From an uncultured Veillonellaceae bacterium (lineage in GTDB: Bacteria > Bacillota > Negativicutes > Selenomonadales > Selenomonadaceae), in contig OMWS01000038.1 of NCBI GenBank assembly GCA_900314825.1, positions 1,200 to 65,199 on the forward strand: a stretch of 64,000 nucleotides of DNA, in the 5' to 3' direction. The first letter of the stretch is position 1, and each line of letters opens with the position of its first letter. A program made the position numbers and the translations under genes. This document shows, one piece after another, positions 1 to 64,000 of the stretch. The notes beneath the pieces are model-generated. The model was given only the letters and a program-made list of their open reading frames with translations. It was not told the origin of the DNA and searched no databases.

Positions 1-989
1 CCGTCTGCGGCTACAACGACGCCAAGTACCGGTTCGGCGCGACGGCGACGCCCATCCGCAAGAATCCCCTGGACATCTACGGCATCTTCCGTTTCATCCA
101 GCCGCGGCTGTTCCCGAACCGTCGGGATTTCGAGCAGCGCTACCTGAAATTCTATTATGGACATGTGTCGGGCTCGAAGAACGAGGAAGAGCTGGCGGAG
201 AAGATCCAGCCGTATATCTTCCAGAGGACGATGGAAGAGATCGCGGACCAGCTGCCGGAGCAGATGGTCTACCAGGTCAACTGCTACTTCAACGACAAGC
301 AGCAGAAAGTCTGGAGGCAACTCTATGGCGAGCTGGATGACCTTCAAGAGAAGATCAAGGCGCTCTACGCGCGCTTCACGCAAGCGCAGCTTTTGAAGAA
401 CGCGGAATACCAGCGCCTCAAAGACGCTGTCGCCGCCCGCCAGACGTTCGCCCAAATGCAGGCAGACTCCGAGGAGCTTTTGATGAACTCCTCGCAGGCG
501 GCGAAGCGCTACGTCACCAACAGCAAGAGCTCGAAGGTGGAGGCGTGCATCGCCATCCTCCAGAAGATCGTGGGCTCCGGCGAGAAATGCGTCGTATTCT
601 CGAAGTTCGTCGGCATGCAGGACATCCTGCAGCGTGAAATTGGCAAGGAGATGCCAGATGTCAAAGTCTCGTGCATCACGGGCTCGGCATCCACGGACGC
701 GCGGGCGGCCATCCTGAAGGAGTATAATACGCAGGACGACCACCAGGTGCTCCTGCTCAGTGACGCTGGCGAGGCCGGCCTCAACCTCTCGACCACGAAA
801 TATATGATCGAGATGGATCTGGCGGATTCTGCGGCGAAGCAGACGCAGCGCCACGGGCGCATCCAGCGCGCGGACTCCGTCCACAACAAGGTCATCGTGT
901 ACCAGCTCATCGTCAAGGATTCCTATGACGATACCATCGCGCTGAAGAGTATCCAGAAAAAGCAGGGGTACTCGGAGCGCATCCTGTAA
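1..989 (+). CDS. SNF2-family helicase, C-terminal part (5' end outside window)
   Basis: Frame 3 is open from base 3. The translation ...FGATATPIRKNPLDIYGIFRFIQP (SNF2 TGTPIxN-like motif) runs into ORF 165..989, which has helicase-C motifs VLLLSDAGEAGLNL and QTQRHGRIQRADS. Confidence 0.8.
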   Translation, partial: VCGYNDAKYRFGATATPIRKNPLDIYGIFRFIQPRLFPNRRDFEQRYLKFYYGHVSGSKNEEELAEKIQPYIFQRTMEEIADQLPEQMVYQVNCYFNDKQQKVWRQLYGELDDLQEKIKALYARFTQAQLLKNAEYQRLKDAVAARQTFAQMQADSEELLMNSSQAAKRYVTNSKSSKVEACIAILQKIVGSGEKCVVFSKFVGMQDILQREIGKEMPDVKVSCITGSASTDARAAILKEYNTQDDHQVLLLSDAGEAGLNLSTTKYMIEMDLADSAAKQTQRHGRIQRADSVHNKVIVYQLIVKDSYDDTIALKSIQKKQGYSERIL

Positions 990-1007
990 ATTTTATACAA
1001 AAATTTT

Positions 1008-1038
1008 GGCCGACGCAGTGGTTGCGTCGGCCGTTTTG
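1008..1038 (+). terminator. rho-independent terminator
   Basis: GGCCGACGCA-gtggt-TGCGTCGGCC stem-loop followed by GTTTT, directly after the helicase stop. Confidence 0.6.
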
Positions 1039-1070
1039 CGTAATGTGGCGTTTGCAAAGGAGGCAGGAAA

Positions 1071-1571
1071 GTGAAACTCAGCGAAGCGCAGAAAGAGATC
1101 GAAGAAGCCTACGAAAAGGCCGGATGGTCGCTTTCATGGCAGTATTATGTCAATCCGAGGCAACAGCATTGCTTCTGGCACGGCGGAGAATACGCTGTTG
1201 CGAAGAAGCGTTACCGCGGCCATGACTGGACGGCCGTGTTCGGGGCTTTCGGCGATGTCATCGGCGAGCTCTTCGACAAGGATGGAGAGATGCTGGCGTC
1301 CGTGCGGGACAAGAACAATGCCGCAGCCCGCGACGAAATTGAGGACTACATCCATACGGACGTGCAGCTCAAGAAAGCACTGGAGAGCGGGCGGCTCGAG
1401 CTCGAAGACAACAACTGGGACGAGATGCTCATCGAGAAAGACGGAGAACCGGCGGACGGCGGTTTCGGCGCCGTCAGCGACGAGGACGACGTCATCAAGG
1501 ATGTCTGGGAACCAAAAGACATTGAGATGTATATTGACGAGAATTTCATGGAAGAGGAGGAGTCGGAATGA
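1071..1571 (+). CDS. hypothetical acidic protein
   Basis: GTG start 7 nt after AAGGAGG. 166-aa ORF whose stop overlaps the next start (ATGA). No motif recognised. Confidence 0.5.
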   Translation: MKLSEAQKEIEEAYEKAGWSLSWQYYVNPRQQHCFWHGGEYAVAKKRYRGHDWTAVFGAFGDVIGELFDKDGEMLASVRDKNNAAARDEIEDYIHTDVQLKKALESGRLELEDNNWDEMLIEKDGEPADGGFGAVSDEDDVIKDVWEPKDIEMYIDENFMEEEESE

Positions 1572-2170
1572 ACCCGATTGAACTGATGGACGAAGACGAG
1601 ATCATGGAGAGCATTGCAGCCGACGAGGACCGCGCGCTCGCCATTCAAAACGACGACGAAGCGGATGAGGTGCTGTCCCAGATCCTCTGGGCGAAGCGCA
1701 AGATTGAGGAGAACAACGAGCTCGTGAAGCGGAAGGCGGCCGAGCTGAAGCTCCTGCTGATGAACTACGAGGAACGCCTCAACGGCTCGCTCAAGCACTA
1801 CGCGGAAAACCGCTCGAAAGACCTCGAAGCATACGCCACGAAGAAGCTCGAGAACCAGAAGGGCTCTGTGAAGCTCTTCCACGGCACGGTTTCCATGCGC
1901 GAGGACGCAGGCCGCACGGAAGTGGACGACGAAGAGAGCCTCATCCGTTGGATGAAGCAGACCGGCCACGGCGACTGCGTCACGGTGAAGGAGTCCCTGT
2001 CGAAGACGGCGCTCAAGAAGGCGTTCAAGAAAGACCCGTCCGGCCGGTACTTCGTTGATGAGGACGGCAACATCATCCAGGGCGTCCATATCGCGAAAGA
2101 AGAAGGCTTGCAGCTCCGTATCACGGAAGCGAAACCGAAGAAAGCAGAGGTATTGAAGGGGGCAGCGTGA
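1568..2170 (+). CDS. Mu Gam-like host-nuclease inhibitor family protein (tentative)
   Basis: N-terminal coiled-coil region followed by KGSVKLFHGTVSMRE...EESLIRWMKQTGHGDCVTVKESLSKTALKKAFK. This layout is typical of the Gam-like family as I recall it. Confidence 0.5.
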   Translation: MNPIELMDEDEIMESIAADEDRALAIQNDDEADEVLSQILWAKRKIEENNELVKRKAAELKLLLMNYEERLNGSLKHYAENRSKDLEAYATKKLENQKGSVKLFHGTVSMREDAGRTEVDDEESLIRWMKQTGHGDCVTVKESLSKTALKKAFKKDPSGRYFVDEDGNIIQGVHIAKEEGLQLRITEAKPKKAEVLKGAA

Positions 2171-3387
2171 TGGCCTCAAGAGAATTTATTGAAAAGATCC
2201 AGCGCTGCGGCGTACGAGGACTCTGCCACTCTCTGGTGATGTTGGAGGAATCTCCGGCAGGTTCCGGGAACTGGGTCGGCCATTGTCCGAATCCGGATCA
2301 TGAGGACAGTACGCCGTCGTTCTGGGTGTACGAGAACAGGAATACGACGGGCATCGAGAGCTGGTGTTGCCAAGGGTGTCATGTCGGAGGAAAAGACATC
2401 GACAAGAAGGATGGCGTCACCGACCCGAACAACCCGAACTTCGGCTCTGACAACATTGCATTCGTGCGGTGGCTCACGTTCCATCGCGACAAGAAGCTGC
2501 TGAGCTTTCCAGAAGCGCTGAAGAAGGTTGCAGAGTTCTATGGCATACCGATGGAGAGCACGAAATTCTCCGGCATTTATCAGAAAAACCGGAGCAACAT
2601 GATGAAATGGGAGATGCAGGTGACACCGTTTGTGCGCCTGTACCTCCACACGCGCGGCCTCGACGATGGAGACATCCAGAAGTGGCATCTCGGCTTCGAC
2701 GGCGAGCGCATCACTATGCCGATCTTCAACAGCATTGGAGATGTCATCGGCTTCTCCAACCGGGCCTTCACGAAGGAGGCGGAAGAATCCGGTTCGAAAT
2801 ATTTCAATACGCCGGAACGTTGGAACGGCCGAGAGACAGGGTTTCACAAGGGCTCCGTCTTCTACGGCATCCAGCACATTGACCGTCGTGACAACCGTCT
2901 TTTCATTTTCGAAGGACAATTCGACGCCATTCTCGCATCGAAGTACGGCATCCCGAACGCCGTGGCCATCATGACCTGCCACATGACGAAGGAGCAGGCG
3001 GAATACATCGCCAAGCAGAAGCTCCTTCCTGTCGTGTGCTTCGACCCGGACGAGGCCGGCCGCATGGGCGCGCTCAAGACGATGGAGCGCCTTCAGGAGG
3101 CTGGCGTGACGGACAGCCGCGTGCTGTTCCTGCCGGATGACAGGGATATGGCAGACCTCGCTCGCGACCTGAAGGGAGGGCTCTTCGATGCTGTCATGCC
3201 GCGCGTCATGCCGTTCTACCAGTATCTGTTGGGAGAGATGGCGGACGAGATGGATTCTGTCATCCTCCAGAAGCGGAACGAAATCATGCCGCGCGTGGAA
3301 GAAATCCTCTCCGGCATCCGCGACAAGGGCGAGCAGGGGCGAGCCAAAGACTACTTCGAGCGCCGGATGCGGATGTGGTCGGCATGA
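2167..3387 (+). CDS. DNA primase (CHC2 zinc finger + Toprim)
   Basis: GHCPNPDHEDSTPSFWVY is a CHC2-type zinc-finger motif. LFIFEGQFDAILASKYGIPNAVA...CFDPDEAG is Toprim-like. Confidence 0.8.
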   Translation: MMASREFIEKIQRCGVRGLCHSLVMLEESPAGSGNWVGHCPNPDHEDSTPSFWVYENRNTTGIESWCCQGCHVGGKDIDKKDGVTDPNNPNFGSDNIAFVRWLTFHRDKKLLSFPEALKKVAEFYGIPMESTKFSGIYQKNRSNMMKWEMQVTPFVRLYLHTRGLDDGDIQKWHLGFDGERITMPIFNSIGDVIGFSNRAFTKEAEESGSKYFNTPERWNGRETGFHKGSVFYGIQHIDRRDNRLFIFEGQFDAILASKYGIPNAVAIMTCHMTKEQAEYIAKQKLLPVVCFDPDEAGRMGALKTMERLQEAGVTDSRVLFLPDDRDMADLARDLKGGLFDAVMPRVMPFYQYLLGEMADEMDSVILQKRNEIMPRVEEILSGIRDKGEQGRAKDYFERRMRMWSA

Positions 3388-3429
3388 AAAAATTTTTTGT
3401 AAAATCAGTGAACAACAGGGAGATGAACG

Positions 3430-3700
3430 TAATGTCACTGACCGGTGGCTGAAGCCACGGGCTTGTAAAAGTCCGCAGTAACTACCCTAAGTGCTTCGTG
3501 CACTACGTTATCAAAGAATACATAGGCACCGGCGGACGTGAGTCCGAATCCACCGCTCTGCGGCATGTCGTTAAAAGTCCTGCAAGGTAGGGACGGTGCG
3601 ACAAGCATATAAAACCTTTGGATAACATTGGGTACGGACACCTAACCCCTCTTCGGAGGGAGATGAATCCTGCTTTGATAGGACATTTTGAAGAAAGGAG
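3430..3700 (+). ncRNA. candidate IscB omegaRNA (boundaries approximate)
   Basis: About 300 nt of noncoding DNA lies directly 5' of iscB. It contains hairpin GTGGC-TGAA-GCCAC (3445-3458) and GNRA-capped helix GGGCTT-GTAA-AAGTCC (3459-3474) followed by GCAGTAA. The same architecture occurs upstream of the second iscB. Confidence 0.55.
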
Positions 3701-3708
3701 CCGTATTT

Positions 3709-4965
3709 GTGGTTTACGTCATTAGCAATACGGGACAACCCATCATGCCTACGGAGAACCATGCAAAAGTGCGGCTCCTGTTGAAATCTGGGAAGGCAAT
3801 GGTTGTCAGGAGAACACCATTCACGATTCGCTTGCTCGGTATTAGCAAGACTTACACACAATCGGTCACACTCGGTGTAGATGCCGGTTCGAAGTATGTT
3901 GGACTGTCCGCTACGACGGCAAAGAAGGAATTGCTTGCGGCTGAGCTTCGTCCGCGCAACGATGTCGTAAAGCTCATGTCAGATCGACGTGAATTACGCC
4001 GTTCGCGTAGAAGTCGTACGACACGTTACCGCGCGGCACGTTTCGACAATCGTATACACAGCAAGCACAATGGATGGCTGGCGCCATCTGTCGAAGTTAA
4101 AATCTGGAATCATATCCAGAGTGTCAAGCTTATATCTAGGTTACTCCCTCTCACGACGATCCGTGTTGAGACGACCGAATTTGATTTGCAGCGTCTGAAG
4201 GCTATGGAATCTGGGAGACCGCTACCTGTTAGCACGGACTATCAGTTTGGCGAGCAGTACGACGAGTACAACGTACGCCAGTACGTCCTACATCGCGACG
4301 GATACACCTGTCAATGCTGCGGGGCTCATGGAACAGCTGAGAAAAGCGTGAAGCTTCATGTGCATCACCTGGAGAGCAGGGAGACTGGCGGAAACGCCCC
4401 GGACAACCTTATCACGCTCTGCAAAGATTGTCACAAGGCGTATCACGCTGGAAAAATCCAGTTGCCGGTTCGTGGGCGCAGAAGACGTTCTACTCGCGAT
4501 GCTGCTTTTATGGGTATTATGCGAAAGACTCTGATGCAACGACTTCGTGAAATGTTCCTTAATATCGAAATTTGTGGTACATATGGCTACATTACGAAAT
4601 ACTGGCGCGAAAAGAAGAATATTGTCAAAACTCATATCAACGACGCTTTCGTGATAGCCAAGAACTTCGAAGCCGAGAGGCTTGAAAAATGCTTGCTGAT
4701 TGTCCCAAGGCGACAGCACAATCGCCAGATCCACAAATGCAAGATATACAAAGGCGGGATTCGCAAGCTGAACCAAACACCGAAGTACGTCTTTGGGTTT
4801 CAGCTTTTTGACAAAGTTTTGTTCAAAGGCAGAGAGGGTTACATCTTCGGACGAAGATCTTCTGGCAGATTTGTTATAAAAGATATCGAAGGAAAGCCGA
4901 TTGCAGAGCCTCGATGCTCTAAGCTCAGGCTTTTGGAAAAACGGGGCGCTTTTCTGATATCTTGA
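3709..4965 (+). CDS. iscB: IscB RNA-guided endonuclease (OMEGA, IS200/IS605-associated)
   Basis: PLMP-type motif GQPIMPT; RuvC-I GVDAGSKYVG; Arg-rich bridge RRELRRSRRSRTTRYR; RuvC-II RVETTEFD; HNH CQCCG...HVHHLESRETGGNAPDNLITLCKDCHKAYH; RuvC-III THINDAFVIA. GTG 3709 lies 8 nt after AAAGGAG (alternative TTG 3688). Confidence 0.85.
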   Translation: MVYVISNTGQPIMPTENHAKVRLLLKSGKAMVVRRTPFTIRLLGISKTYTQSVTLGVDAGSKYVGLSATTAKKELLAAELRPRNDVVKLMSDRRELRRSRRSRTTRYRAARFDNRIHSKHNGWLAPSVEVKIWNHIQSVKLISRLLPLTTIRVETTEFDLQRLKAMESGRPLPVSTDYQFGEQYDEYNVRQYVLHRDGYTCQCCGAHGTAEKSVKLHVHHLESRETGGNAPDNLITLCKDCHKAYHAGKIQLPVRGRRRRSTRDAAFMGIMRKTLMQRLREMFLNIEICGTYGYITKYWREKKNIVKTHINDAFVIAKNFEAERLEKCLLIVPRRQHNRQIHKCKIYKGGIRKLNQTPKYVFGFQLFDKVLFKGREGYIFGRRSSGRFVIKDIEGKPIAEPRCSKLRLLEKRGAFLIS

Positions 4966-5026
4966 TGTGTATTTTGATCAAATTATTTTTTGAAGCTTTT
5001 ATGGTTTATACAGAAAGGAGCGTAAT

Positions 5027-5356
5027 ATGGCGACTGTGAGCAGATGCGAAGCCTGCCGGTTGAAGCCTGTGTGCAAGTACACGGATGCGCTGTCGGACAC
5101 CAGAAAGAAGTATGACAGGGTATTCAACGTGGAGTGCATGTACTTCGACGTGGCGGCATCGCACCTCGATCTAAAAGAAGAGGAATCCGGTCTCCTCGTT
5201 TGCGAGAGATGCGGGAAGAAAACAGACAAGCTCGTGAAATGCGAGACGTGCCACAAGAGCGTCTGCTCCGACTGTGCCGAGTCGGAGTCGGAGCTCGATG
5301 TGGACACAAACAAGGCCAGACTGAAAACAGTCTGCCGTGACTGTTGGGAGAAGTGA
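5027..5356 (+). CDS. hypothetical Cys-rich (zinc-ribbon-like) protein
   Basis: RBS GAAAGGAG. CxxC pairs: CEACR, CERCGKK, CETCHKSVCSDC, CRDC. Confidence 0.5.
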   Translation: MATVSRCEACRLKPVCKYTDALSDTRKKYDRVFNVECMYFDVAASHLDLKEEESGLLVCERCGKKTDKLVKCETCHKSVCSDCAESESELDVDTNKARLKTVCRDCWEK

Positions 5357-5361
5357 TACAG

Positions 5362-5721
5362 ATGACGATTGATTTGTGCGAGAAGTTCAAGAACAACAAC
5401 ATCGACGGCATCGAGCACCACGAGCTCCTGGCGGCGCTGGAGGACAAGAGCGGAACCTTCGAGGTCCGCTCGAACGGCCTCGTCGCGCACAAGCCGAGCG
5501 AGAAGCGTTTCGTCCTCGAATGTGCGAAGGAATACTTCGAGCCGGAGAAGAGCTACTACAAGCTCAATCGGACGAGCCGCTGCCCCTATGTGCAACGCGC
5601 GCTCGGCGTTCAGGCAGACGTCCACGAGGATTGCAAGCAGTGCCTTGCTTCCTGCATCACGCGCAAGCTCCGCATGAAGCCGAAGAAGATCGTGATCCCG
5701 AAAGACTACTATCTAAAATAA
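5362..5721 (+). CDS. hypothetical protein
   Basis: ATG 7 nt after GGGAGAAG (alternative TTG 5344). No motif recognised. Confidence 0.45.
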   Translation: MTIDLCEKFKNNNIDGIEHHELLAALEDKSGTFEVRSNGLVAHKPSEKRFVLECAKEYFEPEKSYYKLNRTSRCPYVQRALGVQADVHEDCKQCLASCITRKLRMKPKKIVIPKDYYLK

Positions 5722-5738
5722 TACGGAGGAAAAACACT

Positions 5739-6005
5739 ATGATCAGCAAAACGAAAATCGTCGAACAGGTTGCACAGCAGGTCCCGGTCAACGAGGCCAC
5801 GGTCAAGCTCGTCGTCGATGCGTTCCTCGACACGATCGTGGACGATGTCAAGAAAGGCGATGATGTCCGCTTCATCGGCTTCGGCAAGTTCTACACGGCG
5901 CACCGCGCCGCCCGCATGGGCCGCAACCCGCAGACGGGCGAAAGCATGCAGATCAAAGAGAGCAACAAGCTCGCGTTCAAGACGAGCCTGACCCTTGATG
6001 ACTGA
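5739..6005 (+). CDS. HU-family DNA-binding protein
   Basis: MISKTKIVEQVAQQV...VRFIGFGKFYTAHRAARMGRNPQTGESMQIKESNKLAFKTS is the classic HU/IHF arm signature. ATG 5739 follows ACGGAGGA. The longer 5376 ORF is a frame artefact. Confidence 0.85.
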   Translation: MISKTKIVEQVAQQVPVNEATVKLVVDAFLDTIVDDVKKGDDVRFIGFGKFYTAHRAARMGRNPQTGESMQIKESNKLAFKTSLTLDD

Positions 6006-6672
6006 TTTCGCAGGCAAGACGAAAAAGCGGCTGAAGGAACTCGAAGCGAAGTACGGCGACGAGGAAGTGTTCGCCGTCCCGTACCAGCACACGCAGGACA
6101 TCCCGGACGGCTTCCAGAAGTTCAAAGGAAAGGCGCAGGACGCCATCCGCAAGTTGATGGCGCGCGGGAAGTTCCTCCTGCGGGCGGCAGTCGAAGAGGA
6201 CATGTCGTTCCAGCAGGTCATCCCGTACGTCCTTGTCTGCAATGACGATGCGTCGAAGTTCTTCGTGACGCTCCGAATCGCCGGGGAGAAGCGGCTCTTG
6301 GGCAGCCTCTCCCTCGGTATCGGTGGCCACCTGAACCCCTGCGACAAAGGCTTCATGTGCGATGGTTTCTCTACCTTCATGAACGGCATGCGCCGTGAGG
6401 AGGACGAGGAGACGAACATCAGCGAAGTCGCCATGGACGTCCACGAGCCGTATGGCACGGTGCGCGACCTCAAAAGCTCGACGCCAGACCACGTTGGCAT
6501 CGTCTATCTCCACTATGTCTACGATACGGCGAATCTCGACGTGCGAGAGAAGGACACGCTGGAGCCTTTGTGGATGACGAAGGAGGAGCTCGTCAAGAAT
6601 TACGAGAAATTCGAGTCCTGGGCGCAGCTCATCATCGAGGACATGGTCATCAAGAAAGACAAAGCAGCATAA
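5995..6672 (+). CDS. Nudix-like hydrolase (tentative)
   Basis: Degenerate Nudix-box-like stretch GFSTFMNGMRREEDEETNI preceded by LSLGIGGHLNPCD. Confidence 0.35.
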   Translation: MMTDFAGKTKKRLKELEAKYGDEEVFAVPYQHTQDIPDGFQKFKGKAQDAIRKLMARGKFLLRAAVEEDMSFQQVIPYVLVCNDDASKFFVTLRIAGEKRLLGSLSLGIGGHLNPCDKGFMCDGFSTFMNGMRREEDEETNISEVAMDVHEPYGTVRDLKSSTPDHVGIVYLHYVYDTANLDVREKDTLEPLWMTKEELVKNYEKFESWAQLIIEDMVIKKDKAA

Positions 6673-6722
6673 GGAAAAAGCGCATCCACTCTGGGTACGC
6701 TTTTCGTGCTCTTTAGAAAAAT

Positions 6723-6751
6723 TTGCATAAAAAATAATACTATGCTATAAT
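6723..6751 (+). promoter_or_regulatory. sigma70-type promoter with extended -10
   Basis: TTGCAT, 17-nt spacer ending in TGc, then TATAAT, located 20 nt upstream of the 6772 ORF. Confidence 0.6.
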
Positions 6752-6771
6752 TCGCCCGAAATTTAGCAAGG

Positions 6772-7851
6772 GTGGCGATGGCAGTGGCACGATACGCATC
6801 AGCGAATTACTATCTGCTCAACAGTTTTGATGACTATACGGACGGCATGACCTTCACGACGGCATCGAAAGACGAGTTCATCCGCATCGTACGGAAGAAC
6901 GGGCATGATATGGGCTCGCGGTACGACAAGTGGTGCGGGAGCATCATCCTTCAAATCTTGAACAACGACATGGAGCCCGCCGACCTCCTGCAGGAAGGGA
7001 AAGAAGGAAAAGATTACCTCGTTGCCGCTGGTGGAGGCGAATACGGCTTCTTCTCTTTTGAGCATGGGATGTTCAAGGGGATTTTCCCATCCAAGAACAG
7101 CATCTCCTTCGGCAAGATTTACTACAGCCATGAAGTGAACTTCACAGAGGTCATCGAGGAGAACGCGAAGACGACGAAGAGCAACCTCTGCAAGAAGATT
7201 GCAACGCTGCTTAATGTCAAGCTCTTTCCGATGCCGCTCTTGGAATTCCTGAGCGATGAGGAGAACCTGTATGATGACCTTCCTGATGAGATTTATAATT
7301 GCCAGCTGGAATCGAAAATCCAGATACCAGAGGAAGAGAAAGTTCCTCTGACAAGGGATTTTGCTAGGGAAAGGTTCCACTGCAACCACTTCGTCGAAAT
7401 CGACGGCACGGAATACGCATACAACAGCACCGACGAGATTTATGGAGACTGCTTCTTCAGCGATTCCGATACAGGATCGCCGTTGTATGGAGACATCGAC
7501 TATACCGCCATGACGCCTGTGTATACATGTTCTGCATATATCATTGGCAAGCGATATGAAAACGAGAGCAGTGCAGAGACGGAAGGCCGGGTCGTTTACG
7601 ATGTACAGCCGTCGTATGCCGAGCTTTGCAGGAACTTCCTCTTGCTGGAAAAGAAGGAGCAGGCGGATGGCTCGGGGGACACGAGGGCTCACGATGAGCC
7701 ATGGTACGAGGAAGCCGGACGTGTGCAACGCGAATGGAAGGCGTGGGAAACGCTTGGCAAGGACAGCATAAAGTCCATGATAGAGTCTTTTGGCTTCGAG
7801 GATAAGTTTGATACGGAGCATCCGAGGTTTGCACCATACACATGGATTTGA
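6772..7851 (+). CDS. hypothetical protein
   Basis: 359-aa ORF with a GTG start downstream of the promoter. No motif recognised. Confidence 0.5.
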   Translation: MAMAVARYASANYYLLNSFDDYTDGMTFTTASKDEFIRIVRKNGHDMGSRYDKWCGSIILQILNNDMEPADLLQEGKEGKDYLVAAGGGEYGFFSFEHGMFKGIFPSKNSISFGKIYYSHEVNFTEVIEENAKTTKSNLCKKIATLLNVKLFPMPLLEFLSDEENLYDDLPDEIYNCQLESKIQIPEEEKVPLTRDFARERFHCNHFVEIDGTEYAYNSTDEIYGDCFFSDSDTGSPLYGDIDYTAMTPVYTCSAYIIGKRYENESSAETEGRVVYDVQPSYAELCRNFLLLEKKEQADGSGDTRAHDEPWYEEAGRVQREWKAWETLGKDSIKSMIESFGFEDKFDTEHPRFAPYTWI

Positions 7852-7888
7852 TACACAAACGGGAGGCTTATGCCTCCCGTTTGTGTAT
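7851..7888. terminator. bidirectional terminator between convergent genes
   Basis: Perfect 17-bp stem ATACACAAACGGGAGGC-ttat-GCCTCCCGTTTGTGTAT between the 6772 ORF (+) and parB (-). Confidence 0.7.
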
Positions 7889-7891
7889 CGC

Positions 7892-8980
7892 TTATTCTTC
7901 TGGCTCTGCTGCCTCTGACTCGTCCGGGCGAAGGATGAACTCGTCATACTTCTTGACGAAGCTCTTGGCCTTCTTCTTCGGAATCAGGACGACGAACGGC
8001 TCATAGGCATCATGCTTGCCGGTCACAGTGACGTGGATGCTGCGGGCGGAGCGCTTGACGTGCCATTCGCCGCGCGGCGGCTCTTCTGCGGGCATCGTCT
8101 CGGATTCCAGAGTGCTATTGAAGACATCAACAGCTTCTTCCGGGCGCATGTAGCGCGGGAGCGCCTTGATGATCTCGTTCGTGAGGAGGTCTTTGACGCT
8201 CGCGAGCTGCTCCTGCGTCTCCTTCATGTACGTACCGAGCTTGGCCGCCATCGCCATGTTGATGGCATCACGCTCGAAGAGCTCGAACAATTCTGGGATG
8301 AGGTTGTAGATGGAATCCCAATAGTAGACGGTCGTGCGGTTCCGGTCGATCATCTTCGCCACGCGCGACAGGGAATCCTTTTCACGGCGTCGGCGGAGAA
8401 ATGCAAGTTTCTCGTGGATGGCGAACATCTTGTCCCTCTTCGGGAGCTCACCTCTCTGGGCGTAGTTCGTGTCGATGACGATCTGCCGCGCCGTATCATC
8501 GTCAATAGCTCCGTAAGCATAGACGATGGCAGGAATGGACGCGAAGCGGTCGTCTCCGGTCTTCTCGAAAAGGATGCGGTAGATTTCCGTACGGGTATTG
8601 CCCGCAAGAATCTGATAGTTGCCCGCCGCTTCGTCGAGCTCGCGCACGACGATCGGCTGCTGGAGTCCGGTGTTCACGATGCTGTCCGCCATCTGGATCT
8701 TCATGTCGTTGGAGGGCGGCGTGAATTTGTTCCAGGCGGCTGGTGTGGAGATCAGTAGTCCGATGGGGATGCGCTTGTATTCGCCTTTCTGGTCCGTCGT
8801 CTCCGAGAGGACGTCCTGGACTTCCTGGCTGGAAGCGTCGGCAATCTCCTGCTCGTCCTGCTTCAGTTGTTGCTTGATGGCGTCGAGGTTCTCGTTGACG
8901 TAAGTCGAAACGCCGACAGGTCCGACCTGGTCCGGAGTCATGTCCATGCGGACGGGCTTCATCTTGTCAAACATTCCCAT
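7892..8980 (-). CDS. parB: ParB-like partition/nuclease-domain protein
   Basis: ParB N-terminal domain signature: IPIGLLISTP...LQQPIVVRELD..YQILAGNTRTEIYR. ATG 8980 lies 9 nt after AGGAGG and overlaps the parA stop. Confidence 0.75.
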   Translation of the reverse strand: MGMFDKMKPVRMDMTPDQVGPVGVSTYVNENLDAIKQQLKQDEQEIADASSQEVQDVLSETTDQKGEYKRIPIGLLISTPAAWNKFTPPSNDMKIQMADSIVNTGLQQPIVVRELDEAAGNYQILAGNTRTEIYRILFEKTGDDRFASIPAIVYAYGAIDDDTARQIVIDTNYAQRGELPKRDKMFAIHEKLAFLRRRREKDSLSRVAKMIDRNRTTVYYWDSIYNLIPELFELFERDAINMAMAAKLGTYMKETQEQLASVKDLLTNEIIKALPRYMRPEEAVDVFNSTLESETMPAEEPPRGEWHVKRSARSIHVTVTGKHDAYEPFVVLIPKKKAKSFVKKYDEFILRPDESEAAEPEE

Positions 8981-9938
8981 TGAGCGTCGCCTCCTGCTTG
9001 ATGCGTTCCTCCATCTCGTTGACGAGGAGCTCGTACTTCTTGGCAATCTTCTTGTTCGAGTAAGCGGCCGTCACGGGCTCTGCGCGGTTCTCCGCGTTGA
9101 CAGCGTCCTGGCTGCGCGGAATAGTCGTCTTGAAGAGATGCTTGTCCCAGTTCTCCTTGAGGAACGGGAAGACCTCGTGGTAGCTCTTGTTGCGGTCATA
9201 CGTCATTGTGAGGAAGATGCCGAGGAGCTTCAAACTCGGATTGCTCTCGCGGCAGGTGATCATCAGCTGCATGGCGCTGTTGGCGCCGTAGGTCGAGTCC
9301 TTGGCGGGGACGACAGGGATAATGACGTAATCCGACGCGATGAAGATGGCGGCCACCTCGTTGCCAAGCGACGGGCGCGTGTCGATGAGGATGTAGTCGT
9401 AACGGTCGAGCTTCTTGATCTCGAGCACGATCTTCTTCATGATGGTCGTGCCTCGGATGCTGTCGTTGCACATGTACTTGAACGTGTTGTCGAGGCGGAT
9501 GTCCGCCACGATGATGTCGATTCGGGGAGACATCTCTGTTGGGTTGATATAATAGTCAACCGGCTTGTGGATGTCCTTCCCGTGCTCGTCCGTGTTCATC
9601 TTCATGCGGTCGAGGATGGCGTTGCCAATGTAGTTCTGGTGCATCTCCGACGGGTCGTAGCCGAAACGCGAAGAGAGGTTCCCTTGCGGGTCTGTGTCGA
9701 CGACGAGGACGCGGTTCCCGCGCTTGGCGAGGATGTCTGCAAAAGCGGCGATGCTCGTCGTCTTGCTCGTGCCGCCCTTGTTGGTGGCGATGCATATCGT
9801 GATTCCCTTGTGATCCATGAGTTCTTCCTTTCTCTCGTAAAGGGCGTCCACGGCAGTATCGAGGACGCGGGCTTTTGGTTTGCCAGATTTCATGGCGAGC
9901 TTGTCGAGCTTCGCCGCGCTGTGGAAGGAGAGGCTCAT
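8967..9938 (-). CDS. parA: ParA/Soj-type ATPase with N-terminal RHH-like segment
   Basis: Deviant Walker A ICIATNKGGTSKTT, then LVVDTDPQGNLS. The N-terminus MSLSFHSAAKLDKLAMKSGK..VLDTAVDALY looks ribbon-helix-helix. The start is uncertain (alternatives 10025 and 10052). Confidence 0.8.
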   Translation of the reverse strand: MSLSFHSAAKLDKLAMKSGKPKARVLDTAVDALYERKEELMDHKGITICIATNKGGTSKTTSIAAFADILAKRGNRVLVVDTDPQGNLSSRFGYDPSEMHQNYIGNAILDRMKMNTDEHGKDIHKPVDYYINPTEMSPRIDIIVADIRLDNTFKYMCNDSIRGTTIMKKIVLEIKKLDRYDYILIDTRPSLGNEVAAIFIASDYVIIPVVPAKDSTYGANSAMQLMITCRESNPSLKLLGIFLTMTYDRNKSYHEVFPFLKENWDKHLFKTTIPRSQDAVNAENRAEPVTAAYSNKKIAKKYELLVNEMEERIKQEATLNGNV

Positions 9939-10078
9939 CGAAAGCCTCTTCCTGTTCTTGACGGCCAAGATCCATCCCCTCCCGAAAGTGATGTTACTTG
10001 CACCACTTTTTCTTGATGATTCCATACTAGCATTAGTCAAAAAGACAGGCAATATGTTTTTAGAAAGGAGTGATTCCC

Positions 10079-10387
10079 ATGACGTTGGAAAAGATGTTCC
10101 GGATTACACACGAATACGGGTACGACGGTCGCATCGGCTTCGGCAAGGAGGTTGCCAATCTCCGCTGCTTCAAAAGCCCGAAAGGCTTCCGCACCATCCA
10201 TATGCCACGCCACCTGAAGCGCGTCATCCACTACAACACGAAGAAGCACGTCGACGGCATCGCCATCTTCTATTGGAATGCGATTACTGGCTTGTACGTC
10301 TCGCGCTACACGAGCGAGAAGAGCCTCCGCGAATTGTGCGAGCAGGCTATGGGCACGCCGAAGGAAGACCGCTACGCCGCTGCGTGA
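10079..10387 (+). CDS. hypothetical protein
   Basis: ATG 8 nt after AAAGGAG. 102 aa. Confidence 0.45.
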   Translation: MTLEKMFRITHEYGYDGRIGFGKEVANLRCFKSPKGFRTIHMPRHLKRVIHYNTKKHVDGIAIFYWNAITGLYVSRYTSEKSLRELCEQAMGTPKEDRYAAA

Positions 10388-10407
10388 GATGAAAGGAGAG
10401 ATTCATT

Positions 10408-10629
10408 ATGCTGATGTATTTTTCTTGCCCGCTCCTTGAAGACGGGACGCCCGATTTCGACAACGCCGTGCAGCATCCGGGGCTCAGCCCGGACATCCTC
10501 GAAGCAGACTGGCTCGACTGGGAAGGCACCGGCGAGATGATTGACGGAGGCGTGTACAGCAATGGAGAGGAAGTCCGCTTCGTCCTCATCCGCCAGATTG
10601 CGGAAGCTGCCATGGAGCCTGCCGCATAA
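10408..10629 (+). CDS. hypothetical protein
   Basis: ATG after GAAAGGAGAG. 73 aa. Confidence 0.4.
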   Translation: MLMYFSCPLLEDGTPDFDNAVQHPGLSPDILEADWLDWEGTGEMIDGGVYSNGEEVRFVLIRQIAEAAMEPAA

Positions 10630-10667
10630 TTATCTATTGATGTACGAAATAACTATCTTCAAAGATA

Positions 10668-10696
10668 TTTACAAAAAACATCAATCGTTGTAGAAT
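10668..10696 (+). promoter_or_regulatory. sigma70-type promoter
   Basis: TTTACA, 17 nt, TAGAAT. The palindrome TATCTT-ca-AAGATA lies just upstream. Confidence 0.45.
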
Positions 10697-10740
10697 AAGG
10701 CTATTAACAATCTTAGTCCGAAGAAGGGAGGAACAAAGAT

Positions 10741-11538
10741 TTGAGCTCAAAACATCAATCGAAAAAATACAAGCCGCTGAACTTGAAGAACTGCCGCCCG
10801 AAGAAAGACCGCATGGAACTGCTGTTCGAGAAGATCCGCCAACAGGAGGCGGATCGCAAGGGAACGCCCCTCATCGCAGAAGTTTCTCCGCAGGAGAAGC
10901 CGGTGCAGCAGATACCCGGCGAGCTCGACAAGAGAATCCAGGAGGAGCTCGAAAAGCCCGTACGGCAGTTCAGAGTCATCGAGACAGGAAAGGAAGAATC
11001 CATGAGCAGGAAACTGAAAGAGCTCGCATTCGCGGAAGAGCAGGAACACGAGGAGTGGTATATCAAGAACAACAGCACGCTCGCGCCGATGCTGGACTAC
11101 CAGACGGTCATCCAGTTGTTCACGGACATCGTCGAGAACATCGGCAAGCAGCACGTCTGCTGCAACAACAAGCTGTCCGACACCGACCGGAAGATCCAGG
11201 ACCTCCTGCATGAGATCCGCATGCCGAAGAGAAATGCCTACGAAGGATTCAAGCTCTACCAGATGCTCCACTACCTCGAGATCGAGCGGCAGGCGTACAA
11301 GGACGGCCTCGCCATCCTGACGCCGCTGGCAAACTTCGCCAACGCGAACAGGGAATTGCTCCAGAAGCTTCAGAACATCTGCCAGCGCCTCGCTGACCAG
11401 AAGGAGCTGAAGGAGAGCCGCATATATATGCCGAGGTCCAATTTGGATTTGCCCATCGGTGATGCCTTTCGTGCGTTGCCGAAGGAGGAGCAGGAGCGTA
11501 TCCGCCAGAACTATGAGAGCCGGCGCCGCGCCAGCTGA
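10741..11538 (+). CDS. hypothetical coiled-coil protein
   Basis: TTG start after GAAGGGAGGAAC. 265 aa, rich in E, K and Q. Confidence 0.45.
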   Translation: MSSKHQSKKYKPLNLKNCRPKKDRMELLFEKIRQQEADRKGTPLIAEVSPQEKPVQQIPGELDKRIQEELEKPVRQFRVIETGKEESMSRKLKELAFAEEQEHEEWYIKNNSTLAPMLDYQTVIQLFTDIVENIGKQHVCCNNKLSDTDRKIQDLLHEIRMPKRNAYEGFKLYQMLHYLEIERQAYKDGLAILTPLANFANANRELLQKLQNICQRLADQKELKESRIYMPRSNLDLPIGDAFRALPKEEQERIRQNYESRRRAS

Positions 11539-11602
11539 TATTTAAGTACCGTTTCGGTACTCAATTCGACAACTGAATACGGAAAGGAGCGATGAACGCG
11601 AA

Positions 11603-14600
11603 ATGTATGCACCGTTGCATTGCCACACGGCAATCGGATCTATCAAGGATTCCATCCTGAAGATCGACGACTTCGTGAAGAAGGCGAAGTCGCTCGGTCT
11701 CACGCATATCGCCATGACCGATCATGGTTCTATGGCGGCACTGGTGGAGTTCCACGAGAAGTGTATGGAGGAAGGCATCACCGGAATCATCGGCATGGAA
11801 GCCTATGTCGTGCCCGACAGGACGATCCGCCATAAGGAAACCAGATGGCATCTTGTCTTGCTTGCGAAGAACAAGGAGGGTGTGAAGAACCTCATCCGCA
11901 TCCACAACGATGCGCGACTCCACGGCATGTACTGCGACAAGGCCCGCACGGACTACTCCGTGCTGGAGAAATACGGGAAAGGCATCATCGCCCTTTCCGC
12001 CTGCGTCGGCGGCGAAATCCCGCAATGCATCCTCCATGGACTGGAGGAAGGCACCGAGCCGCAGGAGCAGAAGGCGTGGATGCTGAAAGCTGTTGAAGCC
12101 ATGAAGCGCTACCAGTCCTACTTCGATGACTTTTACCTTGAGATACAGCCAGGGCATTTCGATGCCCAACTCAGGGTAAACAACGTCATCGTGCAGATGG
12201 CGCAGATGTTCAACGTCCCGCTTGTCGCGACGAACGACGTCCACTACCTGAACGCAGAAGACTACCTCATGCACAACGTGCACGTGCAGTCCTTCCGCAA
12301 GGATGACGAGGAAGCCTTCGCATACCCGGACAAATGCTACTACCTCATGACGGAGCAGGAGCTCAACAGCTATTTCATCCGCACGAAGCGCGTGACGGAC
12401 GAGGTCGTAACCGAGGCCATCGCGAACACGAACAAGGTCGCCGCCCAGTGCGACGGCGAAGTGGAGTATGGCTTTAAGATGCCAGCATACCAGGACTTGC
12501 CGGAAGGCGAGACAGAGGACAGCTGGCTCGTGAAGCTCTGCCAGAAGGAGCTCAACCGCCGCCTGCCGATGTTGAAGAATCCGGCGGCTTACGAGGAACG
12601 TTTACTCTACGAGCTCGACGTCATCACGAAGCTCAATTTCTCGGGCTACTTCCTTATCGTGTATGACTTCCTGAACGCCGCTCGCCGTAAGGGTGTCTCC
12701 GTCGGGCCGGGGCGTGGTTCTGTTGGAGGCAGTCTCGTAGCATGGCTTTTGGATTTCTCCGTAGCCGATCCCATCAAACACCATCTGATGTTCGAGCGTT
12801 TCCTTAATCCGCACAGGAAAGGGGCGCCCGACGTGGATACCGATTTTTCGGATACTTTGGCGATGCGGAATTACATCATCCAGAAATATGGCAAGGAACA
12901 CTGCGCCCTTGTTGGAACATACGGCGTCCGCAAGGCGAAGGCCGCTATCAAGGCAGCGGGACGCCTGCTCGAAGTCGACCTCGACACCGTCAACAAGATC
13001 TGCAAGGCGGCGCCGTTCCGCGTGTATGGCGACGACGGCGAGGAAGTGAAAGACCCAACCATCGAGCAGATGCTGGATGCGAGCGCCAAGTTCCGCAGCT
13101 TCCAGATGGAATACCCGGAGCTCTTTTCAACAGCGGAAGACATGGAGTCGTTCCCCGTCCTCTACGGCATCCATGCCGCAGGTATCGTAATCACGCCAGA
13201 TAACATCCTGGAGAAAATGCCTGTTCGTTGGGACGAGAAGAAACAGGTTCTCGTGTCGCTCATTGACAAGAACTCGATCGAGAAAATCGCCTTGAAATAT
13301 GACTTCCTTAGCCTGAATACGCAGGCCATCGTGGATAAGACCATCAAGGATACCGGCGTGAAGCTCTACTGGAATGACGATGCGTTCTATGAAGATCAGA
13401 AAGTATGGGACAGCATCGGAACATCCAACACCATTGGCATGTTCCAGATCAGCTCCGCCCTCTACCGTCAGCGCATGCCGCGCCTGAAGCCGCGCAGCCT
13501 CGCGGACATGGCGGCGTGCATCGCGCTCGTGAGAGGCCCCTGCATCTCGTCCGGGACGGACCAGGACTACATGGACATCCTCGAAGGAAAGAAGCTCGTT
13601 GCTTCCATCGACCCGAAATACGACGAGGTCACGCGTTCCACGAACGGTATCTGTATCTATCAGGAGCAGCTGATGAAGATTGCTGTTGCGTATGGCATGA
13701 CGCAGGACGAGGCGGATCAGCTCCGCAAGGCCGTGTCGAAGAAGAAGCAGGACAAGATTTCCGCATTGAAGGACATCTTCTATAAGGACGCGGCAGCCTG
13801 CGGAACGAGTGCCGCCGCCATCGACAAGATCTGGGCCATCATCAAAGCAGCCGGCAAATACAGCTTCAACGCCAGCCATGCCATGTCTTATGGCATTCTT
13901 GTGTACACAAGCGCATGGCTGAAATATCACTATCCGCTACAGTTCATGGCAAACACGCTCACGAACGCTTACGAATCCGGAAAGGACGAGAAGAGGATAG
14001 AGGAGATGGTGCAGGATTGCCAGCGGCTCGGCATCCGGTTCCTTCCGATTGATGCAAGGAAATCAAAGTGGCGCTTTATGCCGGAAGACGGCAAGCTCCG
14101 CATCGGCCTGTGCGCGCTGAAGACCTTCGGCGAGCCCGCCATGCAGGAACTCGAAGAAGCGCGGGCTACATCGCCGGACGACATCTTTGAGGGAATCTAC
14201 AAATTCCTGACGACGAAGGGCTCGAAACTCGACAGAAAGAACGTGTCAGCGCTCATCTTTGTGGGTGCGTTCGACTATGATGACGAGGCGGACAAGGAGC
14301 AGCTACTTCAGAAGATGCTCAACGCGAAAGCCTCCACGAAGAGGGAGAAGCAGCTCGGCATGCCGTTCCCGGAAAAGTTCGTGCCCTGCACTGGCTGCGA
14401 GCTGCGCTTGAATGACGATCCTGCGGACATTGAACGGAAGCTCCTGCGCGTAAATTATCTCCACCGTCCAGGCGCGGAGCTCGACCCCATCGGGTTCAAC
14501 CAGAAAGCGAACGACGACCGGTTCTCTGGCGTCGTGCAGATTACGAGCGTACGTCACAAGACGGACAGGAACGGGCGCGAGATGGCGTTCGTCGACTTGG

Positions 14601-14752
14601 CGGCATCCGATTGCCACATCGACGGCATCATCTTCGGTTCGACGTACGCGAAGATCGACACGTCCAACGTCCGCAAGGGCAAGAATGTAAGGATTTTCGC
14701 AAAGAAGCAGAATGACGATGAGTGCATAATATTCAAGCTGGATGCAGCGTGA
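11603..14752 (+). CDS. dnaE: DNA polymerase III alpha-subunit-like replicase (PHP + polymerase core)
   Basis: N-terminal PHP motif YAPLHCHTAIGSIKDS...IAMTDHGSMAA; GPGRGSVGGSLVAWLL; PDVDTDF; length 1049 aa. Confidence 0.9.
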   Translation: MYAPLHCHTAIGSIKDSILKIDDFVKKAKSLGLTHIAMTDHGSMAALVEFHEKCMEEGITGIIGMEAYVVPDRTIRHKETRWHLVLLAKNKEGVKNLIRIHNDARLHGMYCDKARTDYSVLEKYGKGIIALSACVGGEIPQCILHGLEEGTEPQEQKAWMLKAVEAMKRYQSYFDDFYLEIQPGHFDAQLRVNNVIVQMAQMFNVPLVATNDVHYLNAEDYLMHNVHVQSFRKDDEEAFAYPDKCYYLMTEQELNSYFIRTKRVTDEVVTEAIANTNKVAAQCDGEVEYGFKMPAYQDLPEGETEDSWLVKLCQKELNRRLPMLKNPAAYEERLLYELDVITKLNFSGYFLIVYDFLNAARRKGVSVGPGRGSVGGSLVAWLLDFSVADPIKHHLMFERFLNPHRKGAPDVDTDFSDTLAMRNYIIQKYGKEHCALVGTYGVRKAKAAIKAAGRLLEVDLDTVNKICKAAPFRVYGDDGEEVKDPTIEQMLDASAKFRSFQMEYPELFSTAEDMESFPVLYGIHAAGIVITPDNILEKMPVRWDEKKQVLVSLIDKNSIEKIALKYDFLSLNTQAIVDKTIKDTGVKLYWNDDAFYEDQKVWDSIGTSNTIGMFQISSALYRQRMPRLKPRSLADMAACIALVRGPCISSGTDQDYMDILEGKKLVASIDPKYDEVTRSTNGICIYQEQLMKIAVAYGMTQDEADQLRKAVSKKKQDKISALKDIFYKDAAACGTSAAAIDKIWAIIKAAGKYSFNASHAMSYGILVYTSAWLKYHYPLQFMANTLTNAYESGKDEKRIEEMVQDCQRLGIRFLPIDARKSKWRFMPEDGKLRIGLCALKTFGEPAMQELEEARATSPDDIFEGIYKFLTTKGSKLDRKNVSALIFVGAFDYDDEADKEQLLQKMLNAKASTKREKQLGMPFPEKFVPCTGCELRLNDDPADIERKLLRVNYLHRPGAELDPIGFNQKANDDRFSGVVQITSVRHKTDRNGREMAFVDLAASDCHIDGIIFGSTYAKIDTSNVRKGKNVRIFAKKQNDDECIIFKLDAA

Positions 14753-14766
14753 AAGGAGGAAGGATT

Positions 14767-15138
14767 TTGAGCAACAGGACTGTCTGCAACGCAGAGATTT
14801 TCTGCGACGATGAATATTTTGGCGATATCAAACAGGCGCTGGATGACCTGAACATCTCCATCGAGAGCTATTCGTGGTCTGCAAAAAACGGCAGTGTCAG
14901 TTTCGAGGTCTACGACATCGGAACGGAAGACGTGAAAGAGCTTGTTAGCGGGCTTGGCGACAAGGCTGACGACTACAACTTCTATTTCGAGAGTTATGAC
15001 TACGGCGACAAGTGGCGCTATACGAAGGAGTTCGGAGAAGAGGGCGAAGAGACGTACTACAAGTCGGATGCCGTCCGCCATTTACGGAAGCTGGGGTACG
15101 CGCCCGCAGAAATCGAGAAGATTCTCGAAGCGTTCTGA
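14767..15138 (+). CDS. hypothetical protein
   Basis: TTG 14767 after AAAGGAGGAAGG. The upstream part of the 14722 ORF overlaps the dnaE end. Confidence 0.4.
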   Translation: MSNRTVCNAEIFCDDEYFGDIKQALDDLNISIESYSWSAKNGSVSFEVYDIGTEDVKELVSGLGDKADDYNFYFESYDYGDKWRYTKEFGEEGEETYYKSDAVRHLRKLGYAPAEIEKILEAF

Positions 15139-15147
15139 AAGGAGGAA

Positions 15148-16614
15148 ATGAATTTGTCAACAGCATACGACATCCTGATTGATGCGGCGAGGAACAGCCT
15201 GACGCTCGCCAGCAAGATTTTCGAGGGGAAGGAGCCGGAGAAGGATGAGGAGCGCCTGAAGCGCATCCGCACGCTCCGCCACGAGATCGACCTCTGCCTG
15301 GAGGAAGAGAAATTCCGCATGAGCGTATATGATTCGTACCAGGAGCGGTGCGACAAGGAACTGAAGCGCATCGACAAGGTCGTCAAGTACGCCAGCAAGT
15401 ACGCGGGTGGCGCGAAAGAGGAGCTCGAAGAGCTCCTCGATGACGACTTTCTGGAAGACCTCGTGGAAGCCGCCCGCAACTCCGTCTACGACCTGAAGCT
15501 GGAAGGCAGGGACTATGAAGGCGACTACTACGCGCCGTACAGCGTTTACCGCCAGCCGATGTCCCGCAGGACGCAGAACTGGCGCAACCTGATGAAAGAC
15601 GAGATTCTCTTGACAGCGAAGACGGCGCAGGAGAAGCTCGGCAAGGCCATCAACATGGTGGTCTCGCGCGTCAACTACGAGCCGGATGCCGTCCAGAGCG
15701 TCAAGAAAGAGCTCGGGGAGAACGTCCGCATCTACGGCATGTATGATTCGTCGTCTCTCCAGGAGTCGCGCGACGTGCGCAGCAGCATGGAGCGCTGCGC
15801 CCTCGGCTCTCCGGAGCACTACAAGGTGCAGAACAAGGCCTTCGACCTCATCTACACTCGCACTCTCACGGCGACCAGCTACTACAGCAACGAAGGCGCA
15901 CCGGCATCTGCCGAGTCTCCCGTCACAAAGGAGCTGAAGCGCCTGTGGCGCTACCTCGCGCCGGGCGGCGTGCTCCTGATGCTCGTGCCGAAGTTCTGCA
16001 TGCGCCAGAAGGAGCGCACGGTTGCGTCGAGTTTCTACGAGCTCTTGGGCAACAAGCGCGTGAAAACGATGTACGAGAACCTCGACATGCGACTGCTCGT
16101 TCTCCGCAAAGGCGTAATCATCGAGGAGACGGAGAAGGAAGCGACGTATCAGAAGCTGACGGAGATGAAGGAGAGCGAAGGCTCGCTCGCCGGTATCCTG
16201 GAACATGCTTTTGACAAAGCTCCTGCGTACGACCTCGGTCCTGTCCGCCTGTTCAAAGGAGAGGAGCAGGACAAGCTCATCCTCGAAATCGCACTCGAGA
16301 AGTCGACGCTGAAAGTCAGTATGGCGAAGACGACGCAGCACGCCATCGAGCCGCTCTTGCCTTTGAAGAAGGGGCAGATCGGTCAAATCATTGCGTCCGG
16401 CCGCCTGAATGGCATCATCGACGAGGGCGACGGCTACAAGCACATCATCAGCGGGCGTGTCGTCAAGGGCACGCGCCGTACGCACAAGGAAGATTATGAC
16501 GATCCGGAACACGCGAGAGAGGAAGACAAGATCATCCGTAACAATCTCGTGGAGATCAACGCGCTTGGAGGTGACGGCAAGATCCGCACCATCTCCATGG
16601 CTGTTTCCGGCTGA
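15148..16614 (+). CDS. hypothetical protein with degenerate methyltransferase-fold remnants
   Basis: FDLIYTRTL and LKRLWRYLAPGGVLLMLVP resemble class-I methyltransferase motif IV and post-motifs, but no GxGxG SAM loop is seen. It precedes the SNF2 helicase. Confidence 0.35.
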   Translation: MNLSTAYDILIDAARNSLTLASKIFEGKEPEKDEERLKRIRTLRHEIDLCLEEEKFRMSVYDSYQERCDKELKRIDKVVKYASKYAGGAKEELEELLDDDFLEDLVEAARNSVYDLKLEGRDYEGDYYAPYSVYRQPMSRRTQNWRNLMKDEILLTAKTAQEKLGKAINMVVSRVNYEPDAVQSVKKELGENVRIYGMYDSSSLQESRDVRSSMERCALGSPEHYKVQNKAFDLIYTRTLTATSYYSNEGAPASAESPVTKELKRLWRYLAPGGVLLMLVPKFCMRQKERTVASSFYELLGNKRVKTMYENLDMRLLVLRKGVIIEETEKEATYQKLTEMKESEGSLAGILEHAFDKAPAYDLGPVRLFKGEEQDKLILEIALEKSTLKVSMAKTTQHAIEPLLPLKKGQIGQIIASGRLNGIIDEGDGYKHIISGRVVKGTRRTHKEDYDDPEHAREEDKIIRNNLVEINALGGDGKIRTISMAVSG

Positions 16615-16637
16615 TATACGGAAGGAGAGATCATACT

Positions 16638-19600
16638 TTGCTCAGCTCAGCAATCATTGAAACCTACAAGAACAGCAAGGACATCAACGGGCATTATTCC
16701 GTGAACTATGATGTCTTCGCTACGGACCGCTATTCCGACCGCGTGCTGTTCATGTCCTTCATTGACGAGGCGAACCGCATGCAGAACCTCATCGCGTCGC
16801 ACAAGCATGGCGACCGCGTCATCATCCGCCTCAACAGCACGCGCTACGAGGTGAACGCGAAGAACTCGACCATCGAATCGCAGCGCATCGGCGACTACAC
16901 GCATGTGTTCCTCCGCTATAAGCAGGAGGACGAGGAGCGCCCGACGGATCAGACGTTCCTGCTTTTCGAGGACTTTACGAGCGACGACTTCGACGTGGTC
17001 GAGGATGCATCAAAAGTGCCGGAGAGCGTCGTCGAGCAAGTGCGCGAGTGCATCATGGAGCATACGGCTGTCCCGTTCGTTGCAGAATGGGCTCCGTATG
17101 TGGCGAAAGAGCTCCAGCGCCGCCATGCGTTCGAGTACGCGCGCATCGAGGACTATTCCGGCCACCGTGAGAAGTATGGCTTCAAAAGCCTCATTGTCTT
17201 CCACCTGCGGAATGAGGACGTGGAGTCCATCATGAGCTTCGGCCTCAGCCACAAGCGCATCTCTATCGACGGGTGCAACAAGGTGTCCGAGCGTTTCAAG
17301 CACGCTGCGAAGAACATCTCCGAGTACCAGCGAGAGTTCGGCCAGGATCTCGCGGAACATACCACCAAAGAGTTCCATCCCGCGTTCAACCCGAAGACGG
17401 AGGAGGTGAGCCAGCGCGTCAACGACTTCTTCGACATTTGCACGTATTATGTGCCGGATGTCCAGAAGTTCCGCGTGCAGAAGAACGTCATCGAGGCGGG
17501 CGTCCGCTGCCTGAAGAAAGGCAGGAACTTCATGCTCGCCGGCCAGACGGGCGTCGGCAAGACGCTCATGTCCATCGGCACGGTGTACGCATCCGCGTGG
17601 AGGGACGATTTCAGCTGCATCGTCATGGCGCCGAGCCATCTGGTTGCTCAGTGGGGCGACGAGATCCGCGAGAAAGTCCCCCTGTCCGAAGTCATGGTCG
17701 CCGACGACCTGGCCGGCTTCATGAAAGCGGAGCGGGAGCTGAAGAATCCCCTGCGTATGCGCAGCCTGTGGGTCGTCATGAGCTACAACACGGTAAAGGC
17801 GACGTACAGCGAGCATCCGGGCGTCGTATGGAGCGATGCGGCGAAGGGCTATGTCTGCCCGCACTGCGGCCGCCCGCTCGCGTTCCGCCATCTCTCCATG
17901 GATGACGGCGTGAACCAGGAGTACGCCATGATGAACGCCACGGCGGAAGATTTCCTCAAAGAACCGTCTGAGACGGAGGACAAGAAGACCCGCTATTGCA
18001 AGCAGGTGTTCGATGCCGACGGCAAGGTGGTGGACGGCTGCGGCGCGAAACTGTGGACGGCCAGCACGCGCGAGAACAGCAACGGCACATGCAACTCCGA
18101 GCTCTGGAACCACCCGGAGACGACGGAGGATGCGTGGGTGAAGATCAGCGGCCTCGGCTGGGTCCAGAAGGGCCGCATCCAGGAGCTCAAAGAGAGCATC
18201 GACTTCCGTATCGAGCACTACAACACGACGCGCCGCAACAGCATGCGTTACAAGGAGCTGAAGCGCTGGCAGAAGGCGCTCATCAACTACGAGGCGCGTG
18301 GCGTCGTCATGCAGTACCCGCACCGCTATTCGATTGCCAAATACATGCGCAAGCATCTGAACAAGGCTTTTGACTTCGCCATCTTCGACGAAGTCCACAA
18401 GCTCTCCGGCGATTCGCGCCAGGGCGAAGCATTCGGCCAGGTGACGAACGCGGTGAAGAAGAGCGTGTTCCTGACGGGCACCCTTTCCAACGGCTACGCA
18501 TCCGGATTGTTCTACATCCTCTTCAGGACACAGGCGGCGAAGATGCTGTCCGACGGCTTCCGCCATGACTCCGTCACGGAGTTCCAGGAGAAGTACGGTG
18601 TCAGCGAGACGACACAGGTCGTCAACGGCCGCTATGACCGCGAGCACCGCCGTCTCGTTGACATCCGCCGTCATAACAAGAAAAAGGAGATGCCTGGCAT
18701 CTCCCCGACAGTCGTCGCGGACTACCTCATGAACAACATGGTGTCAGTCACCAAACGCGACATCTCGAATCACCTGTGCGACTACAAGGAGATCCCGGTG
18801 GGCATCCGCATGGACAAAGAGATGGGTGATGCATACCACCGCATCATCCGGAACGTCACGACGTACATCTCCGTGCGCGGGCGTTACCGCAATGCTGGAA
18901 CGACGCGCTATATCAAGAACGCGCTCAACATCGCTGACATGTTCCTCGACCAGCCGTTCGGTTTGGATACCGGCGACTCCGCTGGCCTCAACGTCATCGA
19001 GCTCAGCCCGGACACCATCCGCCCGAAGGAGCAGAAGCTCATCGACCTCGCTCTTGAAAAGCAGGAAGCCGGGGAGAAGATGCTCGTGTACCTCAACTGG
19101 ACGCAGAAGACGGACATCGCGAACCGCCTCGCGCAGCTCCTCGACGACAACGGCATCTCTGCTGAAGTCATGGGAGCGAACGTGAAGCCGAACGAGCGTG
19201 CCGGCTGGCTCGCGCAGCAGGCGGCCGACGGCGTCGACGTCGTCATCATGAACCCCCGTCTGGTGGCAGAGGGCATGAACCTGCTCGAGTATACCAACAT
19301 CGTTTTCTATGAAGTGGGCAGTGAGCTGACGACGGTGCGACAAGCATCGCAGCGCTCGAACCGCATCAACCAGGAGAATCCCGTCACGGTCTATTTCTTT
19401 TACTACAAAGGGACTGTACAGGAAGATTCCCTCGGTCTCATCTCGCAGAAGCTCAAGGCTTCCAAGGCGATCGAGGGCGATTTCACGACGTCCGCGCTGC
19501 AGGACATGACGGAAGATACCGACATCCTGACAAAGCTCGTCAACAGCATCGTCAAAGACGAGCATATCTCCGTCAGCGAAGACAACTTCGAGAACAGCAG

Positions 19601-19730
19601 GGAGGAAGAGGAAGCCGATGCGACCGAGACGGATGTCTTCGTCGAAGAGGCGAGCGACCTCCACTTCGAACCGCTCCATTTCGCGTTCGCGGAGCCGGAG
19701 AATCCAAAGTACCTTTCCTTTTGCGCTTAA
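16638..19730 (+). CDS. SNF2/DEAD-like helicase with inserted zinc ribbon
   Basis: Motif I MLAGQTGVGKTL; motif II FAIFDEVHKL; motif III FLTGTLSNG; C-terminal helicase MNPRLVAEGMNL and TVRQASQRSNRINQ. CPHCGRPL...CGAKLW forms a zinc ribbon. Confidence 0.8.
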   Translation: MLSSAIIETYKNSKDINGHYSVNYDVFATDRYSDRVLFMSFIDEANRMQNLIASHKHGDRVIIRLNSTRYEVNAKNSTIESQRIGDYTHVFLRYKQEDEERPTDQTFLLFEDFTSDDFDVVEDASKVPESVVEQVRECIMEHTAVPFVAEWAPYVAKELQRRHAFEYARIEDYSGHREKYGFKSLIVFHLRNEDVESIMSFGLSHKRISIDGCNKVSERFKHAAKNISEYQREFGQDLAEHTTKEFHPAFNPKTEEVSQRVNDFFDICTYYVPDVQKFRVQKNVIEAGVRCLKKGRNFMLAGQTGVGKTLMSIGTVYASAWRDDFSCIVMAPSHLVAQWGDEIREKVPLSEVMVADDLAGFMKAERELKNPLRMRSLWVVMSYNTVKATYSEHPGVVWSDAAKGYVCPHCGRPLAFRHLSMDDGVNQEYAMMNATAEDFLKEPSETEDKKTRYCKQVFDADGKVVDGCGAKLWTASTRENSNGTCNSELWNHPETTEDAWVKISGLGWVQKGRIQELKESIDFRIEHYNTTRRNSMRYKELKRWQKALINYEARGVVMQYPHRYSIAKYMRKHLNKAFDFAIFDEVHKLSGDSRQGEAFGQVTNAVKKSVFLTGTLSNGYASGLFYILFRTQAAKMLSDGFRHDSVTEFQEKYGVSETTQVVNGRYDREHRRLVDIRRHNKKKEMPGISPTVVADYLMNNMVSVTKRDISNHLCDYKEIPVGIRMDKEMGDAYHRIIRNVTTYISVRGRYRNAGTTRYIKNALNIADMFLDQPFGLDTGDSAGLNVIELSPDTIRPKEQKLIDLALEKQEAGEKMLVYLNWTQKTDIANRLAQLLDDNGISAEVMGANVKPNERAGWLAQQAADGVDVVIMNPRLVAEGMNLLEYTNIVFYEVGSELTTVRQASQRSNRINQENPVTVYFFYYKGTVQEDSLGLISQKLKASKAIEGDFTTSALQDMTEDTDILTKLVNSIVKDEHISVSEDNFENSREEEEADATETDVFVEEASDLHFEPLHFAFAEPENPKYLSFCA

Positions 19731-19839
19731 GAAACACTGAATTTTTTGGGGGAAAATCCTTCCAGATGCACAAGTACCCGCATTGCGTTTCGTAATGATG
19801 GGGGCAGATGCTTGTGCATCTCAAAGGAGGTTTCGTCAA

Positions 19840-20127
19840 ATGTTGCATCTGAAACAGGTCACGCAGCCGTTTACTTGGGAAAGAGACCACATAACAGGAG
19901 ATTATATTAAGTATGGTGATTTTTACTACTGGGACGACGAGGACAACTTCGTCGTGTCCCTGAAGACATACAGGAAATTCAAAGAAATAAAGAAGCGCGA
20001 GGATTGGGATTACTCCCGCCTGCAGAACGCAGCCACGCAGTATGAATACGAGCAGGCCATCAAGGAGCAGACACGCGAGTTCCAGATGGAGACGCTCTTG
20101 GACCGCAAGGTGGAAGGAGAAGACTGA
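19840..20127 (+). CDS. hypothetical protein
   Basis: ATG 19840 after AAAGGAGG. 95 aa. Confidence 0.4.
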   Translation: MLHLKQVTQPFTWERDHITGDYIKYGDFYYWDDEDNFVVSLKTYRKFKEIKKREDWDYSRLQNAATQYEYEQAIKEQTREFQMETLLDRKVEGED

Positions 20128-22784
20128 TGGCGGACGAAGAGAAGAAGCAGGAATCCGGGGATACCAGCACGCATGAGGGCGAATGGTGGGTGCGCCAGAA
20201 TGATGGTGTCGTCGTTGAAGACTGCATCCCTGAAACGCAGGCAGCACTTGTCGACCTCGGTCATTGGTTTCATGACAGGGCAGGGCATTGCCTGGTCTGC
20301 ACGGCGGGCACGAACGGAAAGCACGCGGGCGGCGAACACAGCCATGCGGCCGGATGGAAGCTCGACGTCAACGACTGGTACGGCCCTGAAGGGCTCGGCG
20401 GCGAATATTTCGGCTACCCGCTCGATACGGCTGGCACGCAGTTCTTGGCAGAGTTCATTGATTATGGACACAGCCTTGGCTTGGGCATGGCTATCGAGGG
20501 CGATCATGTCGATGTCCAGGTCGACGGACGGGAGTGGACGACCGGCGAAGAGTTCGGCGGCTACAAGAACCCGAACGGCAACAAGACGAAGTTCTCGCCC
20601 AACGGCAAGTCGCCGTCTGCCGGCGGCCCGCACAGCAACGGCAACGCTTACCTGAACAACATCAAGGATCACGGCGGTATGCTCGAACTCATGCCGTCAG
20701 GGAAGACGTATGCCGAGTCCGTTTACCCAGACTATGTCTATGTCTCAGGCAACATCCCGTGCTCGCCCATCGAGAAGACGGTCGTCAACAAGACGGGCGC
20801 GCTCGACAAGAAAGACACCTACAGCGTGATGACGGATCGCACGATGCGGGACATCACCGGACTGGAAACCGAGCCGTTCACGGCCGGCAAGGCGATGGAG
20901 CAGGCGCAGCGCCAGTTCGATCCGACGAAATGCCAGCTGGAAGTGAAGGTCCCGAACGCCGGCAAGCCTTTGAATAATAATGACCCGTTTCCTGCGGATC
21001 TGAAAATCGAAGAGTTGGAGCGCCATCTCCCCCGCGTCAAGCAGTACAAGATGCCGTACGACAAGAATGTCGGTGCGACAAAGTCCATTGCGGCGGCGCT
21101 CCTGCATGTCTCCGACTATACGGAGAAGCGCCTCGTGCGCCTCGAAAACAACATGGCTACGCTCATGCGATACGTTTTCGCTATGGGATCTCGCGTTGCC
21201 ATAAACTGCGTCTATTGGGGAGGAACCGACCATCGTAGCAAATATTGTACGGTTCGCTGCCTGAAGGACAACCGTATCGAGGACGGCCAGGTGATGCAGA
21301 TCGACCAGTGCCTTTCGTGCTCCCGCTACGAACCCATCATCGGACAGACGTATGATCTGATGGGAGAAGTCGGTGCGAATCTCGCGAACATCGAAGACGA
21401 TATGCAGATGGGCTACATGAACATGGATGAGTATATCAACTTCCTCCGCGTGGAGAAGATGCACGACAAGAAGAAGGCGCAGACGCTCGCCTACATCAAC
21501 CAGAAGCAGCGCAACCCGAACGACGTGTCGTTCAAGGACCAGTGGGACAAGGGCATGGAGATGAGCTGGAAGCTCACCCCTGTCGAGAACCAGAAACCCC
21601 AGATCAATTGGAGGAAGGACATCAACAGCAAGGACGAGAGCCCGAAGAAGCTCGACTCCTACCAGTCCGGCCCGGGCCAATCGGGGAACGACCCCGGAAG
21701 CACGCTCGGGAAAGGCGCTGCGGCCTCCGCGATGGAGGAGCATCTCAAAGCCATGCAGGCTATCCTCGACACGAAGCCGAAGGAGACGAAGGACCCTCAG
21801 ACGGGCGAGACGAAGACGGAAGACCCGTATCCGACCGCCCGCCCCGCTATCGCGGAAGGATTCAAGAAGGGCGAGGCCGCCGCGAAATCCGCGCTCGAAG
21901 CCATGAAGAACAATGGTTACGAGCAGGCGCTTCAGAACGCTTGCTCTAACGCATCGTCGTTCGACCCCGTGCTCGCGTTCTCTATCGCATCCCTCGTGTC
22001 GGGCGGTGACATCCGTGGCGATGGCCTCTTCAAGCTTGGCGGCGAGAAGCCGGAAGACCAGACGAAGGCCGGCATCGACCACTACAACGAGCTGAAGAAG
22101 GACTACGGCAAGGGGAGCAACCCCATCGGCCCGGTGCAGGCGTGGAGCGGATGGAAGGACGGCCTCGACTCCATCAACAAAGACAACTCGACGTATGATG
22201 AAGCGTGGGCAAAGGCTGTTGGAGGAGACACGTTCTTCCCGGCGGTCGCAAAAGCGTACGAGACGATCGCCAAGTCCTGCACCAGCCTGTCACAAGCGAG
22301 CGCGAAGCCGACAACGGACGGCGCGCCGAGCATCGAGTTCCCGCTGAAGTCGGGAGACCTTGCAAAAGCGTACTTCGTTCAGGACTTCGGAGCGACGTCT
22401 GTAGGCGGCACTGTGGCTCTCGTGTCGGATGCCGTTTGCATCGAGCTGAAGGAGAGTGTTCCCGTCTACGCCCCAATAGAGGGTTCGTATTCCAACGTTG
22501 CATACGATGATACGTATGGCAACTATACGGTCGTCAAGGCAAGCAACGGGCGCACGTACCTCATCGGCGGCCTCGATACGTGGGACACGCTCAATGGAGA
22601 TGTCATTCACGCGAAGAACCAGATTGGCACGACGACGAACCGCCTCGTGCTGAAGGTGATGGACAACGGTCAGGCCGTCGACCCGAAGGTCGTCTGGCCG
22701 TCCCTCTCCGGCAAGTGCACCACGGAGAAGTCGATCGGCGAACAGATTGCGGACGAGAACAGCATCAGGGCGAACAACGATTGA
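20127..22784 (+). CDS. large virion/lysis-associated protein with an LAS-type peptidase motif and a His-less LytM-like C-terminus (tentative)
   Basis: N-terminus: HSHAAGWKLDVND (HxxGxxxD) and GDHVDVQV resemble M15/VanY-type LAS motifs. C-terminus: VYAPIEGSY..YGNYTVVKASNGRTYLIGGL..GDVIHAKNQIGTT...LVLKVMDNGQAVDP has M23 topology but lacks the metal-binding histidines. Confidence 0.4.
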   Translation: MADEEKKQESGDTSTHEGEWWVRQNDGVVVEDCIPETQAALVDLGHWFHDRAGHCLVCTAGTNGKHAGGEHSHAAGWKLDVNDWYGPEGLGGEYFGYPLDTAGTQFLAEFIDYGHSLGLGMAIEGDHVDVQVDGREWTTGEEFGGYKNPNGNKTKFSPNGKSPSAGGPHSNGNAYLNNIKDHGGMLELMPSGKTYAESVYPDYVYVSGNIPCSPIEKTVVNKTGALDKKDTYSVMTDRTMRDITGLETEPFTAGKAMEQAQRQFDPTKCQLEVKVPNAGKPLNNNDPFPADLKIEELERHLPRVKQYKMPYDKNVGATKSIAAALLHVSDYTEKRLVRLENNMATLMRYVFAMGSRVAINCVYWGGTDHRSKYCTVRCLKDNRIEDGQVMQIDQCLSCSRYEPIIGQTYDLMGEVGANLANIEDDMQMGYMNMDEYINFLRVEKMHDKKKAQTLAYINQKQRNPNDVSFKDQWDKGMEMSWKLTPVENQKPQINWRKDINSKDESPKKLDSYQSGPGQSGNDPGSTLGKGAAASAMEEHLKAMQAILDTKPKETKDPQTGETKTEDPYPTARPAIAEGFKKGEAAAKSALEAMKNNGYEQALQNACSNASSFDPVLAFSIASLVSGGDIRGDGLFKLGGEKPEDQTKAGIDHYNELKKDYGKGSNPIGPVQAWSGWKDGLDSINKDNSTYDEAWAKAVGGDTFFPAVAKAYETIAKSCTSLSQASAKPTTDGAPSIEFPLKSGDLAKAYFVQDFGATSVGGTVALVSDAVCIELKESVPVYAPIEGSYSNVAYDDTYGNYTVVKASNGRTYLIGGLDTWDTLNGDVIHAKNQIGTTTNRLVLKVMDNGQAVDPKVVWPSLSGKCTTEKSIGEQIADENSIRANND

Positions 22785-22791
22785 CCAGAAT

Positions 22792-22822
22792 CACTCCTCC
22801 ATTTGGAGGAGTGAGATTTTTT
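22792..22822 (+). terminator. rho-independent terminator
   Basis: CACTCCTCC-attt-GGAGGAGTG followed by AGATTTTTT. Confidence 0.75.
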
Positions 22823-22893
22823 GTGCCGAGAGCTTCCCGGTTCGGTAATATGCACTTAGATATATCCTATGTTGCAACAAGGAGAAGATACAA

Positions 22894-23355
22894 ATGAGCG
22901 ACTTTTTGAAGTTTTTCAAGGGAGACGTGACGGCCGGCAAGCAGGACGGCGTCGACATCTCCTCCGGCGATCTCCAGAACCCCGTTGCCTTCGACCTCAA
23001 CCTGACGGCGGAGCAGACGGGTTATGCTAAGCTCGCAGTCCGCTGCGACAACGGCTTCGCTGCCGACGGCGACGTGGAGATCGAGGTCAAGTACAAGACA
23101 GTCGACAACAGCGACGCTGCAAAAGCGATGGTCGGCCGCTACATGCTCGCTGTTGATGAAGGCTATGACGACCAGACGGTGTCTGGCGCGACCTTCACGA
23201 ACCGCATCTCCATCTCGGGCCTCGAGGACTCGAACAAGCTGTTCTGGCTCCGCTGCACGTCGTCGAAGGATGAGGCGCCGTCCGTGGACAAGAACTGCGT
23301 CCTGCATGCGGAAGCGATGATCAAACTGAAGACGGACGCATCGGCGAACTCGTAA
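22894..23355 (+). CDS. hypothetical (possible virion) protein
   Basis: 153-aa ORF directly upstream of the tail-fibre gene. No motif recognised. Confidence 0.4.
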   Translation: MSDFLKFFKGDVTAGKQDGVDISSGDLQNPVAFDLNLTAEQTGYAKLAVRCDNGFAADGDVEIEVKYKTVDNSDAAKAMVGRYMLAVDEGYDDQTVSGATFTNRISISGLEDSNKLFWLRCTSSKDEAPSVDKNCVLHAEAMIKLKTDASANS

Positions 23356-23368
23356 GGGAGGGACCGGA

Positions 23369-24742
23369 ATGTCCGAAGAGAAGTATATCGTCCTCGATGC
23401 GGACATCCTCCGCAAGACGACAAAGAAGGATGAGGCGCAGTCCGGCATCATGCGCTCCACCGGGGCACATGAAACACCGGACTTCGTGCTGGAGCGCCGG
23501 ACGTACAAGGAGGCGCAAGCCGAAGCAGGCATCCAGAGGGAGACGGTAGGGCGTGTCGAGACGGATGCCGACATCCGCCGCATCACGTATACCGGTGTAT
23601 CCTACAAGACGGACCCTTCAGTCAAGGTCACGTCCGACCTGGCGAAGACCATCAACAGCAACCTGCCTCATCTCGCGACGACGGAATACGTCGAGGACCA
23701 GATCAAGAAGAGTCTCTCAGACTCGAAGGAGATGCAAGAAGTCCTTGCGAGCATCAAGGATACGATGGCTGACGACAACGTCGATCGCATCCTCAGCGCC
23801 ATGGGCAAGTACCTCCCGCTTTCGGGCGGCACGGTACGCGGCGACCTCGAGGTGCTCGGCATGGTCAGGGGCAAGGTGGCGAGCGCGGACAAGGCGACGT
23901 TCACGGAGTACGCGAACCGCGCAGACCGTGCGAACCTCGCCGACACCGCAACTGTCGCGACGACGGCGCAGGAGTGCGCTGGTAATGCCTTGACAGCCGA
24001 CAAGGCATCGTACGCTTCGCGGGCGGCCGTGTCGGACAGCTGTACAGGCAACGCTGCAACAGCGACCATCGCAGAGACGGCGAAGTCCGTCGAGTCCGTC
24101 CCGTGGAGCTCCGTCCAGGACGCGCCGAAGAAATATCCGGCGAACGGCGGCGACGCGGACACTGCGAAGATTGCGGAAAGCGTCGACTGGAGGGGCGTCA
24201 GGAACGCTCCGGACTTCCTTACGGAGGTCAAGTGGTCGGACATCCGAGGCGTACCTCCGACGGCGGAAGCCACGACGATCGCATGGGAGAATGTCACGGG
24301 ACGCCCGACGGCCATGCGTGCCGACGGTGGCGTCGCGGACAAGGCCAAGTCCGTCGACTGGGCGGATGTCCAGAACAAACCCGCAGAACGCATCATCACA
24401 TGGGATGACGTCACGCAGAAGCCGTCCATCTACCTGAAGGCAGACAAGATCGACTGGAACCTCGACGTCATCAACAAGCCGAAATATTTCCCGACGAAGT
24501 CCGTGACGTGGGAACAGGTGACGGGGAAGCCCGACCTGTTCCCGAACCAGCCGGTCAGCTACAAGGACCTCCTGAACGTGCCGGACAAGTTTCCGACGAC
24601 ATGGGAGCAGATTGCAGGGAAGCCGGTGGACCTCGTGCACGCCAGCGACAAGATCGCGATGGCGGCGCATGCCGACAAGGCGGACCTCGCAGTCAGCGTC
24701 CCGACGACGGACCTCGGAGGGAACATCTGGATCGAGTTCTGA
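23369..24742 (+). CDS. phage tail fibre protein with W-x2-(V/I)-x2-(K/R)P repeats
   Basis: Recurring VPWSSVQDAP, VDWRGVRNAP, VKWSDIRGVP, IAWENVTGRP, VDWADVQNKP, ITWDDVTQKP, IDWNLDVINKP, VTWEQVTGKP, TTWEQIAGKP. This resembles the phage tail-fibre repeat. Confidence 0.7.
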   Translation: MSEEKYIVLDADILRKTTKKDEAQSGIMRSTGAHETPDFVLERRTYKEAQAEAGIQRETVGRVETDADIRRITYTGVSYKTDPSVKVTSDLAKTINSNLPHLATTEYVEDQIKKSLSDSKEMQEVLASIKDTMADDNVDRILSAMGKYLPLSGGTVRGDLEVLGMVRGKVASADKATFTEYANRADRANLADTATVATTAQECAGNALTADKASYASRAAVSDSCTGNAATATIAETAKSVESVPWSSVQDAPKKYPANGGDADTAKIAESVDWRGVRNAPDFLTEVKWSDIRGVPPTAEATTIAWENVTGRPTAMRADGGVADKAKSVDWADVQNKPAERIITWDDVTQKPSIYLKADKIDWNLDVINKPKYFPTKSVTWEQVTGKPDLFPNQPVSYKDLLNVPDKFPTTWEQIAGKPVDLVHASDKIAMAAHADKADLAVSVPTTDLGGNIWIEF

Positions 24743-24898
24743 TTCAATTCTTAAGTTTTACATTTGGTGCGATTCTATTTACTTTTTGCCATAGAAGTGC
24801 TACACTTGAAGCGTGGTAAACAGGAACCAGCCTCGTAGCGATCCCGGAAGCAGACGAAGCTGTGCCAGTGAACAATCTACGCATAGTGAGGAGGACTC

Positions 24899-25327
24899 AT
24901 GAACAAGAAGAAATCGCCGAAGCTCTGCTTCGCCGCGCCAGAATACTTTTCCTTGGATTTTGAACACGATCGCTACAAGATGCTGGAGACACCGACACTG
25001 CAAAAACTCTGCCTGCCCCCAGAGGGGAGCCTCCGCGAGCTGGAAGAGAGCGCCTGCATCCTGCCGGAATGCATGCACGCATTCCTCAGGGACAGGGACA
25101 GTCTCCTCGAGCTCTACGGCATGGGCATCGAGGGCAACAGCGAGCTGCACCAGCTGATGTATGTTCTCTCCGCTGACATGTTGCGGTACATCCCTGTCAG
25201 CGTGACTGTCGTCTTCAAGTGGGACGAGACATCCCGCACGGTGAAAGAAGCCACCGGCAAGATGACGATCGTGCGGGAGATTCCTGTGGCGAGTATCCGT
25301 CGCTGTCAGGAGAGGCAGATCGCCTGA
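24899..25327 (+). CDS. hypothetical protein
   Basis: RBS GTGAGGAGG. 142 aa. Confidence 0.4.
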   Translation: MNKKKSPKLCFAAPEYFSLDFEHDRYKMLETPTLQKLCLPPEGSLRELEESACILPECMHAFLRDRDSLLELYGMGIEGNSELHQLMYVLSADMLRYIPVSVTVVFKWDETSRTVKEATGKMTIVREIPVASIRRCQERQIA

Positions 25328-25351
25328 GAAAATCTTTTATTGGGGTTTTGT

Positions 25352-25380
25352 GAGCCGTCCGTTGCGGGCGGCTCTTTTTG
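25352..25380 (+). terminator. rho-independent terminator
   Basis: GAGCCGTCCG-ttg-CGGGCGGCTC followed by TTTTT. Confidence 0.65.
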
Positions 25381-25519
25381 ATTGCGAAATTCTGGACTAT
25401 CGTATTTCGTCTGTGAATAAGAGCGCTTTGCCACCGTAACTCCAATGGAGAGGAACTGGCGTAGCAGGGATTTTCTGATTCGCGTCGAACTGAATAAATA
25501 GTCAACGACGAAGGGACGG

Positions 25520-25786
25520 ATGGCGATGTCGCAGCAAGAAAACCTTCACGGATGGCTGCAAGATGCGTATGACAGGCTGGAGGAAAGGCTGATGCCGACG
25601 ATCCCGTTGACGGCTTGGAAGCCGGGGGATTTGGATCCGCCTTGGTTCAATATGCATACCGGCGAATTCTATGGGGACATCTATCAGGAATACTGCGAAA
25701 AGAACGGCGAAGACTGGAGGACATCCCCTATGAATTTTGCCATAAAAGCTCGTCATTTTATTGGTGGACCATCAGGAAGAAAATAA
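25520..25786 (+). CDS. hypothetical protein
   Basis: ATG after GAAGGGACGG. 88 aa. Confidence 0.35.
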   Translation: MAMSQQENLHGWLQDAYDRLEERLMPTIPLTAWKPGDLDPPWFNMHTGEFYGDIYQEYCEKNGEDWRTSPMNFAIKARHFIGGPSGRK

Positions 25787-25891
25787 TGGAGATGCACAGA
25801 AAACAGATACGAACGAGGATTTGCTGGATGCCGTGCAGGGATGAGAGACTTCCAGTAGAATATGACCGCGCGGGGAAAGGAAGGAAAAGAG

Positions 25892-26161
25892 ATGGACAAG
25901 GAAACGTTTGAAAAGCAGGTCGACGAGCTTACGCTCGCGCTATTGTACCTCAACCGATTCAAAGAGCGAGGAGATTCCTACTGGCGCTCGTGGAAGGGAT
26001 ATGACTTTGATTCCCTCAGCAGTCTGACAGATCAAGGGATGCTCTATGATGGCAGCCATCGGAGCAAGTCGGTCGCATTGACGAACGAGGGGATGCAGAA
26101 AGCCAAAGAGCTTTTGAAGCAGTTGCACATGGAAGATCCGTGGAGAGACAGCGAAGACTGA
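25892..26161 (+). CDS. small hypothetical protein (resembles the DUF6429-type family from memory)
   Basis: MDKETFEKQVDELTLALLYLNRF...WKGYDFDSLSSLTDQGML..SKSVALTNEGM. ATG 25892 follows AAAGGAAGGAAAAG. Confidence 0.35.
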   Translation: MDKETFEKQVDELTLALLYLNRFKERGDSYWRSWKGYDFDSLSSLTDQGMLYDGSHRSKSVALTNEGMQKAKELLKQLHMEDPWRDSED

Positions 26162-26189
26162 TTTTTTTTGTTTGACGGGAGGAGCATGT

Positions 26190-26417
26190 ATGGGAGACGT
26201 CAAGTACGAAATTATGCAGGAAATCGGTGTCCTGTCCGAGAATTCAAAAGGCTGGCGCAAGGAGCTCAATCTGGTCTCTTGGAATGGGAAGCCGCCGAAG
26301 TTCGATTTGCGCGATTGGGCGCCAGACCACGAGAAGATGGGGAAGGGAACGACGCTCACGAATGATGAGCTCAAGAAGCTCTACGAGATTTTGGCAGAGA
26401 TGCACGAATCAAGATAG
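26190..26417 (+). CDS. YdbC-like (PC4-type ssDNA-binding fold) protein
   Basis: VKYEIMQEIGVLSENSKGWRKELNLVSWNGKPPKFDLRDWAPDHEKMGKGTTLT matches my recollection of the Bacillus YdbC family closely. ATG follows GGGAGGAG. Confidence 0.6.
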   Translation: MGDVKYEIMQEIGVLSENSKGWRKELNLVSWNGKPPKFDLRDWAPDHEKMGKGTTLTNDELKKLYEILAEMHESR

Positions 26418-26439
26418 TGTTTGGCGAATCTATGCTTTC

Positions 26440-26664
26440 GGATATACGGGGGGTCAATTACCCACCACCTAGCGGCTTCGCCGCTTGAGGTGGGGGCTTG
26501 CAAGAGCCCGGAGTAATTGAGCAGAGACAACGACACAGCAGGAGCATCTGCACCGCCTTGGGTGATGACAAGCCTCTTGCGCCGGGGGTGGCTGTGCCGA
26601 GTCTATGGCACCACAACTCTGTGCCGTCAAGGCACGGAGGCTTATCGCAAAAGGAGTTTTCCTA
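26440..26664 (+). ncRNA. candidate IscB omegaRNA, second locus (boundaries approximate)
   Basis: Noncoding region 5' of iscB-2. It has a nested hairpin CCACCT-AGCGGC-ttc-GCCGCT-tg-AGGTGG (26465-26493), then GGGCTT-GCAA-GAGCCC (26494-26509) followed by GGAGTAA. This is collinear with 3445-3482. Confidence 0.55.
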
Positions 26665-28134
26665 ATGTATGTTGTCTATGTCCTGAACCAGAGCGGCAAG
26701 CCGCTCATGCCGACCAGAAGGTTCGGCCATGTCCGCAGGCTCCTGAAGTCCGGGATGGCGAAGGCCGTTTCCACAAAGCCTTTCATCATCCGCTTGCAGT
26801 ATATATCAAGCGACACAAAACAGCCGCTTCATGGGGCAACCGACCCTGGGCGCACGAACATCGGCGAAGCCGTCATCAATGACAAGGGCGAAGTTGTGTA
26901 TGCGGCGCATGTTGCCAGCAGGAACAAAGAAATCCCGAAACTCATGGAAAACCGTGCCAGTCACCGCAGTGCTTCCCGCAGGGGCGAACGCCTCCGCCGC
27001 AAGCGCCGGGCTGAAAAGAACGGCACGACAACCGAGTTTCCGAACGGAAGAAAGCTCCCCGGCTACGAGGATGGTGTCCTGCCGCTGAAGGACATCATCA
27101 ACACTGAGGCAAAGTTCAACAACCGCAGGCGGCCTGCTGGCTGGCTCACGCCGACAGCGCGGCAGTGCGTGCAGACGCATCTGAGCATGGTGCGCCGCAT
27201 CTGCAAGTTTCTGCCCGTCACGGACTGGACGCTGGAGTACAATCGTTTCGCCTTCATGCAGCTGGAGGATGGGACAGTCCGTGGCTGGGACTTCCAGAAT
27301 GGACGCCTGAAGGGCTACGCAAGCAAGGAAGACTATGTCTGTGCCTTGCAGGATGGCAGGTGCGCCCTGTGCGGCGAGCCCATCGAGGACTACCACCACA
27401 TTCTGCCGAAACACAAGGGTGGCTCCGATACGCCGGAGAACCTTGTCGGCCTCTGCGCCTCCTGCCATGCGGCTGTGCATGCAAGAAAGAAAAGTCTCTC
27501 GCAGATTGGCAGGGCAAAGAAATATGCTGGCACGTCCATCGTCAACACAGCCATGCCCTTCATCTGGGACGGGCTTGTCCGCATGTTCGGCGAAGACGCC
27601 CATATCTGTGAGGGCCAGGATACTGCGGATGCCCGCAAGGCCCTCAATGTCCCGAAGGAACACTTTACCGATGCAGTCTGCATCGCTGGCCTCGGCTCTG
27701 GAATCATGCCGCGCTACGATGATGCACAGCCGTTCGAGCTCCGCCAGTTCCGCAACCACGACAGAGCCCTCATCAAGGCGCAGACAGAACGGACGTATCG
27801 GCTGGATGGAAAAATCGTTGCTAGGAACCGCAAGCCCCGTTTTGAGCAGAAAGGGCCAGCTTTGTCTGATTGGTTCGACTCCGTTGCCAAGGAAAAGGGA
27901 GAGAAAGAGGCCATGCGCCTTCTCTCGAAGCTCGAAGTCTCAAAAAGTCAGCGGCGGTACAACAATCTGGAGCGGCATCTTCCAGGCTCCGTATTCCTGT
28001 ACAAGGGGAAGCGCTACGTAATGCAGGGCCAGCGGACGAACGGAAACTATCTCATCCCCGTCGGTCATGCAGACTGGAACCTTCCAAGGAAACAGTGCAC
28101 ATTTGTTGGCTTCCAGTCTCTGGCCTATATCTAG
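26665..28134 (+). CDS. iscB: IscB RNA-guided endonuclease (second, divergent copy)
   Basis: MYVVYVLNQSGKPLMPT (PLMP); RuvC-I GATDPGRTNIG; Arg-rich HRSASRRGERLRRKRR; RuvC-II WTLEYNRFA; HNH CALCGEPIEDYHHILPKHKGGSDTPENLVGLCASCHAAVH; RuvC-III EHFTDAVCIA. ATG 26665 follows AAAGGAG; the 26605 extension reads into the RNA region. Confidence 0.85.
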   Translation: MYVVYVLNQSGKPLMPTRRFGHVRRLLKSGMAKAVSTKPFIIRLQYISSDTKQPLHGATDPGRTNIGEAVINDKGEVVYAAHVASRNKEIPKLMENRASHRSASRRGERLRRKRRAEKNGTTTEFPNGRKLPGYEDGVLPLKDIINTEAKFNNRRRPAGWLTPTARQCVQTHLSMVRRICKFLPVTDWTLEYNRFAFMQLEDGTVRGWDFQNGRLKGYASKEDYVCALQDGRCALCGEPIEDYHHILPKHKGGSDTPENLVGLCASCHAAVHARKKSLSQIGRAKKYAGTSIVNTAMPFIWDGLVRMFGEDAHICEGQDTADARKALNVPKEHFTDAVCIAGLGSGIMPRYDDAQPFELRQFRNHDRALIKAQTERTYRLDGKIVARNRKPRFEQKGPALSDWFDSVAKEKGEKEAMRLLSKLEVSKSQRRYNNLERHLPGSVFLYKGKRYVMQGQRTNGNYLIPVGHADWNLPRKQCTFVGFQSLAYI

Positions 28135-28144
28135 AAAGGAGGTG

Positions 28145-28202
28145 CGGGCATTCCTCCCCGCCCTAGCGCCTGCGGCGCTTGAGGACGGGGTATCCTGCCC
28201 GC
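28145..28202 (+). repeat. extended stem-loop 3' of iscB-2 (candidate IS200/IS605-type end hairpin)
   Basis: GCGGGCA...CCCCGcCCT-AGCGCC-tgc-GGCGCT-tg-AGGaCGGGG...TGCCCGC. The inner architecture CCT-AGCGnC-nnC-GnCGCT-TG-AGG is the same as the hairpin at 26465-26493. Confidence 0.45.
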
Positions 28203-28217
28203 AATTCAGATGAAATC

Positions 28218-28610
28218 ATGATGATGCTATTGCTCAAAGCGACGTTCGACTCGGGAAGCATGGCATGCCAAATGGTGCCGGATGTCATCCGCGTCGAAGA
28301 CGGGACGGACGAGAGGGAGCAATATTGCAAGATATTGGATTGCAGCCATGTAGACATCAAGCAGGAGAAAATTGACGGAAAAGAGTTTTGCGTTCTTTCG
28401 GATGCGTACGGCCATGAAGCAGGGAAATTTCCATCGTACCTTTGCGAAAGTGAAAACTGCGTCTGCTTTGGGAATGTGCTCTTTGGCCGCATTGGGGACA
28501 AAGGGAAAGAAACCAGCATTCAGAAAGGAGATATTCCTGTCCTCACGAAGCACCTGTACAAGAACGTCCAAAAGCTGAACGTTATGCAGGCGGTGAGCGA
28601 GAGGCCGTAG
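28218..28610 (+). CDS. hypothetical protein
   Basis: 130-aa ORF starting at MMMLLLK. No RBS seen and the start is uncertain. Confidence 0.35.
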   Translation: MMMLLLKATFDSGSMACQMVPDVIRVEDGTDEREQYCKILDCSHVDIKQEKIDGKEFCVLSDAYGHEAGKFPSYLCESENCVCFGNVLFGRIGDKGKETSIQKGDIPVLTKHLYKNVQKLNVMQAVSERP

Positions 28611-28658
28611 TGGAGGTCTCTTTTTTCTTGCCTTATTGATACGTTCCAAGTAAAATAA

Positions 28659-29609
28659 ATGTGGAGGCGAGGCACGTTGGATCCTAGGCAAATGGCAGAA
28701 CAAATTGTGAGCGCTCTTGACGCCCGTCACTATGATCCAATGAACGATGTTCTGTTCAAGTTCATCTTCGGAAAAGTCGAACGCAAGGACATCACGATTG
28801 ATTTTTTGAATTCTGTGTTGGAACCCTCACTGGGGCACAAGGTCAAAGACCTTCGATTTATCTCGACGGAGATGATTCCGCAGAGCGAAGAGGAGAAGCT
28901 TTCGCGCTTGGATGTTGCCTGCGAGCTCGATACGGGGGAGTTCATCGATGTCGAAGTGCAGGTCATAAATTACAACAACATGCAACGCAGGACGTTGTAT
29001 TATTGGTCGGGGCTTTATCTTTCGCGCCTTGCGAAAGGGCAGAACTATCGGAGCTTGCGTCCTGTCATCACAATCAATATCCTCGCGTTCAGGCTCTTGC
29101 CGCAAGAAGAACCGCATGCTGAATACGGCGTGTACAATCCGAAGACGGGAGACCGGCTGACAGGTGATTTGGAAATTCATTTCTTGGAAATCCCAAAATT
29201 CATCAACAAGCCCGTAAGAGAAATGACGAAGATGGAACGTTGGATGGCGTATTTCTCCGGCAAGCTTGATGCAAAAGGAAAGGAGGAGCTTGCGATGAGC
29301 GAAGCAGCAATCAACAGCGCTTATGATGCGACGATGGCGTTCTTTCAGACACCAGAGGACCGCTTGAAATATCTCAATCGGCAGATGGCCATTATGGACT
29401 ACAATTCGGGGGTGGAAAGTGCCGAAGAACGCGGCGAGAAGCGTGGCGAGAGGCGTGGCGAGAGGCGTGGCGAGGAAAAGCTTGGGAAATTAATTGGAAG
29501 GTTGCGCGAAGCTGGGCGTGTAGAGGATGCTTTCGAAGCGGCTGCGAATCCTGAACGGCGTCGCGAGCTATATGAAGAATTTGGTTTTAATAATGGAGAA
29601 ACCGAGTAA
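28659..29609 (+). CDS. Rpn-family recombination-promoting nuclease / PD-(D/E)XK putative transposase
   Basis: DPMNDVLFKFIFG...RLDVACELDTGEFIDVEVQV...YYWSGLY...ITINILAF...LEIHFLEIPKF is the typical Rpn/YhgA-like core. The start is uncertain (alternative ATG 28692). Confidence 0.7.
   Translation: MWRRGTLDPRQMAEQIVSALDARHYDPMNDVLFKFIFGKVERKDITIDFLNSVLEPSLGHKVKDLRFISTEMIPQSEEEKLSRLDVACELDTGEFIDVEVQVINYNNMQRRTLYYWSGLYLSRLAKGQNYRSLRPVITINILAFRLLPQEEPHAEYGVYNPKTGDRLTGDLEIHFLEIPKFINKPVREMTKMERWMAYFSGKLDAKGKEELAMSEAAINSAYDATMAFFQTPEDRLKYLNRQMAIMDYNSGVESAEERGEKRGERRGERRGEEKLGKLIGRLREAGRVEDAFEAAANPERRRELYEEFGFNNGETE
29433..29474 (+). repeat. 12-nt in-frame tandem repeat inside rpn
   Basis: GGCGAGARGCGT x3 plus a partial unit, encoding GEKR-GERR-GERR-GE. 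Confidence 0.8.
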
Positions 29610-29628
29610 CTCCCTCCAACCATCAGAT

Positions 29629-29765
29629 GAGGAGCTTGCGATGAGCGAAGCAGCAATCAACAGCGCTTGCGATGCAACATTTTTATTTTTTTAGTTGCCA
29701 TAAGAGCGATTGAGATATCTTGACCATGGCCATCATGGATTGCGATTCAGTTTTGGTGAAGGAAG
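29629..29765 (+). pseudogene. degraded partial second copy of the rpn 3' region
   Basis: The 40 nt at 29629-29668 are identical to 29283-29322. Weaker similarity continues (CCATAAGAGCGATTGAGATATCT..ATGGCCATCATGGAT versus 29345-29400). No intact reading frame. Confidence 0.6.
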
Positions 29766-29812
29766 CGCGCATCGACTCTTTCCTTTTGTCGATGCGCGCT
29801 TGTCTTGCTTTA
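29764..29812 (+). terminator. strong stem-loop, probable terminator
   Basis: 13-bp stem AGCGCGCATCGAC-(11 nt)-GTCGATGCGCGCT followed by TGTCTTGCTTT. Confidence 0.55.
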
Positions 29813-29959
29813 TCAGAATCGCCGTAATACCCCTGGCTTCAGCCATGGGGATATAAGGCGATGCCTTGAGCTGGCTCGATGCCAGCGAAAGGCATAATTT
29901 CTCTCCTAGTTTTCATGTATGTTTGGTATAATATTCGTATCGAAAGAAAGTGATTTGAA

Positions 29960-31066
29960 ATGGCAAATACGCGAGGATACAAGTTTCGCATCTACCCAAA
30001 CAAGACGCAACAGATGCTGATAAACCGTACGCTCGGATGCTGCCGTTTTCTCTATAATCACTTCCTGGCACTGCGGCGTGACGAGTGGAAAGCAAACCGC
30101 CGCGGAATTTACTACAAGGAATCCGCTCGTCTGATGACGGAGATGAAACGTCGCGAGGAAACGAGCTGGCTTCGCGAAGTCGATTCCATGGCGCTGCAGG
30201 AATCTCTACGAAATCTCGATAATGCATTTTTGAGATTTTTCCAAAAGATTGCCCGCTATCCGCGCTTCAAGTCAAAGCATCGCCATGCGCAGAGCTATCG
30301 CACGCGGAACCAATCAAATGGTATTCGTCTTGTTGATGGAAAGCTCAAACTCCCGAAAATCGGGTTTGTCCGCATTCGCCTGTCCCGCACGTTCGATGGT
30401 AAGATCACCAATGCTACAGTATCCCGTACGGCATCCGGCAAGTATTTCGTCTCGCTGTGCGTCGAGGAAAATGTCTCGTTCGCGCCGTGCGGCACGGGCA
30501 AGGTCGGCATTGATGTCGGTCTCAAGGAGTTCTACTCCGACAGCAATGGCAATACCGTAGAAAACCCGCGCCTGATTCGCTGCTTCCAGAGGAAGCTACG
30601 TCGCGAGCAGCGTCGTCTTTCGCGCAAGATGCCGCATTCTCGCAACCGCGACAAGCAACGCATCCGTATTGCCAAAGTTCATGAGCGCATCAAGAACATC
30701 CGTCGGGATTTCCAGCAGAAGCTCACGACACAGCTGATCAACGAAAACCAAGTGATCGCTGTAGAGCACCTGAAAATCTCTGGCATGCTCAAGAATCGCA
30801 AGCTCGCGAAGGCGATTTCCGATGCCAGTTGGTACGAGTTCTTCCGGGAGCTTGGATACAAGGCAGTTTGGCGGGGCGCGCAAGTTTTGAAGGTAGATAC
30901 GTTCTATCCGTCCAGTCAGACTTGCGGAAACTGCGGCTACAAGAACCCGCTTGTGAAGAACCTGTCGGTTCGCGAATGGACGTGTCCGGAATGCGGCACG
31001 CACCACAATCGAGACATCAACGCCGCGAAGAACATCCTGGCGAAAGCACTTGAGCAAGTAGCCTGA
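29960..31066 (+). CDS. tnpB: TnpB RNA-guided endonuclease (IS605 OrfB family)
   Basis: [17 protein letters not shown]; RuvC D in GIDVGLKEF; E in [12 protein letters not shown]; zinc finger CGNCGYKN...[18 protein letters not shown]. Confidence 0.9.
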
Positions 31067-31201
31067 CCAATACACAGAACATACCGTGGGACACACGGAA
31101 ATCTACGCTCGGGAAGATTGCATAAGACGAGAGAAGCCAAGGCTTAAGCGCAGCGGTCGTCGAACCGAGAATCCCCCGGCTTTAGCCGTGGGGAGTGTCA
31201 A
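31000..31201 (+). ncRNA. candidate TnpB omegaRNA/reRNA scaffold (5' boundary unknown)
   Basis: In characterised TnpB systems the guide RNA scaffold overlaps the tnpB 3' end and runs to the RE boundary. Here that region contains the RE hairpin and ends at ...GAGTGTCAA. The guide would be the next 16-20 nt, GTCCATCGAAAAAGTGAAAG. Confidence 0.45.
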
Positions 31202-31214
31202 GTCCATCGAAAAA

Positions 31215-31667
31215 GTGAAAGCATATTTTGAAAGTATCGGCGAAGCGGAACGCATCCTGACGTTCGATGAATCAACGGCGACGGTACAGCTTGCAGCCGA
31301 AGCGCTCGGCGTGACGCCGGGGCATATCGCGAAAACACTATCGTTCCTCGTGGACGGGAAGCCGCTGCTCATTGTGCTCGCCGGTGACGCCCGCATGGAC
31401 AACCACAAATTCAAAGAAGCGTTCCAGAAGAAGGGACGCATGATTCCTGCATCTGATGTGGAAGCGCTCGTCGGCCATGCGCCTGGTGGCGTTTGTCCGT
31501 TCTGTGTGAAGGAGGACGTTCCGGTGTATCTCGACATCTCTCTTCAGGAATACGAGACAGTGTATCCAGCTGCCGGCGATGACCATAGCGCCGTTCGCAT
31601 GACGCCGAAAGAGCTTTGTGTGTTTGCCCATGCCGTAGGATGGGTAGATATCCACAAGGAAGTATAA
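31215..31667 (+). CDS. YbaK/EbsC-family (aminoacyl-tRNA editing domain) protein; native start apparently disrupted by the IS
   Basis: IEKVKAYFESIGEAERILTFDESTATVQLAAEALGV...GGVCPF... is typical of the YbaK/ProX family. The ORF-track start 31086 lies inside the IS right end. GTG 31215 is the first start candidate outside the IS. Confidence 0.6.
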   Translation: MKAYFESIGEAERILTFDESTATVQLAAEALGVTPGHIAKTLSFLVDGKPLLIVLAGDARMDNHKFKEAFQKKGRMIPASDVEALVGHAPGGVCPFCVKEDVPVYLDISLQEYETVYPAAGDDHSAVRMTPKELCVFAHAVGWVDIHKEV

Positions 31668-31692
31668 AGGCACTTGTTAGAGTAGAATGCTT

Positions 31693-32202
31693 TCATTGTG
31701 AGATGGTCTTCTGTTTTTTTGATAACGACAATATCTTCAACAAAAGCTTATTGGGGCTTTTAAAAAAAATATTTTCCAAATCGCTCTCTGCACTGTTGGG
31801 TATACGATTGATTACGTTTCCGTCTCCGTGAGCCAATCCGTTTCGGATGGTTACGAGATTTAGCCCATTGATTGTGATATTGGTAAAGTTTTTGCACAAG
31901 TCGATAAATTGATCAACGTCATCACCAAGGAATTCGGTGAATTTTTCTATTGACATGCATTTTCTCATACCATCGCTTGAATTTATGAAAATAGCAAAAA
32001 ACTTTATGTTGCCAAGAGAAAAATAATGCTTTCCTATCAGTATATCGTTTATTAATTTGTATCGTTGCGACCGGCATTCCATAGATGAAAGATCATCTGA
32101 AAATTTATCTTGAAATGGCACAATGAACTGTGCAGAGAATTCTTGCTCCAGTGTTGTGAACAGATGCATCAGTATGTATTTTGAAATATTGTTTTTTACC
32201 AT
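31693..32202 (-). CDS. hypothetical protein with HEPN-like Rx4H motif, in an AT-rich islet
   Basis: 169 aa in a markedly AT-rich stretch (by eye, GC not computed). TIRNGLAHGDGN fits the Rx4-6H motif of HEPN/Abi-type RNases. Nothing else was recognised. Confidence 0.35.
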   Translation of the reverse strand: MVKNNISKYILMHLFTTLEQEFSAQFIVPFQDKFSDDLSSMECRSQRYKLINDILIGKHYFSLGNIKFFAIFINSSDGMRKCMSIEKFTEFLGDDVDQFIDLCKNFTNITINGLNLVTIRNGLAHGDGNVINRIPNSAESDLENIFFKSPNKLLLKILSLSKKQKTISQ

Positions 32203-32358
32203 CTGGAGTAATTTTTGTGAAGTAAGAAGGGAAATCCACTATCTACGGCGAATGGATAAATGCGAGTAATTAGACGCAAATCAAGGATTCTGGCGGGTGC
32301 AGAAAACCCATGGTTTTTCTGCAGTCGGAAGATTTTTCTTACGAGCGGAGGAAATCGT

Positions 32359-32985
32359 GTGAACACATATATAAAACGATGGCTTTGTCTGGCTGCCGCA
32401 GGCGCGGCCATCTATCTTGCGCCGATGACGGCAGCTTCCGCAAGCGGCGGGGCTATAGACGAGACAAATCTCACCTTGGAAGAAGCTATCGGCATGGCGC
32501 TTCAGTCGAACCGTGCCATTGAGCAAGCGGCGGACGACCGGGAGGCGGCGAAGTGGGAACTTTCCGAGGCGCGCCGGAATTTCGGCCCCAAGTTCACTTG
32601 GCAGATGTCGGGGATGCGTATTGGCGGGCGTTCCTACGACAGCGCCCGCCAAAACCATGATCTCTACGGTACGCCGCCCTACGACAGCGAATTTACCAAC
32701 CAATTCCAGGCAAGCCTGCCCGTATATAGCGGCGGGAAACTGGAGAACCGGAAAAAGGCCGCCGAAGCCGGGCTTTACGGCGCAGACCTCACGGCGGAGA
32801 ACACGGCAGAGACCGTGGCCTATCGGACAAAAGCGGCTTATTACCGCGTTATCCAGTGCCAAAATCTCATTACCGCACATGAGGAAGCCGTTCGCAATTT
32901 GGAGGAACACTTAAATGTCGTGCGTACCCAATACGAAATCGGCACGGCGGCGCAGTCGGCGATACGGAAGATTTTTGGACAGTGA
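32359..32985 (+). pseudogene. TolC-family outer-membrane factor, N-terminal half only
   Basis: GTG after GGAGGAAA. Signal peptide KRWLCLAAAGAAIYLAPMTAASA, then TolC-like LTLEEAIGMALQSNRAIEQAADDREAAKWELSEARR...TAENTAETVAYRTKAAYYRVIQ...TQYEIGTA. It ends after about 208 aa; full-length proteins are about 420-450 aa. Confidence 0.55.
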
Positions 32986-33004
32986 TTTTTGAGGAGGCTT
33001 CAAT

Positions 33005-33241
33005 ATGGCAAACATCAACAAAAACGAACTGACGAAAGAGCAAATCGAAAAGGCGATGGCCTGCGAGACCGCTGGGGAACTGATGGCGGCGGCAAAGGTC
33101 GAGGGCATCAATCTGACGAAGGACGAGGCCGAGGCGTACATGGCGGAGCTTGCCGATTTCGAGCTGGACGAGGCGACGCTTACACAGGCGGCGGGCGGCG
33201 GTTTTTCGCAATGGTCGGGTTGTCTCACTGTTCGCAAATAA
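33005..33241 (+). CDS. RiPP precursor A1 (Nif11-like leader, GG site); core GFSQWSGCLTVRK
   Basis: Leader MANINKNELTKEQIEKAMACETAGELMAAAKVEGINLTKDEAEAYMAELADFELDEATLTQAAGG. RBS GAGGAGG. Confidence 0.85.
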   Translation: MANINKNELTKEQIEKAMACETAGELMAAAKVEGINLTKDEAEAYMAELADFELDEATLTQAAGGGFSQWSGCLTVRK

Positions 33242-33289
33242 GAACAGATACTGCTATCACATTGGATATTTCAAAGGGAGGTTTTCAAA

Positions 33290-33544
33290 ATGGCAAACAT
33301 CAACAAGAACGAACTGACGAAGGAGCAGATCGAAAAGGCGATGGCGTGCGAGACCGCCGAGGAGCTGATGGCGGCGGCGAAAGCCGAGGGCATCGACCTG
33401 ACGCGGGACGAGGCGGAGGCATACATGGCGGAGCTTGCCGACTTTGAGCTGGACGATAAGACGTTGCAACAGGCGGCGGGGGGCATGAGCTACAGCGACT
33501 TTTTTGGGAAAGGCTGCCCTAACCTGAAGCTTAAAGGTTTCTAA
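33290..33544 (+). CDS. RiPP precursor A2; core MSYSDFFGKGCPNLKLKGF
   Basis: Near-identical leader ending QQAAGG. RBS GGGAGG. Confidence 0.85.
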   Translation: MANINKNELTKEQIEKAMACETAEELMAAAKAEGIDLTRDEAEAYMAELADFELDDKTLQQAAGGMSYSDFFGKGCPNLKLKGF

Positions 33545-33562
33545 AAAACGGAGGTTTTCAAC

Positions 33563-33799
33563 ATGGCAAACATCAACGAAAACGAACTCACGAAAGAGCA
33601 GATCGCAAAGGCAATGGCCTGCGAGACCGCTGGGGAACTGATGGCGGCGGCAAAGGTCGAGGGCATCAATCTGACGAAGGACGAGGCCGAGGCGTATATG
33701 GCGGAACTTGCCGACTTCGAGCTGGATGAGGCGACGATGAAACAGGTGGCCGGAGGTTATTGCCATCGTACCTCGCCGTGCGGCAAGGTATTTTCCTAA
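33563..33799 (+). CDS. RiPP precursor A3; core YCHRTSPCGKVFS
   Basis: Near-identical leader ending KQVAGG. RBS ACGGAGG. Confidence 0.85.
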   Translation: MANINENELTKEQIAKAMACETAGELMAAAKVEGINLTKDEAEAYMAELADFELDEATMKQVAGGYCHRTSPCGKVFS

Positions 33800-33819
33800 A
33801 CAAAACGGAGGTTTTCAAA

Positions 33820-34137
33820 ATGGCAAAGATAAACGAGAACGAACTGACAAAAGAACAAATCGAAAAGGCTATGGCTTGCGAAACCGCCGAGGAGCTGATG
33901 GCGCTGGCAAAGGCAGAGGGCGTCGAGCTCACGAAGGATGAGGCCGAGGCGTACATGGCGGAGCTGGCCGACTTCGAGCTGGACGAGGGGTCACTGAAAC
34001 AGGCGGCGGGCGGTACGCCCCCCGGAATAACCCTGATCTGCAAGAAACGAGATTTTCTGGAATGCGGCGGGCGGTACGCCCCCGGAATAATGCCCGGTAA
34101 GACCGCCTGCGGAGACAAGGGCAAAAGCAAATGGTAA
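33820..34137 (+). CDS. RiPP precursor A4; long, apparently chimeric core TPPGITLICKKRDFLECGGRYAPGIMPGKTACGDKGKSKW
   Basis: Leader MAKINENELTKEQIEKAMACETAEELMALAKAEGVELTKDEAEAYMAELADFELDEGSLKQAAGG. ATG 33820 follows ACGGAGG. See the finding on the internal duplication. Confidence 0.8.
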   Translation: MAKINENELTKEQIEKAMACETAEELMALAKAEGVELTKDEAEAYMAELADFELDEGSLKQAAGGTPPGITLICKKRDFLECGGRYAPGIMPGKTACGDKGKSKW

Positions 34138-34176
34138 AAAGCATCATCAGCGATATCGAAACAGGAGAGCCGACGC

Positions 34177-35709
34177 ATGAGAAAAAGCATCTACGAGATA
34201 ATTCTGCCCTTGGTAGGGGAGGATGACAGGGAAATCGAGGGTAAAGCCCTGCTGGTGAACGGGCTGTATTCTTCTTTTGACGTAGTAGCAAAGGAAGAAG
34301 CGGAAAAATTCGCGGCGGGGGATTTTGCCGCCCTTCCCCTTGCCCTGCGGGAGCGGCTGCTCCTCCGGGGGCATCTCACCCGCAGGAGCGAGGCGGAGGA
34401 AATCGCCGACATGAAGCTCATGGGCCGTGTCTATCGCATGATTCCGGCCCGTGCAGGTCTGGGAGTTGTCATCATGCCCACCTACGACTGCAATTTCCGC
34501 TGCCCCTACTGCTTCGAGCAGCACAGGCTGAAAAAGGGGCAGGAGTGGCTCTCAAGCACCATGAGCCACGAGATGATCGAGGCGGTATTTGCCGCCATAG
34601 AGAATTACAAAGCCAGGGGGTACGCCCTTGGGGGCTGTACCCTCTACGGCGGCGAGCCTTTCCTGGCCGAAAACATCGATGTCCTGCGGGAAATTGCCGG
34701 GCACGCCCAAAAGCTCGGCCTCGCCCTGGACGCCGTCACCAATGGCTACGACCTTGAAGCCTATCTGGATTTTCTGGAGGAGTACGGCTGCAAGCAGCTT
34801 CAGGTGACGGTGGACGGCGTGGGGGAGATCAATGACCGTCGGCGCATCCATAAGGAGGGCCTGCCCACCTATGACCGCATACTGGGCAATGTGGAGCTTG
34901 CCCTGCAGCGGGGCATATCCATCAGCCTGCGGGTGAACGTGGGACGCGAAAATATCTCCGGCATGGGGGCGCTTATCGAAGACCTGCGGGAGCGGGGCTT
35001 CATAGACAAGGAGAAGAAGCGTGCAGTATTTTCCTATTACTTCAAGGCCACCAGCGATGACCGCCATCCCGAAAATAACATCACCGAGCAGGACATCATT
35101 GATGAGCTGAGGAAAAACGGCTTCACAGCCATGGAAGCCATCGGGCTGCAGAGCCAGTACAGCTTGCCGGAGGGGGCACTCAGGCAGATTTTTGCCAAGA
35201 AAGCGCTGCCCCAGCCCTCCCCTGCATACTGCGGCTCGGAGGGTGGGATGCTGGTCATCGACCCCTTCGGCAAGCTCTATCCTTGCTGGGATGTGGTGGC
35301 TACGGAGGGCACTGCCGTGGGCTTCACCGACCTGCAGTCGGGGCGTTTCCTGATGGGGCTCACAAAGGCGAAGTGGCGCACCCGCACTTCGGATCTCCTG
35401 CCCGCCTGTGAGACCTGCCCCTATGTGTTCATTTGCCGGGGCGGCTGCGCTTCCCGCGCCTTTGCCAGCCACGGGAGCTATTTCCGGGAATACTGCGGCG
35501 AGGCCAAGGAAATCTTCGCCTTTGTGGCTTCCCGGGTGGCGGGGGAGACCTGGGCGAAGAACCACGAGAGCGAGCTTTCCCTCTCTCTGGCTGGCCCTCT
35601 CTCCCGCCTGACGGAGGCGGAGCGCAGGACGCTTACAGAGTCCCGCAGCCAGAAGGAAATCTTTGATTGCCTCAAGGCGGCGGGACTTTGGGAGGAAAGC
35701 AGGAAATAA
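34177..35709 (+). CDS. radical SAM/SPASM peptide maturase (rSAM-1)
   Basis: MPTYDCNFRCPYCFE (CxxxCxxC), YGGEPF, and SPASM cysteines CGSEGGMLVIDPFGKLYPCWD...CETCPYVFICRGGCASRA. Paralog of the protein at 60229. Confidence 0.9.
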   Translation: MRKSIYEIILPLVGEDDREIEGKALLVNGLYSSFDVVAKEEAEKFAAGDFAALPLALRERLLLRGHLTRRSEAEEIADMKLMGRVYRMIPARAGLGVVIMPTYDCNFRCPYCFEQHRLKKGQEWLSSTMSHEMIEAVFAAIENYKARGYALGGCTLYGGEPFLAENIDVLREIAGHAQKLGLALDAVTNGYDLEAYLDFLEEYGCKQLQVTVDGVGEINDRRRIHKEGLPTYDRILGNVELALQRGISISLRVNVGRENISGMGALIEDLRERGFIDKEKKRAVFSYYFKATSDDRHPENNITEQDIIDELRKNGFTAMEAIGLQSQYSLPEGALRQIFAKKALPQPSPAYCGSEGGMLVIDPFGKLYPCWDVVATEGTAVGFTDLQSGRFLMGLTKAKWRTRTSDLLPACETCPYVFICRGGCASRAFASHGSYFREYCGEAKEIFAFVASRVAGETWAKNHESELSLSLAGPLSRLTEAERRTLTESRSQKEIFDCLKAAGLWEESRK

Positions 35710-35896
35710 AAGCTCCGGTGACAGTTCCGTAACGGGAGGTTTCCTGCTCGCCCGGTCAAGTGCTTTGCAAAATGCGGGCCGCAGGGAAGAAAAAAGCCGA
35801 CGGCTGACGGCATCACAAGGCGGAATTTGCGCCGTAAGACATAAATGCCGCCTTTGAAGCATAAATCATATTATTGAGCAAAGGGAGAAAATTACA

Positions 35897-36166
35897 ATGA
35901 ACACCAATGGCAAAGAAATCTCTAAGGAAATTATCGCCAAGGCAGTGGAGTGTGAAACCCCCGAAGAGCTGATGGAGCTGGCGGAAAGCGAGGGCATCGA
36001 ACTGACGAAGGATGAGGCCGAGGCGTACATCTCGGAGCTGGCGGACGCGGAGCTCACCGACGCGGAGCTGCAGCAGGTGGCGGGCGGCGATGATGAATGC
36101 AAAGGCTACTGGAAAGGATGCTATGGTCATTGCCCCCAGGTTAAACAGACGGGCGGCATATTTTAA
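35897..36166 (+). CDS. RiPP precursor B1; core DDECKGYWKGCYGHCPQVKQTGGIF
   Basis: Leader ...AVECETPEELMELAESEGIELTKDEAEAYISELADAELTDAELQQVAGG. Confidence 0.8.
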   Translation: MNTNGKEISKEIIAKAVECETPEELMELAESEGIELTKDEAEAYISELADAELTDAELQQVAGGDDECKGYWKGCYGHCPQVKQTGGIF

Positions 36167-36185
36167 CAATAATGAGGTGTTTACA

Positions 36186-36419
36186 ATGGCAAACATTAAC
36201 ATGAACGAACTCACCAAAGAGCAAATCGAAAAGGCAATGGGCTGTGAGACAGCCGAGGAACTGATGGCGGTGGCGAAGGCCGAGGGAATCGAGCTGACAA
36301 AGGAGGAGGCCGAGGCGTATCTGGCGGAGCTTTCCGACTTCGAGAATAATGCGGCGGGCGGCGGAAGGCATAGACCCCATCTTTGCCCTGGCAAAAAATC
36401 GAAAAATTCCTATTTATGA
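36186..36419 (+). CDS. RiPP precursor B2; core GRHRPHLCPGKKSKNSYL
   Basis: Leader MANINMNELTKEQIEKAMGCETAEELMAVAKAEGIELTKEEAEAYLAELSDFENNAAGG. Confidence 0.8.
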   Translation: MANINMNELTKEQIEKAMGCETAEELMAVAKAEGIELTKEEAEAYLAELSDFENNAAGGGRHRPHLCPGKKSKNSYL

Positions 36420-36460
36420 TGTCATATTCGTTACAGAGCAGAAAAGGAGAGGATTTTACA

Positions 36461-36705
36461 ATGGCAAACATTAACATGAACGAACTCACCAAAGAGCAAA
36501 TCGAAAAGGCAATGGGCTGCGAGACAGCCGAGGAACTGATGGCGGGGGAATCGAGCTGACAAAGGAGGAGGCCGAGGCGTATCTGGCGGAGCTTTCCGAC
36601 TTTGAGCTGGACGAGGCCACACTGAGGAATGCGGCGGGGGGCGAAGGCTGTTACACCCAAACGTGCACCTGCAGGTTTGAGGGCAAAAAGTTCCACATAG
36701 GCTGA
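36461..36705 (+). pseudogene. RiPP precursor B3, frameshifted by a 13-nt deletion in the leader
   Basis: Identical to B2 up to ...GAACTGATGGCGG, then lacks TGGCGAAGGCCGA. This creates a stop at 36557-36559. The -1 frame continues IELTKEEAEAYLAELSDFELDEATLRNAAGG-EGCYTQTCTCRFEGKKFHIG. Confidence 0.75.
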
Positions 36706-36751
36706 TAATCGTAGCCGATGGAGAAGTACGCTTTTGGGGGATAGATAGCTT

Positions 36752-38605
36752 ATGAAGGTACAGGAACTTCCGGCCAAGGCGTTTCTTGCCCACCTGCGCC
36801 GTCATCCGCTCCCCGAGATCATGGACGAGGCATGCGATGCCGCCTTGTCTGCCGTTCTCGGGGAATATGGCGGCACCATTACTCACGGGGCGGGACTTGA
36901 GGTGCGCCTGGGGGAGGATGCGCGGTATGTTGATTTTATCATGTCCATCGACCATGATGATATTCCCCATGTTGAGGCGCTTTGGTATGAGATTGACTAT
37001 GGGGAATTCAAAAAAGCCCACGAGACGGGAACAAAGATCATGCCCTGCCTGTTTGCCAATACCGATTTCGGCAAGGACAGCAAGGAGAAATGGGATGAAT
37101 TCCTGCCGGTTTTTTTAGGCGAGGAGCGGGCTAGACGCCTGCGCCCCGCCTTTGATCGGGTGCTGGAGCATCTGCCGGAGGGGGCGTACCCCAAGCAGGT
37201 GGGCACCATGACGAGCCGGGGGGAGCTCCACATCATGCGCCTGGTGATTATATTCCCGGACTGGGATTCCATTCCCGAGGGACTTGTCGCCATTGGCTGG
37301 CAGGGGAACCCCGCAGGTCTCTGTGCTGCGTTCGAGCCATGGAGACAGACAGAACGTATCGCCGTCAATATCGACTTAGGCGAGAAGGGGGTACTGCCGA
37401 AAATCGGCATCGAGGTCTTTTCTCGCTGGCGGCATCCGCTGCTTGTGGATAAAGCCATCGCCCGTCTCGCGGATGCCGGGCTGTGCCTGCCGTCAAAAGC
37501 GGAGGCGCTTCGCCGCTGGATTCGGATTCGACCCGACGGCGACCCGTTTATCCAGACGCTGATTGCTTATTTCAAGCTGAACTACAAGGACGGTAAAATC
37601 ACCGAGGCGAAAGCGTATTTGGAGCAATCGCCCTACGTCCACCATCACTATTTTGATGCCTATGAGCGTCCCGTCTATGTGGAAATTATGGTGGCGAACC
37701 GGGAAAATACTCTTCCCATAGGCACGGCAATGAAGTGGCTCTACGAGTGCGCGGAAAACCGCATAGGCGAAGTGCGTTTTACGGGGGACGTTACGCGATA
37801 CGAACACCTTGACCGGCTGCTTAAGGAATGTAAACAAGAGAGCGACAACGAAGCAGGAAAAATCCGCGCCGTAGTGGAAATTACCAAGAGAGTATCGCCG
37901 ACGTGGCTTGAGAAGATAATCGCCGAGGGTGCGAAGGGCTTTATCGTTGATATCAACGGCGAAGCAGCAGCCGATGAATCGGCTCTTTGGACGCTGAAAA
38001 CCCTTCGTAACAAAGGAGGCAAAAATGTGCGGGCAAGATGGTTCATGCACTGCGGCAATGCCGAAAAACTGCCTCGGGTGATACGTCTTGCGGAAAAATC
38101 AGTCGTCGGGGAACTGATTATAACCGGCATGAAACCGGCGAAAAACAAAGAAATACCGACCCGCGAACAAATGCTTCAAGCGGCGGAGACGATAAAAAAG
38201 TGGCGAGAGAATCATCAAAAAACCGACGGCAACACGGAAAACAATGCCGTGCCGACGGCTTCCCCGGATGGCATGGCGCTGACGGTCGATAGCTGTTTCT
38301 CCCCGCTCCGCGCAATTTTAGCGGGCAAAGACCCGAAGAAAAACGGCAATCGCGGCATCGAGCGGGGCTGCACGGCGGGAAGGGATCATTTTTGCGTCCT
38401 GCCGTCGGGAAAAGTTACGCCCTGCCTGCATCTTGACTGCGCGGAGGACTGCGGCAGTCTTGCCGCATATTGGGACGAATCGCCCACGCTGAAAAAACTG
38501 CGCGACAATGATAACCGCGCCGAAAGTTGCAAGGCTTGCGCCTACAGGCGGCGTTGCTTGCCATGCCCTGCAATATCGGCATGTCCCGTCGGCGCGGAAG
38601 AATAA
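36752..38605 (+). CDS. fusion protein: uncharacterised five-hairpin domain (P-family) + radical-SAM-like barrel lacking CxxxCxxC + SPASM-like Cys cluster
   Basis: The N-terminal ~300 aa are collinear with the 56064, 58003 and 59127 proteins. The middle reads RPVYVEIMVANRENTL...EVRFTGD where rSAMs have CxxxCxxC...GGEP. The C-terminus is GCTAGRDHFCVLPSGKVTPCLHL...CKACAYRRRCLPC. Confidence 0.7.
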   Translation: MKVQELPAKAFLAHLRRHPLPEIMDEACDAALSAVLGEYGGTITHGAGLEVRLGEDARYVDFIMSIDHDDIPHVEALWYEIDYGEFKKAHETGTKIMPCLFANTDFGKDSKEKWDEFLPVFLGEERARRLRPAFDRVLEHLPEGAYPKQVGTMTSRGELHIMRLVIIFPDWDSIPEGLVAIGWQGNPAGLCAAFEPWRQTERIAVNIDLGEKGVLPKIGIEVFSRWRHPLLVDKAIARLADAGLCLPSKAEALRRWIRIRPDGDPFIQTLIAYFKLNYKDGKITEAKAYLEQSPYVHHHYFDAYERPVYVEIMVANRENTLPIGTAMKWLYECAENRIGEVRFTGDVTRYEHLDRLLKECKQESDNEAGKIRAVVEITKRVSPTWLEKIIAEGAKGFIVDINGEAAADESALWTLKTLRNKGGKNVRARWFMHCGNAEKLPRVIRLAEKSVVGELIITGMKPAKNKEIPTREQMLQAAETIKKWRENHQKTDGNTENNAVPTASPDGMALTVDSCFSPLRAILAGKDPKKNGNRGIERGCTAGRDHFCVLPSGKVTPCLHLDCAEDCGSLAAYWDESPTLKKLRDNDNRAESCKACAYRRRCLPCPAISACPVGAEE

Positions 38606-38625
38606 TGAAAAAGGAGAGAATTTTC

Positions 38626-38961
38626 ATGGCAAAAGAATTTACTCAGACAACCTCCGAAAGGCCGGGCGGCTGGACCGTCTGGCAGGTGACGGGGCGAATT
38701 GATGTGGCAACCTCCGATGATACCTATGCCAAGGGCGAGGAAATCGTGAAGGCCAAGGAGAAAATCGCCCTTGATATGTCGGAGCTGGAGTATTTCTCAA
38801 GCGCGGGGCTTCGCGTTATTTTGCGCCTCAACAAATTGGCCAAGAAATCCGGGCATGAGTTCACCGTCTGCGGGGCAAACGGCATGGTGAAGTCCGTTTT
38901 GGAAGACAGCGGCATGGACGTACTCTTAAAGGCGAAAGAATCGTTGGATGAGCTGTCGTGA
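38626..38961 (+). CDS. STAS-domain anti-sigma-factor antagonist (RsbV/SpoIIAA-like)
   Basis: ALDMSELEYFSSAGLRVILRLNKLAKKSGHEFTVCGANGMVKSVLEDSGM. ATG follows AAAGGAGAG. Confidence 0.8.
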   Translation: MAKEFTQTTSERPGGWTVWQVTGRIDVATSDDTYAKGEEIVKAKEKIALDMSELEYFSSAGLRVILRLNKLAKKSGHEFTVCGANGMVKSVLEDSGMDVLLKAKESLDELS

Positions 38962-38975
38962 CGTGAGGAGAAAAC

Positions 38976-39434
38976 ATGGAGCATTCCGATAATGCCGCAA
39001 ACATAAGAATTCCGGTCGGCGAGGACTGGCGGCGCTATGACGCTGAATTGGAATTTTACGAACGCATCAAGGAGGATATTCTCCAAGATGCCGAAGAGGC
39101 GGGAATGTCCCCGAAGCAGGAGTTTAAGCTGGAGCTTGGCATTGAGGAAATTGCCGTCAATATCATCAGCTACGCTTACAAAGATCCCGGCTATATGTTT
39201 ATCCGAACGAAGTCCGACGGCCGGCATTTTCGCCTTGAATTCGTCGATCACGGGGTGCCTTTCGACCCTCTGGTCCAAGCCATGAAACATGGGGAGATTC
39301 CCACCGACGACCAGGACGAAGGAGGCTACGGCATTTTCCTCGTGAAAAAGAATTTTTCTTCCGTTCTATATCGGCATGAGGAAATGTTCGGCAAAACGGC
39401 GAACCACCTCATAATGGAATTGCCCCTGTCATAA
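38976..39434 (+). CDS. anti-sigma regulatory Ser/Thr kinase (RsbW/SpoIIAB-like HATPase)
   Basis: LGIEEIAVNIISYAY...RLEFVDHGVPFDP...GGYGIFLVKK. Confidence 0.75.
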   Translation: MEHSDNAANIRIPVGEDWRRYDAELEFYERIKEDILQDAEEAGMSPKQEFKLELGIEEIAVNIISYAYKDPGYMFIRTKSDGRHFRLEFVDHGVPFDPLVQAMKHGEIPTDDQDEGGYGIFLVKKNFSSVLYRHEEMFGKTANHLIMELPLS

Positions 39435-39471
39435 AAGTTTCTGCGGGCAAACGGAAGGATTAAGGATTATC

Positions 39472-41661
39472 ATGGATAAATCGGCAAAGGGTTGGGGATT
39501 ACAAAATTTTTTTAAGAAAAGAAGATACGGCATAAGGAAACAAGTGCAACGGCTCATCTTCATCTGCAGTATCGTGGCTTTCTTCACGGTGAGCGTCATT
39601 GCCTTGGCCGGAATGTTTACGGCACGGCAAAACTCCATAACGGACGGCAACCAAATGGGCGAACTCGCCGCCGGGATTGCCGCCGACAAATTGAAAAATG
39701 CAGAAGAGCGGCGTCTTGCGCTCTTGACTCGCGAACAGACCAAGGAAATTCACTTGCAACTTCAGCGAATCGAAGATCGCGTGATGCTTTTGTCCGGCTG
39801 GGTGAGTTATATACTGGACAATCCCCATGAGTATTCGCCGCAACCTATTTCTTTCCCCCGGGCGGAAAATGTCGGCACAATTACGGCACAACTTGAACTT
39901 GCCCCCGATGCCGATTATGGCAAGCTGAAGGATTCCATAGAACTTGCCGCCAACGCCCAGACGTTAATGGTTCGTTTGTCGGACATCACCGGCGAGGGAA
40001 CGGTTGTCGCCCTCGGCTCCGAGGAAGGATTTTACTTTTCCGCCGACGATGAATCGGACAAGCATCTTACGGCCGACGGTCGGCCGATACTTTATGACGC
40101 AAGAACCAGACCTTGGTACAAAACGGCCAAAGCGGCGGGGACGTTGGTGTTTACCGGCGTGTACAACGATATGTACAGCGGCAAATTGCGCTTAGGTTGC
40201 GCCATGCCCTACTACAAAAACGGCGAATTCGGCGGGGTGGCGGATATTGCCTTCTACTTGGAAGAAATTGGTGAAGCTGTTTTACATTCCGAAACCGACA
40301 CTTGCTTCGTCGTTGACGACAGCGGGCGGCTGCTTTTCCTTAAGGACGATACCGGCATCTTTTCCGATATTACAATCGGGCAAACAAATATGCTCGATTT
40401 CGACAATAACGAATTAACCGACATTGTAAAGGCGATGATTGCCAAAGAGGACGGCATAAAATCCGTTTCCATTGACGGCAAGGACTACATCATCGCTTTT
40501 TCGCCCATTCCCGAAGTCGGCTGGAGTTTTGCCGCCGCCCTTGATGCTGCGGAAATTGTCAATACCCAAGAAACGGCGCGGCAGGAAGTTTTGGCCATCG
40601 CCAAAAAAAATGTTGACGATATGGACACTTTTATATCGCGCTTAATCGTTTTAATGATTATCGCGATTGTCATTTCCGTGTGGGCGCTTCGTAAAATCGG
40701 CTATGGCTTGGGCGGTCGCTTTGCCGAGCCGATTTTGGAACTGTCGGACGGCGTTCGCGAAATTGCCAGCGGCAACCTTGACAAGAAGCTTGATATAACA
40801 ACGGGCGACGAGATAGAGTATTTGGCGGTCTGCTTCAACGCCATGACGGACGAGCTGAAAGCATATATCGACAATTTGTCGCGGGTGACGGCGGAAAAGG
40901 AACGGGCGGCCGCCGAAATTTCCGTTGCCCACAACATTCAGGTGGGGGCGTTGCCGCAGGATTTTTTGACGGATCGCAAAGAATTTGAAATCTATGCGAC
41001 CATGGATGCCGCCAAGGGAGTGGGCGGTGATTTTTACGACTTTTACATGACGGACGAAAATCATCTCGCGGTGACCATCGCCGATGTGTCGGGCAAAGGC
41101 GTACCGGCGGCTCTCTACATGATGCGCGCCAAAACGACGCTTAAAAATCTTGTGACAATGGCAAATAATCCCGACGACTTTGCCGCCGTTATGACGCTGG
41201 CAAACCAAGAGCTGTGCCGGGAGAACGAGACGATGATGTTTGTCACGGTCTTTTTCGCCCAGCTTGATTTGACAACCGGCGAGCTTATCTACGTAAATGC
41301 CGGACACAATCCACCGGTTTTAAGTGAAAACGGCAACTTCCGCTATCTGACCCAAAAGAAGAAGCACATGATGCTCGGCGTGAACGAGGATGCTATGTAC
41401 GAGGCGCACCGCCTTACCATCTCCCCCGGCGATATGCTCTTTCTCTACACGGACGGCGTGACGGAGGCTATGGACAGCGACAAGAACCTTTATTCGGAGG
41501 ATCGGCTGGAAAAAACAATAAACAACGTGGGCGTCAGCCTTTCCGTGCAGGAAATCCTCGCCAATGTGCGAAAGGATATAGATGCTCACGCAAATGGTGC
41601 GGAGCAATCTGACGACATCACCATGCTGGGCGTGAAATTTTTTGGTAAAACAAATGTTTAA
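39472..41661 (+). CDS. membrane sensor PP2C phosphatase (Cache-like + HAMP + SpoIIE/RsbU domain)
   Basis: N-terminal TM segment; ~300-aa extracytoplasmic region; second TM segment; HAMP (AEPILELSDGVREIASGNLDKKLD..GDEIEYLAVCFNAMT); PP2C GGDFYDFYM...ADVSGKGVPAALYM...DDITMLGVKF. Confidence 0.8.
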   Translation: MDKSAKGWGLQNFFKKRRYGIRKQVQRLIFICSIVAFFTVSVIALAGMFTARQNSITDGNQMGELAAGIAADKLKNAEERRLALLTREQTKEIHLQLQRIEDRVMLLSGWVSYILDNPHEYSPQPISFPRAENVGTITAQLELAPDADYGKLKDSIELAANAQTLMVRLSDITGEGTVVALGSEEGFYFSADDESDKHLTADGRPILYDARTRPWYKTAKAAGTLVFTGVYNDMYSGKLRLGCAMPYYKNGEFGGVADIAFYLEEIGEAVLHSETDTCFVVDDSGRLLFLKDDTGIFSDITIGQTNMLDFDNNELTDIVKAMIAKEDGIKSVSIDGKDYIIAFSPIPEVGWSFAAALDAAEIVNTQETARQEVLAIAKKNVDDMDTFISRLIVLMIIAIVISVWALRKIGYGLGGRFAEPILELSDGVREIASGNLDKKLDITTGDEIEYLAVCFNAMTDELKAYIDNLSRVTAEKERAAAEISVAHNIQVGALPQDFLTDRKEFEIYATMDAAKGVGGDFYDFYMTDENHLAVTIADVSGKGVPAALYMMRAKTTLKNLVTMANNPDDFAAVMTLANQELCRENETMMFVTVFFAQLDLTTGELIYVNAGHNPPVLSENGNFRYLTQKKKHMMLGVNEDAMYEAHRLTISPGDMLFLYTDGVTEAMDSDKNLYSEDRLEKTINNVGVSLSVQEILANVRKDIDAHANGAEQSDDITMLGVKFFGKTNV

Positions 41662-41675
41662 GGAGTGCTGTAGCA

Positions 41676-42515
41676 ATGAAATTGAACATCAAAAAGAAAC
41701 TGATTGCGGCTTCCCTTGCCGGTATGACAGCGTTTGGCGCGGGAGCATACGCTTCTCACGCTGATGCCGCCAAAGCAGATCGCGAATGCATAGCGCAAGT
41801 CGCGCTTCTGCAATCTTTGGCGCAGGGCTATTTCGGCGGCACGATTACCGCCGGGGAACTTCGCACCATGGGCGATACGGGCATCGGCACCTTTGAGGGC
41901 TTGAACGGCGAGATGATTGTTTTGGACGGCAAGGTGTATCAGGCGTTTGGCGACGGGCGTGTGGCAGTTTGCCCCGACAATACGATTATCCCTTTTGCCA
42001 ACGTGACGTTTTTCGACAAGGATATTGCCGTCAAGCTAAACAACATCAAGGACAAAGCGGCCTTGGAAGCGGCGCTGAATGCGGCTGTCCAAGAACACGG
42101 GGTCAACAGCTTTTACATGGTGAAACTGCCCGCCGAATTTTCCTCCATCCTGTTCCGCAGTGAATACGGCAGTCACGAGCCTTATCCTACTTTGGTGGAC
42201 GCGCTGAAGGAAAAGCAAACGGAATTTACCGAGAAAAATATCAAAGGAACTTTGGTGGGGCTGTACTGCCCGAACTATATGGGAGAACTAAACTCCGTCG
42301 GCTGGCACTTTCACTTCATCTCGGAGGACAAAAAGAAAGGCGGGCATATTTTGGAGCTTTCCCTGAAAGACGGCACGGCATATCTCGACCAAACGGACAA
42401 ATTCACCGTGATGCTGCATGATGAAAAAAAATTCCATGAACTAAACCTTGCCAAGGATATGCGAGCCGACATAAGAAGCGCGGAGCAGGATACCAAAGGA
42501 AAGCTCGCAAAGTGA
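41676..42515 (+). CDS. budA: alpha-acetolactate decarboxylase with N-terminal signal peptide
   Basis: LLQSLAQGYFGGTITAGELRTMGDTGIGTFEGLNGEMIVLDGKVYQ...GWHFHFISEDKKKGGHILE, preceded by MKLNIKKKLIAASLAGMTAFGAGAYASHADA. Confidence 0.8.
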   Translation: MKLNIKKKLIAASLAGMTAFGAGAYASHADAAKADRECIAQVALLQSLAQGYFGGTITAGELRTMGDTGIGTFEGLNGEMIVLDGKVYQAFGDGRVAVCPDNTIIPFANVTFFDKDIAVKLNNIKDKAALEAALNAAVQEHGVNSFYMVKLPAEFSSILFRSEYGSHEPYPTLVDALKEKQTEFTEKNIKGTLVGLYCPNYMGELNSVGWHFHFISEDKKKGGHILELSLKDGTAYLDQTDKFTVMLHDEKKFHELNLAKDMRADIRSAEQDTKGKLAK

Positions 42516-42528
42516 AACAATCGGGGAA

Positions 42529-44013
42529 ATGATGACGATGAAAAAGAATTTTCCCATTTCCGTTTCCCGTCGCGATTTTGTGAAACTCACGGGACTTGCG
42601 GCGGTGGGATTGGTTATGGACAACGGCAATTTGCCGAAAGCTGAGGCAAAGACATCTGATATGGCATACGGGGAGAAGAAACTCCCCGTACTCTATGATG
42701 TCGATGTTTGCGTGGTAGGCGGTGGGCCGTCCGGCACTGCGGCAGCCGTGAACGCGGCAAAAAAAGGCGCAAAAACCGTTTTGGTAGAGCGCGGGGTTGC
42801 CTTAGGTGGACTGGCGATTTTGGGTTGCGTCTATCCGTTTATGGATACCCATGCGCCGGACAGCGATACGCCTTATGTGGCTGAGGTGAAAGCACGTTTA
42901 AGAAAGCATGGGATTGAGCCGTATGACGGTGTGACGCAGCAAACGTGGCATAATCCCGAAACGCTTGCCCTTATCTATGATGAAATGTGCGCCGAGGCAA
43001 ATGTGGAAATTCTCTATCAAACCGTCTTGGTGGACACGATAAAGACATAAGGAAAAATCACGGCGGCTGTCGTGCAGACCATCGCCGGCCTCTGCGCCAT
43101 AAAAGCCAAGACATTTGTGGACGCTACAGGGGATGCCTATCTTGCCCGCTCGGCAGGCGCTCATTATGAGTGCGGTTACGAAAAGACGGGGAACAATCAG
43201 CCGTTGTCCTTCCGCTTTGAAATGGGCGGCATTGACATAGACAGGCTTTATCGGCACGTTGCCATAGAGCTTAACGAGGACTGGTGCAAGTCCAAGCCGC
43301 CTTATTTTGAAATTGCCGAAGCCATGCACAGAAAACAGCGCTACAAGTTGGAAGAACTTATGGCGCAGGGTGTGGCAAGCGGGGAACTGACGCAGGAAGA
43401 AGCGGAATACATGCAGGGCTATACCATCATCGGCAAAAATGGTGTCATGAGCATGAACTGCCCGGAAATACCCGTGCGCTTTTCCGCCACAGACCCTGTT
43501 TCCTACAGCAAGGCCGTCACCTTCGGGCGGAGAATGATGCACAATATCGCCGATTATTTGGTGCGTCATTTGCCGGGATTTGAAAACGCCTTTATCAGCC
43601 GCGAGGCCGCCATGCTGGGAGCCAGAGAGTCATGGCGCATCAAGGGCAAGTATTATTTGGTGGAGGACGACTATCACAATCAAAGCCGTTTTTCCGATGC
43701 CGTTTGCCGCACGGCATGGTTCATTGATGCACACGGCGAAAAAGTATCGGAGAAACTTCCCAAGGGCGGTTTCTATGAAATTCCCTATCGTTCCTTGGTA
43801 ACGGACGAGATTAAAAATCTTATCGTGGCAGGACGCTCTATAAGCGCCAGCTTTATCCTACAAGCATCCATGCGCATCCAGCCGACGTGCATGAGCATCG
43901 GCGAAGCGGCGGGCATTGCGGCGGCATGGGGCATAGCGCATAACATAAATCCCAACGACATAAAGTGGGAGAAATTGCCGCAAAATGAGCGAAGCTATGT
44001 AAGCGCGGGGTAA
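42529..44013 (+). pseudogene. Tat-signal FAD-dependent oxidoreductase interrupted by an in-frame TAA
   Basis: SRRDFVKLTGLAAVG (twin-arginine) and DVCVVGGGPSGTAAA (GxGxxG). TAA at 43048-43050. The same frame resumes ...GKITAAVVQTIAGLCAIKAKTFVDATGDAYLA. Confidence 0.7.
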
Positions 44014-44038
44014 ATTTCGGCAAGCAAGGATACGATAT

Positions 44039-44277
44039 ATTGTGGTTGGTTTGGTTTCCCCGGTCTTTCGGGAGGCTGCTGAAAAAGTCCCCTGTGTCCA
44101 TTCTTGCGAGACACAACAATTTTACACCACAAGATATTCACTTATAATCTGAGTTATCGGTCAATATCTTGTATGTATTTTCCTGAAAAAACTTCAGAAA
44201 ATGTAGTGTCCACTGTACAAGGGGTTTTTCAGCAGCTTCTCTTTCGGGAGGGGATGTCAAACCAACCACAAAACAAT
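44039..44277. mobile_element. MITE-like element with ~60-bp imperfect terminal inverted repeats
   Basis: Left arm: ATTGTGGTTGGTTTGG...GCTGCTGAAAAAGTCCCCTGTGTCCA. Right arm: TGTCCACTGTACAAGGGGTTTTTCAGCAGC...CAAACCAACCACAAAACAAT. No ORF inside. Confidence 0.5.
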
Positions 44278-44299
44278 TGCCGTTTACTGTAAATTGTTT

Positions 44300-44399
44300 G
44301 GGTCAATCACAAAACCTGTGGGATTCGAATAGCTTAGACGAATAATTCATGTTGTCAAAAAAGAGGACATCCGCTAAGATGTGGAAATGCATCTAGCCT
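44300..44399 (+). repeat. 100-bp direct repeat, copy 1
   Basis: Identical over 100/100 nt to 62217-62316. The flanking bases differ on both sides. Confidence 0.95.
44352..44380 (+). promoter_or_regulatory. sigma70-like promoter inside the direct repeat
   Basis: TTGTCA, 17 nt, TAAGAT. It faces the export operon. The same motif recurs at 62269-62297. Confidence 0.5.
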
Positions 44400-44593
44400 G
44401 AGCAATTATGCAGGATTTTTATAGATTTTGAGCGAAATATAAGACAAAGTAATAGATATTATGCGATTTTAGGTCAGGTTCAACTCAATAGTTCAAGCAC
44501 AAACAGGGTTCCAATAGTGGGGAATAAAGCGTGCCCTCTTCCCCACATGTACTCGGGTGGTGTATGACATTTGGGAAATGTGAGGGAGACTGT

Positions 44594-45754
44594 ATGAAAA
44601 AATATTTTTTCGTGGGATTGGGGCTGGTGCTGGCTTTGACACTGCTGGTGGTTGCTTATGGCGCTTATCTGAATGAAAGGGGAGAAAGCCAGATTGCCCT
44701 GCGCATGGAGGAACGGCAAGCGGAGCTGATTGGTGAGAAAGCCGCAAGGAGAGCGTTTCATCCTCTGGTGAAGTTCTCTGCCGTCAATCTTTATACTGCC
44801 AGCATAGCGGATGCTGTGGCACTTACTGAGGGGCGGATTGTGGAGGCTTATGCTTCTGTCAACAGCTATGTTCACAAGGGTGATCTGCTTTTCAGGCTGG
44901 AAAATGATAACATCGCCCTTTCCATCCAGGAGGCTGAGGCGAGCATCATGAGCGCCAATGCTGAACTGGCCCGTGCCACCAACAATTATGACCGCTATAG
45001 CAAACTGCTGGAGTTTGATGCTGCCTCCAGCCAGCAGTTCGATGAAGCCAAGGCTGCCTATGTGGCGGCCCAGGCAAATTTGCAGGCGGCGGTAGCTAAG
45101 CGGGACATGCTGCTGGTAAATGAATCACGCTGCGAGGTCCGTGCACCTATCGATGGGACAGTGCGCATTATTTACCGACAGCCTGGAACCTACGTACCCA
45201 GTGGCACATCTCTGGCGCTTGTGGGGGATTATAACGAGCTTTATTTTTCCCATCAGGTCAGTGATGACAAGGCCCAAAGGTTGCAAGTGGGACAGGAGGC
45301 AGAGTTTATCTTCCCCGGCAGAGAGTTCAAGAATCTGGATGGGGCTCACGGAGACATGGGAACAGAGCAGGTCTTTCATGGTGTGCTGACGGAGATTGCC
45401 CCGCCCTTGGAGGTGCCGGGCGCAGCCCGCACCCTGCTCTGGCGGATAGATAATCCCTTGGGACTACTGACGCCCCAGACTTACGGCACGGCCTATTTGA
45501 AGCTGGTTCGGGGGGCAGAGGCTCTTTGTGTGCCCCTCTCCGCCCTTACGGACAAGACCAGGCAGACTGTTTTTGTCTACCGGGATGGAAAGCTTGAGCG
45601 CAGAGATGTTGTCACCGGCAGGGATGATGGGGATTATGTCGAGATACTTGGCGGGCTGGAGCCTGGGGAGATTGTCATTGTTTTTGGCACAGAGAATTTG
45701 CAGGATGGGCTAAAGGCAGAAGTAAAGCTGAGGGGTGAGCAGGATGTCAGATAA
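44594..45754 (+). CDS. HlyD/membrane-fusion family periplasmic adaptor
   Basis: N-terminal TM segment MKKYFFVGLGLVLALTLLVVAYG; lipoyl-like GDLLFRLEN; coiled-coil region; beta-barrel region CEVRAPIDGTV. ATG follows GAGGGAG. Confidence 0.75.
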   Translation: MKKYFFVGLGLVLALTLLVVAYGAYLNERGESQIALRMEERQAELIGEKAARRAFHPLVKFSAVNLYTASIADAVALTEGRIVEAYASVNSYVHKGDLLFRLENDNIALSIQEAEASIMSANAELARATNNYDRYSKLLEFDAASSQQFDEAKAAYVAAQANLQAAVAKRDMLLVNESRCEVRAPIDGTVRIIYRQPGTYVPSGTSLALVGDYNELYFSHQVSDDKAQRLQVGQEAEFIFPGREFKNLDGAHGDMGTEQVFHGVLTEIAPPLEVPGAARTLLWRIDNPLGLLTPQTYGTAYLKLVRGAEALCVPLSALTDKTRQTVFVYRDGKLERRDVVTGRDDGDYVEILGGLEPGEIVIVFGTENLQDGLKAEVKLRGEQDVR

Positions 45755-46721
45755 AGAAAAAAATCAGGCAGCAGGCAGTTTCTTCAGCCAGGCAGCCCTG
45801 GACAAGCTGCGTTCCCCGGAGAAACTGGACACCATGGTGCATATTACGGGGCCTATGGGCTGGATGGGGCTGGCCGCCGTCTGCATACTCTGCTTCTCCA
45901 TCGTCCTCTGGTCCATCTACGGTTCCTTTACAGAAAAGGCCGAGGGCATGGGGCTTATCATGGATGTCTCCGGGGTCAGGAGCGTTTCCCATGCTGCCTC
46001 AGGCCGCATTACGGACATTTATGTGAAAACCGGCAGCCATGTGCATGAGGGCCAGCTTATAGCCCATATGGAACAGCCGGAGCAGTCGGCGGATACCCGC
46101 ATGGCCCAGTACGGCACAGAACTGGCGGCCAACGACAGGGATGTGCAGTCCCGGGTCTACCAGTATGATGCCAAACGGCAGCAGCAGACAGCCAACGAGG
46201 ACATCTACTGCGAATATGACGGTATTGTGGACGAAGTCATGGCCTCTGAGGGTCAGATTCTTTCAGCAGGGGCTCCTATCTGTACGGTACGCCTGACCGA
46301 GGAGAGCAAAGACCTTTCAGGAATTTTCTATATTCCTGTGGACAAGGGCAAGCGGGTGGTGCCGGGCATGACTATCCAGCTGGCTCCCAATGGGGTGGAC
46401 GTGAGCCAGACCGGCAGCCTCCTGGGGGTAGTGGAGAGCGTCTCCCAGTATCCCATTTCCTCCGCCGGCATCGAAAAGGGCCTGGGCAATGCCCAGCTGG
46501 CCCAGTATGTGCTATCCAAAGACGGCGGGGCAGCGGTGGAGGTGAAATTCAGCCTGGTGAAGGATGCCTCCTCGGAATCCGGCTATCTATGGACTTCCGT
46601 GGTGGGTAAACATACGCCCATCACCCCGGGCAGCTACTGCACTGGGGCCGTAGTCATCGAGCGGAAGATGCCCATCGAGAAGGTATTTTACAAGATCAGC
46701 CAGTGGCTAAGGAGCAGGTAG
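45744..46721 (+). CDS. NHLM/Nif11-type bacteriocin secretion protein (HlyD-like)
   Basis: FFSQAALDKLRSPEKLDTMVHIT, a TM segment, then GRITDIYVKTGSHVHEGQLIA. It sits directly before the two ABC genes, the order recalled for the TIGR03794/96/97 trio. Confidence 0.7.
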   Translation: MSDKEKNQAAGSFFSQAALDKLRSPEKLDTMVHITGPMGWMGLAAVCILCFSIVLWSIYGSFTEKAEGMGLIMDVSGVRSVSHAASGRITDIYVKTGSHVHEGQLIAHMEQPEQSADTRMAQYGTELAANDRDVQSRVYQYDAKRQQQTANEDIYCEYDGIVDEVMASEGQILSAGAPICTVRLTEESKDLSGIFYIPVDKGKRVVPGMTIQLAPNGVDVSQTGSLLGVVESVSQYPISSAGIEKGLGNAQLAQYVLSKDGGAAVEVKFSLVKDASSESGYLWTSVVGKHTPITPGSYCTGAVVIERKMPIEKVFYKISQWLRSR

Positions 46722-46722
46722 C

Positions 46723-48948
46723 ATGGGGATAAAAGCATGGGAGACTTTGAAAAATAAATACTTTCCCCAGGGCCGCCGAGCCAAGACCCCCACAGTGCTC
46801 CAGATGGAGGCGGTGGAGTGCGGTGCGGCATCGCTTGCCATGGTGCTGGCCTATTACGGCAAATGGCTGCCTCTGGAGCGCTTGCGCCAGGAGTGCGGGG
46901 TTACCCGGGACGGCAGCAATGCCGCCAATATATTGAAGGCAGCCCGCAGGCTGGGCTGTGAGGCCAAGGGTAAGGCAGGAAGGGCCAAAGGCCTTCTGAA
47001 GCAGGATTTTCCCCTGATTCTTTTCTGGGAGTTCAACCATTTTGTGGTCATGGAAGGCTTCAAGGGAGAGACTGTTTTTTTGAACGACCCAGCTATGGGC
47101 AAGCGAAGTGTGCCCTGGCAGGATTTTATTTCCTCATACACTGGGGTGTATCTGCAGATTGCCCCCGGCCCTGATTTCAAGCGGGAGGGACACCCTTACA
47201 GCATTGCCAAGGCTGTGGCCTCAAAGCTCATGCAGGACAAGTGGGCGATGCTCTTTCTGTTGATTCTTGGCCTCTGCATGGTGTTGCCGGGACTGGCGGA
47301 ACCTGCCTTTAACCAGATTTTCATTGACGATATTTTTTCCATGAAGCATCCGGACTGGACCCAGTACCTGCTGCTGGCCATGGGCGGGGCGATTCTTCTG
47401 AACGGCATCATGACTGCCATGCGGGCCTCTGTCCTGCTGGGCTGGCAGAAGAAGCTGACCCTGGCGGATTCCTCCGCCTTCTTCTGGCATGTCCTGCGGC
47501 TGCCCATCACTTTTTTTCAGCAGCGGTTTGCCGGGGAGATTGCCTCCCGCATCCAGTTCAACGAGAGCAACGCAGATGTGCTCTCCGACCAGGCGGCAAC
47601 CTCCCTGCTGGACTGCCTGATTGCCATTTTCTACCTGTTGCTCCTGCTCTCCTACAGCGTGCCTCTTACCTTGATCGGCGTTTCTATCAGCGCCGTGAAT
47701 GTCTTTGTCTTTTTCTATATGCGGCGCAATATGACAGACATCATGATGCACATGCAGCAGGAAAAGGGCAAGGAGTACGGCACCCTCATGTCGGGACTGA
47801 TGATGATTGAGAGCATCAAGGCCAGCGGCACAGAGGGGGACTTCTTTGCCAAATGGGCAGGCTATCAGGCCAAAGGCCTCATGGCCATGCAGAAAATGCA
47901 GTTCTGGTCCCTGAAGGTGAAGCTGCTGCCCACTCTGCTGTCGGGGCTTACCAGCGCCATGGTCATGGCCGTGGGGGGCTTCTCTGTTATGGAAGGGGTC
48001 ATGACTGCCGGTATGTATATGGCGGTTTCCAATCTACTGCCCAAGTTTCAGGAACCTATGAACAAGCTGCTGGCTTTCGGCAATACGCTGCAAACCACAG
48101 AAATGCAGATGCGTCGCCTGGATGATGTGTGGCGCTATGGGATTGACAGGCTGAACTATCCTGAAAAGCCGGTCCCCATGGAAGAAGGGAGCCTACGTCT
48201 GACAGGACAGCTGGAGCTGAAGGACTTGAGCTTTGGCTACAATCCTCTGGAACCGCCCCTGCTGGAGCATTTTGACCTTACCCTGGCCCCCGGGCAGTGG
48301 GCGGCGGTGGTGGGTTCTTCCGGCAGCGGCAAGTCCACCCTGGCCAAGGTGGTGGCAGGGCTCTATGAGGAATGGTCAGGAGAGGTGCTGCTGGATGGCA
48401 AAAGGCGGCGGGAGTTTCCCAGGGAGGCCATCGTCGGCTCCATGGCCATCGTAGACCAGGACGTGTTTCAGATAACGGGAACTGTGGCAGAGAATATTTC
48501 CTTTTTCGACAAGTCTCTGCCCAAGGAGGACATCATGAGAGCAGCCCAGGATGCATGCATACATGAGGACATCCTGAAGCTGAACGGGGGCTATGAGGCC
48601 CAGGTGGCCGAGGGAGGGCTGAACTTCTCCGGCGGCCAGCGGCAGAGGATGGAAATCGCCCGGGCCCTGGCGGGGAATCCCTCCCTGTTGATTCTGGACG
48701 AGGCCACCAGTGCCATCGACCCATTGACGGAGCAGGTCATTCTGAAGAATATCCGCCGCAGAGGCTGCGCCTGCCTGCTGGTGGCCCACCGCCTTTCCAC
48801 CATTCGGGAGGCTGATGAGATCATCGTGCTGGAGTATGGCAAAATCGTGCAGCGGGGCACTCACCGGGAGCTTATAGCAGAGGATGGTCCTTACCGCCGT
48901 CTGGTGGAAGAGCGTGAGGCAGAGGAAGATACAGAGTCTCTGGACTAA
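46723..48948 (+). CDS. peptidase-C39-domain ABC transporter (PCAT; leader-cleaving exporter)
   Basis: C39 active-site region TVLQMEAVECGAASLAMVLAYYG; six-TM ABC core; Walker A GSSGSGKST; signature FSGGQRQR; Walker B LLILDEATSAID. Confidence 0.9.
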   Translation: MGIKAWETLKNKYFPQGRRAKTPTVLQMEAVECGAASLAMVLAYYGKWLPLERLRQECGVTRDGSNAANILKAARRLGCEAKGKAGRAKGLLKQDFPLILFWEFNHFVVMEGFKGETVFLNDPAMGKRSVPWQDFISSYTGVYLQIAPGPDFKREGHPYSIAKAVASKLMQDKWAMLFLLILGLCMVLPGLAEPAFNQIFIDDIFSMKHPDWTQYLLLAMGGAILLNGIMTAMRASVLLGWQKKLTLADSSAFFWHVLRLPITFFQQRFAGEIASRIQFNESNADVLSDQAATSLLDCLIAIFYLLLLLSYSVPLTLIGVSISAVNVFVFFYMRRNMTDIMMHMQQEKGKEYGTLMSGLMMIESIKASGTEGDFFAKWAGYQAKGLMAMQKMQFWSLKVKLLPTLLSGLTSAMVMAVGGFSVMEGVMTAGMYMAVSNLLPKFQEPMNKLLAFGNTLQTTEMQMRRLDDVWRYGIDRLNYPEKPVPMEEGSLRLTGQLELKDLSFGYNPLEPPLLEHFDLTLAPGQWAAVVGSSGSGKSTLAKVVAGLYEEWSGEVLLDGKRRREFPREAIVGSMAIVDQDVFQITGTVAENISFFDKSLPKEDIMRAAQDACIHEDILKLNGGYEAQVAEGGLNFSGGQRQRMEIARALAGNPSLLILDEATSAIDPLTEQVILKNIRRRGCACLLVAHRLSTIREADEIIVLEYGKIVQRGTHRELIAEDGPYRRLVEEREAEEDTESLD

Positions 48949-48978
48949 CCAAAGAGCCTTGAGGAGTTGAGGGTATAG

Positions 48979-51687
48979 ATGAAACTTTTAGCAGGTCAGC
49001 GCACGAAGCTCATGGAGGCGGGCAGGGCTCTTCTGGTGAAGCAGGGCAGGGTAGAGGCTTATGCCCTGATGGAGGAGGGGGGCCACCGTCTCTTCCTGAT
49101 GGAGCTGGAGCCGGGGGAAGCGGCGTTCCATTCTGCTGATGAATTCGGGGACATTACCATAGAGGTGTATGCCCTGGAGGATGCAGCGTTGGAGGAGCTG
49201 TCCCTGGCGGAAGAGCAGGCAGGGACATTAGTGCCCCTGATGCGTCACTGGTTCCAGGAGCTTATCTGCCTGCCCTGGCTGCGCCTGATGGCCGACCGGG
49301 GAGATGAATTCCTGAGAGCCTGGGTGGATGGCTCGGTACTGAGGCAGGCGGGGCAGCAGACAGAAAATCTGCTGGAGGAGTTTGAAGAAAACCAGGGTAT
49401 TTTTGCCATGCTGGCAGGGGTTCGCTTTGCTGCCCAGGATGAAAGGCTGGCTCGCCGCCTGATGGCCCGCAGGAGACATAAGCGCCGCTTGCTGGACGAG
49501 ACCGTGGCCAATCTCTTGGGGGAGGACTGGGTCTCGGTGTCCGGCAGTGGCCAGGGCAGCGCCAAACTGGAAGAGGCCGTCTTTCTGGTGCGGGCCGTGG
49601 CCCATCATCTGGGCATGCCCGAGGAAGACATTGCCCTGAACAAGGAGACGGTAGAAAAGCTGGATGCTTTGGGGGTGCTGCGCCGTCTGGTGGCCAAGGG
49701 CGGCATGGAGATGCGCCTGATAAAGCTGGAAAAGGGTTGGGAAGGCTGGGATTGCGGGGCCATGCTGGGGTATTTCGGCGAGAAGAAACAGCTGGCAGCC
49801 CTGCTGCCCGAATCACCTTCCAGCTACAAGCTGGTGACCAGGGAAAATATGGAGGGTGTGACCCTAACCTCCGAAATGGCCCATAGTGTTTCAGGAGATG
49901 CTTTCCTGGTCTATCCGGGACTGCCGGACAGAAAAATGGGACGGCTGGACTTCCTGCGCTTTATGGCGCGCCATACTTGGCAGACGGACTGGAAGGCCGT
50001 CCTTCTGGCAGGGCTCTTTATGGGGCTTATCCCCCTGCTCACGCCCATAGTCACGGAGACCATGTTCCAGGACCTCATTCCCATCCTGGACCGCAAGGGG
50101 CTGGCCACGGTGACCCAGGTGGTGCTGGTGGCGGGCTTTACCACAGCGGCGCTAACTACAGTGCGCGCCCTGGCTGTGTTGCGCCTGACAGCTATGGGGA
50201 ATCTGCGGGGGCAGGCGGCCCTTTTCGGGCGGCTATTGAAGCTGCCGCCGGGCTTTTTCCGCCGCTTCCAGTCGGGAGAGCTGGCGGAGAGAATGCAGGG
50301 ACTGGACAGGTCTGTCATGCTTCTTACCAGCGAGTCCGTGGGAGCGCTGCTCTCCTTTGCCTGTTCCTTCTGGAGCCTGGGGCTGATGTGCTATTACAGC
50401 ATGAAGCTTACGGGGATGGCCCTTTTGGTCTGGCTGGTCTACCTGGCCATTTCAATTTTCCTGCTCTACCGGCTGACCAGGGCCCAGCGGGATATGACCA
50501 CGGCCAGCAACAAGACCTCCGGCATTCTGGCCCAAATCTTCGCAGGCCTGGCCAAGTTCCGCACCAAGGGTTCAGAGGAACAGGCCTACCACCTCTGGGG
50601 ACAGCAGTTTGCCATTGAATTGGGCCATAATATCCGGGCGCGCCGCCTGAAGAATATCAGCACGGTCATAGCGGCCATGCAGCCCATGCTGCTGACACTT
50701 ATCCTTTACTATAATGGCCTGCTGGAGCTTGCCACTTCCCAGAGTGGCGGCGGGACTGCTGCCGAGGCACTGGGTCTAGGTGCCAAGCCCATGACGGCAG
50801 CCACCTTCATCGCCTTTCAGTCTGCTTTCACCGCTTTCAACACTTCTTTGGTGGCTATTATGCCCATTTTGGAAGGCATGTCTGTCATCAAGCCCTACTT
50901 GGATAATCTCCTGCCCATCTTGGAGGAGATGCCTGAGACCTCCGAGGAGAGGCAGGAAGCCGGCGTGCTTTCCGGGGCCATCGAGGTGAGGAATCTTACT
51001 TTCGGCTACGTGCCGGAGAGCAGGGTGCTGGATGATGTGAGTTTTCGCATCGCTGCAGGAGAGCAGGTGGCCATTGTGGGAAAATCCGGCTGCGGCAAGT
51101 CCACCCTGATTCGCCTGCTGCTGGGCTTTGAGATGCCCCGGCAGGGAGCCGTCTACTATGACGGCCAGGACCTTTCGGAGCTTTCCCTGCCCTCGGTGCG
51201 CTCCCAGATGGGAGTGGTGCTGCAGAATGGGCAGCTCATGAGCGGCGACATCCTGCACAACATTATCGGCACTAATAACCTTACTCTGGATGATGCCTGG
51301 GAGGCGGCAGAGGCGGCAGGCATTGCCGAAGATATCCGCCAGATGCCCATGCAGATGAACACCATCGTCAGCGAAGGCAGCACCAATATTTCCGGTGGGC
51401 AGCGCCAGCGCATCTTGATTGCCAGGGCCCTGGCATTGAAGCCTTCCATCATCGTCTGCGACGAGGCCACCAGCGCTTTGGATAACCGCACCCAGGCCAT
51501 TGTGACCAAGAGCCTGGACAAGCTCCATGCCACCCGCATCATCGTGGCTCACCGTCTGTCCACCATCCGTCATGCAGACAGGATTATCGTGCTGGACAAA
51601 GGCCGCATTGCCGAAACCGGCAGTTTCCAGGAACTGGTGGATAAGGGCGGACTCTTTGCCTCTTTCGTGAAGCGGCAGGTGGCCTGA
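48979..51687 (+). CDS. second ABC transporter of the NHLM-type export system (long N-terminal domain, no C39 Cys motif seen)
   Basis: ~330-aa N-terminal extension; TM domain; Walker A GKSGCGKST; ISGGQRQR; IIVCDEATSALD. Confidence 0.85.
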   Translation: MKLLAGQRTKLMEAGRALLVKQGRVEAYALMEEGGHRLFLMELEPGEAAFHSADEFGDITIEVYALEDAALEELSLAEEQAGTLVPLMRHWFQELICLPWLRLMADRGDEFLRAWVDGSVLRQAGQQTENLLEEFEENQGIFAMLAGVRFAAQDERLARRLMARRRHKRRLLDETVANLLGEDWVSVSGSGQGSAKLEEAVFLVRAVAHHLGMPEEDIALNKETVEKLDALGVLRRLVAKGGMEMRLIKLEKGWEGWDCGAMLGYFGEKKQLAALLPESPSSYKLVTRENMEGVTLTSEMAHSVSGDAFLVYPGLPDRKMGRLDFLRFMARHTWQTDWKAVLLAGLFMGLIPLLTPIVTETMFQDLIPILDRKGLATVTQVVLVAGFTTAALTTVRALAVLRLTAMGNLRGQAALFGRLLKLPPGFFRRFQSGELAERMQGLDRSVMLLTSESVGALLSFACSFWSLGLMCYYSMKLTGMALLVWLVYLAISIFLLYRLTRAQRDMTTASNKTSGILAQIFAGLAKFRTKGSEEQAYHLWGQQFAIELGHNIRARRLKNISTVIAAMQPMLLTLILYYNGLLELATSQSGGGTAAEALGLGAKPMTAATFIAFQSAFTAFNTSLVAIMPILEGMSVIKPYLDNLLPILEEMPETSEERQEAGVLSGAIEVRNLTFGYVPESRVLDDVSFRIAAGEQVAIVGKSGCGKSTLIRLLLGFEMPRQGAVYYDGQDLSELSLPSVRSQMGVVLQNGQLMSGDILHNIIGTNNLTLDDAWEAAEAAGIAEDIRQMPMQMNTIVSEGSTNISGGQRQRILIARALALKPSIIVCDEATSALDNRTQAIVTKSLDKLHATRIIVAHRLSTIRHADRIIVLDKGRIAETGSFQELVDKGGLFASFVKRQVA

Positions 51688-51708
51688 GAATAGGAAGGAA
51701 CAGCTGCA

Positions 51709-52203
51709 ATGACTGATTTTGCAAATATCTACAGCAAGTATTACAAGCGAATATATAACTACCTTTACGGCCAGTTCCTTCACCGCGAGATCGCCGAGGA
51801 TGTGGCTGGCAGTGTGTTTCTGGCGGCCATGGAAAATCTTGAGTGTCACGGGCCGGCAGAGGGGAAGGAAGCTCCCTGGCTCTTTGCCATGGCCCGGAAT
51901 ATGGCGGTGAATTACCGCCTGCAGGCCCGATGCCGCCACGAGGTCAGCGCCTGGGAGTTGCCGGAGAGGCCGGACAAGGACAGCGTACAGGAGCAGGGAA
52001 CCCTGGAGAGCCCTTCCTCCCTCCGTACTTGCCGTATTCTCGAAAAACTGACGGCAGAGGAGCGGGAGCTTCTCTCCCTGCGCTACGGCCTCTGCCTGAC
52101 TAATGAGGAAATCGGGCGGCTCCTGGGGACAAGCCCCAACGCCGTAAGTCACAAGTTCAGCCGTTTGCTGGCCAAATGCCGCCGGATTGACGAGAAAAAA
52201 TAA
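51709..52203 (+). CDS. ECF-type sigma-70 family factor
   Basis: 164 aa. Region-2-like YKRIYNYLYGQFLHREIAEDVAGSVFLAA and region-4 HTH LSLRYGLCLTNEEIGRLLGTSPNAVSHKFSRL. Confidence 0.75.
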   Translation: MTDFANIYSKYYKRIYNYLYGQFLHREIAEDVAGSVFLAAMENLECHGPAEGKEAPWLFAMARNMAVNYRLQARCRHEVSAWELPERPDKDSVQEQGTLESPSSLRTCRILEKLTAEERELLSLRYGLCLTNEEIGRLLGTSPNAVSHKFSRLLAKCRRIDEKK

Positions 52204-52214
52204 AAAATTTTCAG

Positions 52215-52307
52215 GGAGTGGCATTTTTGAAGTGCCTATCTTGTCTATATAAGCAAGAGACCAATTATCAGGGCGTGGCAAAGGGCGGTTCTAAGCAGTA
52301 TAGTTAA
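52215..52307 (+). promoter_or_regulatory. conserved control region (GGAGTGnC..AGTGC, ATCTTGTCTATATAA, truncated copy of the C2 5' end)
   Basis: The 15-mer 52238-52252 is identical to 54278-54292. 52255-52285 is similar to 54430-54460, including a GTG GCx AAG GGx start (MAKGG...) that here stops after 10 codons. Confidence 0.5.
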
Positions 52308-52355
52308 TACGCCCAAGTTATGCTATATGTTTAAAATCCAAAGGAGGACAACAAA

Positions 52356-52604
52356 ATGAATGAGAACGTAAAGAAATTTTTGGAAGAAGCTGAAAAGAAC
52401 GAGAAATTGAAGGCGAAGCTTGCCGCACTGACCGACAAGGAGACTGCCGCAGAGAAGGCTGCCGCCATTGCGAAGGAGTACGGCTTTGACTTGAAGCCGG
52501 AGGATTTCCAGCCCAAGGGAGATGTGGACCTGTCCGATGAAGAGCTGACACGGGTCGCGGGTGGGTTTTATATGGCAATGGCTAATATTACACCGATATC
52601 TTAG
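52356..52604 (+). CDS. RiPP precursor C1 (Nif11-like leader); Cys-free core FYMAMANITPIS
   Basis: MNENVKKFLEEAEKNEKLKAKLAALTDKETAAEKAAAIAKEYGFDLKPEDF...DLSDEELTRVAGG. RBS AAAGGAGG. Confidence 0.8.
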   Translation: MNENVKKFLEEAEKNEKLKAKLAALTDKETAAEKAAAIAKEYGFDLKPEDFQPKGDVDLSDEELTRVAGGFYMAMANITPIS

Positions 52605-52724
52605 GCTGTACCTGCAAAATCATTGGAGAAAGACGTACTTAAAAAACGAATCACCTGGTTAGAAGATCGGGCGCGCTGCCAATTGTGGTGGCGTGCCTTA
52701 ACAATACCTCCCAGGGAGGGAAAA

Positions 52725-54179
52725 ATGTACTACAAATTAAAGAACAAATACAACCTGCGGGGGTGGGAAAAGCTGCCTTACGCCATCGTGGATACCGAGG
52801 CGCATAGGGCATCTTTCGTGGACAAAGGGACCTTCGCTGCGCTGGATTTGTGCAATGGGCGGATTGACCTTGCGCTCCCCCTTGTCCCGCAAAGCATCCG
52901 GGACAGCGTCAAGAAGCTGGAGGCACAGGGTATCGTTGCGCCCTGTGCCCCCGGCGAAGGCATCGCAGAGCGGCAGAAGTACCGCCGTTACCCCAATCGT
53001 TTTATGCAGTCTGCCCACTGGTCAATCACGGGACGATGCAACTGCAAGTGCCGGCACTGTTATCTCTCGGCGGCGGAGGGGCGTTACGGCGAGCTGTCCC
53101 ATGAGGACATTATGAAGATTGTGGGGGGCCTCGGCGAGAGCGGTGTGCTTTCTTGCTCCATCACCGGCGGCGAGGCATTGGTGCGGCCGGACTTCTGGGA
53201 GATCATCGATGGGCTGACGGCGCGGGGGATTGGCATTACCCAGATCTATTCCAATGGTCTCCTCGTAAACAATCGCCTGCTGGACGGCTTCGAGGAGCGG
53301 GGCCTGCACCCTGAGTTTAACATGAGCTTTGACGGCGTGGGGTATCATGACTGGCTGCGGGGGCTCAATGGGGCAGAGAAGGCTGTTCGCCGTGCCTTCG
53401 AGCTGTGCCGTGACCGGGGCTTTCCCACCGGCGCAGAAATGTGCCTGTGGAAAGAAAATGCCCACAGCCTGAGGGAAAGTGTCAACTATCTGGCCTCCGT
53501 GGGTTGCCGGGGTCTCAAGGTCAATCCCGTAGCCGATACGGGGGCATGGCACGAAGGCGGCTATGCCGAAAAACACGGCCTTGCCATGGCGGAGACCTTC
53601 GCTGTCTATTTGGGCTATCTCGACGACTTCTACCGCGATTTGCCGGAGATGGAGGTGCATCTGGGCGGTTTCTTCCTCGCGGACGGGCGGAAGCCGGATG
53701 TGTTCCATCTGCCTGTCATCCATGTATGCAAAGAGCCAGAGAAGGTGTGCCTGTGCTCTCATGCGCGTACAACTATGTATATTTCAGCTGAGGGACGGGC
53801 CTTGACCTGCATGCCCCTTTCCAACATGGACGAGTTCCAGCAAAGGTATCCCAAGATTCAGGAAATCGGTGTCCGGGAATGCCTGAAGGATTCTGCCTAT
53901 ATGGAACTGCTCGACACCTGCGCCACCGCAGTTTTGGAGCATAACGAAAAATGCAGGGATTGCGTCTACCGCCGTCTGTGCCTTGGTGGCTGCCGTGCGG
54001 CGGGCATCATGGTGCACCCCGGAGATATCCTTGCTCCCGACGAATCAAGCTGTGCAATCTTTTGCGGCGGCTGGCTGCAAAAGATTGAGAAAAAGGTAAA
54101 GGCATTGCGCTTCACAGCGGAGTGCGCGGAGCGGAAGCAGCTGCGGGAGCTTGGCCGGGAAGACGAGCTGGCCTGGTGA
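52725..54179 (+). CDS. radical SAM/SPASM peptide maturase (rSAM-2)
   Basis: ITGRCNCKCRHCY (CxxxCxxC), ITGGEALV, and SPASM CSHARTTMYISAEGRALTCMP...CRDCVYRRLCLGGCRAAG. ATG 52725 follows GGGAGGG. Confidence 0.9.
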   Translation: MYYKLKNKYNLRGWEKLPYAIVDTEAHRASFVDKGTFAALDLCNGRIDLALPLVPQSIRDSVKKLEAQGIVAPCAPGEGIAERQKYRRYPNRFMQSAHWSITGRCNCKCRHCYLSAAEGRYGELSHEDIMKIVGGLGESGVLSCSITGGEALVRPDFWEIIDGLTARGIGITQIYSNGLLVNNRLLDGFEERGLHPEFNMSFDGVGYHDWLRGLNGAEKAVRRAFELCRDRGFPTGAEMCLWKENAHSLRESVNYLASVGCRGLKVNPVADTGAWHEGGYAEKHGLAMAETFAVYLGYLDDFYRDLPEMEVHLGGFFLADGRKPDVFHLPVIHVCKEPEKVCLCSHARTTMYISAEGRALTCMPLSNMDEFQQRYPKIQEIGVRECLKDSAYMELLDTCATAVLEHNEKCRDCVYRRLCLGGCRAAGIMVHPGDILAPDESSCAIFCGGWLQKIEKKVKALRFTAECAERKQLRELGREDELAW

Positions 54180-54277
54180 GCAGTAACGGGAAAGATGTTT
54201 TCAATCATCTCGATTACATGAATAAGGGGATGGGTGGGGGAATGCCGCGTGATGTAAGCGACACTTTCGAGGCAGCA

Positions 54278-54292
54278 ATCTTGTCTATATAA
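54278..54292 (+). promoter_or_regulatory. second copy of the ATCTTGTCTATATAA motif
   Basis: Identical 15-mer, with about 20 nt of partially conserved sequence upstream (11/20 matches to 52218-52237). Confidence 0.45.
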
Positions 54293-54470
54293 CGAGTACA
54301 AGATGTCCCTCACTTCCATAAGTGGGGGCGGCAAATTACTAACAGGCGGCGAGTTAATATCTCCCGCCTCGTTGAAAGGCCAAGAGGAAGTTTTGCCTAC
54401 GGCAAAACTGGAACAATGGCCTTATAAGTAAGAGATCAATTATTAAGGCGTGGCGAAGGGAGGGGAGGTT

Positions 54471-54692
54471 GTGGACGAATATGAAGTCGAAATGGACAGG
54501 ATCTTTCGGGAAACTGACTTCGCCGCCGAAAATCACGACCTGAAGGAGCGGCTGTGGCAAAGGCTGCAGGAAAAGGCAACCCGGCGTCAGCAGGAGCCTT
54601 TGAAAAACATTGATGAGGACAGGGAGCTTTCGGATGAGGAGCTGACCCGCCTGGCGGCGGCAGGAAGTATTTTCACCGTGAAAAAAACTTAG
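54471..54692 (+). CDS. RiPP precursor C2 (different leader type); Cys-free C-terminus ...RLAAAG-SIFTVKKT
   Basis: RELSDEELTRLAAAG parallels DLSDEELTRVAGG of C1. GTG 54471 follows GGGAGGGGAGG (alternative GTG 54450). It lies directly upstream of rSAM-3. Confidence 0.6.
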   Translation: MDEYEVEMDRIFRETDFAAENHDLKERLWQRLQEKATRRQQEPLKNIDEDRELSDEELTRLAAAGSIFTVKKT

Positions 54693-54735
54693 TTGCATGT
54701 ACCCAGGGGAACATGTTAGGAGGGTATCCGAATAT

Positions 54736-56046
54736 ATGCTGAAATATTCCCGCTATAACCACATGGTAAAAATACCCGACGAGGATGCCTATGCACTGTT
54801 GAATTTCCGAACGGGGGCTTTTGCACGTTTGAGTCCCTTGCAGAAAGATTTGTTTGAGGTTGCTGCCGATTTAGATGAAAATAGCAGTAAGGTCAAGAAC
54901 TTTCGGCGGGGGGGCTTCCTGGTATCTTATGATGAGTTGCGGCACATGCGTACCCAGGCATATATGGCCAGTGGTTGGGGGCGTGTGCTGGGGTTGACTA
55001 TTTGTCCGACTATGGCTTGCAATTTTGCCTGTCCCTATTGCTTCGAGGAACAGCGGGGCGGCCGCATGAGCAAGGAAACGGAAGATGCCGTGGTAAAGTT
55101 CGCCGATCGTTTTCTGGTGCGTCTGCCTTGTCAGGACATTGGTGTTTCATGGTTCGGCGGCGAGCCGCTTCTTTGCCCGGACATCATCGAGAGCCTGTCC
55201 GAAAAGCTCATGGCACTGGCAGACAAAAGAAATTGCGGGTACCACGCGCGGCTGATCACCAACGGATGGTTCCTGACGCCGGAGATTGTCGCCATGCTGG
55301 AACGAGTGAATGTGATTGAGATGCAGATTACTCTGGACGGGCCGACACCGGAAACCAATGACCATCTGCGACGAGAAAAAAACGGCGGCTCCAGTTTTGC
55401 ACGTATCATGGAGAACTTGGAGAATCTGCATACAAAAAAGATCAAAGTGATGCTTCGTTGCAATTTGCATCGGGAAAACGCCGAGCATTTTGGGGCGTTG
55501 AAGGAGAAGGTGAACCTACTCGCCAAGAAAGCAGGGTTTCCCGTCCGTGTTTATTCGGCTATGATGGATGGATATGCAGGCATGTCCCACGAGATGCAGG
55601 AGGCATCCTTTAATACGAGTGAATTTCGCCGGATGGTTGAGGGCTGGGAAGATTTGCCCGCCCATGTCGATACCGATGCTTACTACCCCTACACCGTCTG
55701 CATGGCCCAGAATTTGACCGGGATCGGCATAGATGAGAACGGCGATCTGTATAAATGCTGGGAAGCGATAGGCAGGGGTGCAAAGGCTTTCGGGAATGTA
55801 CGCGATTTTGACATTCTTCAGGAGCCGGATGGAAATCCGGGCGCATGGGACGAGTATTTCGAGACTCTTTTCCCCGAAAACGACAAGGACTGCATGGAGT
55901 GCAAGGTTTTCCCGATTTGCAAGGGCGGCTGCCCCCACAAACGGCTGACGGGCAGGCGTACCTGCTTGCCCGTAAAAGCGGATCCCGATGGCTACGTTCT
56001 CCATCGTTATCGCATTTGGCAGGAAAAACGACAAAACAGACCATAG
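54736..56046 (+). CDS. radical SAM/SPASM peptide maturase (rSAM-3)
   Basis: CPTMACNFACPYCFE, WFGGEPLL, and SPASM CMAQNLTGIGIDENGDLYKCWE...CMECKVFPICKGGCPHK. N-terminus MLKYSRYNHMV. Confidence 0.9.
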   Translation: MLKYSRYNHMVKIPDEDAYALLNFRTGAFARLSPLQKDLFEVAADLDENSSKVKNFRRGGFLVSYDELRHMRTQAYMASGWGRVLGLTICPTMACNFACPYCFEEQRGGRMSKETEDAVVKFADRFLVRLPCQDIGVSWFGGEPLLCPDIIESLSEKLMALADKRNCGYHARLITNGWFLTPEIVAMLERVNVIEMQITLDGPTPETNDHLRREKNGGSSFARIMENLENLHTKKIKVMLRCNLHRENAEHFGALKEKVNLLAKKAGFPVRVYSAMMDGYAGMSHEMQEASFNTSEFRRMVEGWEDLPAHVDTDAYYPYTVCMAQNLTGIGIDENGDLYKCWEAIGRGAKAFGNVRDFDILQEPDGNPGAWDEYFETLFPENDKDCMECKVFPICKGGCPHKRLTGRRTCLPVKADPDGYVLHRYRIWQEKRQNRP

Positions 56047-56063
56047 ATGAAAGGGGCAGATGT

Positions 56064-57125
56064 ATGCGAGACGATTGCGGTATCTTAGGAGAGACGAGGC
56101 TTTCCCGCAATTTTCAAAGGTTGATGAGACGGGCGGCAGCGAATGGTCGAGACGAAGCACTTTTCGGTCAAAAGTACATTGCAGCAGCAAACGAGGTTGT
56201 CAAAAAAAGCTCCTTGCGCCACATGCCACGGACGAGTTTCTGCCTGGAGTTTCCTCTGACGGGCAAACCCTACATGGATATTTTCGTGAACCTCCAGTGC
56301 GGAAAAATGGAAGCTCCGGTAAAGTTTGAAGTCGGTGATGGTTTCGGGCTGGCATTTTTCGTCAATGCTTGCGCCGCGGATGAAACCCTGAAGGATTACC
56401 AGTTGTACTTTACCTTCGATCTCTCCGCTGACAGGCACATACCCAACGTCTATTTGTTGCCGCCCAACAGGAAAGGAAATATCTCGTATGTTCTCGCCAT
56501 GATGGATAAGTTGAATGCTCTTGAACGGAAAGAACAAACGGCAACGGTTCTGGGGAAAGTACCCTCGGGGTGGCAAATTTACTATGCCGGTTTCATGCAC
56601 ACAAGAACGGACGCCCCCCTGCGCCTGGGGTTTGTAGCCAATCCTGAATGTGTACGCGGGTACGCAAGGGACAGTTCCTTGCTGGCCCGGGATTTTAACG
56701 TCTTTTATCCCGGGGGGCTTACGGAGGTTCTTCAGGAACAGCTTTCTTTGCTGGCCGATGCGATCGAGGCGGGGGCGGAAATGGAGATACAGCTTGACCT
56801 GCTTCCCAATGGCAGCTTCGGCGACAATATCGCTGTTTCGCCTTCCCTTGGATTCAATTATGCCGATGTGCGGCGAGCCGATGAGACCATGGCCGGTGAC
56901 AGGGTAACGAGGATTATGGAGCTTTTTTCCCGTTGGGGTGTGTCAGACGATCGCTGGCGTCTCATGGGACAGGCTTGCTACGGAGTGGAGCGCATTGCCC
57001 AGGATGGGGACAATCGACGCCTGGTGGCGGATGTGGTGCAGCTAAGTGCTATCAAGGTGCGCTTTAACAGAAACGGCGCATCTCTCGCCAAGGGCTATCT
57101 TATCGCCACGTCGTGGGATTTATGA
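56064..57125 (+). CDS. P-family protein 1 (uncharacterised; five beta-hairpin units)
   Basis: FCLEFPLTGKPYMDIFVNL / LYFTFDLSADRHIPNVYLLPP / IYYAGFMHTRTDAPLRLGFV / EMEIQLDLLPNGSFGDNIAVS / LSAIKVRFNRNGASLAKGYLIA. ATG follows AAAGGGG. Confidence 0.75.
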   Translation: MRDDCGILGETRLSRNFQRLMRRAAANGRDEALFGQKYIAAANEVVKKSSLRHMPRTSFCLEFPLTGKPYMDIFVNLQCGKMEAPVKFEVGDGFGLAFFVNACAADETLKDYQLYFTFDLSADRHIPNVYLLPPNRKGNISYVLAMMDKLNALERKEQTATVLGKVPSGWQIYYAGFMHTRTDAPLRLGFVANPECVRGYARDSSLLARDFNVFYPGGLTEVLQEQLSLLADAIEAGAEMEIQLDLLPNGSFGDNIAVSPSLGFNYADVRRADETMAGDRVTRIMELFSRWGVSDDRWRLMGQACYGVERIAQDGDNRRLVADVVQLSAIKVRFNRNGASLAKGYLIATSWDL

Positions 57126-57180
57126 TTTCGGTTTTACCAGTCTGGCCGACAATTTGTAACGGAACAGGCTGTAAAATAAA

Positions 57181-57230
57181 TGGGACATCGCAAACCATTT
57201 TTGGAAATGTCCCAACCATATTATTTTATT
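57181..57230 (+). terminator. stem-loop with T-rich tail (possible internal terminator or attenuator)
   Basis: TGGGACAT-(18 nt)-ATGTCCCA followed by ACCATATTATTTTATT. Confidence 0.35.
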
Positions 57231-57253
57231 GTGTCCTAAAAGGAGGATGACAA

Positions 57254-57481
57254 ATGGATAACCAGTTCGATCCCCGTAAATTCTCGAAGGAGCAGCTTCA
57301 ACAGGCTGTGGCCTGCGAGACGCCGGAGGAACTCTTGGATCTTGCCAAGAAAAACGGCATAGAGATGACGCCGGAGCAAGCAAAGAAGTACCTCGCTGAG
57401 ATGGAGAACCTTGAGCTTGACCTCTCCGACGACCAGATGGAAGCGGTTGCCGGTGGTAGTTGCGCTTGGTTCTATCCCTGA
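57254..57481 (+). CDS. RiPP precursor D1; core SCAWFYP
   Basis: ...KEQLQQAVACETPEELLDLAKKNGIEMTPEQAKKYLAEMENLELDLSDDQMEAVAGG. RBS AAAGGAGG. Confidence 0.8.
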   Translation: MDNQFDPRKFSKEQLQQAVACETPEELLDLAKKNGIEMTPEQAKKYLAEMENLELDLSDDQMEAVAGGSCAWFYP

Positions 57482-57514
57482 TAGGAAAATGAAAAAAGAG
57501 AGGAGAAACATGAT

Positions 57515-57793
57515 ATGGCAAACAAATTTGATTGGAAATCTCTTTCAGATGAGCAGCGGCGGGAGCTTTTGAAGAAAGCCGCTGCTTGCGAAACGCCGGA
57601 AGAGCTCATGGCTCTCGCCAAGGAGCAGGGGTTGGAAATGACGGAGGAACAGGCAAAAAATAAACTTGAGGAACTGGAAAACCTTGAGATCGATCTCTCC
57701 GATGAGCAGCTCAAAGCTGCGGCCGGCGGTTTTAGCTGTCACAATGGCCAGGGGCTGTGCCTGTCCGATTCGGGTGAATGGTTTGGTTGCTGA
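57515..57793 (+). CDS. RiPP precursor D2; core FSCHNGQGLCLSDSGEWFGC
   Basis: ...LLKKAAACETPEELMALAKEQGLEMTEEQAKNKLEELENLEIDLSDEQLKAAAGG. Confidence 0.8.
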   Translation: MANKFDWKSLSDEQRRELLKKAAACETPEELMALAKEQGLEMTEEQAKNKLEELENLEIDLSDEQLKAAAGGFSCHNGQGLCLSDSGEWFGC

Positions 57794-57891
57794 CGTTTTC
57801 CGATAATGGTATAGCGCCTCGATCTGGGTCGTCTTTGTTGCTTTGGATGATTGCTGACACCGACGGCTGCGGTCTTGGCAGTTGCATCGTT

Positions 57892-57931
57892 TTGCGGAGT
57901 GCTTTTGCAGTGCTCCGCAAGACTTGTCTAT
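57892..57931 (+). promoter_or_regulatory. stem-loop plus third copy of CTTGTCTAT
   Basis: TTGCGGAG-TGCttttGCAgtg-CTCCGCAA contains GGAGTGC-TTTT-GCAGTGC (compare 52214-52236), followed by CTTGTCTAT at 57923-57931, 72 nt before the P2 start. Confidence 0.4.
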
Positions 57932-58002
57932 TGCTATGAAATGGAATTGCGTAGTACAAGCCGTTGCTTCGCATGGAAATTTATGGCAGAGGGGGCTATC
58001 GA

Positions 58003-59103
58003 ATGGGCAACATTTTATCCTTGCCGGATATCGTGCAGGATTTTCGCCGCATTTATCAAAAAGCGGCGGCAGAGGGGCGCGAGGCAAGGCTTTTTGGGGA
58101 GGAAACTCTTGAAAAAGCATGCGCTGTCCTGCGGTGCGGTGCCATAAAAGATGCAAGGGAGGCGGCGGGCTTCTACTTCGAGTTTCCCCTGTCGGGCACG
58201 CCCTGCATGGATCTGTTGCTTCAATATACCTGTGACGCATTTCCTTCCCCCGTTAAATTCGCGGAAGGGGATGGCTTTGGCTTGCAGAACTTTTTCGATG
58301 ACTGCGCCGGCGATGAAGGCCTTATGGGGTATGGATGTGGCTTCTCCTTCGATCTTTCCCGTGAGACCTCCGTTGACAACATTGGACTTCCCGGCATTTA
58401 TCTTGTACCGCCCCCCTCGCGTGCTAATGTAGATTATGTTCCTTTGATGCTGAAACGGCTTGGAAAAGCGGATTGTATTCCCCAGGTAATGGGTGCTTTT
58501 GCTGCTGCGCCGCCGAGATGGCGTCCTTATTATGCGGGGTGCATGGCAGGGCGGGTCGGCGGGCCGGTGAGGCTTGGCTTTTTCCTGCCGAGGGAAAGTC
58601 AGGCGTATTATTCCACACATCCCCTCGGATTGGCTGAGGAAATCGAGCTATACGGAGGACATAACCTTTTGTCGGAAGAAAAGGACAAGTTTTCCTATCT
58701 CATCCAAAACGGCGGTGTGTGGGATTTGCAGTTTGACCTTTGTCCCGATGGTACCTTTGCTGATGCATTGGGCGTTACGCTTGACATGGGAGTTGGCGGT
58801 GCCGATCCACGTAACTCCGAGGAATTCATGATGAAAGGCAAGGCCGGGCAAATCATGAGGTGTCTGGAAAGCTGGGGGCTGGCAGATTCCCGATGGCACG
58901 AGATGGGCAGAGCCTGTTACGGTGTCCTTCGCATGGTGCGTGAAAACGGGCGGTGGCGTGCCGTAGGTGATACGGTGCGGCTGAATACTGTCAAGGTGCG
59001 CTTCAGGGAAGGGCGGGCCTATCTTGCCAAGGGTTACCTTTTTGCGCAATCATACTGTATTTCGAAGAATATGAATAATTCGTCAGAGCCTGAGTTGAAA
59101 TAG
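58003..59103 (+). CDS. P-family protein 2
   Basis: FYFEFPLSGTPCMDLLLQY / CGFSFDLSRE..LPGIYLVPP / PYYAGCMAGRVGGPVRLGFFL / VWDLQFDLCPDGTFADALGVT / LNTVKVRFREGRAYLAKGYLFA. Confidence 0.75.
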   Translation: MGNILSLPDIVQDFRRIYQKAAAEGREARLFGEETLEKACAVLRCGAIKDAREAAGFYFEFPLSGTPCMDLLLQYTCDAFPSPVKFAEGDGFGLQNFFDDCAGDEGLMGYGCGFSFDLSRETSVDNIGLPGIYLVPPPSRANVDYVPLMLKRLGKADCIPQVMGAFAAAPPRWRPYYAGCMAGRVGGPVRLGFFLPRESQAYYSTHPLGLAEEIELYGGHNLLSEEKDKFSYLIQNGGVWDLQFDLCPDGTFADALGVTLDMGVGGADPRNSEEFMMKGKAGQIMRCLESWGLADSRWHEMGRACYGVLRMVRENGRWRAVGDTVRLNTVKVRFREGRAYLAKGYLFAQSYCISKNMNNSSEPELK

Positions 59104-59126
59104 AGTTTGTAGAAGGCGGTGGTCAA

Positions 59127-60152
59127 ATGTTACCGGCGGAGACAGTATTTGACGCTCTCATGGATCGTGCGGCAAATGAAGTAACGATGAAATCGGTGTT
59201 CGGGTCACTGGGTGAACAGAGGGCCTTGCTTCACGAAAAACTTTGCGGTCATGGGTTCAGCCAGATTTTTTTGGAAATCCCCCTCGACGGGGAGGCTGGA
59301 TTTGACCTGCACATCATCCATGATGCCGAAGATATTCGGCGTGGCACTTATGAAGAAAATTTGTATGGTAATCGCGGTTCACTCTTTGCCTGGTATGCTG
59401 GCGAACCTTCGTGCGGCGATGGGCTGGATGTGGTGTATGATCTGCGGGAAGATAAAGAGGCTTCTCCAATGGTCTATCTCAAGATGTCAGATGATACGCC
59501 GGATTTCGATGGTTTTTTCCGTGAGACGGGAGATGAGGGGGCAGGCAGAAGGTTTCATGCGCTGACAAAGTCTCTTCCCTCCGGCTGGCATCCTTGGTAC
59601 ACGGGGGTGCATATGAAGCGGAAAGGGAAACCGTTGCGCATTGGAAGCGGCCTGACTGATTTTGCAAAGAGGCGTTACGCAGGCAATCCGCGCTTTTTGG
59701 CCGATGACTTGAAAGCCTTGGGGTTTACTGCCTGGCTTTCCCCCATGATGATAGACAAGCTCCGTGAGTTGTTTGCTTTTCCGTGGCCGGTGGATGTCCA
59801 ACTTGATTTGCTGGATGACGGTTCCGTGGGGGATGTACTGGGGATCAGTCTTTGCACGGGAAACATGGGGCGGGATGCGCTGCGTGCTTCCCTTGAGCAT
59901 GGAGACTTGCAGGAGCTTATGTTGCTCTTGGAGAGTTACGGCGTTTCGGATGCCAGGTGGAAAAAACTGGGAAATACTGTATTCCAAGTTTTGGCTCTGC
60001 TTCATTCCGATGATGGGAATAAATGCCGATATATACTCTCGGGAAATCTCGGCTTTGTTAAAGTGCGATTCCAAGGGACAGGTGCATTGGCTCTGGATGC
60101 CAAAGTATACCTTAACCTGAGGGCAGTTAGATTCGGTAAGGATGATGGTTGA
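59127..60152 (+). CDS. P-family protein 3
   Basis: IFLEIPLDGEAGFDLHIIH / LDVVYDLREDKEASPMVYLKM / PWYTGVHMKRKGKPLRIGSG / PVDVQLDLLDDGSVGDVLGIS / LGFVKVRFQGTGALALDAKVYLNL. Confidence 0.75.
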   Translation: MLPAETVFDALMDRAANEVTMKSVFGSLGEQRALLHEKLCGHGFSQIFLEIPLDGEAGFDLHIIHDAEDIRRGTYEENLYGNRGSLFAWYAGEPSCGDGLDVVYDLREDKEASPMVYLKMSDDTPDFDGFFRETGDEGAGRRFHALTKSLPSGWHPWYTGVHMKRKGKPLRIGSGLTDFAKRRYAGNPRFLADDLKALGFTAWLSPMMIDKLRELFAFPWPVDVQLDLLDDGSVGDVLGISLCTGNMGRDALRASLEHGDLQELMLLLESYGVSDARWKKLGNTVFQVLALLHSDDGNKCRYILSGNLGFVKVRFQGTGALALDAKVYLNLRAVRFGKDDG

Positions 60153-60228
60153 ATGCCGCACGGGGAGTATCGCAAAAAAACGAACAGTCCTGGGGAGAAT
60201 TTTGGCGCGAGAAACAGGGAGAAAACAA

Positions 60229-61773
60229 ATGAGACTCAGCAATTATGAGATGATTCTGCCTCTGATTGGTGCGGACGAAAAGGAAATCGATGACAGGGCA
60301 CTTTTGGTGAATGGCCTTTACGGCGCATTTGACATCGTGCCGAAGCGTTGCGCGGATTTTCTTATAAAGGGAAAGTTTTCGCAGGTGGATTCTTCCCTAT
60401 GGGAGCAGCTGGCAAGACGTGGTCATATCACAACCAAATCACTGGAGGAAGAAATTGCGGATCTGGAGCTTCTGGCACATATTGACCGGCGGATCATACA
60501 GAAGAGCCGCATTGATCTTATCATCATGCCGACCTATGATTGCAATTTCCGTTGCCCCTATTGTTTCGAGCGAAAGCGTTTGGCAAGGGGCGAAACGTGG
60601 CTTGCAAAGGTCATGAGCCATGAAATGATTCAGGCGATCTTTGCTGCTTTGGATGATTACCGATCCAGAGGCTACGGCCTTGGCAACTGCACGCTATACG
60701 GTGGTGAACCGCTCATGAAGGAAAATCTTGCTACCGTGAGGGAAATCGCCGAAAACTGCGCCCAGCGGGAAATGAAGATAGAGGTTCTGACCAACGGTTA
60801 TGATTTGGCTTCATTCATTCCCATCATCAAGGAATTTCCCTTCGTGTTCGTACAGGTTCCTCTTGACGGTGTCGGAAAGACAAATGACAGGCTTCGACGG
60901 CACAAAGAGGGCAAAGATACCTACGAACGGATATTGAACAATGTGGATATGGCCTTGGAACATGGCATTGGCGTAAATATGCGCATCAACATTTCCAAGG
61001 AAAATCTTTCCAGCATAGATGAATTGACTGATGACCTGAAGCGTCGCGGTTTCCTGGCAAAAGAGAATGAACGCCGCATGGGGCAGAACCAGCGGGGGGA
61101 ATTTGTCCACTATTTCAAGGCAACGGTAACACCTGACAGAAATTCCTTCCTCGGCGAGGGAGGCGTCGCCAGGGAACTGCTGGAAAGCGGTCGCAGTGCT
61201 GAGTATGTCATGGAGCATTCTTGTCTTTATGGTATAGTGGCGCGGTATATCCGCAAGCTGTTTCAAAAAGATACCTATGTGGATTTTTCCACTGCCATTT
61301 GTAACGCAGAACGCGGCGCGCTTTTGGTTGACCCTTACGGGCTGCTCTTCCCGTGCTGGGAATCAGTTGGTGATGATGATATGGCGGTTGGCCGCGTGGA
61401 TGAGACGCAAGGGCGCGTTTTGTGGAACTTTGCCAAAGCAAAGTGGCGACTCAGAACCTCGGACAGGATACCTGCCTGCCGTATTTGTCCGTATAATTTC
61501 TTTTGCAAAGGCGGCTGCGCCGCACGAGCCAAAGATGTCTATGGCGACTATTTCCGCGAGTATTGCGGCGATCACAAGCAAGCATTTGCCTTTGCAGCCT
61601 CGCATATAGCAGGGAAAATGTGGCAAGAGCGAGGCGAGGCGGAGCTGTCATTGTCTTTGGCAGAGCCGCTGGCGCACTTGACAAGGAAGGAACGGTATAT
61701 GATTATGAATTCCAAGAGTATTCCCGATGTCTTTGCCATCGTAAAAAAGGCAGGCCTTTTACCACAGATATAG
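60229..61773 (+). CDS. radical SAM/SPASM peptide maturase (rSAM-4; paralog of rSAM-1)
   Basis: MPTYDCNFRCPYCFE, YGGEPLM, CNAERGALLVDPYGLLFPCWE...CRICPYNFFCKGGCAARA. Collinear with the 34177 protein over the full length, including the C-terminal ...ELSLSLA.PL..LT..ER tail. Confidence 0.9.
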   Translation: MRLSNYEMILPLIGADEKEIDDRALLVNGLYGAFDIVPKRCADFLIKGKFSQVDSSLWEQLARRGHITTKSLEEEIADLELLAHIDRRIIQKSRIDLIIMPTYDCNFRCPYCFERKRLARGETWLAKVMSHEMIQAIFAALDDYRSRGYGLGNCTLYGGEPLMKENLATVREIAENCAQREMKIEVLTNGYDLASFIPIIKEFPFVFVQVPLDGVGKTNDRLRRHKEGKDTYERILNNVDMALEHGIGVNMRINISKENLSSIDELTDDLKRRGFLAKENERRMGQNQRGEFVHYFKATVTPDRNSFLGEGGVARELLESGRSAEYVMEHSCLYGIVARYIRKLFQKDTYVDFSTAICNAERGALLVDPYGLLFPCWESVGDDDMAVGRVDETQGRVLWNFAKAKWRLRTSDRIPACRICPYNFFCKGGCAARAKDVYGDYFREYCGDHKQAFAFAASHIAGKMWQERGEAELSLSLAEPLAHLTRKERYMIMNSKSIPDVFAIVKKAGLLPQI

Positions 61774-61774
61774 T

Positions 61775-61828
61775 AAATGACAATAATATATATGTCATTT
61801 GCCATATACAATGTCTCAACTCTATCAT
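61775..61828 (+). promoter_or_regulatory. palindrome overlapping a candidate promoter for precursor E1
   Basis: AAATGACA-(10 nt)-TGTCATTT at 61775-61800. TTGCCA (61799-61804), 18 nt, TATCAT (61823-61828). Confidence 0.35.
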
Positions 61829-61849
61829 TTTTAATGGGAGGTATTTAGC

Positions 61850-62086
61850 ATGGGAAACATCGACAAAAGCAAACTCACCGAGGCGCAGATACAGAAAGCA
61901 ATGGCATGCAGCAGCGTTGAGGAACTGATGAAAGTGGCCAAGGAAGAGGGCTATGAGCTTACCGAGGACGAGGCCAAAGCGTATTTTGCAGAGATGGAGG
62001 ACTTTGAACTGGACGGTGACAAGTTGAAAGATGTGGCGGGCGGCGGTTTTGCGGGTAGCCAGTGCTATGCCAAAACTGGCTGCTGA
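61850..62086 (+). CDS. RiPP precursor E1; core GFAGSQCYAKTGC
   Basis: MGNIDKSKLTEAQIQKAMACSSVEELMKVAKEEGYELTEDEAKAYFAEMEDFELDGDKLKDVAGG. Confidence 0.8.
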   Translation: MGNIDKSKLTEAQIQKAMACSSVEELMKVAKEEGYELTEDEAKAYFAEMEDFELDGDKLKDVAGGGFAGSQCYAKTGC

Positions 62087-62131
62087 TAAGGACGCGTAGA
62101 AGACAAGGGAAGCTGGATGATGTGAAGCTAA

Positions 62132-62187
62132 GATTCCGGCCAGAGGGCAGCCAACAGTTGCAAACTTTTGGCCGGAATCATTTTCAT
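62132..62187 (+). terminator. stem-loop after the last precursor gene
   Basis: 11-bp stem GATTCCGGCCA-(26 nt)-TGGCCGGAATC followed by ATTTTCAT. The loop is large and the T tract weak. Confidence 0.4.
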
Positions 62188-62216
62188 GAGAGTTCCTCTA
62201 TGTGACCACAAAAAAA

Positions 62217-62316
62217 GGGTCAATCACAAAACCTGTGGGATTCGAATAGCTTAGACGAATAATTCATGTTGTCAAAAAAGAGGACATCCGCTAAGATGTG
62301 GAAATGCATCTAGCCT
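62217..62316 (+). repeat. 100-bp direct repeat, copy 2
   Basis: Identical to 44300-44399. Confidence 0.95.
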
Positions 62317-62333
62317 TTTAGGAGACTTTTGCA

Positions 62334-62622
62334 ATGAAAAAATTTTTCTCTTGTTACCCTTGGCTTGAATTTGGGTGCCAAAGAATATGATTTGCTTTTT
62401 ATTATTCAAAACAAGGCTGCTTGGGAAAGATTTATTTCGGGAAATATAAAATTCGGGACGGAAGTTTCCGCGCAGGCAAGCGACGGAGTGAACGGCGACA
62501 CTTTTGCCGATGCGACGATTGTGGCGAACGGTGTTTGAGTTTATCAACTGGACAAAAAAGGCTTGGCGGTTGAATTTTCGTTGAAGGGCGCGAGGATTTC
62601 GCCGTTCCGAACGCTTAATTAA
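62334..62622 (+). pseudogene. remnant of a SYLF/Ysc84-like domain gene (frameshift near the start, in-frame TGA)
   Basis: ATG 62334 after TAGGAGAC runs into an A6T5 tract and stops after 19 codons. The +1 frame reads ...LGAKEYDLLFIIQNKAAWERFISGNIKFGTEVSAQASDGVNGDTFADATIVANGV*VYQLDKKGLAVEFSLKGARISP. Only the C-terminal part of the domain is present. Confidence 0.4.
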
Positions 62623-62918
62623 AGTGAGGGCCGCCGCGTTGACGGATATTTTCAAAAAACTTTACGAGAACAATTATCCCATCGAAAAGATACGATTGGT
62701 AGACGAATATGATGCGGATGACGAAAAATCTATGCGCGATAATAATTCTTCGTGCTTTAATGGGGCGGCGACTGGGAAGACCGCAAAGACTATCAGCATT
62801 TTGAAATTCCAACGTCGTTGGTGGATATTTTGTATCCCGACAACAAATAATAAGCGGGACGATTTACGGCGAAAATGTGAAGAAGAATTAGGTACTACAA
62901 TAGAGAGGTATTATAACG

Positions 62919-63707
62919 ATGAGAAAAATAGAGCGGTTCTTGGCGACCTTGTGCTTGGCGGCGGTTATGCTCTTGCCGGTGGGCATTGCCTCTGCGGGAC
63001 ATTTGGAAGATATATTGGCGAGGGGGACAATCCGCATTGGTACGACGGGCGACTACATCCCCATGTCGTACCTCAATCCCCAAACGGGAGAGTATGAGGG
63101 AATTGATGCGGAGCTGTCAAAACTCATCGCCGCTTCCTTGGGCGTGAAAATCGAATATGTGCCGACCACCTGGCCGACCCTCACCGCCGATACACTTGCC
63201 GGAAAATTCGACATTGCCCTTTGCGGCATATCGCGCAATTATGCCCGGGCAAAGACGATGGCCATGTCCGATGCCTACGGCGAAGGAATTTTCGGCAAAA
63301 CAATCCTTTGCCGCAAGACCGATGCCAAAAAGTTCAAAACCATAAGCGACTTGAACCGCCCCGAAGTCCGCATTATGATAAACCCCGGCGGCACCAACGA
63401 GAAATTCGCCCGCGCCAATCTGACAAAGGCAAAGCTCATTGTGCATAATGAAAATGCCGATATTCCAAGGCAGATTGCCGAGGGCAAGGCTGACATCATG
63501 ATTACGGAAACGGTGGAGGCGGCTCAATACATAAGAAAGGACTCTCGCCTTGCCGCGCCGCTCATAAACGCCCCCTTTACCCGCCATTCCTGCGGCATTT
63601 TGATGGAAAAAGGTGATCAGGAATGGCTGAACTACATCAACTTCGTCCTGGCGGAACTCCGCATGGACGGCACGATGGCACAACTTGAGACGAAATATCT
63701 GAAATAA
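62919..63707 (+). CDS. periplasmic solute-binding protein, family 3 (amino-acid ABC type)
   Basis: Signal peptide MRKIERFLATLCLAAVMLLPVGIASA, then GTIRIGTTGDYIPMSYLN..GEYEGIDAELSKLIAASLGVKIEYVPTTW...DIALCGIS. Confidence 0.75.
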   Translation: MRKIERFLATLCLAAVMLLPVGIASAGHLEDILARGTIRIGTTGDYIPMSYLNPQTGEYEGIDAELSKLIAASLGVKIEYVPTTWPTLTADTLAGKFDIALCGISRNYARAKTMAMSDAYGEGIFGKTILCRKTDAKKFKTISDLNRPEVRIMINPGGTNEKFARANLTKAKLIVHNENADIPRQIAEGKADIMITETVEAAQYIRKDSRLAAPLINAPFTRHSCGILMEKGDQEWLNYINFVLAELRMDGTMAQLETKYLK

Positions 63708-63774
63708 CATAAGCCGGATGAAAACCAATGGAGCCGTTTTTTCGTGAATATAAAGTGTAAGGAACTGGGCAAAA

Positions 63775-63902
63775 ATAATCATTGCATAATGCGCAGGATA
63801 AATTCGCCACAGCGAGGCGAAGGAGCGAGACGTAGTGGTGCTACGTCGAGCGACGACAACGAAGCTGTGGCGAATTTAGACAAGCAGAATGCATTGATTA
63901 TT
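63775..63902. repeat. ~128-bp compound palindromic element
   Basis: Outer arms AATAATCATTGCATAATGCG / CAGAATGCATTGATTATT. Middle arms AAATTCGCCACAGC (63800-63813) / GCTGTGGCGAATTT (63864-63877). Inner arms GACGTAG-tggtg-CTACGTC. Confidence 0.6.
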
Positions 63903-63930
63903 TGCGCACAGTTCCTAAGGGAGCGTTTAT

Positions 63931-64000
63931 TATGAAACACAAAAAAATTTGCGCCGCGTTGATGGCGGCGATGATCGGGATCGGCACCATGGCGGCATCT
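63931..64000 (+). CDS. start of a secreted/lipoprotein-like gene (3' end outside window)
   Basis: ATG after AAGGGAG. MKHKKICAALMAAMIGIGTMAAS is signal-peptide-like. Confidence 0.45.

Follow-up and report, generated by a model that had tools for sequence, protein, structure and literature searches.

Within the window, by which we mean the whole 64,000-nt stretch of DNA analysed, a ybaK reading frame lacks the first two bases of its start codon and lies downstream of a tnpB gene on the same strand. The locus raises the question of what separates this gene from its start, where the intervening DNA begins and ends, and what became of the gene. As judged from the sequence and its relatives, positions 29814-31201 are very probably a non-autonomous, TnpB-only element of the IS200/IS605 family, with an IS1341-type organisation and IS608-like ends, inserted into the ATG of ybaK. 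The element belongs to a well-known transposon family and is an ordinary representative of it. Its features and those of its flanks are collected in Table 1.

Table 1. Positions of the element, its parts and the adjoining features in the window
Feature	Position	Strand	Remarks
Whole TnpB-only IS200/IS605-family element	29814..31201	+	1,388 bp; ends by comparison with relatives
Left end	29814..29959	+	12-nt leader CAGAATCGCCGT, guide AATA, palindrome, extended -10-like motif
Guide tetranucleotide AATA	29826-29829	+	directly 5' of the left hairpin
Left hairpin CCCCTGGC-TTCA-GCCATGGGG	29830-29850	+	8-bp stem, bulged T in the 3' arm
TTAT, target and left cleavage tetranucleotide, predicted TAM	29810..29813	+	TAM TTTAT if five bases
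Left flank	29765..29813	+	12-bp GC-rich hairpin (29765-29776 with 29788-29799), then T-rich tail TTGTCTTGCTTTAT; terminator-like
Decayed rpn (PDDEXK_2) remnant	~29620-29790		similar to an internal part of the neighbouring rpn gene and to further rpn copies
tnpB	29960..31066	+	368 aa, frame intact
Right end and predicted omega-RNA scaffold	31062..31201	+	5' limit uncertain, may extend into the 3' end of tnpB
GAAT	31169-31172	+	directly 5' of the right hairpin
Right hairpin CCCCCGGC-TTTA-GCCGTGGGG	31173-31193	+	8-bp stem, bulged T in the 3' arm
Cleavage motif TCAA	31198-31201	+	last bases of the element
Predicted omega-RNA guide and donor-joint target GTCCATCGAAAAAGTG	31202..31217	+	G of the ybaK start and codons 2-6
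YbaK/EbsC-family (tRNA_edit) CDS without the AT of its ATG	31202..31667	+	frame otherwise intact
In-frame read-through ORF	31086..31667	+	193 aa; GTG at 31086 through the right end into ybaK

Ends and target rule of the element

As the element is present in one copy in this genome, where a search for further copies found none, and its closest relatives are only about 70% identical in DNA, its ends rest on a family-level comparison. The layout of a 12-nt leader, 4-nt guide and 21-nt hairpin is common to 33 related left ends from other genomes, which begin 16 nt before the hairpin, right after TTAC or TTAT, and this shared register places the start of the element at 29814. On the other side, about 15 related right ends from other genomes all read GAAT-hairpin-...TCAA and then pass into unrelated DNA; the divergence of the flanks directly after TCAA fixes the right end at 31201, and GAAT and TCAA are invariant in all ten aligned elements. 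Recurrence of the hairpin with GAAT and TCAA, and of the left layout, in this many ends far exceeds chance. Both ends had been predicted at these positions in an earlier note on this DNA, and the related left and right ends in other genomes agree with that prediction. The same note had described the two hairpins as sharing an 8-bp stem with a bulged T and one compensatory pair, all of which we found where it had placed them (T-A in the left stem against C-G in the right). Both hairpins are kept in relatives with compensatory changes.

The foot of the left hairpin is separated from TTAT by 16 nt, and the element pairs its guide AATA with this flank. The earlier note had derived TTAT from AATA by analogy with IS608, an assignment now backed by covariation among relatives, in which AAAG occurs with TTAC in 10 elements and AAAA with TTAT in 12, with 4 more at a 1-nt offset, and by the published cleavage-site and guide rule of IS608, described together with its scarless donor joints (PMC3201880). 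The AAAG/TTAC combination of the relatives is the exact guide and target pair of IS608 (PMC3201880). With the covariation of AAAG/TTAC versus AAAA or AATA/TTAT, the IS608 rule now also covers a clade of elements from gut Firmicutes.

Like IS608 of Helicobacter pylori, the window element lacks terminal inverted repeats and has subterminal imperfect palindromes at both ends instead, with an extrahelical T in a CCCC...GGGG stem. Each sits 3' of a tetranucleotide that is read by four guide bases lying 5' of the left hairpin, each has TCAA as the last bases of its right end, and neither duplicates its target site; the left and right flanks here are GTCTTGCTTTAT and GTCCATCGAAAA. The right guide of IS608 is also GAAT. 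The two differ in that the window element has no tnpA, uses AATA/TTAT rather than AAAG/TTAC, and has spacings of 16 nt (left) and 8 nt (right) compared to 19 and 10 in IS608. Within the left end, an extended -10-like motif, TGGTATAAT, was spotted by eye at 29924-29932; a sigma-70 consensus scan (-35/-10) of 29550-31750 found no full promoter.

The split start codon and the left flank of ybaK

The product of the interrupted gene matches Pfam PF04073 at E 4e-28 and scores 62.9 bits against TIGR00011, under the cut-off of 153, so we name it only as a YbaK/EbsC-family protein, as in its homologues, and not as a proven Cys-tRNA(Pro) deacylase. When ...GCTTTAT is joined to 31202, the result is ATG TCC ATC GAA AAA GTG AAA, in frame with the tRNA_edit ORF ending at 31667. 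More than 20 uninterrupted homologues, drawn from nine genomes in the same family, a single paralogue within this genome and 13 metagenome contigs, begin ATG|TCN-ATH-GAR-AAR-GTN and start exactly at this junction. Their start codon is ATG, or GTG in one of them; several read MSIEKVK, and a close uninterrupted allele (P0129) begins MSIEKVKAYFES. On this comparison the split of the ybaK start codon as AT^G holds, and with it the MSIEKVK start reconstructed in the earlier note. That note had named a different start in uninterrupted orthologues as evidence that would count against it, and the start in them is the same.

The last two bases of TTAT are the AT of the split ATG. Wherever this element inserts, ...TTAT lies to its left, so that the regenerated ATG tells us nothing independent about whether the empty site was intact. 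Four runs, of which only contigs were covered so that an absence has no force as proof, contained neither an empty site nor a contig skipping 29814-31201, and an exact 29-mer scan for the empty site in the JGI metagenomes gave no match. A degenerate scan of the JGI metagenomes yielded 13 uninterrupted homologues, of which none (0/13) has the flanks of the window. We therefore infer the insertion by comparison with homologues rather than with an allele at this locus. The interrupted gene is a second, anciently diverged paralogue, with a dN/dS of 0.07 relative to the normal copy, which has its own Shine-Dalgarno sequence and lies elsewhere in the genome; within 1.5 kb, no neighbours of either paralogue are shared with relatives. 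For the host, the interruption of this gene is routine, with a functional paralogue at another place in the genome, and it settles no open question.

We propose that the element would have inserted as single-stranded DNA 3' of a TTAT overlapping the ybaK start codon, so that the ATG is now divided, with AT before the element and G after it. A Y1 transposase acting in trans would recognise both subterminal hairpins and would find the cleavage sites via the tetranucleotides 5' of them: on the left AATA would specify TTAT, and on the right GAAT would specify TCAA.

The earlier note had cautioned that no Shine-Dalgarno sequence precedes the reconstructed ATG and that a terminator lies just upstream. 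The caution is real: the left flank consists of the 3' remnant of an rpn gene and a terminator, whose hairpin was missed by a simple terminator scan because of its 11-nt loop, whereas all of the more than 20 uninterrupted homologues carry a purine-rich Shine-Dalgarno sequence 6-10 nt before the ATG. Given the rpn remnant, the terminator and the missing ribosome-binding site, ybaK probably had a different leader originally. The likeliest source of the left flank seen today is a rearrangement at the element, for example recombination between two copies, although we put this at only about even odds. In the alternative history the left flank would be the true pre-insertion sequence and TTTAT|GTCC... 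a faithful empty site, this copy of ybaK having already stood behind the rpn terminator as a silent or oddly expressed duplicate with no ribosome-binding site. Such a history is the simplest, requiring a single event, and the intact ends and lack of a target-site duplication fit a clean insertion. It is also in keeping with the presence of the same left junction in bovine and pig gut runs, and with the patchwork nature of the region, whose genes have been stripped of their native surroundings; on the left side we found no synteny within the genus beyond the multi-copy rpn gene. However, it leaves unexplained why the Shine-Dalgarno sequence of all the uninterrupted homologues is missing here, the strong purifying selection misfits a long-silent copy, and the regenerated ATG carries no weight, as the target motif itself ends in AT. 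We thus consider a native left flank possible but doubtful.

TnpB, its predicted guide and the mobility of the element

TnpB is intact by comparison with characterised members of its family. It matches OrfB_IS605 (PF01385), Cas12f1-like TNB (PF07282) and HTH_OrfB_IS605 (PF12323) in Pfam, scores 506 bits against the NCBIfam model IS200_TnpB (NF038281; cut-off 425), and aligns over residues 4-364 with ISDra2 TnpB (PDB 8bf8/8exa/8h1j) at E 1.4e-101. Among the solved TnpB proteins that of ISDra2, from Deinococcus radiodurans, comes closest; the two share the RuvC D/E/D residues and the CxxC...CxxC zinc ribbon, although ISDra2 TnpB is about 40 residues longer at the C-terminus. In ISDra2 the 3' end of the element encodes the RNA scaffold and the flank provides the guide, an arrangement that is predicted for the window element too. 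In contrast, ISDra2 carries tnpA and has a TTGAT TAM, while the window element is without tnpA and its TAM is predicted to be TTAT.

The right end is predicted to encode an omega-RNA-like scaffold. A consensus RNA structure built from six elements contains 29 pairs, 10 of them with compensatory changes, showing a conserved fold among these relatives, and the fold of the single sequence has z = -2.4. A metatranscriptome contig covers 31090-31390, although such contigs may be DNA carry-over. Taking the position of the guide from TnpB biology (10.1101/2023.03.14.532601) and from the end of the element at 31201, we predict GTCCATCGAAAAAGTG as the guide and TTAT as the TAM. The closest multi-copy relatives use both TTAC and TTAT, and a TTTAT TAM has been demonstrated for GstTnpB2 (10.1101/2023.03.14.532601). 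The guide 16-mer is unique in the genome, with no exact second site; the site in the ybaK paralogue has three mismatches and carries CCAT where the TAM would be. The tail of the right end, GGAGTGT, resembles the Shine-Dalgarno region of that paralogue, a likeness that we attribute to chance, as GGAGTGTCAA is kept in right ends at unrelated loci.

In the proposed mechanism, an omega-RNA from the right end would read into the flank and so yield this guide, and TnpB would cut the scarless donor joint TTAT|GTCCATCG... after excision. Such cleavage of the donor joint would favour retention of the element. Targeting of donor joints by TnpB has been reported, as has the non-autonomous nature of most tnpB elements (10.1101/2023.03.14.532601). 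The locus is a worked example in which ends, target motif, donor joint and guide could be read from the sequence and then verified by comparison. With a natural 368-aa TnpB, a predicted TTAT TAM and a defined guide, it also offers a candidate compact editor.

No cognate TnpA was found in the element or in the genome, where the sole Y1 gene (PF01797, contig C4) is part of an element whose ends are unrelated. The element therefore cannot move by itself and in this genome is probably immobile. Elements of the IS1341 type normally lack a tnpA of their own, and its absence here does not exclude membership. The ISGst tnpB elements of Geobacillus stearothermophilus (10.1101/2023.03.14.532601) and the IS1341 group are likewise tnpB-only and need TnpA in trans; they share with the window element, for which both features are predictions, a TTTAT-type TAM beside the left end and a donor joint that is the natural target of TnpB. 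The window element differs from them in its host lineage, Selenomonadaceae, and in that no cognate TnpA is seen in the genome.

The host of the element is a rumen Selenomonas-like bacterium. The junction between the element and ybaK is present, with allelic variants, in many gut metagenomes: in dozens of contigs (both gene calls counted) and in runs from at least 10 studies. In a pig-gut run (X11) the left junction is present and cover of ybaK is missing; a contig there continues after 31201 with GGTCGAGTGC, and the 30-mer is absent from this genome. We do not take this contig as a sign that the flanks are separable, as the right-end node is common to other elements in the sample.

Alternative identities and expression of the interrupted gene

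Elements that occupy or adjoin genes without destroying them include IStrons, which combine a group I intron with an IS605-type element, and nuclease-dead, TldR-like TnpB regulators. The guide of the window element does match the 5' end of a gene, which would suit a regulator of ybaK. However, an Rfam search of 28000-33000 (E<=1) found no group I intron and no other family, and the left end extends only 146 nt before the start of tnpB, which argues against an IStron. A TldR-like protein is at odds with the intact RuvC D/E/D residues and zinc ribbon and with the full length of the protein relative to ISDra2 TnpB. As both transposon ends are also intact, we rule out these identities as very improbable and retain that of a TnpB-only element.

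A further question is whether continued expression of ybaK, by read-through from tnpB and with a start at one of two in-frame GTGs, is what makes the insertion tolerable. One opens the read-through ORF at 31086 and the second, at 31187, lies within the right hairpin; they would give the protein N-terminal extensions of 38 and 4 residues, respectively. Both are used by gene callers, and the protein cluster accordingly contains a 193-aa form (P0121, 22 contigs) and 159-aa forms (P0122-P0124) that begin MGSVKSIEKVK.... Reading is uninterrupted from 31086 onwards, and ybaK itself has an intact frame and follows tnpB on the same strand. The wide occurrence of the junction with allelic variants points the same way, as does the contig from an RNA library that spans 31090-31390, whose four listed differences in ybaK are all synonymous and in third positions. 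Nevertheless, neither GTG is preceded by a visible Shine-Dalgarno sequence, the one at 31187 is part of a stable GC-rich hairpin, in its 3' arm, and chance alone would leave 38 codons open in about 16% of cases. The variants may have arisen as the intact paralogue recombined with this copy (P0125 and P0127 look chimeric), and the RNA contigs may be DNA. We therefore regard continued expression of ybaK as unlikely.

Less likely again is the stronger proposal that the insertion is no knockout and that the element is kept across many rumen and pig-gut strains, in the start codon of an intact ybaK with a history of purifying selection, because its right end supplies ybaK with read-through transcription and a replacement in-frame GTG. 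If this were true, a single stretch of DNA would combine three roles, those of a transposon end, of the scaffold of an omega-RNA and of the 5' part of a host coding sequence, and omega-RNA processing would be in competition with the expression of ybaK.

Element ends and target rule

The features on which the analysis rests were located by reading 29500-31900 and listing the ORFs, and all the coordinates of the earlier note were reproduced.

Features of the TnpB-only IS200/IS605-family element and its left-hand neighbours (positions in the window; LE and RE, left and right end)
Feature	Position	Strand	Remarks
IscB, 509 aa	26605-28134	+	RRXRR plus HNH; NCBIfam guided_IscB, 220 bits
rpn, Rpn-family PD-(D/E)XK gene	28659-29609	+	
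Decayed partial duplicate of rpn 3′ region	29620-29790		follows rpn gene
TTAT	29810-29813	+	left flank of element
LE hairpin, CCCCTGGC-TTCA-GCCATGGGG	29830-29850	+	read from sequence
tnpB, 368 aa	29960-31066	+	OrfB_IS605, Cas12f1-like TNB zinc-ribbon domain, HTH_OrfB_IS605
RE hairpin, CCCCCGGC-TTTA-GCCGTGGGG	31173-31193	+	read from sequence
TCAA	31198-31201	+	RE terminus

In each of the hairpins that enclose the 368-aa ORF, a T bulges out of an 8-bp stem; the two show one compensatory difference (T-A versus C-G), and the tetranucleotides immediately 5′ of them are AATA (LE) and GAAT (RE). As a DNA search of the genome found no second copy of the element, relatives were used to define the ends. 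When 60 related genomes were searched at the DNA level and the matching regions extracted, about 15 related right ends were obtained; they represent at least eight genomes, and six of the copies are from G029 alone. All read GAAT-hairpin-(3-9 nt)-TCAA, with unrelated sequence beyond TCAA in each, and an alignment of 10 elements shows GAAT and TCAA without variation and compensatory changes in the hairpin. The invariant TCAA and diverging flanks therefore place the right end at 31201, as predicted earlier. The right-end tail GGAGTGT resembles, over 7 bases, the region that holds the ribosome-binding site of the ybaK paralogue; this was dismissed as chance, since the right ends of elements at unrelated loci conserve these bases too.

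For the left end, an LE-hairpin pattern search, together with a scan of species genomes at the protein level, yielded 33 distinct left ends, every one in the same register: a 12-nt leader starting with C, a 4-nt guide, a 21-nt hairpin and then ATATA. This agrees with the predicted start at 29814, and in ten G029 copies the DNA is unrelated as far as the flanking TTAC and the element starts directly after it, fixing the boundary to the base. Judged from these sequence comparisons, the element spans 29814-31201 (1,388 bp) and adds an ordinary new member to a known family; comparison of its flanks showed no target duplication. G029, a genome of about 1.4 Mb from the same family, holds at least ten copies of a related element, all TTAC-flanked and many at contig ends (loci L092, L096-L104, L009, L018, L024, L027-L029), which look like a recent burst and make a good natural data set for defining element ends.

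Among the 33 left ends, the guide AAAG goes with the flank TTAC (10 elements) and AAAA with TTAT (12 elements, and 4 more whose leader is one base longer), while the window element pairs AATA with TTAT. In IS608, the four bases 5′ of the hairpin foot read the left cleavage/target tetranucleotide, excision is scarless and an altered guide gives an altered target (PMC3201880). The covariation in the relatives follows the same published logic, in line with the TTAT target proposed from the sequence alone.

The interrupted ybaK gene and its left flank

The base directly 3′ of TCAA (31202) is the G of the start codon of an ORF with a tRNA_edit (YbaK) domain (E 4e-28), whose product scores under the Cys-tRNA(Pro) deacylase equivalog cut-off and for this reason is more safely called a YbaK/EbsC-family protein. 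Homologues from nine related genomes start with ATG (GTG in one), their G aligned with 31202, and five of the nine read ATG TCC/TCT/TCG AT..., that is MSI(E/K/D)KV. A degenerate-pattern search placed ATG immediately 5′ of TCN ATH GAR AAR GTN in 13 of 13 metagenome contigs, and P0129, from the 90% protein cluster of the interrupted gene, has the N-terminus MSIEKVKAYFES. The start at the junction in these genomes, contigs and protein bears out the earlier proposal of a start codon split as AT^G. An intact copy in the same genome (C94:3065-3537; 1097-1561 of the extracted locus L002, minus strand) encodes a protein starting MAIEKVKAYF..., and AAGGAG lies 7 nt 5′ of its ATG. The two proteins are 88% identical, with dN/dS 0.07, and because dS is about 0.95 the genes are, on sequence grounds, old relatives and not a fresh duplication; of the two, the C94 copy is closer to the orthologues that other species of the genus carry.

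The reconstructed site, ...GCGCGC-TTGTCTTGCTTT-ATG-TCC, holds a 12-bp GC hairpin with a T-rich tail that extends into the ATG, and no ribosome-binding site was seen in it on reading the sequence; a purine-rich Shine-Dalgarno sequence is present in all uninterrupted ybaK homologues examined. In the 200 nt left of the element, the 3′ part of the rpn (PDDEXK_2) gene next door is repeated in decayed form, and related-genome comparison found no synteny within the genus on either side of the locus. Since TTAT lies on the left in every insertion of the window element, AT + G would be regenerated as ATG whatever the left-hand DNA, and this is not independent support for an original junction. Our preferred reading, to which we give roughly an even chance, is that the element inserted into a native ...TTAT|G of ybaK and that the left flank would have been swapped later, for example by recombination between two element copies with loss of the intervening DNA. 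In a pig-gut run the same left junction occurs, ybaK was not seen and one contig exits the right end into other DNA; this fits a left-flank exchange weakly, because other elements in the sample share the final 30-40 bases of this right end.

At least six further rpn copies (72-83% DNA identity) lie across the genome, on C81, C115, C68, C54, C39 and C73. The TnpB element follows the IscB gene at a distance of 1.7 kb, so that three kinds of mobile or nuclease gene (IscB, Rpn and TnpB) stand side by side, and fragments resembling the IscB locus occur on C137, C95 and C4.

TnpB, predicted guide and mobility

The TnpB scores 506 bits against NCBIfam IS200_TnpB (cut-off 425), and its nearest solved structure is ISDra2 TnpB (8bf8/8exa/8h1j; E 1.4e-101), with which it shares the three RuvC acidic residues (GIDVG, VEHLK, NRDINAA) and the CxxC...CxxC ribbon in the alignment. 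The scan of species genomes found its nearest relatives, at 65-67% identity, in Selenomonas ruminantium, Mitsuokella and Anaerovibrio. Six related elements have a common fold over their last 140 nt, with 29 pairs (10 showing compensatory changes), and it finishes in the RE hairpin; folded alone, the window right end gives z = -2.4. By analogy with ISDra2 and Geobacillus elements (10.1101/2023.03.14.532601), this fold would be the omega-RNA scaffold and the adjoining GTCCATCGAAAAAGTG the guide, as the earlier note had it from the end now placed at 31201. This 16-mer occurs once in the genome, and the paralogue site has three mismatches to it and CCAT in the position of the TAM, the motif next to a TnpB target. 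TTAT/TTTAT is a plausible TAM for the window TnpB, because TTTAT was demonstrated experimentally as that of GstTnpB2 (10.1101/2023.03.14.532601). An IStron was ruled out, as an Rfam search of 28000-33000 found no group I intron.

The genome has only one Y1 transposase gene, within a tnpA-tnpB element on C4 whose ends are unrelated to those of the window element, and an IS608-like right end on C109 comes without tnpA; the window element is therefore non-autonomous and probably stuck in this genome. The C4 element (C4:1-2100, locus L064) is a complete IS605-type element with quite different ends. C109:1767-2990 (locus L063) encodes a third TnpB (30% identity), its right end reading GAAT-CCCACGGCTTCAGCCGTGGG-...TCAA with a perfect hairpin.

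Populations and transcripts

The stretch was found in runs from at least 10 studies, mainly of bovine and pig gut, and among the contigs of four sequencing runs none skipped the element. A read-through ORF of 193 aa from GTG 31086 occurs on 22 contigs and a 159-aa version from GTG 31187 on about 20 additional ones, allelic variants among them. P0128, a 171-aa ORF (MTTLLKNPPALAVGSVKSIEKVK...), has the same ybaK junction with a right end of the G022/G008 subtype (compare L007:1501-1760, minus strand), which has only the last 34 nt in common with the window right end; it could mean that an element of a second type occupies the same site, that sequence was swapped internally, or that assembly at k=31 produced a chimera. 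P0125 and P0127 (contigs of 1,013 and 778 nt) are reciprocal chimeras of window-type and C94-type ybaK, and may stem from recombination between the paralogues or from assembly switching at a stretch common to both genes; all three proteins may be assembly artefacts.

The bovine-gut metatranscriptome X16 has contigs over 31090-31390 and 29745-29896, which include the left junction, the tnpB 3′ end and the RE-ybaK junction; these fit read-through transcription and look the same as DNA carry-over would. The four listed ybaK differences on the RNA-library contig covering 31090-31390 are all synonymous, which leaves room for continued ybaK expression.

Follow-up and report, generated by a model that had tools for sequence, protein, structure and literature searches.

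A RiPP island was found at positions 33005-62086 of the window, the whole 64-kb stretch of DNA analysed, in which precursors with common leaders and differing cores (ten intact Nif11-like/GG precursors, a broken copy B3 and a leader-like ORF C2) occur together with four radical-SAM (rSAM)/SPASM maturases and four domains of one unannotated ABBA-fold-like family. The island is a real multi-cassette cluster for modified peptides, and its host is a rumen Selenomonas ruminantium strain. We lean, by no great degree, towards a reading in which four cassettes share one exporter and make rSAM-crosslinked peptides, some of them probably also prenylated on Trp; we infer the chemistry of these products from sequence, structural models and analogy. 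The most interesting part of the island is the four copies of the prenyltransferase-fold-like family. They were missed by a previous sequence-only reading of this DNA, which counted the four rSAM enzymes correctly (Radical_SAM, SPASM and CxxxCxxC are present) but took them for the full enzyme set and recognised neither the U1, U2 and U3 proteins nor a 617-aa fusion protein (FUS), which add four ABBA-like domains. Its view of many precursors with shared leaders and differing cores in one RiPP locus agrees with the leader HMM and the family profiles, and a one-to-one match of the cluster with a characterised pathway, the case it had set against itself, was looked for and none was found.

The precursor genes and related small ORFs are as follows.

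33005-33241, + strand: A1 precursor, A-type Nif11-like leader ending in GG (leader HMM, TIGR03798)
33290-33544, + strand: A2 precursor, A-type Nif11-like leader ending in GG (leader HMM, TIGR03798)
33563-33799, + strand: A3 precursor, A-type Nif11-like leader ending in GG (leader HMM, TIGR03798)
33820-34137, + strand: A4 precursor, A-type Nif11-like leader ending in GG (leader HMM, TIGR03798)
35897-36166, + strand: B1 precursor (leader HMM, TIGR03798)
36186-36419, + strand: B2 precursor (leader HMM)
36461-36702, + strand: B3 pseudogene, a B2 copy with a frameshift from a 13-bp deletion
52356-52604, + strand: C1 precursor, classical Nif11 leader, core FYMAMANITPIS (TIGR03798, 40.7 bits against a cut-off of 32.3)
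54450-54692, + strand: C2 small ORF, leader-like C-terminal half (...ELSDEELTRLAAAG) and variable 8-aa tail
57254-57481, + strand: D1 precursor, D-type Nif11-like leader, core SCAWFYP (leader HMM)
57515-57793, + strand: D2 precursor, D-type Nif11-like leader, core FSCHNGQGLCLSDSGEWFGC (leader HMM)
61850-62086, + strand: E1 precursor, A-type leader, core GFAGSQCYAKTGC (leader HMM)

The leader HMM, made from seven leaders, was run over every stop-to-stop segment in the six frames of the window. Ten segments, including A1-A4, B1, B2, D1, D2 and E1, were matched at E 1e-28 to 1e-35, and nothing below E 0.28 was found outside the island. The A1-A4 leaders (33005-34137) reached 1e-33 to 1e-35 although their cores are unrelated, and B3 was matched as two halves (1e-13 and 1e-14). 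At the DNA level the A array is a repeat family with 83-92% identity, and the B array (35897-36702, + strand) belongs to the repeat analysis too. The NCBIfam model TIGR03798 (Nif11-like leader) matched 10 of the 11 precursors scanned; its cut-off was exceeded by A2, B1 and C1, and the other seven scored 22-32 bits. C1 reached only E 0.0098 with the A/B/D/E leader HMM, and its leader, judged by such profile scores, is a separate, classical Nif11 subtype. C2 had no Nif11 match in the TIGR03798 scan and ends in ...LAAAG, without GG. An intact C2 homologue lies directly before an rSAM gene in two other Selenomonas loci (L008 and L009), and the DNA upstream of C2 is paralogous to that upstream of C1; the status of C2 as a precursor is uncertain. 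The twelve Nif11-like/GG precursors counted previously are therefore ten intact ones, with B3 broken and C2 outside the class, and the proposal of one leader across five groups holds for A, B, D and E but not for C1, of another subtype, or C2. The twelve core sequences given in that reading are all correct, as are the frameshift in B3 and the presence of a leader Cys in 10 of the 12 precursors. Modification of this Cys is probably not obligatory, because Ala replaces it in the distant relatives L007, L013 and L024.

The CxxxCxxC motif was present in only four island enzymes:

34177-35709, + strand: rSAM_A, 510 aa, CNFRCPYC at residue 105 (Pfam Radical_SAM and Fer4_12; NCBIfam SPASM)
52623-54179, + strand: rSAM_C1, CNCKCRHC at residue 139 (Pfam)
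54697-56046, + strand: rSAM_C2, CNFACPYC at residue 108 (Pfam)
60142-61773, + strand: rSAM_E, CNFRCPYC at residue 134 (Pfam, NCBIfam)

In the NCBIfam scan, all island enzymes stay below the cut-offs of the characterised maturase families; the best families are TIGR04463 for rSAM_A (128.9 bits against 525) and TIGR04334 for rSAM_C2 (204 bits against 600). By sequence, the nearest solved structure is CteB (5wgg) for both rSAM_A and rSAM_C2, and SkfB (6efn) and PqqE are nearest to rSAM_C1, while rSAM_E is a paralogue of rSAM_A (47% identical). The four rSAM enzymes share with CteB, PapB, SkfB and AlbA the rSAM core with SPASM domain, peptide cores that contain Cys, and an extension N-terminal to the rSAM core. 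They have their nearest solved relatives among the ranthipeptide/SCIFF and sactipeptide maturases, but all four lie far below every equivalog cut-off, and the island leaders, in contrast to those systems, are Nif11-like.

The proteins that carry the four ABBA-like domains are encoded at these positions:

56064-57125, + strand: U1, 353 aa, prenyltransferase-like (ABBA/PT-barrel), 36% identical to U2
57964-59103, + strand: U2, 379 aa from a TTG start, ATG at 58003, ABBA/PT-barrel in the AF2 model
59127-60152, + strand: U3, 341 aa, prenyltransferase-like (ABBA/PT-barrel), the paralogue nearest the wider family
36752-38605, + strand: FUS, 617 aa, ABBA-like N-terminal domain, radical-SAM-like barrel and SPASM domain

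Sequence searches of Pfam, NCBIfam and the PDB gave no match for U1, U2 or U3 and tied the U family to no known prenyltransferase family. The three proteins are the stand-alone members of an unannotated family with the predicted fold of the ABBA (PT-barrel) aromatic prenyltransferases. The AF2 model of U2 (pLDDT 90.2, pTM 0.89) was compared with the PDB by Foldseek, and the top 41 matches were all ABBA prenyltransferases, with CymD first (E 6.6e-6), followed by NphB/Orf2, DMATS1, AmbP3, MpnD and TleC; PagF, LimF and PatF are also among the matches. The TM-scores are modest (0.40-0.51, rmsd 7-9 Å), and U2 is 9-13% identical to these enzymes in the structural alignments. Across 145 family members, which diverge to about 25% identity, ten residues (E73, D83, D130, R197, R203, D308, R310, K344, K356 and Y358) show conservation of 95% or more, and U1 keeps the conserved charged residues. 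Of these ten positions, seven map to predicted barrel strands, among them K344 and the i/i+2 pair K356-x-Y358. Since these charged and aromatic residues are kept at such divergence, the U family would be an enzyme and not filler. In the ABBA fold of the NphB, DMATS and PagF families, sets of Arg/Lys/Tyr and Asp/Glu bind diphosphate and Mg2+.

Among the cores that adjoin stand-alone U genes, all 14 distinct types have both a Trp and a Cys; of the 15 other cores, 7 have a Trp (Fisher p = 0.002). At the residue level, the Trp content is 7.9% in the U-associated cores and 1.3% in the cluster's enzymes. Since Cys accompanies Trp in every one of these core types, S-prenylation or another target may be involved. 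It is possible, though rather unlikely, that the U proteins are PT-barrel-like without being prenyltransferases, and use another phosphorylated or anionic donor or act as a peptide cyclase, chaperone, immunity or binding protein. Such a role would agree with the missing sequence similarity, with TM-scores of 0.51 at most, with PatF, a naturally inactive ABBA-fold member, among the U2 matches, and with a cluster that has no prenyl-diphosphate synthase gene; it agrees less well with structural matches that are ABBA prenyltransferases throughout, with conserved residues resembling the diphosphate/Mg2+-binding set, and with a strict tie to Trp-containing cores, which fits indole prenylation. Moreover, DMAPP and longer diphosphates are on hand in any bacterium, through undecaprenyl-phosphate synthesis.

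The N-terminal domain of FUS (about residues 1-300) is, on its sequence, homologous to the U family, as a divergent fourth copy. The U-family HMM matches 120 of 120 FUS homologues, with 18.9 bits for the FUS of the window and 32 bits for the best, compared with 7.7 bits for the best of 3000 shuffles; the hhalign comparison of the two families (E 0.11) is weak taken alone. Nine of the ten conserved U residues are kept, D308 being the exception. In Pfam only SPASM is matched, and the AF2 model (pLDDT 85) has PqqE, SuiB, CteB and SkfB as the top Foldseek matches of the C-terminal half. There is no CxxxCxxC and no invariant Cys triad among 42 homologues, in which the SPASM domain has eight invariant Cys. 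Sequence and model thus identify the C-terminal half as a radical-SAM/SPASM module that has lost the SAM-cluster cysteines. Like the pseudo-SAM/SPASM proteins (TIGR04347), FUS combines a radical-SAM-like fold and SPASM without a working SAM-cluster motif, but this family is absent from its four weak NCBIfam matches, and FUS adds the ABBA-like domain. Degenerate rSAM/SPASM proteins are already recognised in the name of TIGR04347; a description of the FUS architecture was not found in the literature searched.

By comparison with related loci (numbered with L), the enzyme sets are matched by leader subtypes and the island divides into four cassettes: rSAM 34177 and FUS with the A and B precursors, rSAM 52623 with C1, rSAM 54697 and U1, U2 and U3 with D1 and D2, and rSAM 60142 with E1. 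The earlier proposal that each of five groups adjoins its own modifying enzyme does not hold against these units. Cassette structure and leader-enzyme pairing are kept in Selenomonas, Schwartzia-type and other rumen MAG loci, with the recurring order rSAM, U genes, precursors, U genes, while the module order varies from strain to strain. The same cassettes were found in the cultured isolates S. ruminantium HD4, S. ruminantium S137 and Selenomonas sp. AB3002. D1/D2 orthologous pairs occur in L003, L004, L006, L007, L021 and L022, and rSAM_C2 is the conserved U-gene partner in L001, L004, L006-L010, L013, L018, L019, L021 and L022. The candidate pairing of rSAM 54697 with C2 alone was rejected, since this enzyme travels with D-type precursors, and not with C2, in L004, L006, L007, L021 and L022; these units assign it to group D rather than to C2 alone. 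The same pairing speaks against a model in which five groups each have a neighbouring rSAM and the products are rSAM-crosslinked only, with the U genes and FUS accessory or irrelevant. Four rSAM/SPASM enzymes are indeed present, leaders are shared, and rSAM-only cassettes do occur (C1 and E1), but the U genes and FUS are conserved partners of particular rSAMs and leader subtypes in many loci, and with the ten residues retained across so diverged a family this model is highly improbable.

Export and regulation involve the following genes.

32260-32985, + strand: truncated gene of a TolC-family outer-membrane channel, 241 aa, N-terminal half only
38626-38961, + strand: STAS anti-sigma antagonist (Pfam; TIGR00377)
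38976-39434, + strand: RsbW-like HATPase kinase (Pfam)
39472-41661, + strand: dCache-HAMP-PP2C (SpoIIE/RsbU-like) sensor phosphatase (Pfam)
44531-45754, + strand: RND_mfp-type adaptor (Pfam)
45735-46721, + strand: NHLM HlyD adaptor (Pfam, NCBIfam)
46723-48948, + strand: C39-peptidase ABC transporter (Pfam, NCBIfam)
48979-51687, + strand: second ABC subunit (Pfam, NCBIfam)
51709-52203, + strand: ECF-type sigma-70 factor, 164 aa (Pfam Sigma70_r2 and r4_2; TIGR02937)

The single C39-ABC/ABC/HlyD set described in the sequence-only reading is of the NHLM type, with all three families above their cut-offs (TIGR03796, 962.9 against 853.3; TIGR03797, 720.8 against 709.4; TIGR03794, 238.5 against 156.2). 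That description omitted that the island has two HlyD-type adaptor genes and that the truncated TolC gene (Pfam OEP, E 1.9e-20; TIGR01844 matched at profile positions 2-156 of 414) lies directly upstream of A1, outside the coordinates it gave. The embedded regulators it mentioned were found by Pfam and NCBIfam as the partner-switching trio and the ECF sigma factor (TIGR02937, 74.5 bits against 42.9). The trio also follows FUS in Selenomonas sp. AB3002 and is present in L003 and L009, and the sigma gene follows the second ABC gene in L002, L003, L008 and L009.

Under the four-cassette reading, we hypothesize that the dCache phosphatase senses a signal and that a sigma factor is freed by partner switching for transcription of the cassettes. 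This wiring is a guess, because RsbW-type anti-sigma kinases classically target group-3 sigma factors and not ECF-type ones. Each rSAM would bind its own leader subtype and crosslink the Cys-containing core, most likely by a thioether (ranthipeptide-like) link, in view of CteB as the closest relative with a solved structure. The U enzymes of the D cassette would then use DMAPP, GPP or FPP as donor to prenylate the ever-present Trp of the crosslinked core with the leader still on, in parallel to MppC. In the A/B cassette, FUS would do this job, its degenerate rSAM/SPASM half serving as a peptide-binding or Fe-S module and not as a radical enzyme. The C39 domain would cleave after GG, and the ABC/adaptor/TolC system would move the products through both membranes.

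MppC of the Moorena producens MppC/MppE/MppM lanthipeptide pathway is a soluble alpha-beta-beta-alpha prenyltransferase; it geranylates Trp in the heptapeptide core of a Nif11-leader peptide, depends on the leader and acts after macrocyclisation (PMC12715784). By analogy it would be the closest characterised counterpart of the proposed U function, as the D1 core is also a Trp-containing heptapeptide adjoining ABBA-fold-like genes. However, the macrocyclase in the island would be radical-SAM/SPASM and not LanM, each cassette has three to four paralogous ABBA-like genes, and the U family gave no sequence match to known prenyltransferase families. Cyanobactin prenyltransferases act independently of the leader (PMC12715784), and in contrast to these and other ABBA enzymes the U family is found only in gut and rumen anaerobes, linked to rSAM genes. 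Nif11/NHLP-leader systems with NHLM export (Haft, Basu and Mitchell 2010, PMC2887384) likewise have long leaders ending in GG, conserved leaders with differing cores, and the C39-ABC, second ABC and HlyD proteins. Unlike those systems, the island belongs to a rumen Negativicute and not to a cyanobacterium or proteobacterium, most of its leaders share a C-E/K-T motif, form a subtype specific to the lineage and do not score above the family cut-off, and its maturases are rSAM and ABBA-like rather than LanM or cyclodehydratases. The host, as a member of the Negativicutes, is diderm. In ComQ/ComX of Bacillus, a short, ribosomally made peptide whose Trp is prenylated serves as an exported signal, and the fold of ComQ is polyprenyl-synthase-like, not ABBA. 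Short cores such as that of D1 may be compared with this peptide in function, although ComQ/ComX has no rSAM, Nif11 leader or C39 export, and a signalling role of the island peptides would be pure speculation.

Repeats and decayed genes were also observed, as well as two further genes:

41676-42515, + strand: alpha-acetolactate decarboxylase with signal peptide (Pfam)
42529-44013, + strand: FAD-dependent oxidoreductase with an in-frame stop codon, TAA at 43048-43050 (Pfam)
44300-44399, + strand: perfect 100-nt direct repeat, copy 1, containing a sigma-70-like TTGTCA-17-TAAGAT
62217-62316, + strand: perfect 100-nt direct repeat, copy 2 (sequence repeat analysis)

The decarboxylase and the oxidoreductase are missing from the AB3002 locus and not conserved in related clusters; they are probable passengers. 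It is very unlikely that the locus is a decaying or mis-assembled mosaic of recombined cassette fragments in a metagenome-derived genome instead of a working supercluster: the frameshift in B3, the truncation of the TolC gene, the oxidoreductase stop, the repeat flanking the HlyD-to-E1 block, the strain-variable module order and the transposase and phage-like genes upstream would suit it, but the four rSAM, three U, fusion, both ABC, both adaptor and regulator genes are long, unbroken ORFs, cultured isolates have the same cassettes, and decay is confined to redundant copies and passengers. Moreover, 48640-62216 aligns with the independently assembled MAG locus L003 at 96-99.5% identity, small indels aside; homology to this nearest MAG locus, 99% identical, stops at 62216, exactly at the second repeat. 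The decayed parts mean that some cassettes may be inactive. Clusters of rumen Selenomonas called 'sactipeptide' by antiSMASH are expressed in rumen metatranscriptomes (PMC8241843).

The assignment of 33005-62086 as a RiPP island is near certain. Its genes, together with the one immediately before it, are as follows:

32260-32985, + strand, truncated TolC gene
33005-34137, + strand, precursors A1-A4, Nif11-like leader
34177-35709, + strand, radical-SAM (rSAM)/SPASM enzyme rSAM_A (Pfam, NCBIfam)
35897-36702, + strand, precursors B1-B3, Nif11-like leader
36752-38605, + strand, fusion protein FUS, 617 aa, SPASM match only
38626-38961, + strand, STAS antagonist (Pfam STAS)
38976-39434, + strand, RsbW-like kinase (Pfam HATPase_c_2)
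39472-41661, + strand, dCache-HAMP-PP2C phosphatase (Pfam SpoIIE, dCache, HAMP)
41676-42515, + strand, secreted alpha-acetolactate decarboxylase with an N-terminal signal peptide, unusual for this enzyme
42529-44013, + strand, FAD oxidoreductase, in-frame TAA at 43048-43050
44531-45754, + strand, RND_mfp-type adaptor
45735-46721, + strand, NHLM HlyD adaptor
46723-48948, + strand, NHLM ABC1 with C39 domain
48979-51687, + strand, NHLM ABC2
51709-52203, + strand, ECF sigma factor
52356-52604, + strand, precursor C1 (TIGR03798)
52623-54179, + strand, rSAM/SPASM enzyme rSAM_C1 (Pfam, NCBIfam)
54450-54692, + strand, C2, small ORF
54697-56046, + strand, rSAM/SPASM enzyme rSAM_C2 (Pfam, NCBIfam)
56064-57125, + strand, U1, no family match
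57254-57793, + strand, precursors D1 and D2, Nif11-like leader
57964-59103, + strand, U2, no family match
59127-60152, + strand, U3, no family match
60142-61773, + strand, rSAM/SPASM enzyme rSAM_E (Pfam, NCBIfam)
61850-62086, + strand, precursor E1, Nif11-like leader

The sequence-only reading had proposed twelve GG-leader precursors. All twelve cores quoted there were correct when the window sequence was read, and GG was found at the leader end in 11 of them, the exception being C2, which ends in AAAG. A leader HMM, built from seven quoted leaders, was searched against all stop-to-stop segments in the six frames of the whole window. Ten + strand segments within 33005-62086 were matched with E-values of 1e-28 to 1e-35 and cover A1-A4, B1, B2, D1, D2, and E1; B3 gave two half-matches in different frames, C1 was weak (E 0.0098), and no other segment in the rest of the 64-kb window scored below 0.28. 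Reading of the DNA identified B3 as a copy of B2 that lacks 13 bp within the leader, and the leader DNA forms repeat families of 60-96% identity. The NCBIfam family TIGR03798 (Nif11-like leader precursor) was the best family for 10 of the 11 precursors scanned. Its cut-off of 32.3 bits was reached by A2 (32.4), B1 (34.4), and C1 (40.7), with D1 (31.9), E1 (31.4), D2 (30.3), A4 (25.9), A1 (25.7), A3 (24.6), and B2 (21.9) just under it, and C2 had no TIGR03798 match. C2 was at first regarded as a chance ORF, as suggested by the missing Nif11 match, AAAG in place of GG, and its absence from the related loci L004 and L006. This reading was withdrawn because intact homologous ORFs, about 85% conserved at the protein level, lie directly before rSAM genes in L008 (5553-5812) and L009 (5579-5811). 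The conserved stretch is ...ELS(D/E)EELTR(L/F)AAAG, the 8-aa tail (S/N)IFxxKKx varies more, and C2 may be a precursor of an unconventional kind or else a small regulatory protein.

The double-glycine leader motif is accompanied by a C39 peptidase-ABC exporter encoded nearby. An NHLM-type export set had been expected here, and all three of its families exceeded their cut-offs (TIGR03796, 962.9 vs 853.3; TIGR03797, 720.8 vs 709.4; TIGR03794, 238.5 vs 156.2), with Peptidase_C39 located in 46723-48948 (Pfam, E 8.5e-31). Export over both membranes of a diderm Negativicute would be consistent with the two adaptors and a TolC-type channel. The gene of the TolC-family outer-membrane channel, which adjoins the first precursor, ends after about 240 codons and covers profile positions 2-156 of 414. 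The cut immediately before A1 suggests that a rearrangement brought the A array to this place.

The four rSAM-SPASM enzymes recognized earlier (34177, 52623, 54697, and 60142) each contain one CxxxCxxC motif and a Cys-rich C-terminal SPASM region, while U1-U3 and FUS had escaped that reading. None of the four reached the NCBIfam equivalog cut-offs of the named maturase families checked (ranthipeptide PapB/SCIFF, sactipeptide AlbA/StsB, CefB, Clo7bot, TIGR04463, and the nif11 rSAM families TIGR04064 and TIGR04103). The best scores were 204 vs 600 for TIGR04334, 189 vs 525 for TIGR04463, 108 vs 340 for PapB, and 78 vs 519 for TIGR04064. The solved structure nearest in sequence is CteB for rSAM 34177 and rSAM 54697 and SkfB for rSAM 52623, and rSAM 60142 is a paralogue of rSAM 34177 (47% identical). 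The usual substrate of rSAM 52623 may be missing in the window because only a Cys-free core, FYMAMANITPIS, remains beside it. In sister strains, additional C-type precursors with the Cys-rich cores GECGIISAMGRHWRKCGCVAAGIGQ and GVCYILGRGNSSSGNCVCPVVGNG are found at L003 3717-4239 and L008 3111-3395, and a fragment of the sigma gene is duplicated in L003.

U1, U2, and U3 are paralogues with 26-36% identity. They had no Pfam match even at E 10, no NCBIfam match, and nothing meaningful in the PDB by sequence (phmmer) or profile search, and ten distant members of the family contained no Pfam domain. Tools that depend on Pfam or NCBIfam would leave the family unnamed since the models of neither database match its members. 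Among 5.8 billion clustered proteins, U2 has 37 relatives, all without a name or called 'hypothetical', with Selenomonas ruminantium and Schwartzia as the named sources; the relatives of U3 are similar. A profile search of 1.84 billion protein representatives (50% identity) extended the family to 302 members at E <= 0.001. The AlphaFold2 model of U2 (36-sequence alignment, pLDDT 90.2, pTM 0.89) shows helices alternating with strand pairs, and its top 41 Foldseek matches in the PDB were only ABBA (PT-barrel) aromatic prenyltransferases, at probability 1.00. The matches include CymD (E 6.6e-6), NphB/Orf2, DMATS1, AmbP1, AmbP3, FamD1, MpnD, TleC, IptA, and FunA, with the cyanobactin enzymes PatF, PirF, and LimF lower in the list. 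U2 is therefore predicted to adopt the ABBA fold, a barrel of about ten antiparallel strands in alpha-beta-beta-alpha repeats, as a distant member because the TM-scores are modest (0.40-0.51).

Ten residues (E73, D83, D130, R197, R203, D308, R310, K344, K356, and Y358) are at least 95% conserved among 145 U-family members whose identity falls to about 25%. In the U2 model, seven of them are placed on predicted strands of the barrel, and the pattern points to a putative conserved active site. In the ABBA fold, Arg, Lys, and Tyr on barrel strands bind prenyl diphosphate together with acidic residues that serve Mg2+ or catalysis, and the conserved U-family residues would match this kind of set by analogy. 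We lean, if slightly, towards prenylation by the U enzymes. By sequence, the U family did not belong to Trp_DMAT, PTase_Orf2, the cyanobactin prenyltransferases, or the solved prenyltransferases. We consider it unlikely that the PT-barrel of the U proteins has a non-prenyl function, which is nevertheless quite possible because the family has no sequence link to known prenyltransferases. Near-identical D cassettes, as well as more distant U-family loci, were observed in L004, L006, L007, L012, and L013, the MAGs being labelled as Clostridiales, Lachnospiraceae, Eggerthellaceae, Atopobiaceae, and Oscillospiraceae. Such a spread points to horizontal gene exchange between gut and rumen anaerobes or else to contamination during binning.

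FUS joins a U-like N-terminal domain to a degenerate rSAM/SPASM half and has more than 220 relatives, none of them named, in Selenomonas, Schwartzia, and Acidaminococcaceae. An alignment of 42 sequences contains eight invariant Cys in the SPASM region and no Cys triad in the middle domain. No CxxxCxxC motif was found in FUS, which by sequence contains a SPASM domain alone, unlike the four rSAM/SPASM maturases. The model of the full protein (pLDDT 85) matched PqqE, SuiB, CteB, SkfB, and TigE over about 320-350 columns in Foldseek, where the matches listed are dominated by the rSAM/SPASM half and speak to that half, not to the N-terminal domain. Because of these matches, residues ~300-617 are assigned to the radical-SAM/SPASM fold, one that is predicted from alignment and model to be incapable of normal SAM-cluster binding. 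Over its first 300 residues, FUS has the helix/strand-pair pattern seen in U2. Comparison of the U and FUS families by hhalign was weak (E 0.11), yet colinear across 235 columns, and the HMM of 145 U-family sequences matched 120 of 120 FUS homologues (best 32 bits; FUS of the window 18.9 bits; best of 3000 shuffled controls 7.7 bits). Moreover, nine of the ten conserved U-family residues are kept. Because of this pattern, the HMM scores, and the kept residues, the N-terminal domain of FUS is treated as a divergent fourth U domain.

The loci compared include the isolates S. ruminantium HD4 and S137 and Selenomonas sp. AB3002, along with rumen and gut MAGs and metagenomes. A gene with 99% identity to U2 is present in the MAG Selenomonas ruminantium RUG12626 (L003), and 48640-62216 is 96-99.5% identical to the locus of this MAG apart from small indels. 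Three units recur. In the first, an rSAM_A-type gene is followed by one or more precursors with an A-type leader and by FUS, often then by STAS, RsbW, and RsbU genes; the second consists of a sigma factor, a classical Nif11 precursor, and an rSAM_C1-type gene; and the third runs from an rSAM_C2-type gene through one or two U1-type genes and two D-type precursors to U2 and U3, with an NHLM ABC pair of its own in L004, L006, and L019. Since the order of modules differs among strains, the island is built from exchangeable cassettes. The leader subtype tracks the enzyme set: in HD4, the core KKDSRCMYIGY has an A-type leader and precedes the FUS gene, and the core ICWEICHSPGTY has a D-type leader and precedes a U2-type gene. 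The embedded regulators of the sequence-only reading are indeed there, as a partner-switching set of the RsbU/RsbV/RsbW type that is encoded together and kept in L002, L003, and L009.

The FAD-dependent oxidoreductase carries a twin-arginine-like signal (SRRDFVK), and L005 encodes an intact homologue of 470 aa (82% identical) ~6 kb upstream of its U2/U3 genes. Selenocysteine read-through was ruled out for this gene, the in-frame stop being TAA. The HlyD-to-E1 block is flanked by the two copies of a perfect 100-nt direct repeat (44300-44399 and 62217-62316, separated by 17,917 bp) with a sigma-70-like TTGTCA-17-TAAGAT inside; beside the second copy, exactly at 62216, homology to the 99%-identical L003 locus ends. 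An exact search did not find the repeat in the first 13 related loci, and an Rfam scan of 28000-64000 (E up to 0.1) returned nothing, so it is no known RNA. It resembles a junction left by recombination or a promoter region that was duplicated, or possibly an assembly join. The whole locus might be explained as a decayed or mis-assembled mosaic, for which the defective B3 copy, the truncated TolC gene, the interrupted FAD oxidoreductase gene, and the repeat at the limit of sister-MAG homology speak; however, all main enzyme genes are intact and cultured isolates carry the same cassettes, and we regard this explanation as improbable.

The cores beside stand-alone U genes are distinguished by Trp. 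The core types directly beside these genes are SCAWFYP, FSCHNGQGLCLSDSGEWFGC, RDCGWYYD, ELCWEVCHSPSTY, RCWDICYRTVL, ACPGYCLYNKW, TCDINTSDGKCTWYYH, LCWENCLDDF, ICWDNCNYQAVLL, KFWDFDNCSYYGVD, SCWSHCGNHCNDRDS, CWSCVVVCQKVKCHSYYG, WCNDCSSDGQCGAPYWR, and WGHCSQEKYGCGMVGH. Both Trp and Cys are present in all 14 distinct types, and Trp occurs in 7 of 15 cores of other cassettes (Fisher p = 0.002, the U-associated cores being partly interrelated and the test overstating their independence). The share of Trp is 7.9% of U-associated core residues vs 1.3% in the cluster enzymes, and it is Trp that sets these cores apart from the rest. Its presence in 14 of 14 core types is indirect evidence for a putative prenyl transfer to an aromatic acceptor.

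Among characterized enzymes, MppC of Moorena producens comes closest to the proposed U-enzyme action: this soluble alpha-beta-beta-alpha prenyltransferase requires a Nif11-like leader, favours a heptapeptide core that is already macrocyclized, and attaches a geranyl group to indole C-5 of one Trp (PMC12715784). A hydrophobic L(X)4L before GG binds both C39 domains and MppC (PMC12715784). This spacing was read ahead of GG in the A-type and D2 leaders (LDEATL, LSDEQL), and Met replaces its second Leu in the D1 leader. We propose that rSAM 54697 would crosslink D1 and D2 via Cys, with a thioether as the likeliest crosslink because CteB is the nearest solved relative. U1-U3 would next prenylate Trp while the leader is still attached, possibly at more positions given the three paralogues, and the C39-ABC exporter would cut the leader off after GG. 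In the A/B cassette, the prenyl group would be added by FUS, and a possible role of its SPASM half is to hold the Cys-containing peptide in the manner of the CteB auxiliary cluster. Through partner switching, the sensor phosphatase would act on a sigma factor, and the ECF sigma factor at 51709 as the target is a guess. Tentatively, and with some doubt, we join these elements in one reading: the U family would be a sequence-orphan clade of leader-dependent peptide prenyltransferases of gut and rumen anaerobes that, together with rSAM enzymes, makes short crosslinked Trp-prenylated peptides, FUS would use a degenerate rSAM/SPASM as a substrate-binding module, and the products might be ComX-like signals. 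Such signals, e.g., from SCAWFYP, might feed back via the dCache sensor and the sigma factor and not act as bacteriocins. Products of the rSAM enzymes only, with the U genes and FUS accessory or irrelevant, are very unlikely, as this would disregard conserved, clearly enzymatic genes.

Neither Nif11/NHLM systems with many precursors nor rSAM/SPASM maturases are new as kinds, and peptide prenylation has precedents in cyanobactins, ComX, a few lanthipeptides, and lasso peptides (PMC12715784). In the literature searched, which covered few subscription-journal papers so that absence is not proof, no characterized equivalent was found among rSAM plus prenyltransferase RiPPs or Selenomonas RiPPs, and no report that combines prenylation with radical-SAM crosslinking or describes a fusion between a prenyltransferase-like domain and a SPASM module. 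Within that literature, three features appear to be new: an ABBA-fold family of sequence orphans that accompanies rSAM RiPP cassettes in anaerobes, the joining of this family with a degenerate rSAM/SPASM module, and its strict link with Cys/Trp cores. If active, the U family would add a sequence-orphan enzyme family with ~300 representatives at 50% identity among 1.84 billion proteins and would define a lipidated rSAM-RiPP class; if the joint reading is true, this RiPP class would unite rSAM macrocyclization and lipidation. Leader-dependent prenyltransferases that take crosslinked peptides would be of use for lipidated macrocycles. Rumen surveys counted Selenomonas clusters of such kind as 'sactipeptide', some of them expressed, and they were among the clusters whose expression differed between cattle of unequal feed efficiency (PMC8241843). 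Their dissection is not reported in the literature searched, and because of the differential expression their real chemistry bears on rumen microbial interactions. For annotation, the lesson is that the rSAM genes caught attention, whereas the 'hypothetical proteins' between them are the most unusual genes.

Further observations concern regulation and the flank. The motif CTTGTCTAT has five copies in the window vs 0.36 expected, three of them intergenic on the + strand: at 52240 (116 nt before the C1 start), at 54280 (before C2), and at 57923, just past a hairpin ahead of U2. Copies lie at corresponding places in L003 (3601, 4412, 6452, and 9960), L008 (2995 and 5090), L009 (5437), and L021 (4075), and the motif is a candidate promoter or operator common to the cassettes downstream of the sigma gene. 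The hairpin (57889-57923, 15-bp stem), directly after D2, could be a partial terminator that sets the precursor:enzyme ratio. Sigma-70 promoter and terminator scans gave counts only ~1 to 2.6 sd over shuffled controls and were not used for operon definition. Upstream of the island, 1-31100 resembles a phage or mobile-element replication region, with a DnaE-like polymerase (11603-14752; phrog_405, E 1e-255), SNF2-type helicases (165-989 and 16638-19730), two RRXRR/HNH endonucleases (3688-4965 and 26605-28134), a PD-(D/E)XK transposase-family gene (28659-29609) beside a 92-nt repeat (29283 and 29629), and an IS605 OrfB/TnpB gene (29960-31066).

Follow-up and report, generated by a model that had tools for sequence, protein, structure and literature searches.

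The gene at positions 36752-38605 of the window, the 64,000-nucleotide stretch of DNA analysed here, encodes a protein of two modules. It has an ATG start and a product of 617 amino acids, in which an ABBA-like domain is followed by a pseudo-radical SAM (pseudo-rSAM) barrel and a SPASM domain. With moderate confidence, we consider this fusion to be a RiPP prenyltransferase with a dead rSAM/SPASM module that now serves in Fe-S docking or electron relay. The fusion gene and the neighboring genes described below are on the plus strand.

The fusion ORF is a real gene, and it is conserved over its full length in rumen Negativicutes. The database holds a protein that is 100% identical to it, and there are 221 homologues, the best 120 of which are nearly all close to full length. 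The AF2 model of the whole protein has a pLDDT of 82.3 and a pTM of only 0.61, so the model does not define how the two modules are positioned against one another. Within the fusion family the mean pairwise identity is 69% for the N-terminal domain, 37% for the barrel, and 51% for the SPASM domain. As a sequence pattern, this gradient fits a live enzyme joined to a relaxed barrel and a cluster domain that would still be constrained. The three-part anatomy, which had been proposed from the DNA alone, is borne out by the AF2 fold, Foldseek, profile matches, and motif-bearing relatives.

The fusion gene is found in a Nif11-type RiPP locus, in which GG-leader precursors, a maturase, and a C39-peptidase ABC exporter occur together. 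Seven precursors are present at 33005-36642, and three more at 57-62 kb. Four of the seven are Nif11-like GG-leader precursors recognized as ORFs and by tblastn with the leader (33005-33241, 33290-33544, 33563-33799, and 33820-34137). The other three are directly upstream of the fusion gene, as was originally stated (35897-36166, 36186-36419, and 36461-36642), and the third is frameshifted. An rSAM/SPASM peptide maturase of 510 amino acids (34177-35709) contains CNFRCPYC and matches Pfam Radical_SAM with an E value of 8.6e-19. Its best NCBIfam matches are TIGR04463, CefB, PapB, and nif11 maturases, none of which reaches its cut-off, and it is ranthipeptide-like. Of 43 loci with the fusion, 18 have a homologue of this maturase no more than 10 kb away, and the maturase is likely the catalytic partner of the fusion. 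The export genes, identified with Pfam, are at 44531-51687 and include two HlyD-type adaptors, a C39-peptidase ABC transporter (PCAT, with its gene at 46723), and a second ABC transporter; the same four genes are present in many relatives' loci. The RiPP partners of the window fusion recur across the loci of 43 relatives. Among 56 extracted precursor ORFs, 50 have cores with W, Y, or F, and 32 have cores with Trp, so that Trp is common but not universal; Cys makes up 11.5% of the core residues.

The N-terminal domain (amino acids 1-307, positions 36752-37672) is predicted to have a prenyltransferase-type fold. It had been regarded as a domain of unknown type, and this is now corrected to an ABBA (PT-barrel) fold on the basis of the model and Foldseek. 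The AF2 model has five alpha-alpha-beta-beta units by DSSP and a predicted 10-strand antiparallel beta-barrel, as expected of ABBA proteins. Foldseek matches for the N-terminal half are PriB (E value 8e-6), TleC, 5-DMATS, FgaPT2, and AnaPT; the first four have a probability of 1.00 with moderate TM-scores of about 0.5. Twelve residues are conserved across the superfamily to which the domain belongs (E50, D61, E80, D82, R156, R163, D208, G219, K249, K275, K287, and Y289). In several strands they are spaced i/i+2, and this periodicity suggests that they are on one face. The basic and Tyr residues R156, R163, K249, K275, K287, and Y289, conserved superfamily-wide, are candidates for prenyl-diphosphate binding, and strand periodicity, as opposed to coordinates, would place them in the barrel interior. 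Pfam and NCBIfam have no match for the domain or its stand-alone relatives. Neither a superfamily profile of 35 sequences (A5) nor the family profile matches a prenyltransferase among all PDB sequences, and the link to prenyltransferases is by predicted fold only.

The fusion N-terminal domain is also distantly related to three stand-alone ABBA-like paralogues in the window, the P proteins, at about 56064-57125, 58003-59103, and 59127-60152. These were grouped by mutual BLASTP (E values 1e-76 to 1e-18), and two precursor genes (57263-57481 and 57548-57793) are found between the first and second of them. Direct comparison of the fusion with the P proteins by tblastn, BLASTP, an HMM of close homologues, and shallow profile-profile alignment (hhalign P = 0.08) is non-significant in every case, and the same four methods give no link from the N-terminal domain to other ORFs of the window. 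The similarity of residues 1 to about 300 to the P proteins, noted in the original prediction, is recovered by the deep profile only: hhalign of A5 against the P family (A3) gives a probability of 96.9% and an E value of 2e-10 over 298 columns, and a search of 541 window ORFs with the A5 HMM has the three P ORFs as its top non-self matches. The model of one P protein, Pb, has a pLDDT of 91, and every one of its Foldseek matches with an E value of 0.001 or less is an aromatic prenyltransferase; its structural matches include NphB, CymD, DMATS1, AmbP1, and MpnD. The deep profile shows that the fusion N-terminal domain and the P proteins are distant homologues, and the models predict ABBA prenyltransferase folds for both.

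The superfamily of the N-terminal domain is large and associated with RiPPs, and neither Pfam nor NCBIfam has a model for it. It includes about 1160 sequence clusters and is found in RiPP clusters of several phyla, where distant stand-alone members are neighbors of Nif11 or NHLP precursors together with LanM or YcaO/TfuA. One alternative is that the ABBA barrel is not a prenyltransferase at all. It may be a Nif11/NHLP-type leader binder or carry out other chemistry, and the whole fusion may be a scaffold that presents substrates to neighboring maturases. In favor of this, all sampled contexts have a long Nif11 or NHLP leader and a PCAT, while the maturase varies (rSAM, LanM, or YcaO/TfuA), and the domain has no sequence-level match to any characterized prenyltransferase. 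In addition, IPP isomerase is absent from the window and from all 44 degenerate-clade loci. However, IPP isomerase is fused or adjacent in four of four distinct loci of the active clade, the relatives in which the rSAM motifs are intact, and two relatives (P0188 and P0197) have a type-1 IPP isomerase fused at the C-terminus (NF002995, 144 and 146 bits compared to a cut-off of 127). Ten residues (E, D, D, R, R, D, K, K, K, and Y) are invariant or nearly so across phyla and fall on successive strands, a pattern more in keeping with an active site than with a binding surface, and the uniform Foldseek result for the P protein also argues against a scaffold. We therefore regard the scaffold as unlikely, while giving it more weight than the other alternatives, and prefer prenyl transfer.

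The second module retains part of the rSAM fold but has lost the site of SAM chemistry. Amino acids 308-505 (37673-38266) form a degenerate rSAM (beta/alpha)6 half-barrel, as indicated by the PqqE profile, Foldseek, and a mid-domain HMM. The PqqE profile matches fusion positions 313-481, the part of the barrel downstream of the motif, with an E value of 1.4e-4, and the AF2 model has six beta/alpha units in the middle region. The top Foldseek matches for the C-terminal half are SuiB (E value 8e-10), PqqE, CteB, TigE, and SkfB, with E values of about 1e-9 to 1e-6 for SuiB, PqqE, and CteB, and the mid-domain HMM matches motif-bearing relatives with E values of 1e-12 to 1e-29. The CX3CX2C motif is absent from all 617 amino acids, and Pfam Radical_SAM (PF04055) does not match the fusion. 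In an alignment with relatives that carry NLELTxRCPL[RH]CPQCY, the fusion has a gap exactly at the CX3CX2C loop (V308-T320). A deletion of about 14 residues has removed the motif here, and what is left is the beta-1 strand and a stump of the cluster loop, VYVEIMVANRENT (amino acids 308-320, 37673-37711). Similarly, RFTGD (amino acids 342-346, 37775-37789) is aligned to the SAM-binding LSGGE of active relatives: their LSGGET corresponds to RFTGDV, and the PqqE HMM alignment pairs vrllGd with vhlsGGEp. A GGE-type motif after beta-2 is not present in the fusion, and only G345 of it is invariant. With neither the SAM-cluster loop nor the GGE motif, the fusion is presumably no longer able to cleave SAM. 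Only C333, G345, and G459 are invariant in the barrel, and of its three cysteines (C333, C360, and C434) only C333 is invariant. The predicted rSAM-like middle region that lacks the Cys triad is thus supported by the PqqE profile, the modeled (beta/alpha)6 fold, Foldseek, and the loop deletion; two observations that could have overturned it, an alternative complete SAM-cluster motif and a middle region lacking the rSAM fold, were looked for, and neither was found. The module is not a recent duplicate of the neighboring rSAM gene. A tblastn search of the window with the fusion gave no match to 34177-35709, and the C-terminal half finds PqqE/NirJ2/AhbD-type families, not the best families of the neighboring maturase.

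The fusion belongs to a wider family in which other members have intact rSAM motifs. The domain order is shared by seven relatives (P0188, P0190, P0193, P0194, P0196, P0210, and P0224), all of which carry CPL[RH]CPQC and LSGGET, and those scanned (P0188, P0194, and P0224) match Pfam Radical_SAM at about 1e-16 to 3e-18. Since distant relatives have the same fusion with an intact CPL[RH]CPQC, the window fusion is a degenerate descendant of an active fusion. The motif-bearing relatives show that it is not a newly arisen pairing of an auxiliary-cluster domain with an enzyme. The nine Nif11-like precursors of the four active-clade loci all end in Trp, with termini such as ...RRW, ...HNW, and ...LPW. 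An NJ tree of the fusions suggests more than one loss of the motif; the number of independent losses is only suggested because the tree is without bootstrap support. A lead to FlmR/OhkR was set aside, as it concerns peptide arginases, which are neighbors of active-clade fusions rather than the fusion itself.

The SPASM domain (amino acids 506-617, 38267-38602) has been better conserved than the barrel. It includes eight cysteines (C515, C540, C558, C593, C596, C602, C605, and C611). In 27 homologues C515, C540, C558, C602, and C605 are invariant, and C593, C596, and C611 are present in at least 90%. The spacing is C515; C540-x12-G553-x4-C558; C593-x2-C596-x5-C602-x2-C605; C611. This agrees with the seven-Cys SPASM pattern (PF13186/TIGR04085) CX9-15GX4C ... 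CX2CX5CX3C ... C plus an upstream Cys, a set that would supply the ligands of two auxiliary clusters, except that the last spacing is x2 and not x3. The CxxCx5CxxC of the original prediction is present, while its upstream C-x9-C-x10-C is actually C540-x7-C548-x9-C558. Pfam SPASM (PF13186) matches the fusion with an E value of 5.5e-4 and 20.6 bits, slightly below the cut-off of 21.5, and the NCBIfam models for NirJ2 and AhbD match its C-terminus. The original proposal that the SAM-cluster motif is gone while the SPASM cysteines remain is confirmed by the alignment and by conservation in the 27 homologues. The conservation pattern suggests that the SPASM domain is still under selection, so that two auxiliary [4Fe-4S] clusters are probably still bound.

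It is also conceivable that the whole pseudo-rSAM/SPASM module is a relic that contributes only to folding or stability, and that the fusion is a prenyltransferase with a dead appendage that is being lost. The poor conservation of the barrel, with its three invariant residues, and the repeated motif loss suggested by the unsupported tree would agree with this. A close stand-alone N-terminal domain (P0313, 304 amino acids) is found in the same arrangement of rSAM, Nif11 precursor, and prenyltransferase without the pseudo-rSAM module, and since it works in the same cluster type, module 2 (amino acids 308-617) may be dispensable or just decaying. However, all eight SPASM cysteines and G553 are kept in homologues down to 47% overall identity, and identity in the SPASM domain is well above that in the barrel. 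Module 2 is full length in all 43 surveyed loci where the contig allows, which is unlike neutral decay. A relic is accordingly rather improbable, and a retained Fe-S module is preferred.

Genes of a partner-switching module are found next to the fusion. Pfam identifies a STAS protein, a HATPase_c_2 anti-sigma-type kinase, and a Cache/HAMP/SpoIIE phosphatase at 38527-41661. The same three genes adjoin the fusion in loci L001, L002, and L004, and they are near active relatives in L046 and L048. This raises the idea that the fusion is mainly regulatory or sensing, for example an Fe-S redox sensor feeding the STAS, kinase, and SpoIIE proteins. Direct adjacency to STAS, HATPase_c_2, and SpoIIE genes in the window, L001, L002, L004, L030, and L044 is consistent with such a sensor, as is locus L002, which has no precursor or rSAM gene within 10 kb. 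On the other hand, in many loci the fusion directly follows an rSAM maturase and precursors, and partner-switch genes are absent as far as the sequence extends. The N-terminal superfamily is widespread in RiPP clusters without these regulators, and the IPP isomerase fusions indicate metabolism, making a sensor very improbable. A few rSAM enzymes have motifs other than CX3CX2C, and the invariance of C333 in the degenerate clade might hint at a working enzyme with a SAM cluster held by non-canonical cysteines, but this is the least probable reading of all, as the entire loop is deleted and not substituted, C333 is the only invariant barrel cysteine, the GGE motif is lost, and the Pfam Radical_SAM match seen in motif-bearing relatives is missing.

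In the preferred reading, the fusion would use its two modules to tailor the peptides of a RiPP pathway of the Nif11 (GG-leader) type. The homologies, the motif loss, the cysteine conservation, and the gene context are observed and the folds are predicted, while prenyl transfer, the residue that accepts the group, Fe-S binding, and what module 2 does are inferred. Module 1 (amino acids 1-307) would prenylate an aromatic side chain in the core peptides encoded nearby, which are rich in Cys and Trp/Tyr, with DMAPP or a longer molecule as the donor and Trp as the most likely acceptor. Module 2 derives from an active rSAM/SPASM peptide maturase to which module 1 was already joined in an ancestral protein. 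The lineage of the window fusion has since lost the SAM-cluster loop by deletion and also the GGE motif, which would have ended SAM cleavage, and module 2 would persist as a non-catalytic Fe-S module. It may hold the precursor peptide for the prenyltransferase, or it may dock with and relay electrons to the intact rSAM/SPASM maturase (34177-35709), which would perform radical cross-linking. The C39-ABC exporter would then cut the leader at the GG site and export the product. The earlier suggestion that module 2 is a peptide-binding or redox partner for the prenyltransferase-like domain is plausible. A more specific version, held only tentatively, is that the dead module is an Fe-S adaptor that holds the Cys-rich core or shuttles electrons to the maturase, coupling cross-linking and prenylation in one complex. 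If true, it would be the first pseudo-rSAM protein to handle substrates or electrons as a subunit serving two different enzymes, in a previously unrecognized prenyltransferase-rSAM fusion family that is widespread in anaerobes.

The fusion represents a new family with potential uses in peptide engineering. Neither Pfam nor NCBIfam models the fusion of an ABBA-type domain, probably one that prenylates peptides, with an rSAM/SPASM maturase, and no description of it was found in the searchable literature; searches for a prenyltransferase-rSAM fusion, DUF7005, and pseudo-rSAM gave nothing relevant. The role of auxiliary clusters has been described as largely enigmatic (PMC10470005). The presence of active and dead rSAM modules within one family is a natural experiment on what SPASM clusters and the barrel do once SAM chemistry is gone, and it could separate peptide binding, electron relay, and no role. 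From these gene clusters, rumen Negativicutes are predicted to make prenylated peptides with cross-links of the thioether type, and the clusters may yield new leader-dependent peptide prenyltransferases for lipopeptide engineering.

Several known systems share parts of this architecture. An rSAM-like domain without the SAM cluster is not unprecedented and has counterparts in the NCBIfam pseudo-rSAM families TIGR04150 (GG-Bacteroidales system) and TIGR04347 (pseudo-SAM/SPASM, Halo), which lack the SAM-cluster cysteines and are associated with peptide systems. Going by its name, TIGR04347 retains a SPASM domain as the fusion does. The fusion is in neither family, as it scores 12.1 bits against TIGR04150 (cut-off 250) and does not match TIGR04347, and judging from names and models these families do not have a second fused enzyme. 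The rSAM/SPASM maturases SuiB, CteB, PqqE, PapB, TigE, and SkfB are homologous to module 2, with a shared predicted (beta/alpha)6 barrel plus SPASM and the Cys pattern of auxiliary clusters, and both these maturases and the fusion are found in RiPP clusters. In contrast to these maturases, the fusion has the CX3CX2C loop deleted and the GGE motif lost, and it has a prenyltransferase-like domain in place of their N-terminal RRE. PapB depends on an auxiliary cluster for an obligatory transfer of electrons between molecules (PMC10470005).

The N-terminal domain shares the predicted 10-strand PT barrel of five alpha-alpha-beta-beta repeats with NphB/Orf2, CymD, PriB, TleC, DMATS, AmbP1, and cyanobactin prenyltransferases such as PagF. 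Conserved basic and Tyr residues are on the barrel strands in the ABBA aromatic prenyltransferases and are predicted to be so in the N-terminal domain; sequence similarity to the solved enzymes is not detectable. The substrates of the solved enzymes are small molecules or cyclic peptides that lack a leader, and these enzymes have no Fe-S domain fusion, unlike the window fusion. A closer parallel in context is MppC, a leader-dependent ABBA-type Trp prenyltransferase that acts on a Nif11-leader precursor in a lanthipeptide pathway of Moorena producens, and whose family co-localizes with Nif11, NHLP, and LanM genes (PMC12715784). Distant stand-alone members of the N-terminal superfamily share this co-localization, a likeness by neighborhood description; no Moorena proteins are among 102 homologues of a cyanobacterial superfamily member. 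MppC and the fusion N-terminal domain are both of the soluble alpha-beta-beta-alpha type and are found beside Nif11-leader, GG-cleaved precursors, and the MppE core of the MppC pathway, ACWRWSG, resembles the Cys/Trp cores of the window locus. MppC is a stand-alone protein paired with LanM, while the domain in the window is fused to a dead rSAM/SPASM module and is found beside an rSAM maturase.

The ORF at 36752-38605 on the forward strand encodes a fusion protein that recurs in rumen and gut bacteria. Comparisons of each module with its own homologues show a three-part anatomy of predicted folds: an N-domain (residues 1-307), a radical SAM half-barrel (308-505) that has lost the loop of the SAM cluster, and a SPASM part (506-617) that keeps its cysteines, all in a RiPP context. 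The ORF encodes 617 amino acids and starts with an ATG about 11 nt downstream of a GGGGGA stretch. A public protein collection holds an identical copy. There are 221 homologues; the best 120 of the 221 are almost all near full length, and the named ones among them are from Selenomonas, Schwartzia, and Acidaminococcaceae and are annotated "hypothetical" or "SPASM domain-containing". To survey its distribution, as the original prediction proposed, one genome per GTDB species was scanned, which gave 40 fusion loci. Most belong to rumen or gut Selenomonadaceae, Schwartzia, Succiniclasticum, and Acidaminococcaceae, and a few others come from MAGs labelled as Spirochaetia, Lachnospiraceae, or Bacteroidales. 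In every locus whose contig permits, a single ORF covers both the N-terminal domain and the C-terminal part.

The C-terminal half is a radical SAM/SPASM module without the SAM cluster. Its AlphaFold model (27-sequence alignment, pLDDT 82.3, pTM 0.61) has six beta/alpha units at residues 309 to 492 followed by the SPASM part, and the top Foldseek PDB matches of the radical SAM half are SuiB (E 8e-10), PqqE, BlsE, MoaA, CteB, TigE, and SkfB, in agreement with the predicted barrel followed by SPASM. Pfam matches this half only with SPASM (residues 540-596; 20.6 bits, just under the 21.5 cut-off), and from NCBIfam the matching models are NirJ2 and AhbD, by their SPASM ends. The family profile matches PqqE (6c8v) over profile positions 313-481 and PqqE residues 49-236, the barrel immediately past the cysteine motif, with "vhlsGGEp" facing "vrllGd". 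Cysteines are found at positions 28, 99, 191, 245, 333, 360, 434, 515, 540, 548, 558, 563, 567, 593, 596, 602, 605, and 611, and CX3CX2C is absent from the whole protein. In the SPASM part C515, C540, C558, C602, and C605 are invariant in 27 homologues, and C593, C596, C611, and G553 are kept in at least 90% of them, so the cysteines are retained as predicted; C593-x2-C596-x5-C602-x2-C605 coincides with the CxxCx5CxxC pattern. The only invariant residues of the barrel in these homologues are C333, G345, and G459. The SPASM part is predicted to bind two clusters still.

Motif-bearing relatives show that the module has degenerated from an active ancestor. The N-domain profile, searched against 1.84 billion representative proteins, retrieved more distant fusions with unchanged domain order. 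P0186, P0188, P0190, P0193, P0194, P0196, P0210, and P0224 have "CPL[RH]CPQC" right after the N-domain, with "LSGGET" aligned in those long enough to reach that position, and the ones scanned (P0188, P0194, and P0224) have Pfam Radical_SAM matches with E-values of roughly 1e-16 to 3e-18. Where the active forms read "NLELTxRCPLxCPQCYCDLxxGKDLPL", the aligned window protein has "VEIMVAN--------------RENTLPI" and has lost about 14 residues, among them the entire SAM-cluster loop, while the SPASM cysteines of active and degenerate fusions are in register. "RFTGDV" faces "LSGGET". Both the loss of CxxxCxxC and the replacement of the GGE motif by an RFTGD-type sequence had been read correctly. Within the window's family, pairs of sequences are on average 69% identical in the N-domain, 37% in the barrel, and 51% in SPASM. 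A neighbor-joining tree, which has no bootstrap support, recovers the window's degenerate clade as monophyletic and groups the motif-less P0197, P0208, and P0212 with the active clade, a placement that hints that the motif was perhaps lost more than once.

The dead module would hold the peptide or relay electrons as a partner, perhaps of the intact radical SAM/SPASM maturase at 34177-35709. PapB-type enzymes require intermolecular electron transfer via an auxiliary cluster (PMC10470005). Alternatively, the module may have little function: P0313, a close N-domain of 304 aa that stands alone, is encoded in an equivalent cluster, arranged as radical SAM, Nif11 precursor, and N-domain with no pseudo-radical SAM.

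The N-domain belongs to a large superfamily with the predicted fold of aromatic prenyltransferases. Its model has ten strands in five alpha-alpha-beta-beta units, and Foldseek matches are the indole prenyltransferases PriB (E 8e-6), TleC, 5-DMATS, FgaPT2, and AnaPT. There is no match to Pfam, NCBIfam, or PDB sequences, even with a 35-member superfamily profile, so the putative prenyltransferase assignment is at the level of predicted fold only. The superfamily counts 1162 clusters at an E cut-off of 1e-3 and 244 at 1e-10. E50, D61, E80, D82, R156, R163, D208, G219, K249, K275, K287, and Y289 are invariant or nearly so across it, and conserved residues in several strands are spaced i/i+2, so they probably lie on one face of each strand. 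Stand-alone members of about 300 aa and 340-400 aa are numerous, in Pleurocapsa and many other cyanobacteria, Ruegeria, and Actinocrinis. Named members are "hypothetical protein", except for fused forms whose name comes from a 2OG-Fe(II) oxygenase domain. Many cyanobacterial members (P0242, P0352, P0357, P0360, and others) have this domain at the C-terminus and are annotated "2OG-Fe(II) oxygenase" or "proline 4-hydroxylase" owing to it; this pairing is a further undescribed fusion of the N-domain type.

Three stand-alone P paralogues in the window (about 56064-57125, 58003-59103, and 59127-60152, all on the forward strand) have no Pfam or NCBIfam match, and shallow comparisons with the N-domain are not significant. 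Profile comparison of the superfamily with the P family by hhalign gives a probability of 96.9% (E 2e-10, 298 columns), and the three P ORFs are the best non-self matches of the superfamily HMM among 541 window ORFs. Of 148 N-domain representatives tested with the P-family HMM, 11 are matched. For the second paralogue, the AlphaFold model (pLDDT 91, pTM 0.90) has Foldseek matches at E <= 0.001 to aromatic prenyltransferases and to nothing else (NphB/Orf2, CymD, DMATS1, AmbP1, MpnD, and TleC). The proposed homology of P proteins and N-domain is thus upheld, and because of this link the window encodes four superfamily members.

Indirect evidence points to prenyl chemistry, with the N-domain inferred to transfer a prenyl group to an aromatic residue in the precursors. 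The C-terminal part of P0188 (810 aa) and of P0197 (778 aa) is a type-1 isopentenyl-diphosphate isomerase (NF002995, 144 and 146 bits against a curated cut-off of 127). Motif-bearing relatives have four distinct loci, and in each the isomerase is fused to or adjoins the fusion gene; none is found in the degenerate clade's loci. All nine Nif11-like precursors of motif-bearing loci have a C-terminal Trp (...RRW, ...GVRW, ...HNW, ...LPW, ...HQW), ...RRW being frequent in L045, L046, L048, and L050. Other neighbors of active fusions are DUF7005 and a peptide arginase (PF12640), whose family is the subject of PMC12703449. Because the Trp-ending precursors adjoin the arginase and the isomerase, these four loci suggest a product family containing ornithine and prenyl-tryptophan, of which no description was found. 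In P0279 the N-domain is joined to a squalene-hopene-cyclase-like region.

Precursor cores near degenerate-clade fusions are short and Cys-rich (11.5% Cys), and 50 of the 56 precursor ORFs extracted from these loci have W, Y, or F in the core. The motifs C-Y-x3-4-C (TCYMVDGC, GCYSDC) and W-C-x2-C (WCGDC, WCPGDC) recur, and they may mark sites of cross-linking and prenylation. Their first Cys is flanked by an aromatic residue, and they are shared by L038-L041, L004, L008, L009, L013, L014, and the window. Of 43 fusion loci, many on short contigs, 18 have a radical SAM gene of the 34177 type, 23 a leader-type precursor, and 18 a C39-peptidase ABC exporter (PCAT). DUF7005 recurs beside both active and degenerate fusions (L002 12131-12964, L046 12420-13280, L048 2563-3357) and is fused to the N-terminus of P0194 from Treponema sp. 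(residues 4-255); in the window, none was found.

The fusion gene lies in a RiPP cluster downstream of a mobile-element patch (26605-31066). The patch has a 509-aa protein with RRXRR and HNH, the domain pair of IscB-type nucleases, a PD-(D/E)XK family transposase (28659-29609), and an IS605 OrfB/TnpB-type protein (29960-31066) whose TNB domain is Cas12f-like. A short OEP/TolC-type ORF (32260-32985, 241 aa) ends exactly at the start of the precursor array and looks truncated, as if by insertion of the precursor and radical SAM genes or regional rearrangement. Four Nif11-like GG-leader precursors (33005-34137) precede the intact maturase (34177-35709, CNFRCPYC), whose best NCBIfam matches, TIGR04463, CefB, PapB, and nif11 maturases, are all below cut-off. 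Three further precursors (35897-36642) follow. The fusion does come right after these three, as stated originally, but the last (36461-36642) is split by a frameshift: its leader resumes near 36547 in a different frame, so that the gene is a pseudogene or the sequence contains an error. Downstream are STAS, anti-sigma-type kinase, and Cache/HAMP/SpoIIE phosphatase genes (38527-41661), acetolactate decarboxylase (41676-42515), and a PF12831 FAD-dependent oxidoreductase (42529-44013). The latter is cut by an in-frame TAA (43048-43050) into 42529-43050 and 43072-44013, in the same frame, and is probably a pseudogene; selenocysteine is rejected, because that would call for TGA. Two HlyD adaptors, a C39-ABC exporter, and a second ABC transporter occupy 44531-51687. 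A second RiPP set (52623-62086) has the three P paralogues, radical SAM genes at 52623-54179, 54697-56046, and 60142-61773, and Nif11-like precursors at 57263-57481, 57548-57793, and 61850-62086; prenyltransferase-like and radical SAM functions are on separate proteins there and fused at 36752.

The covalent fusion of ABBA-type and radical SAM/SPASM modules, including its degenerate form, matched no curated family model, and no paper on it was found in the searchable literature. ABBA peptide prenyltransferases, radical SAM/SPASM maturases, pseudo-radical SAM proteins, and Nif11 RiPP clusters are known singly. Three distant stand-alone superfamily members are all in RiPP clusters: in Pleurocapsa with Nif11 precursors and LanM, in Actinocrinis with an NHLP precursor and a LanM/cyclase fusion, and in Ruegeria with PCAT and YcaO/TfuA. 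MppC geranylates Trp of the Nif11-leader lanthipeptide precursor MppE, with core ACWRWSG (PMC12715784 and supplement). The gene neighborhood reported for MppC-like leader-dependent ABBA prenyltransferases (PMC12715784) is the same as that of the distant superfamily members, a lead that makes the N-domain a candidate member of the MppC family.
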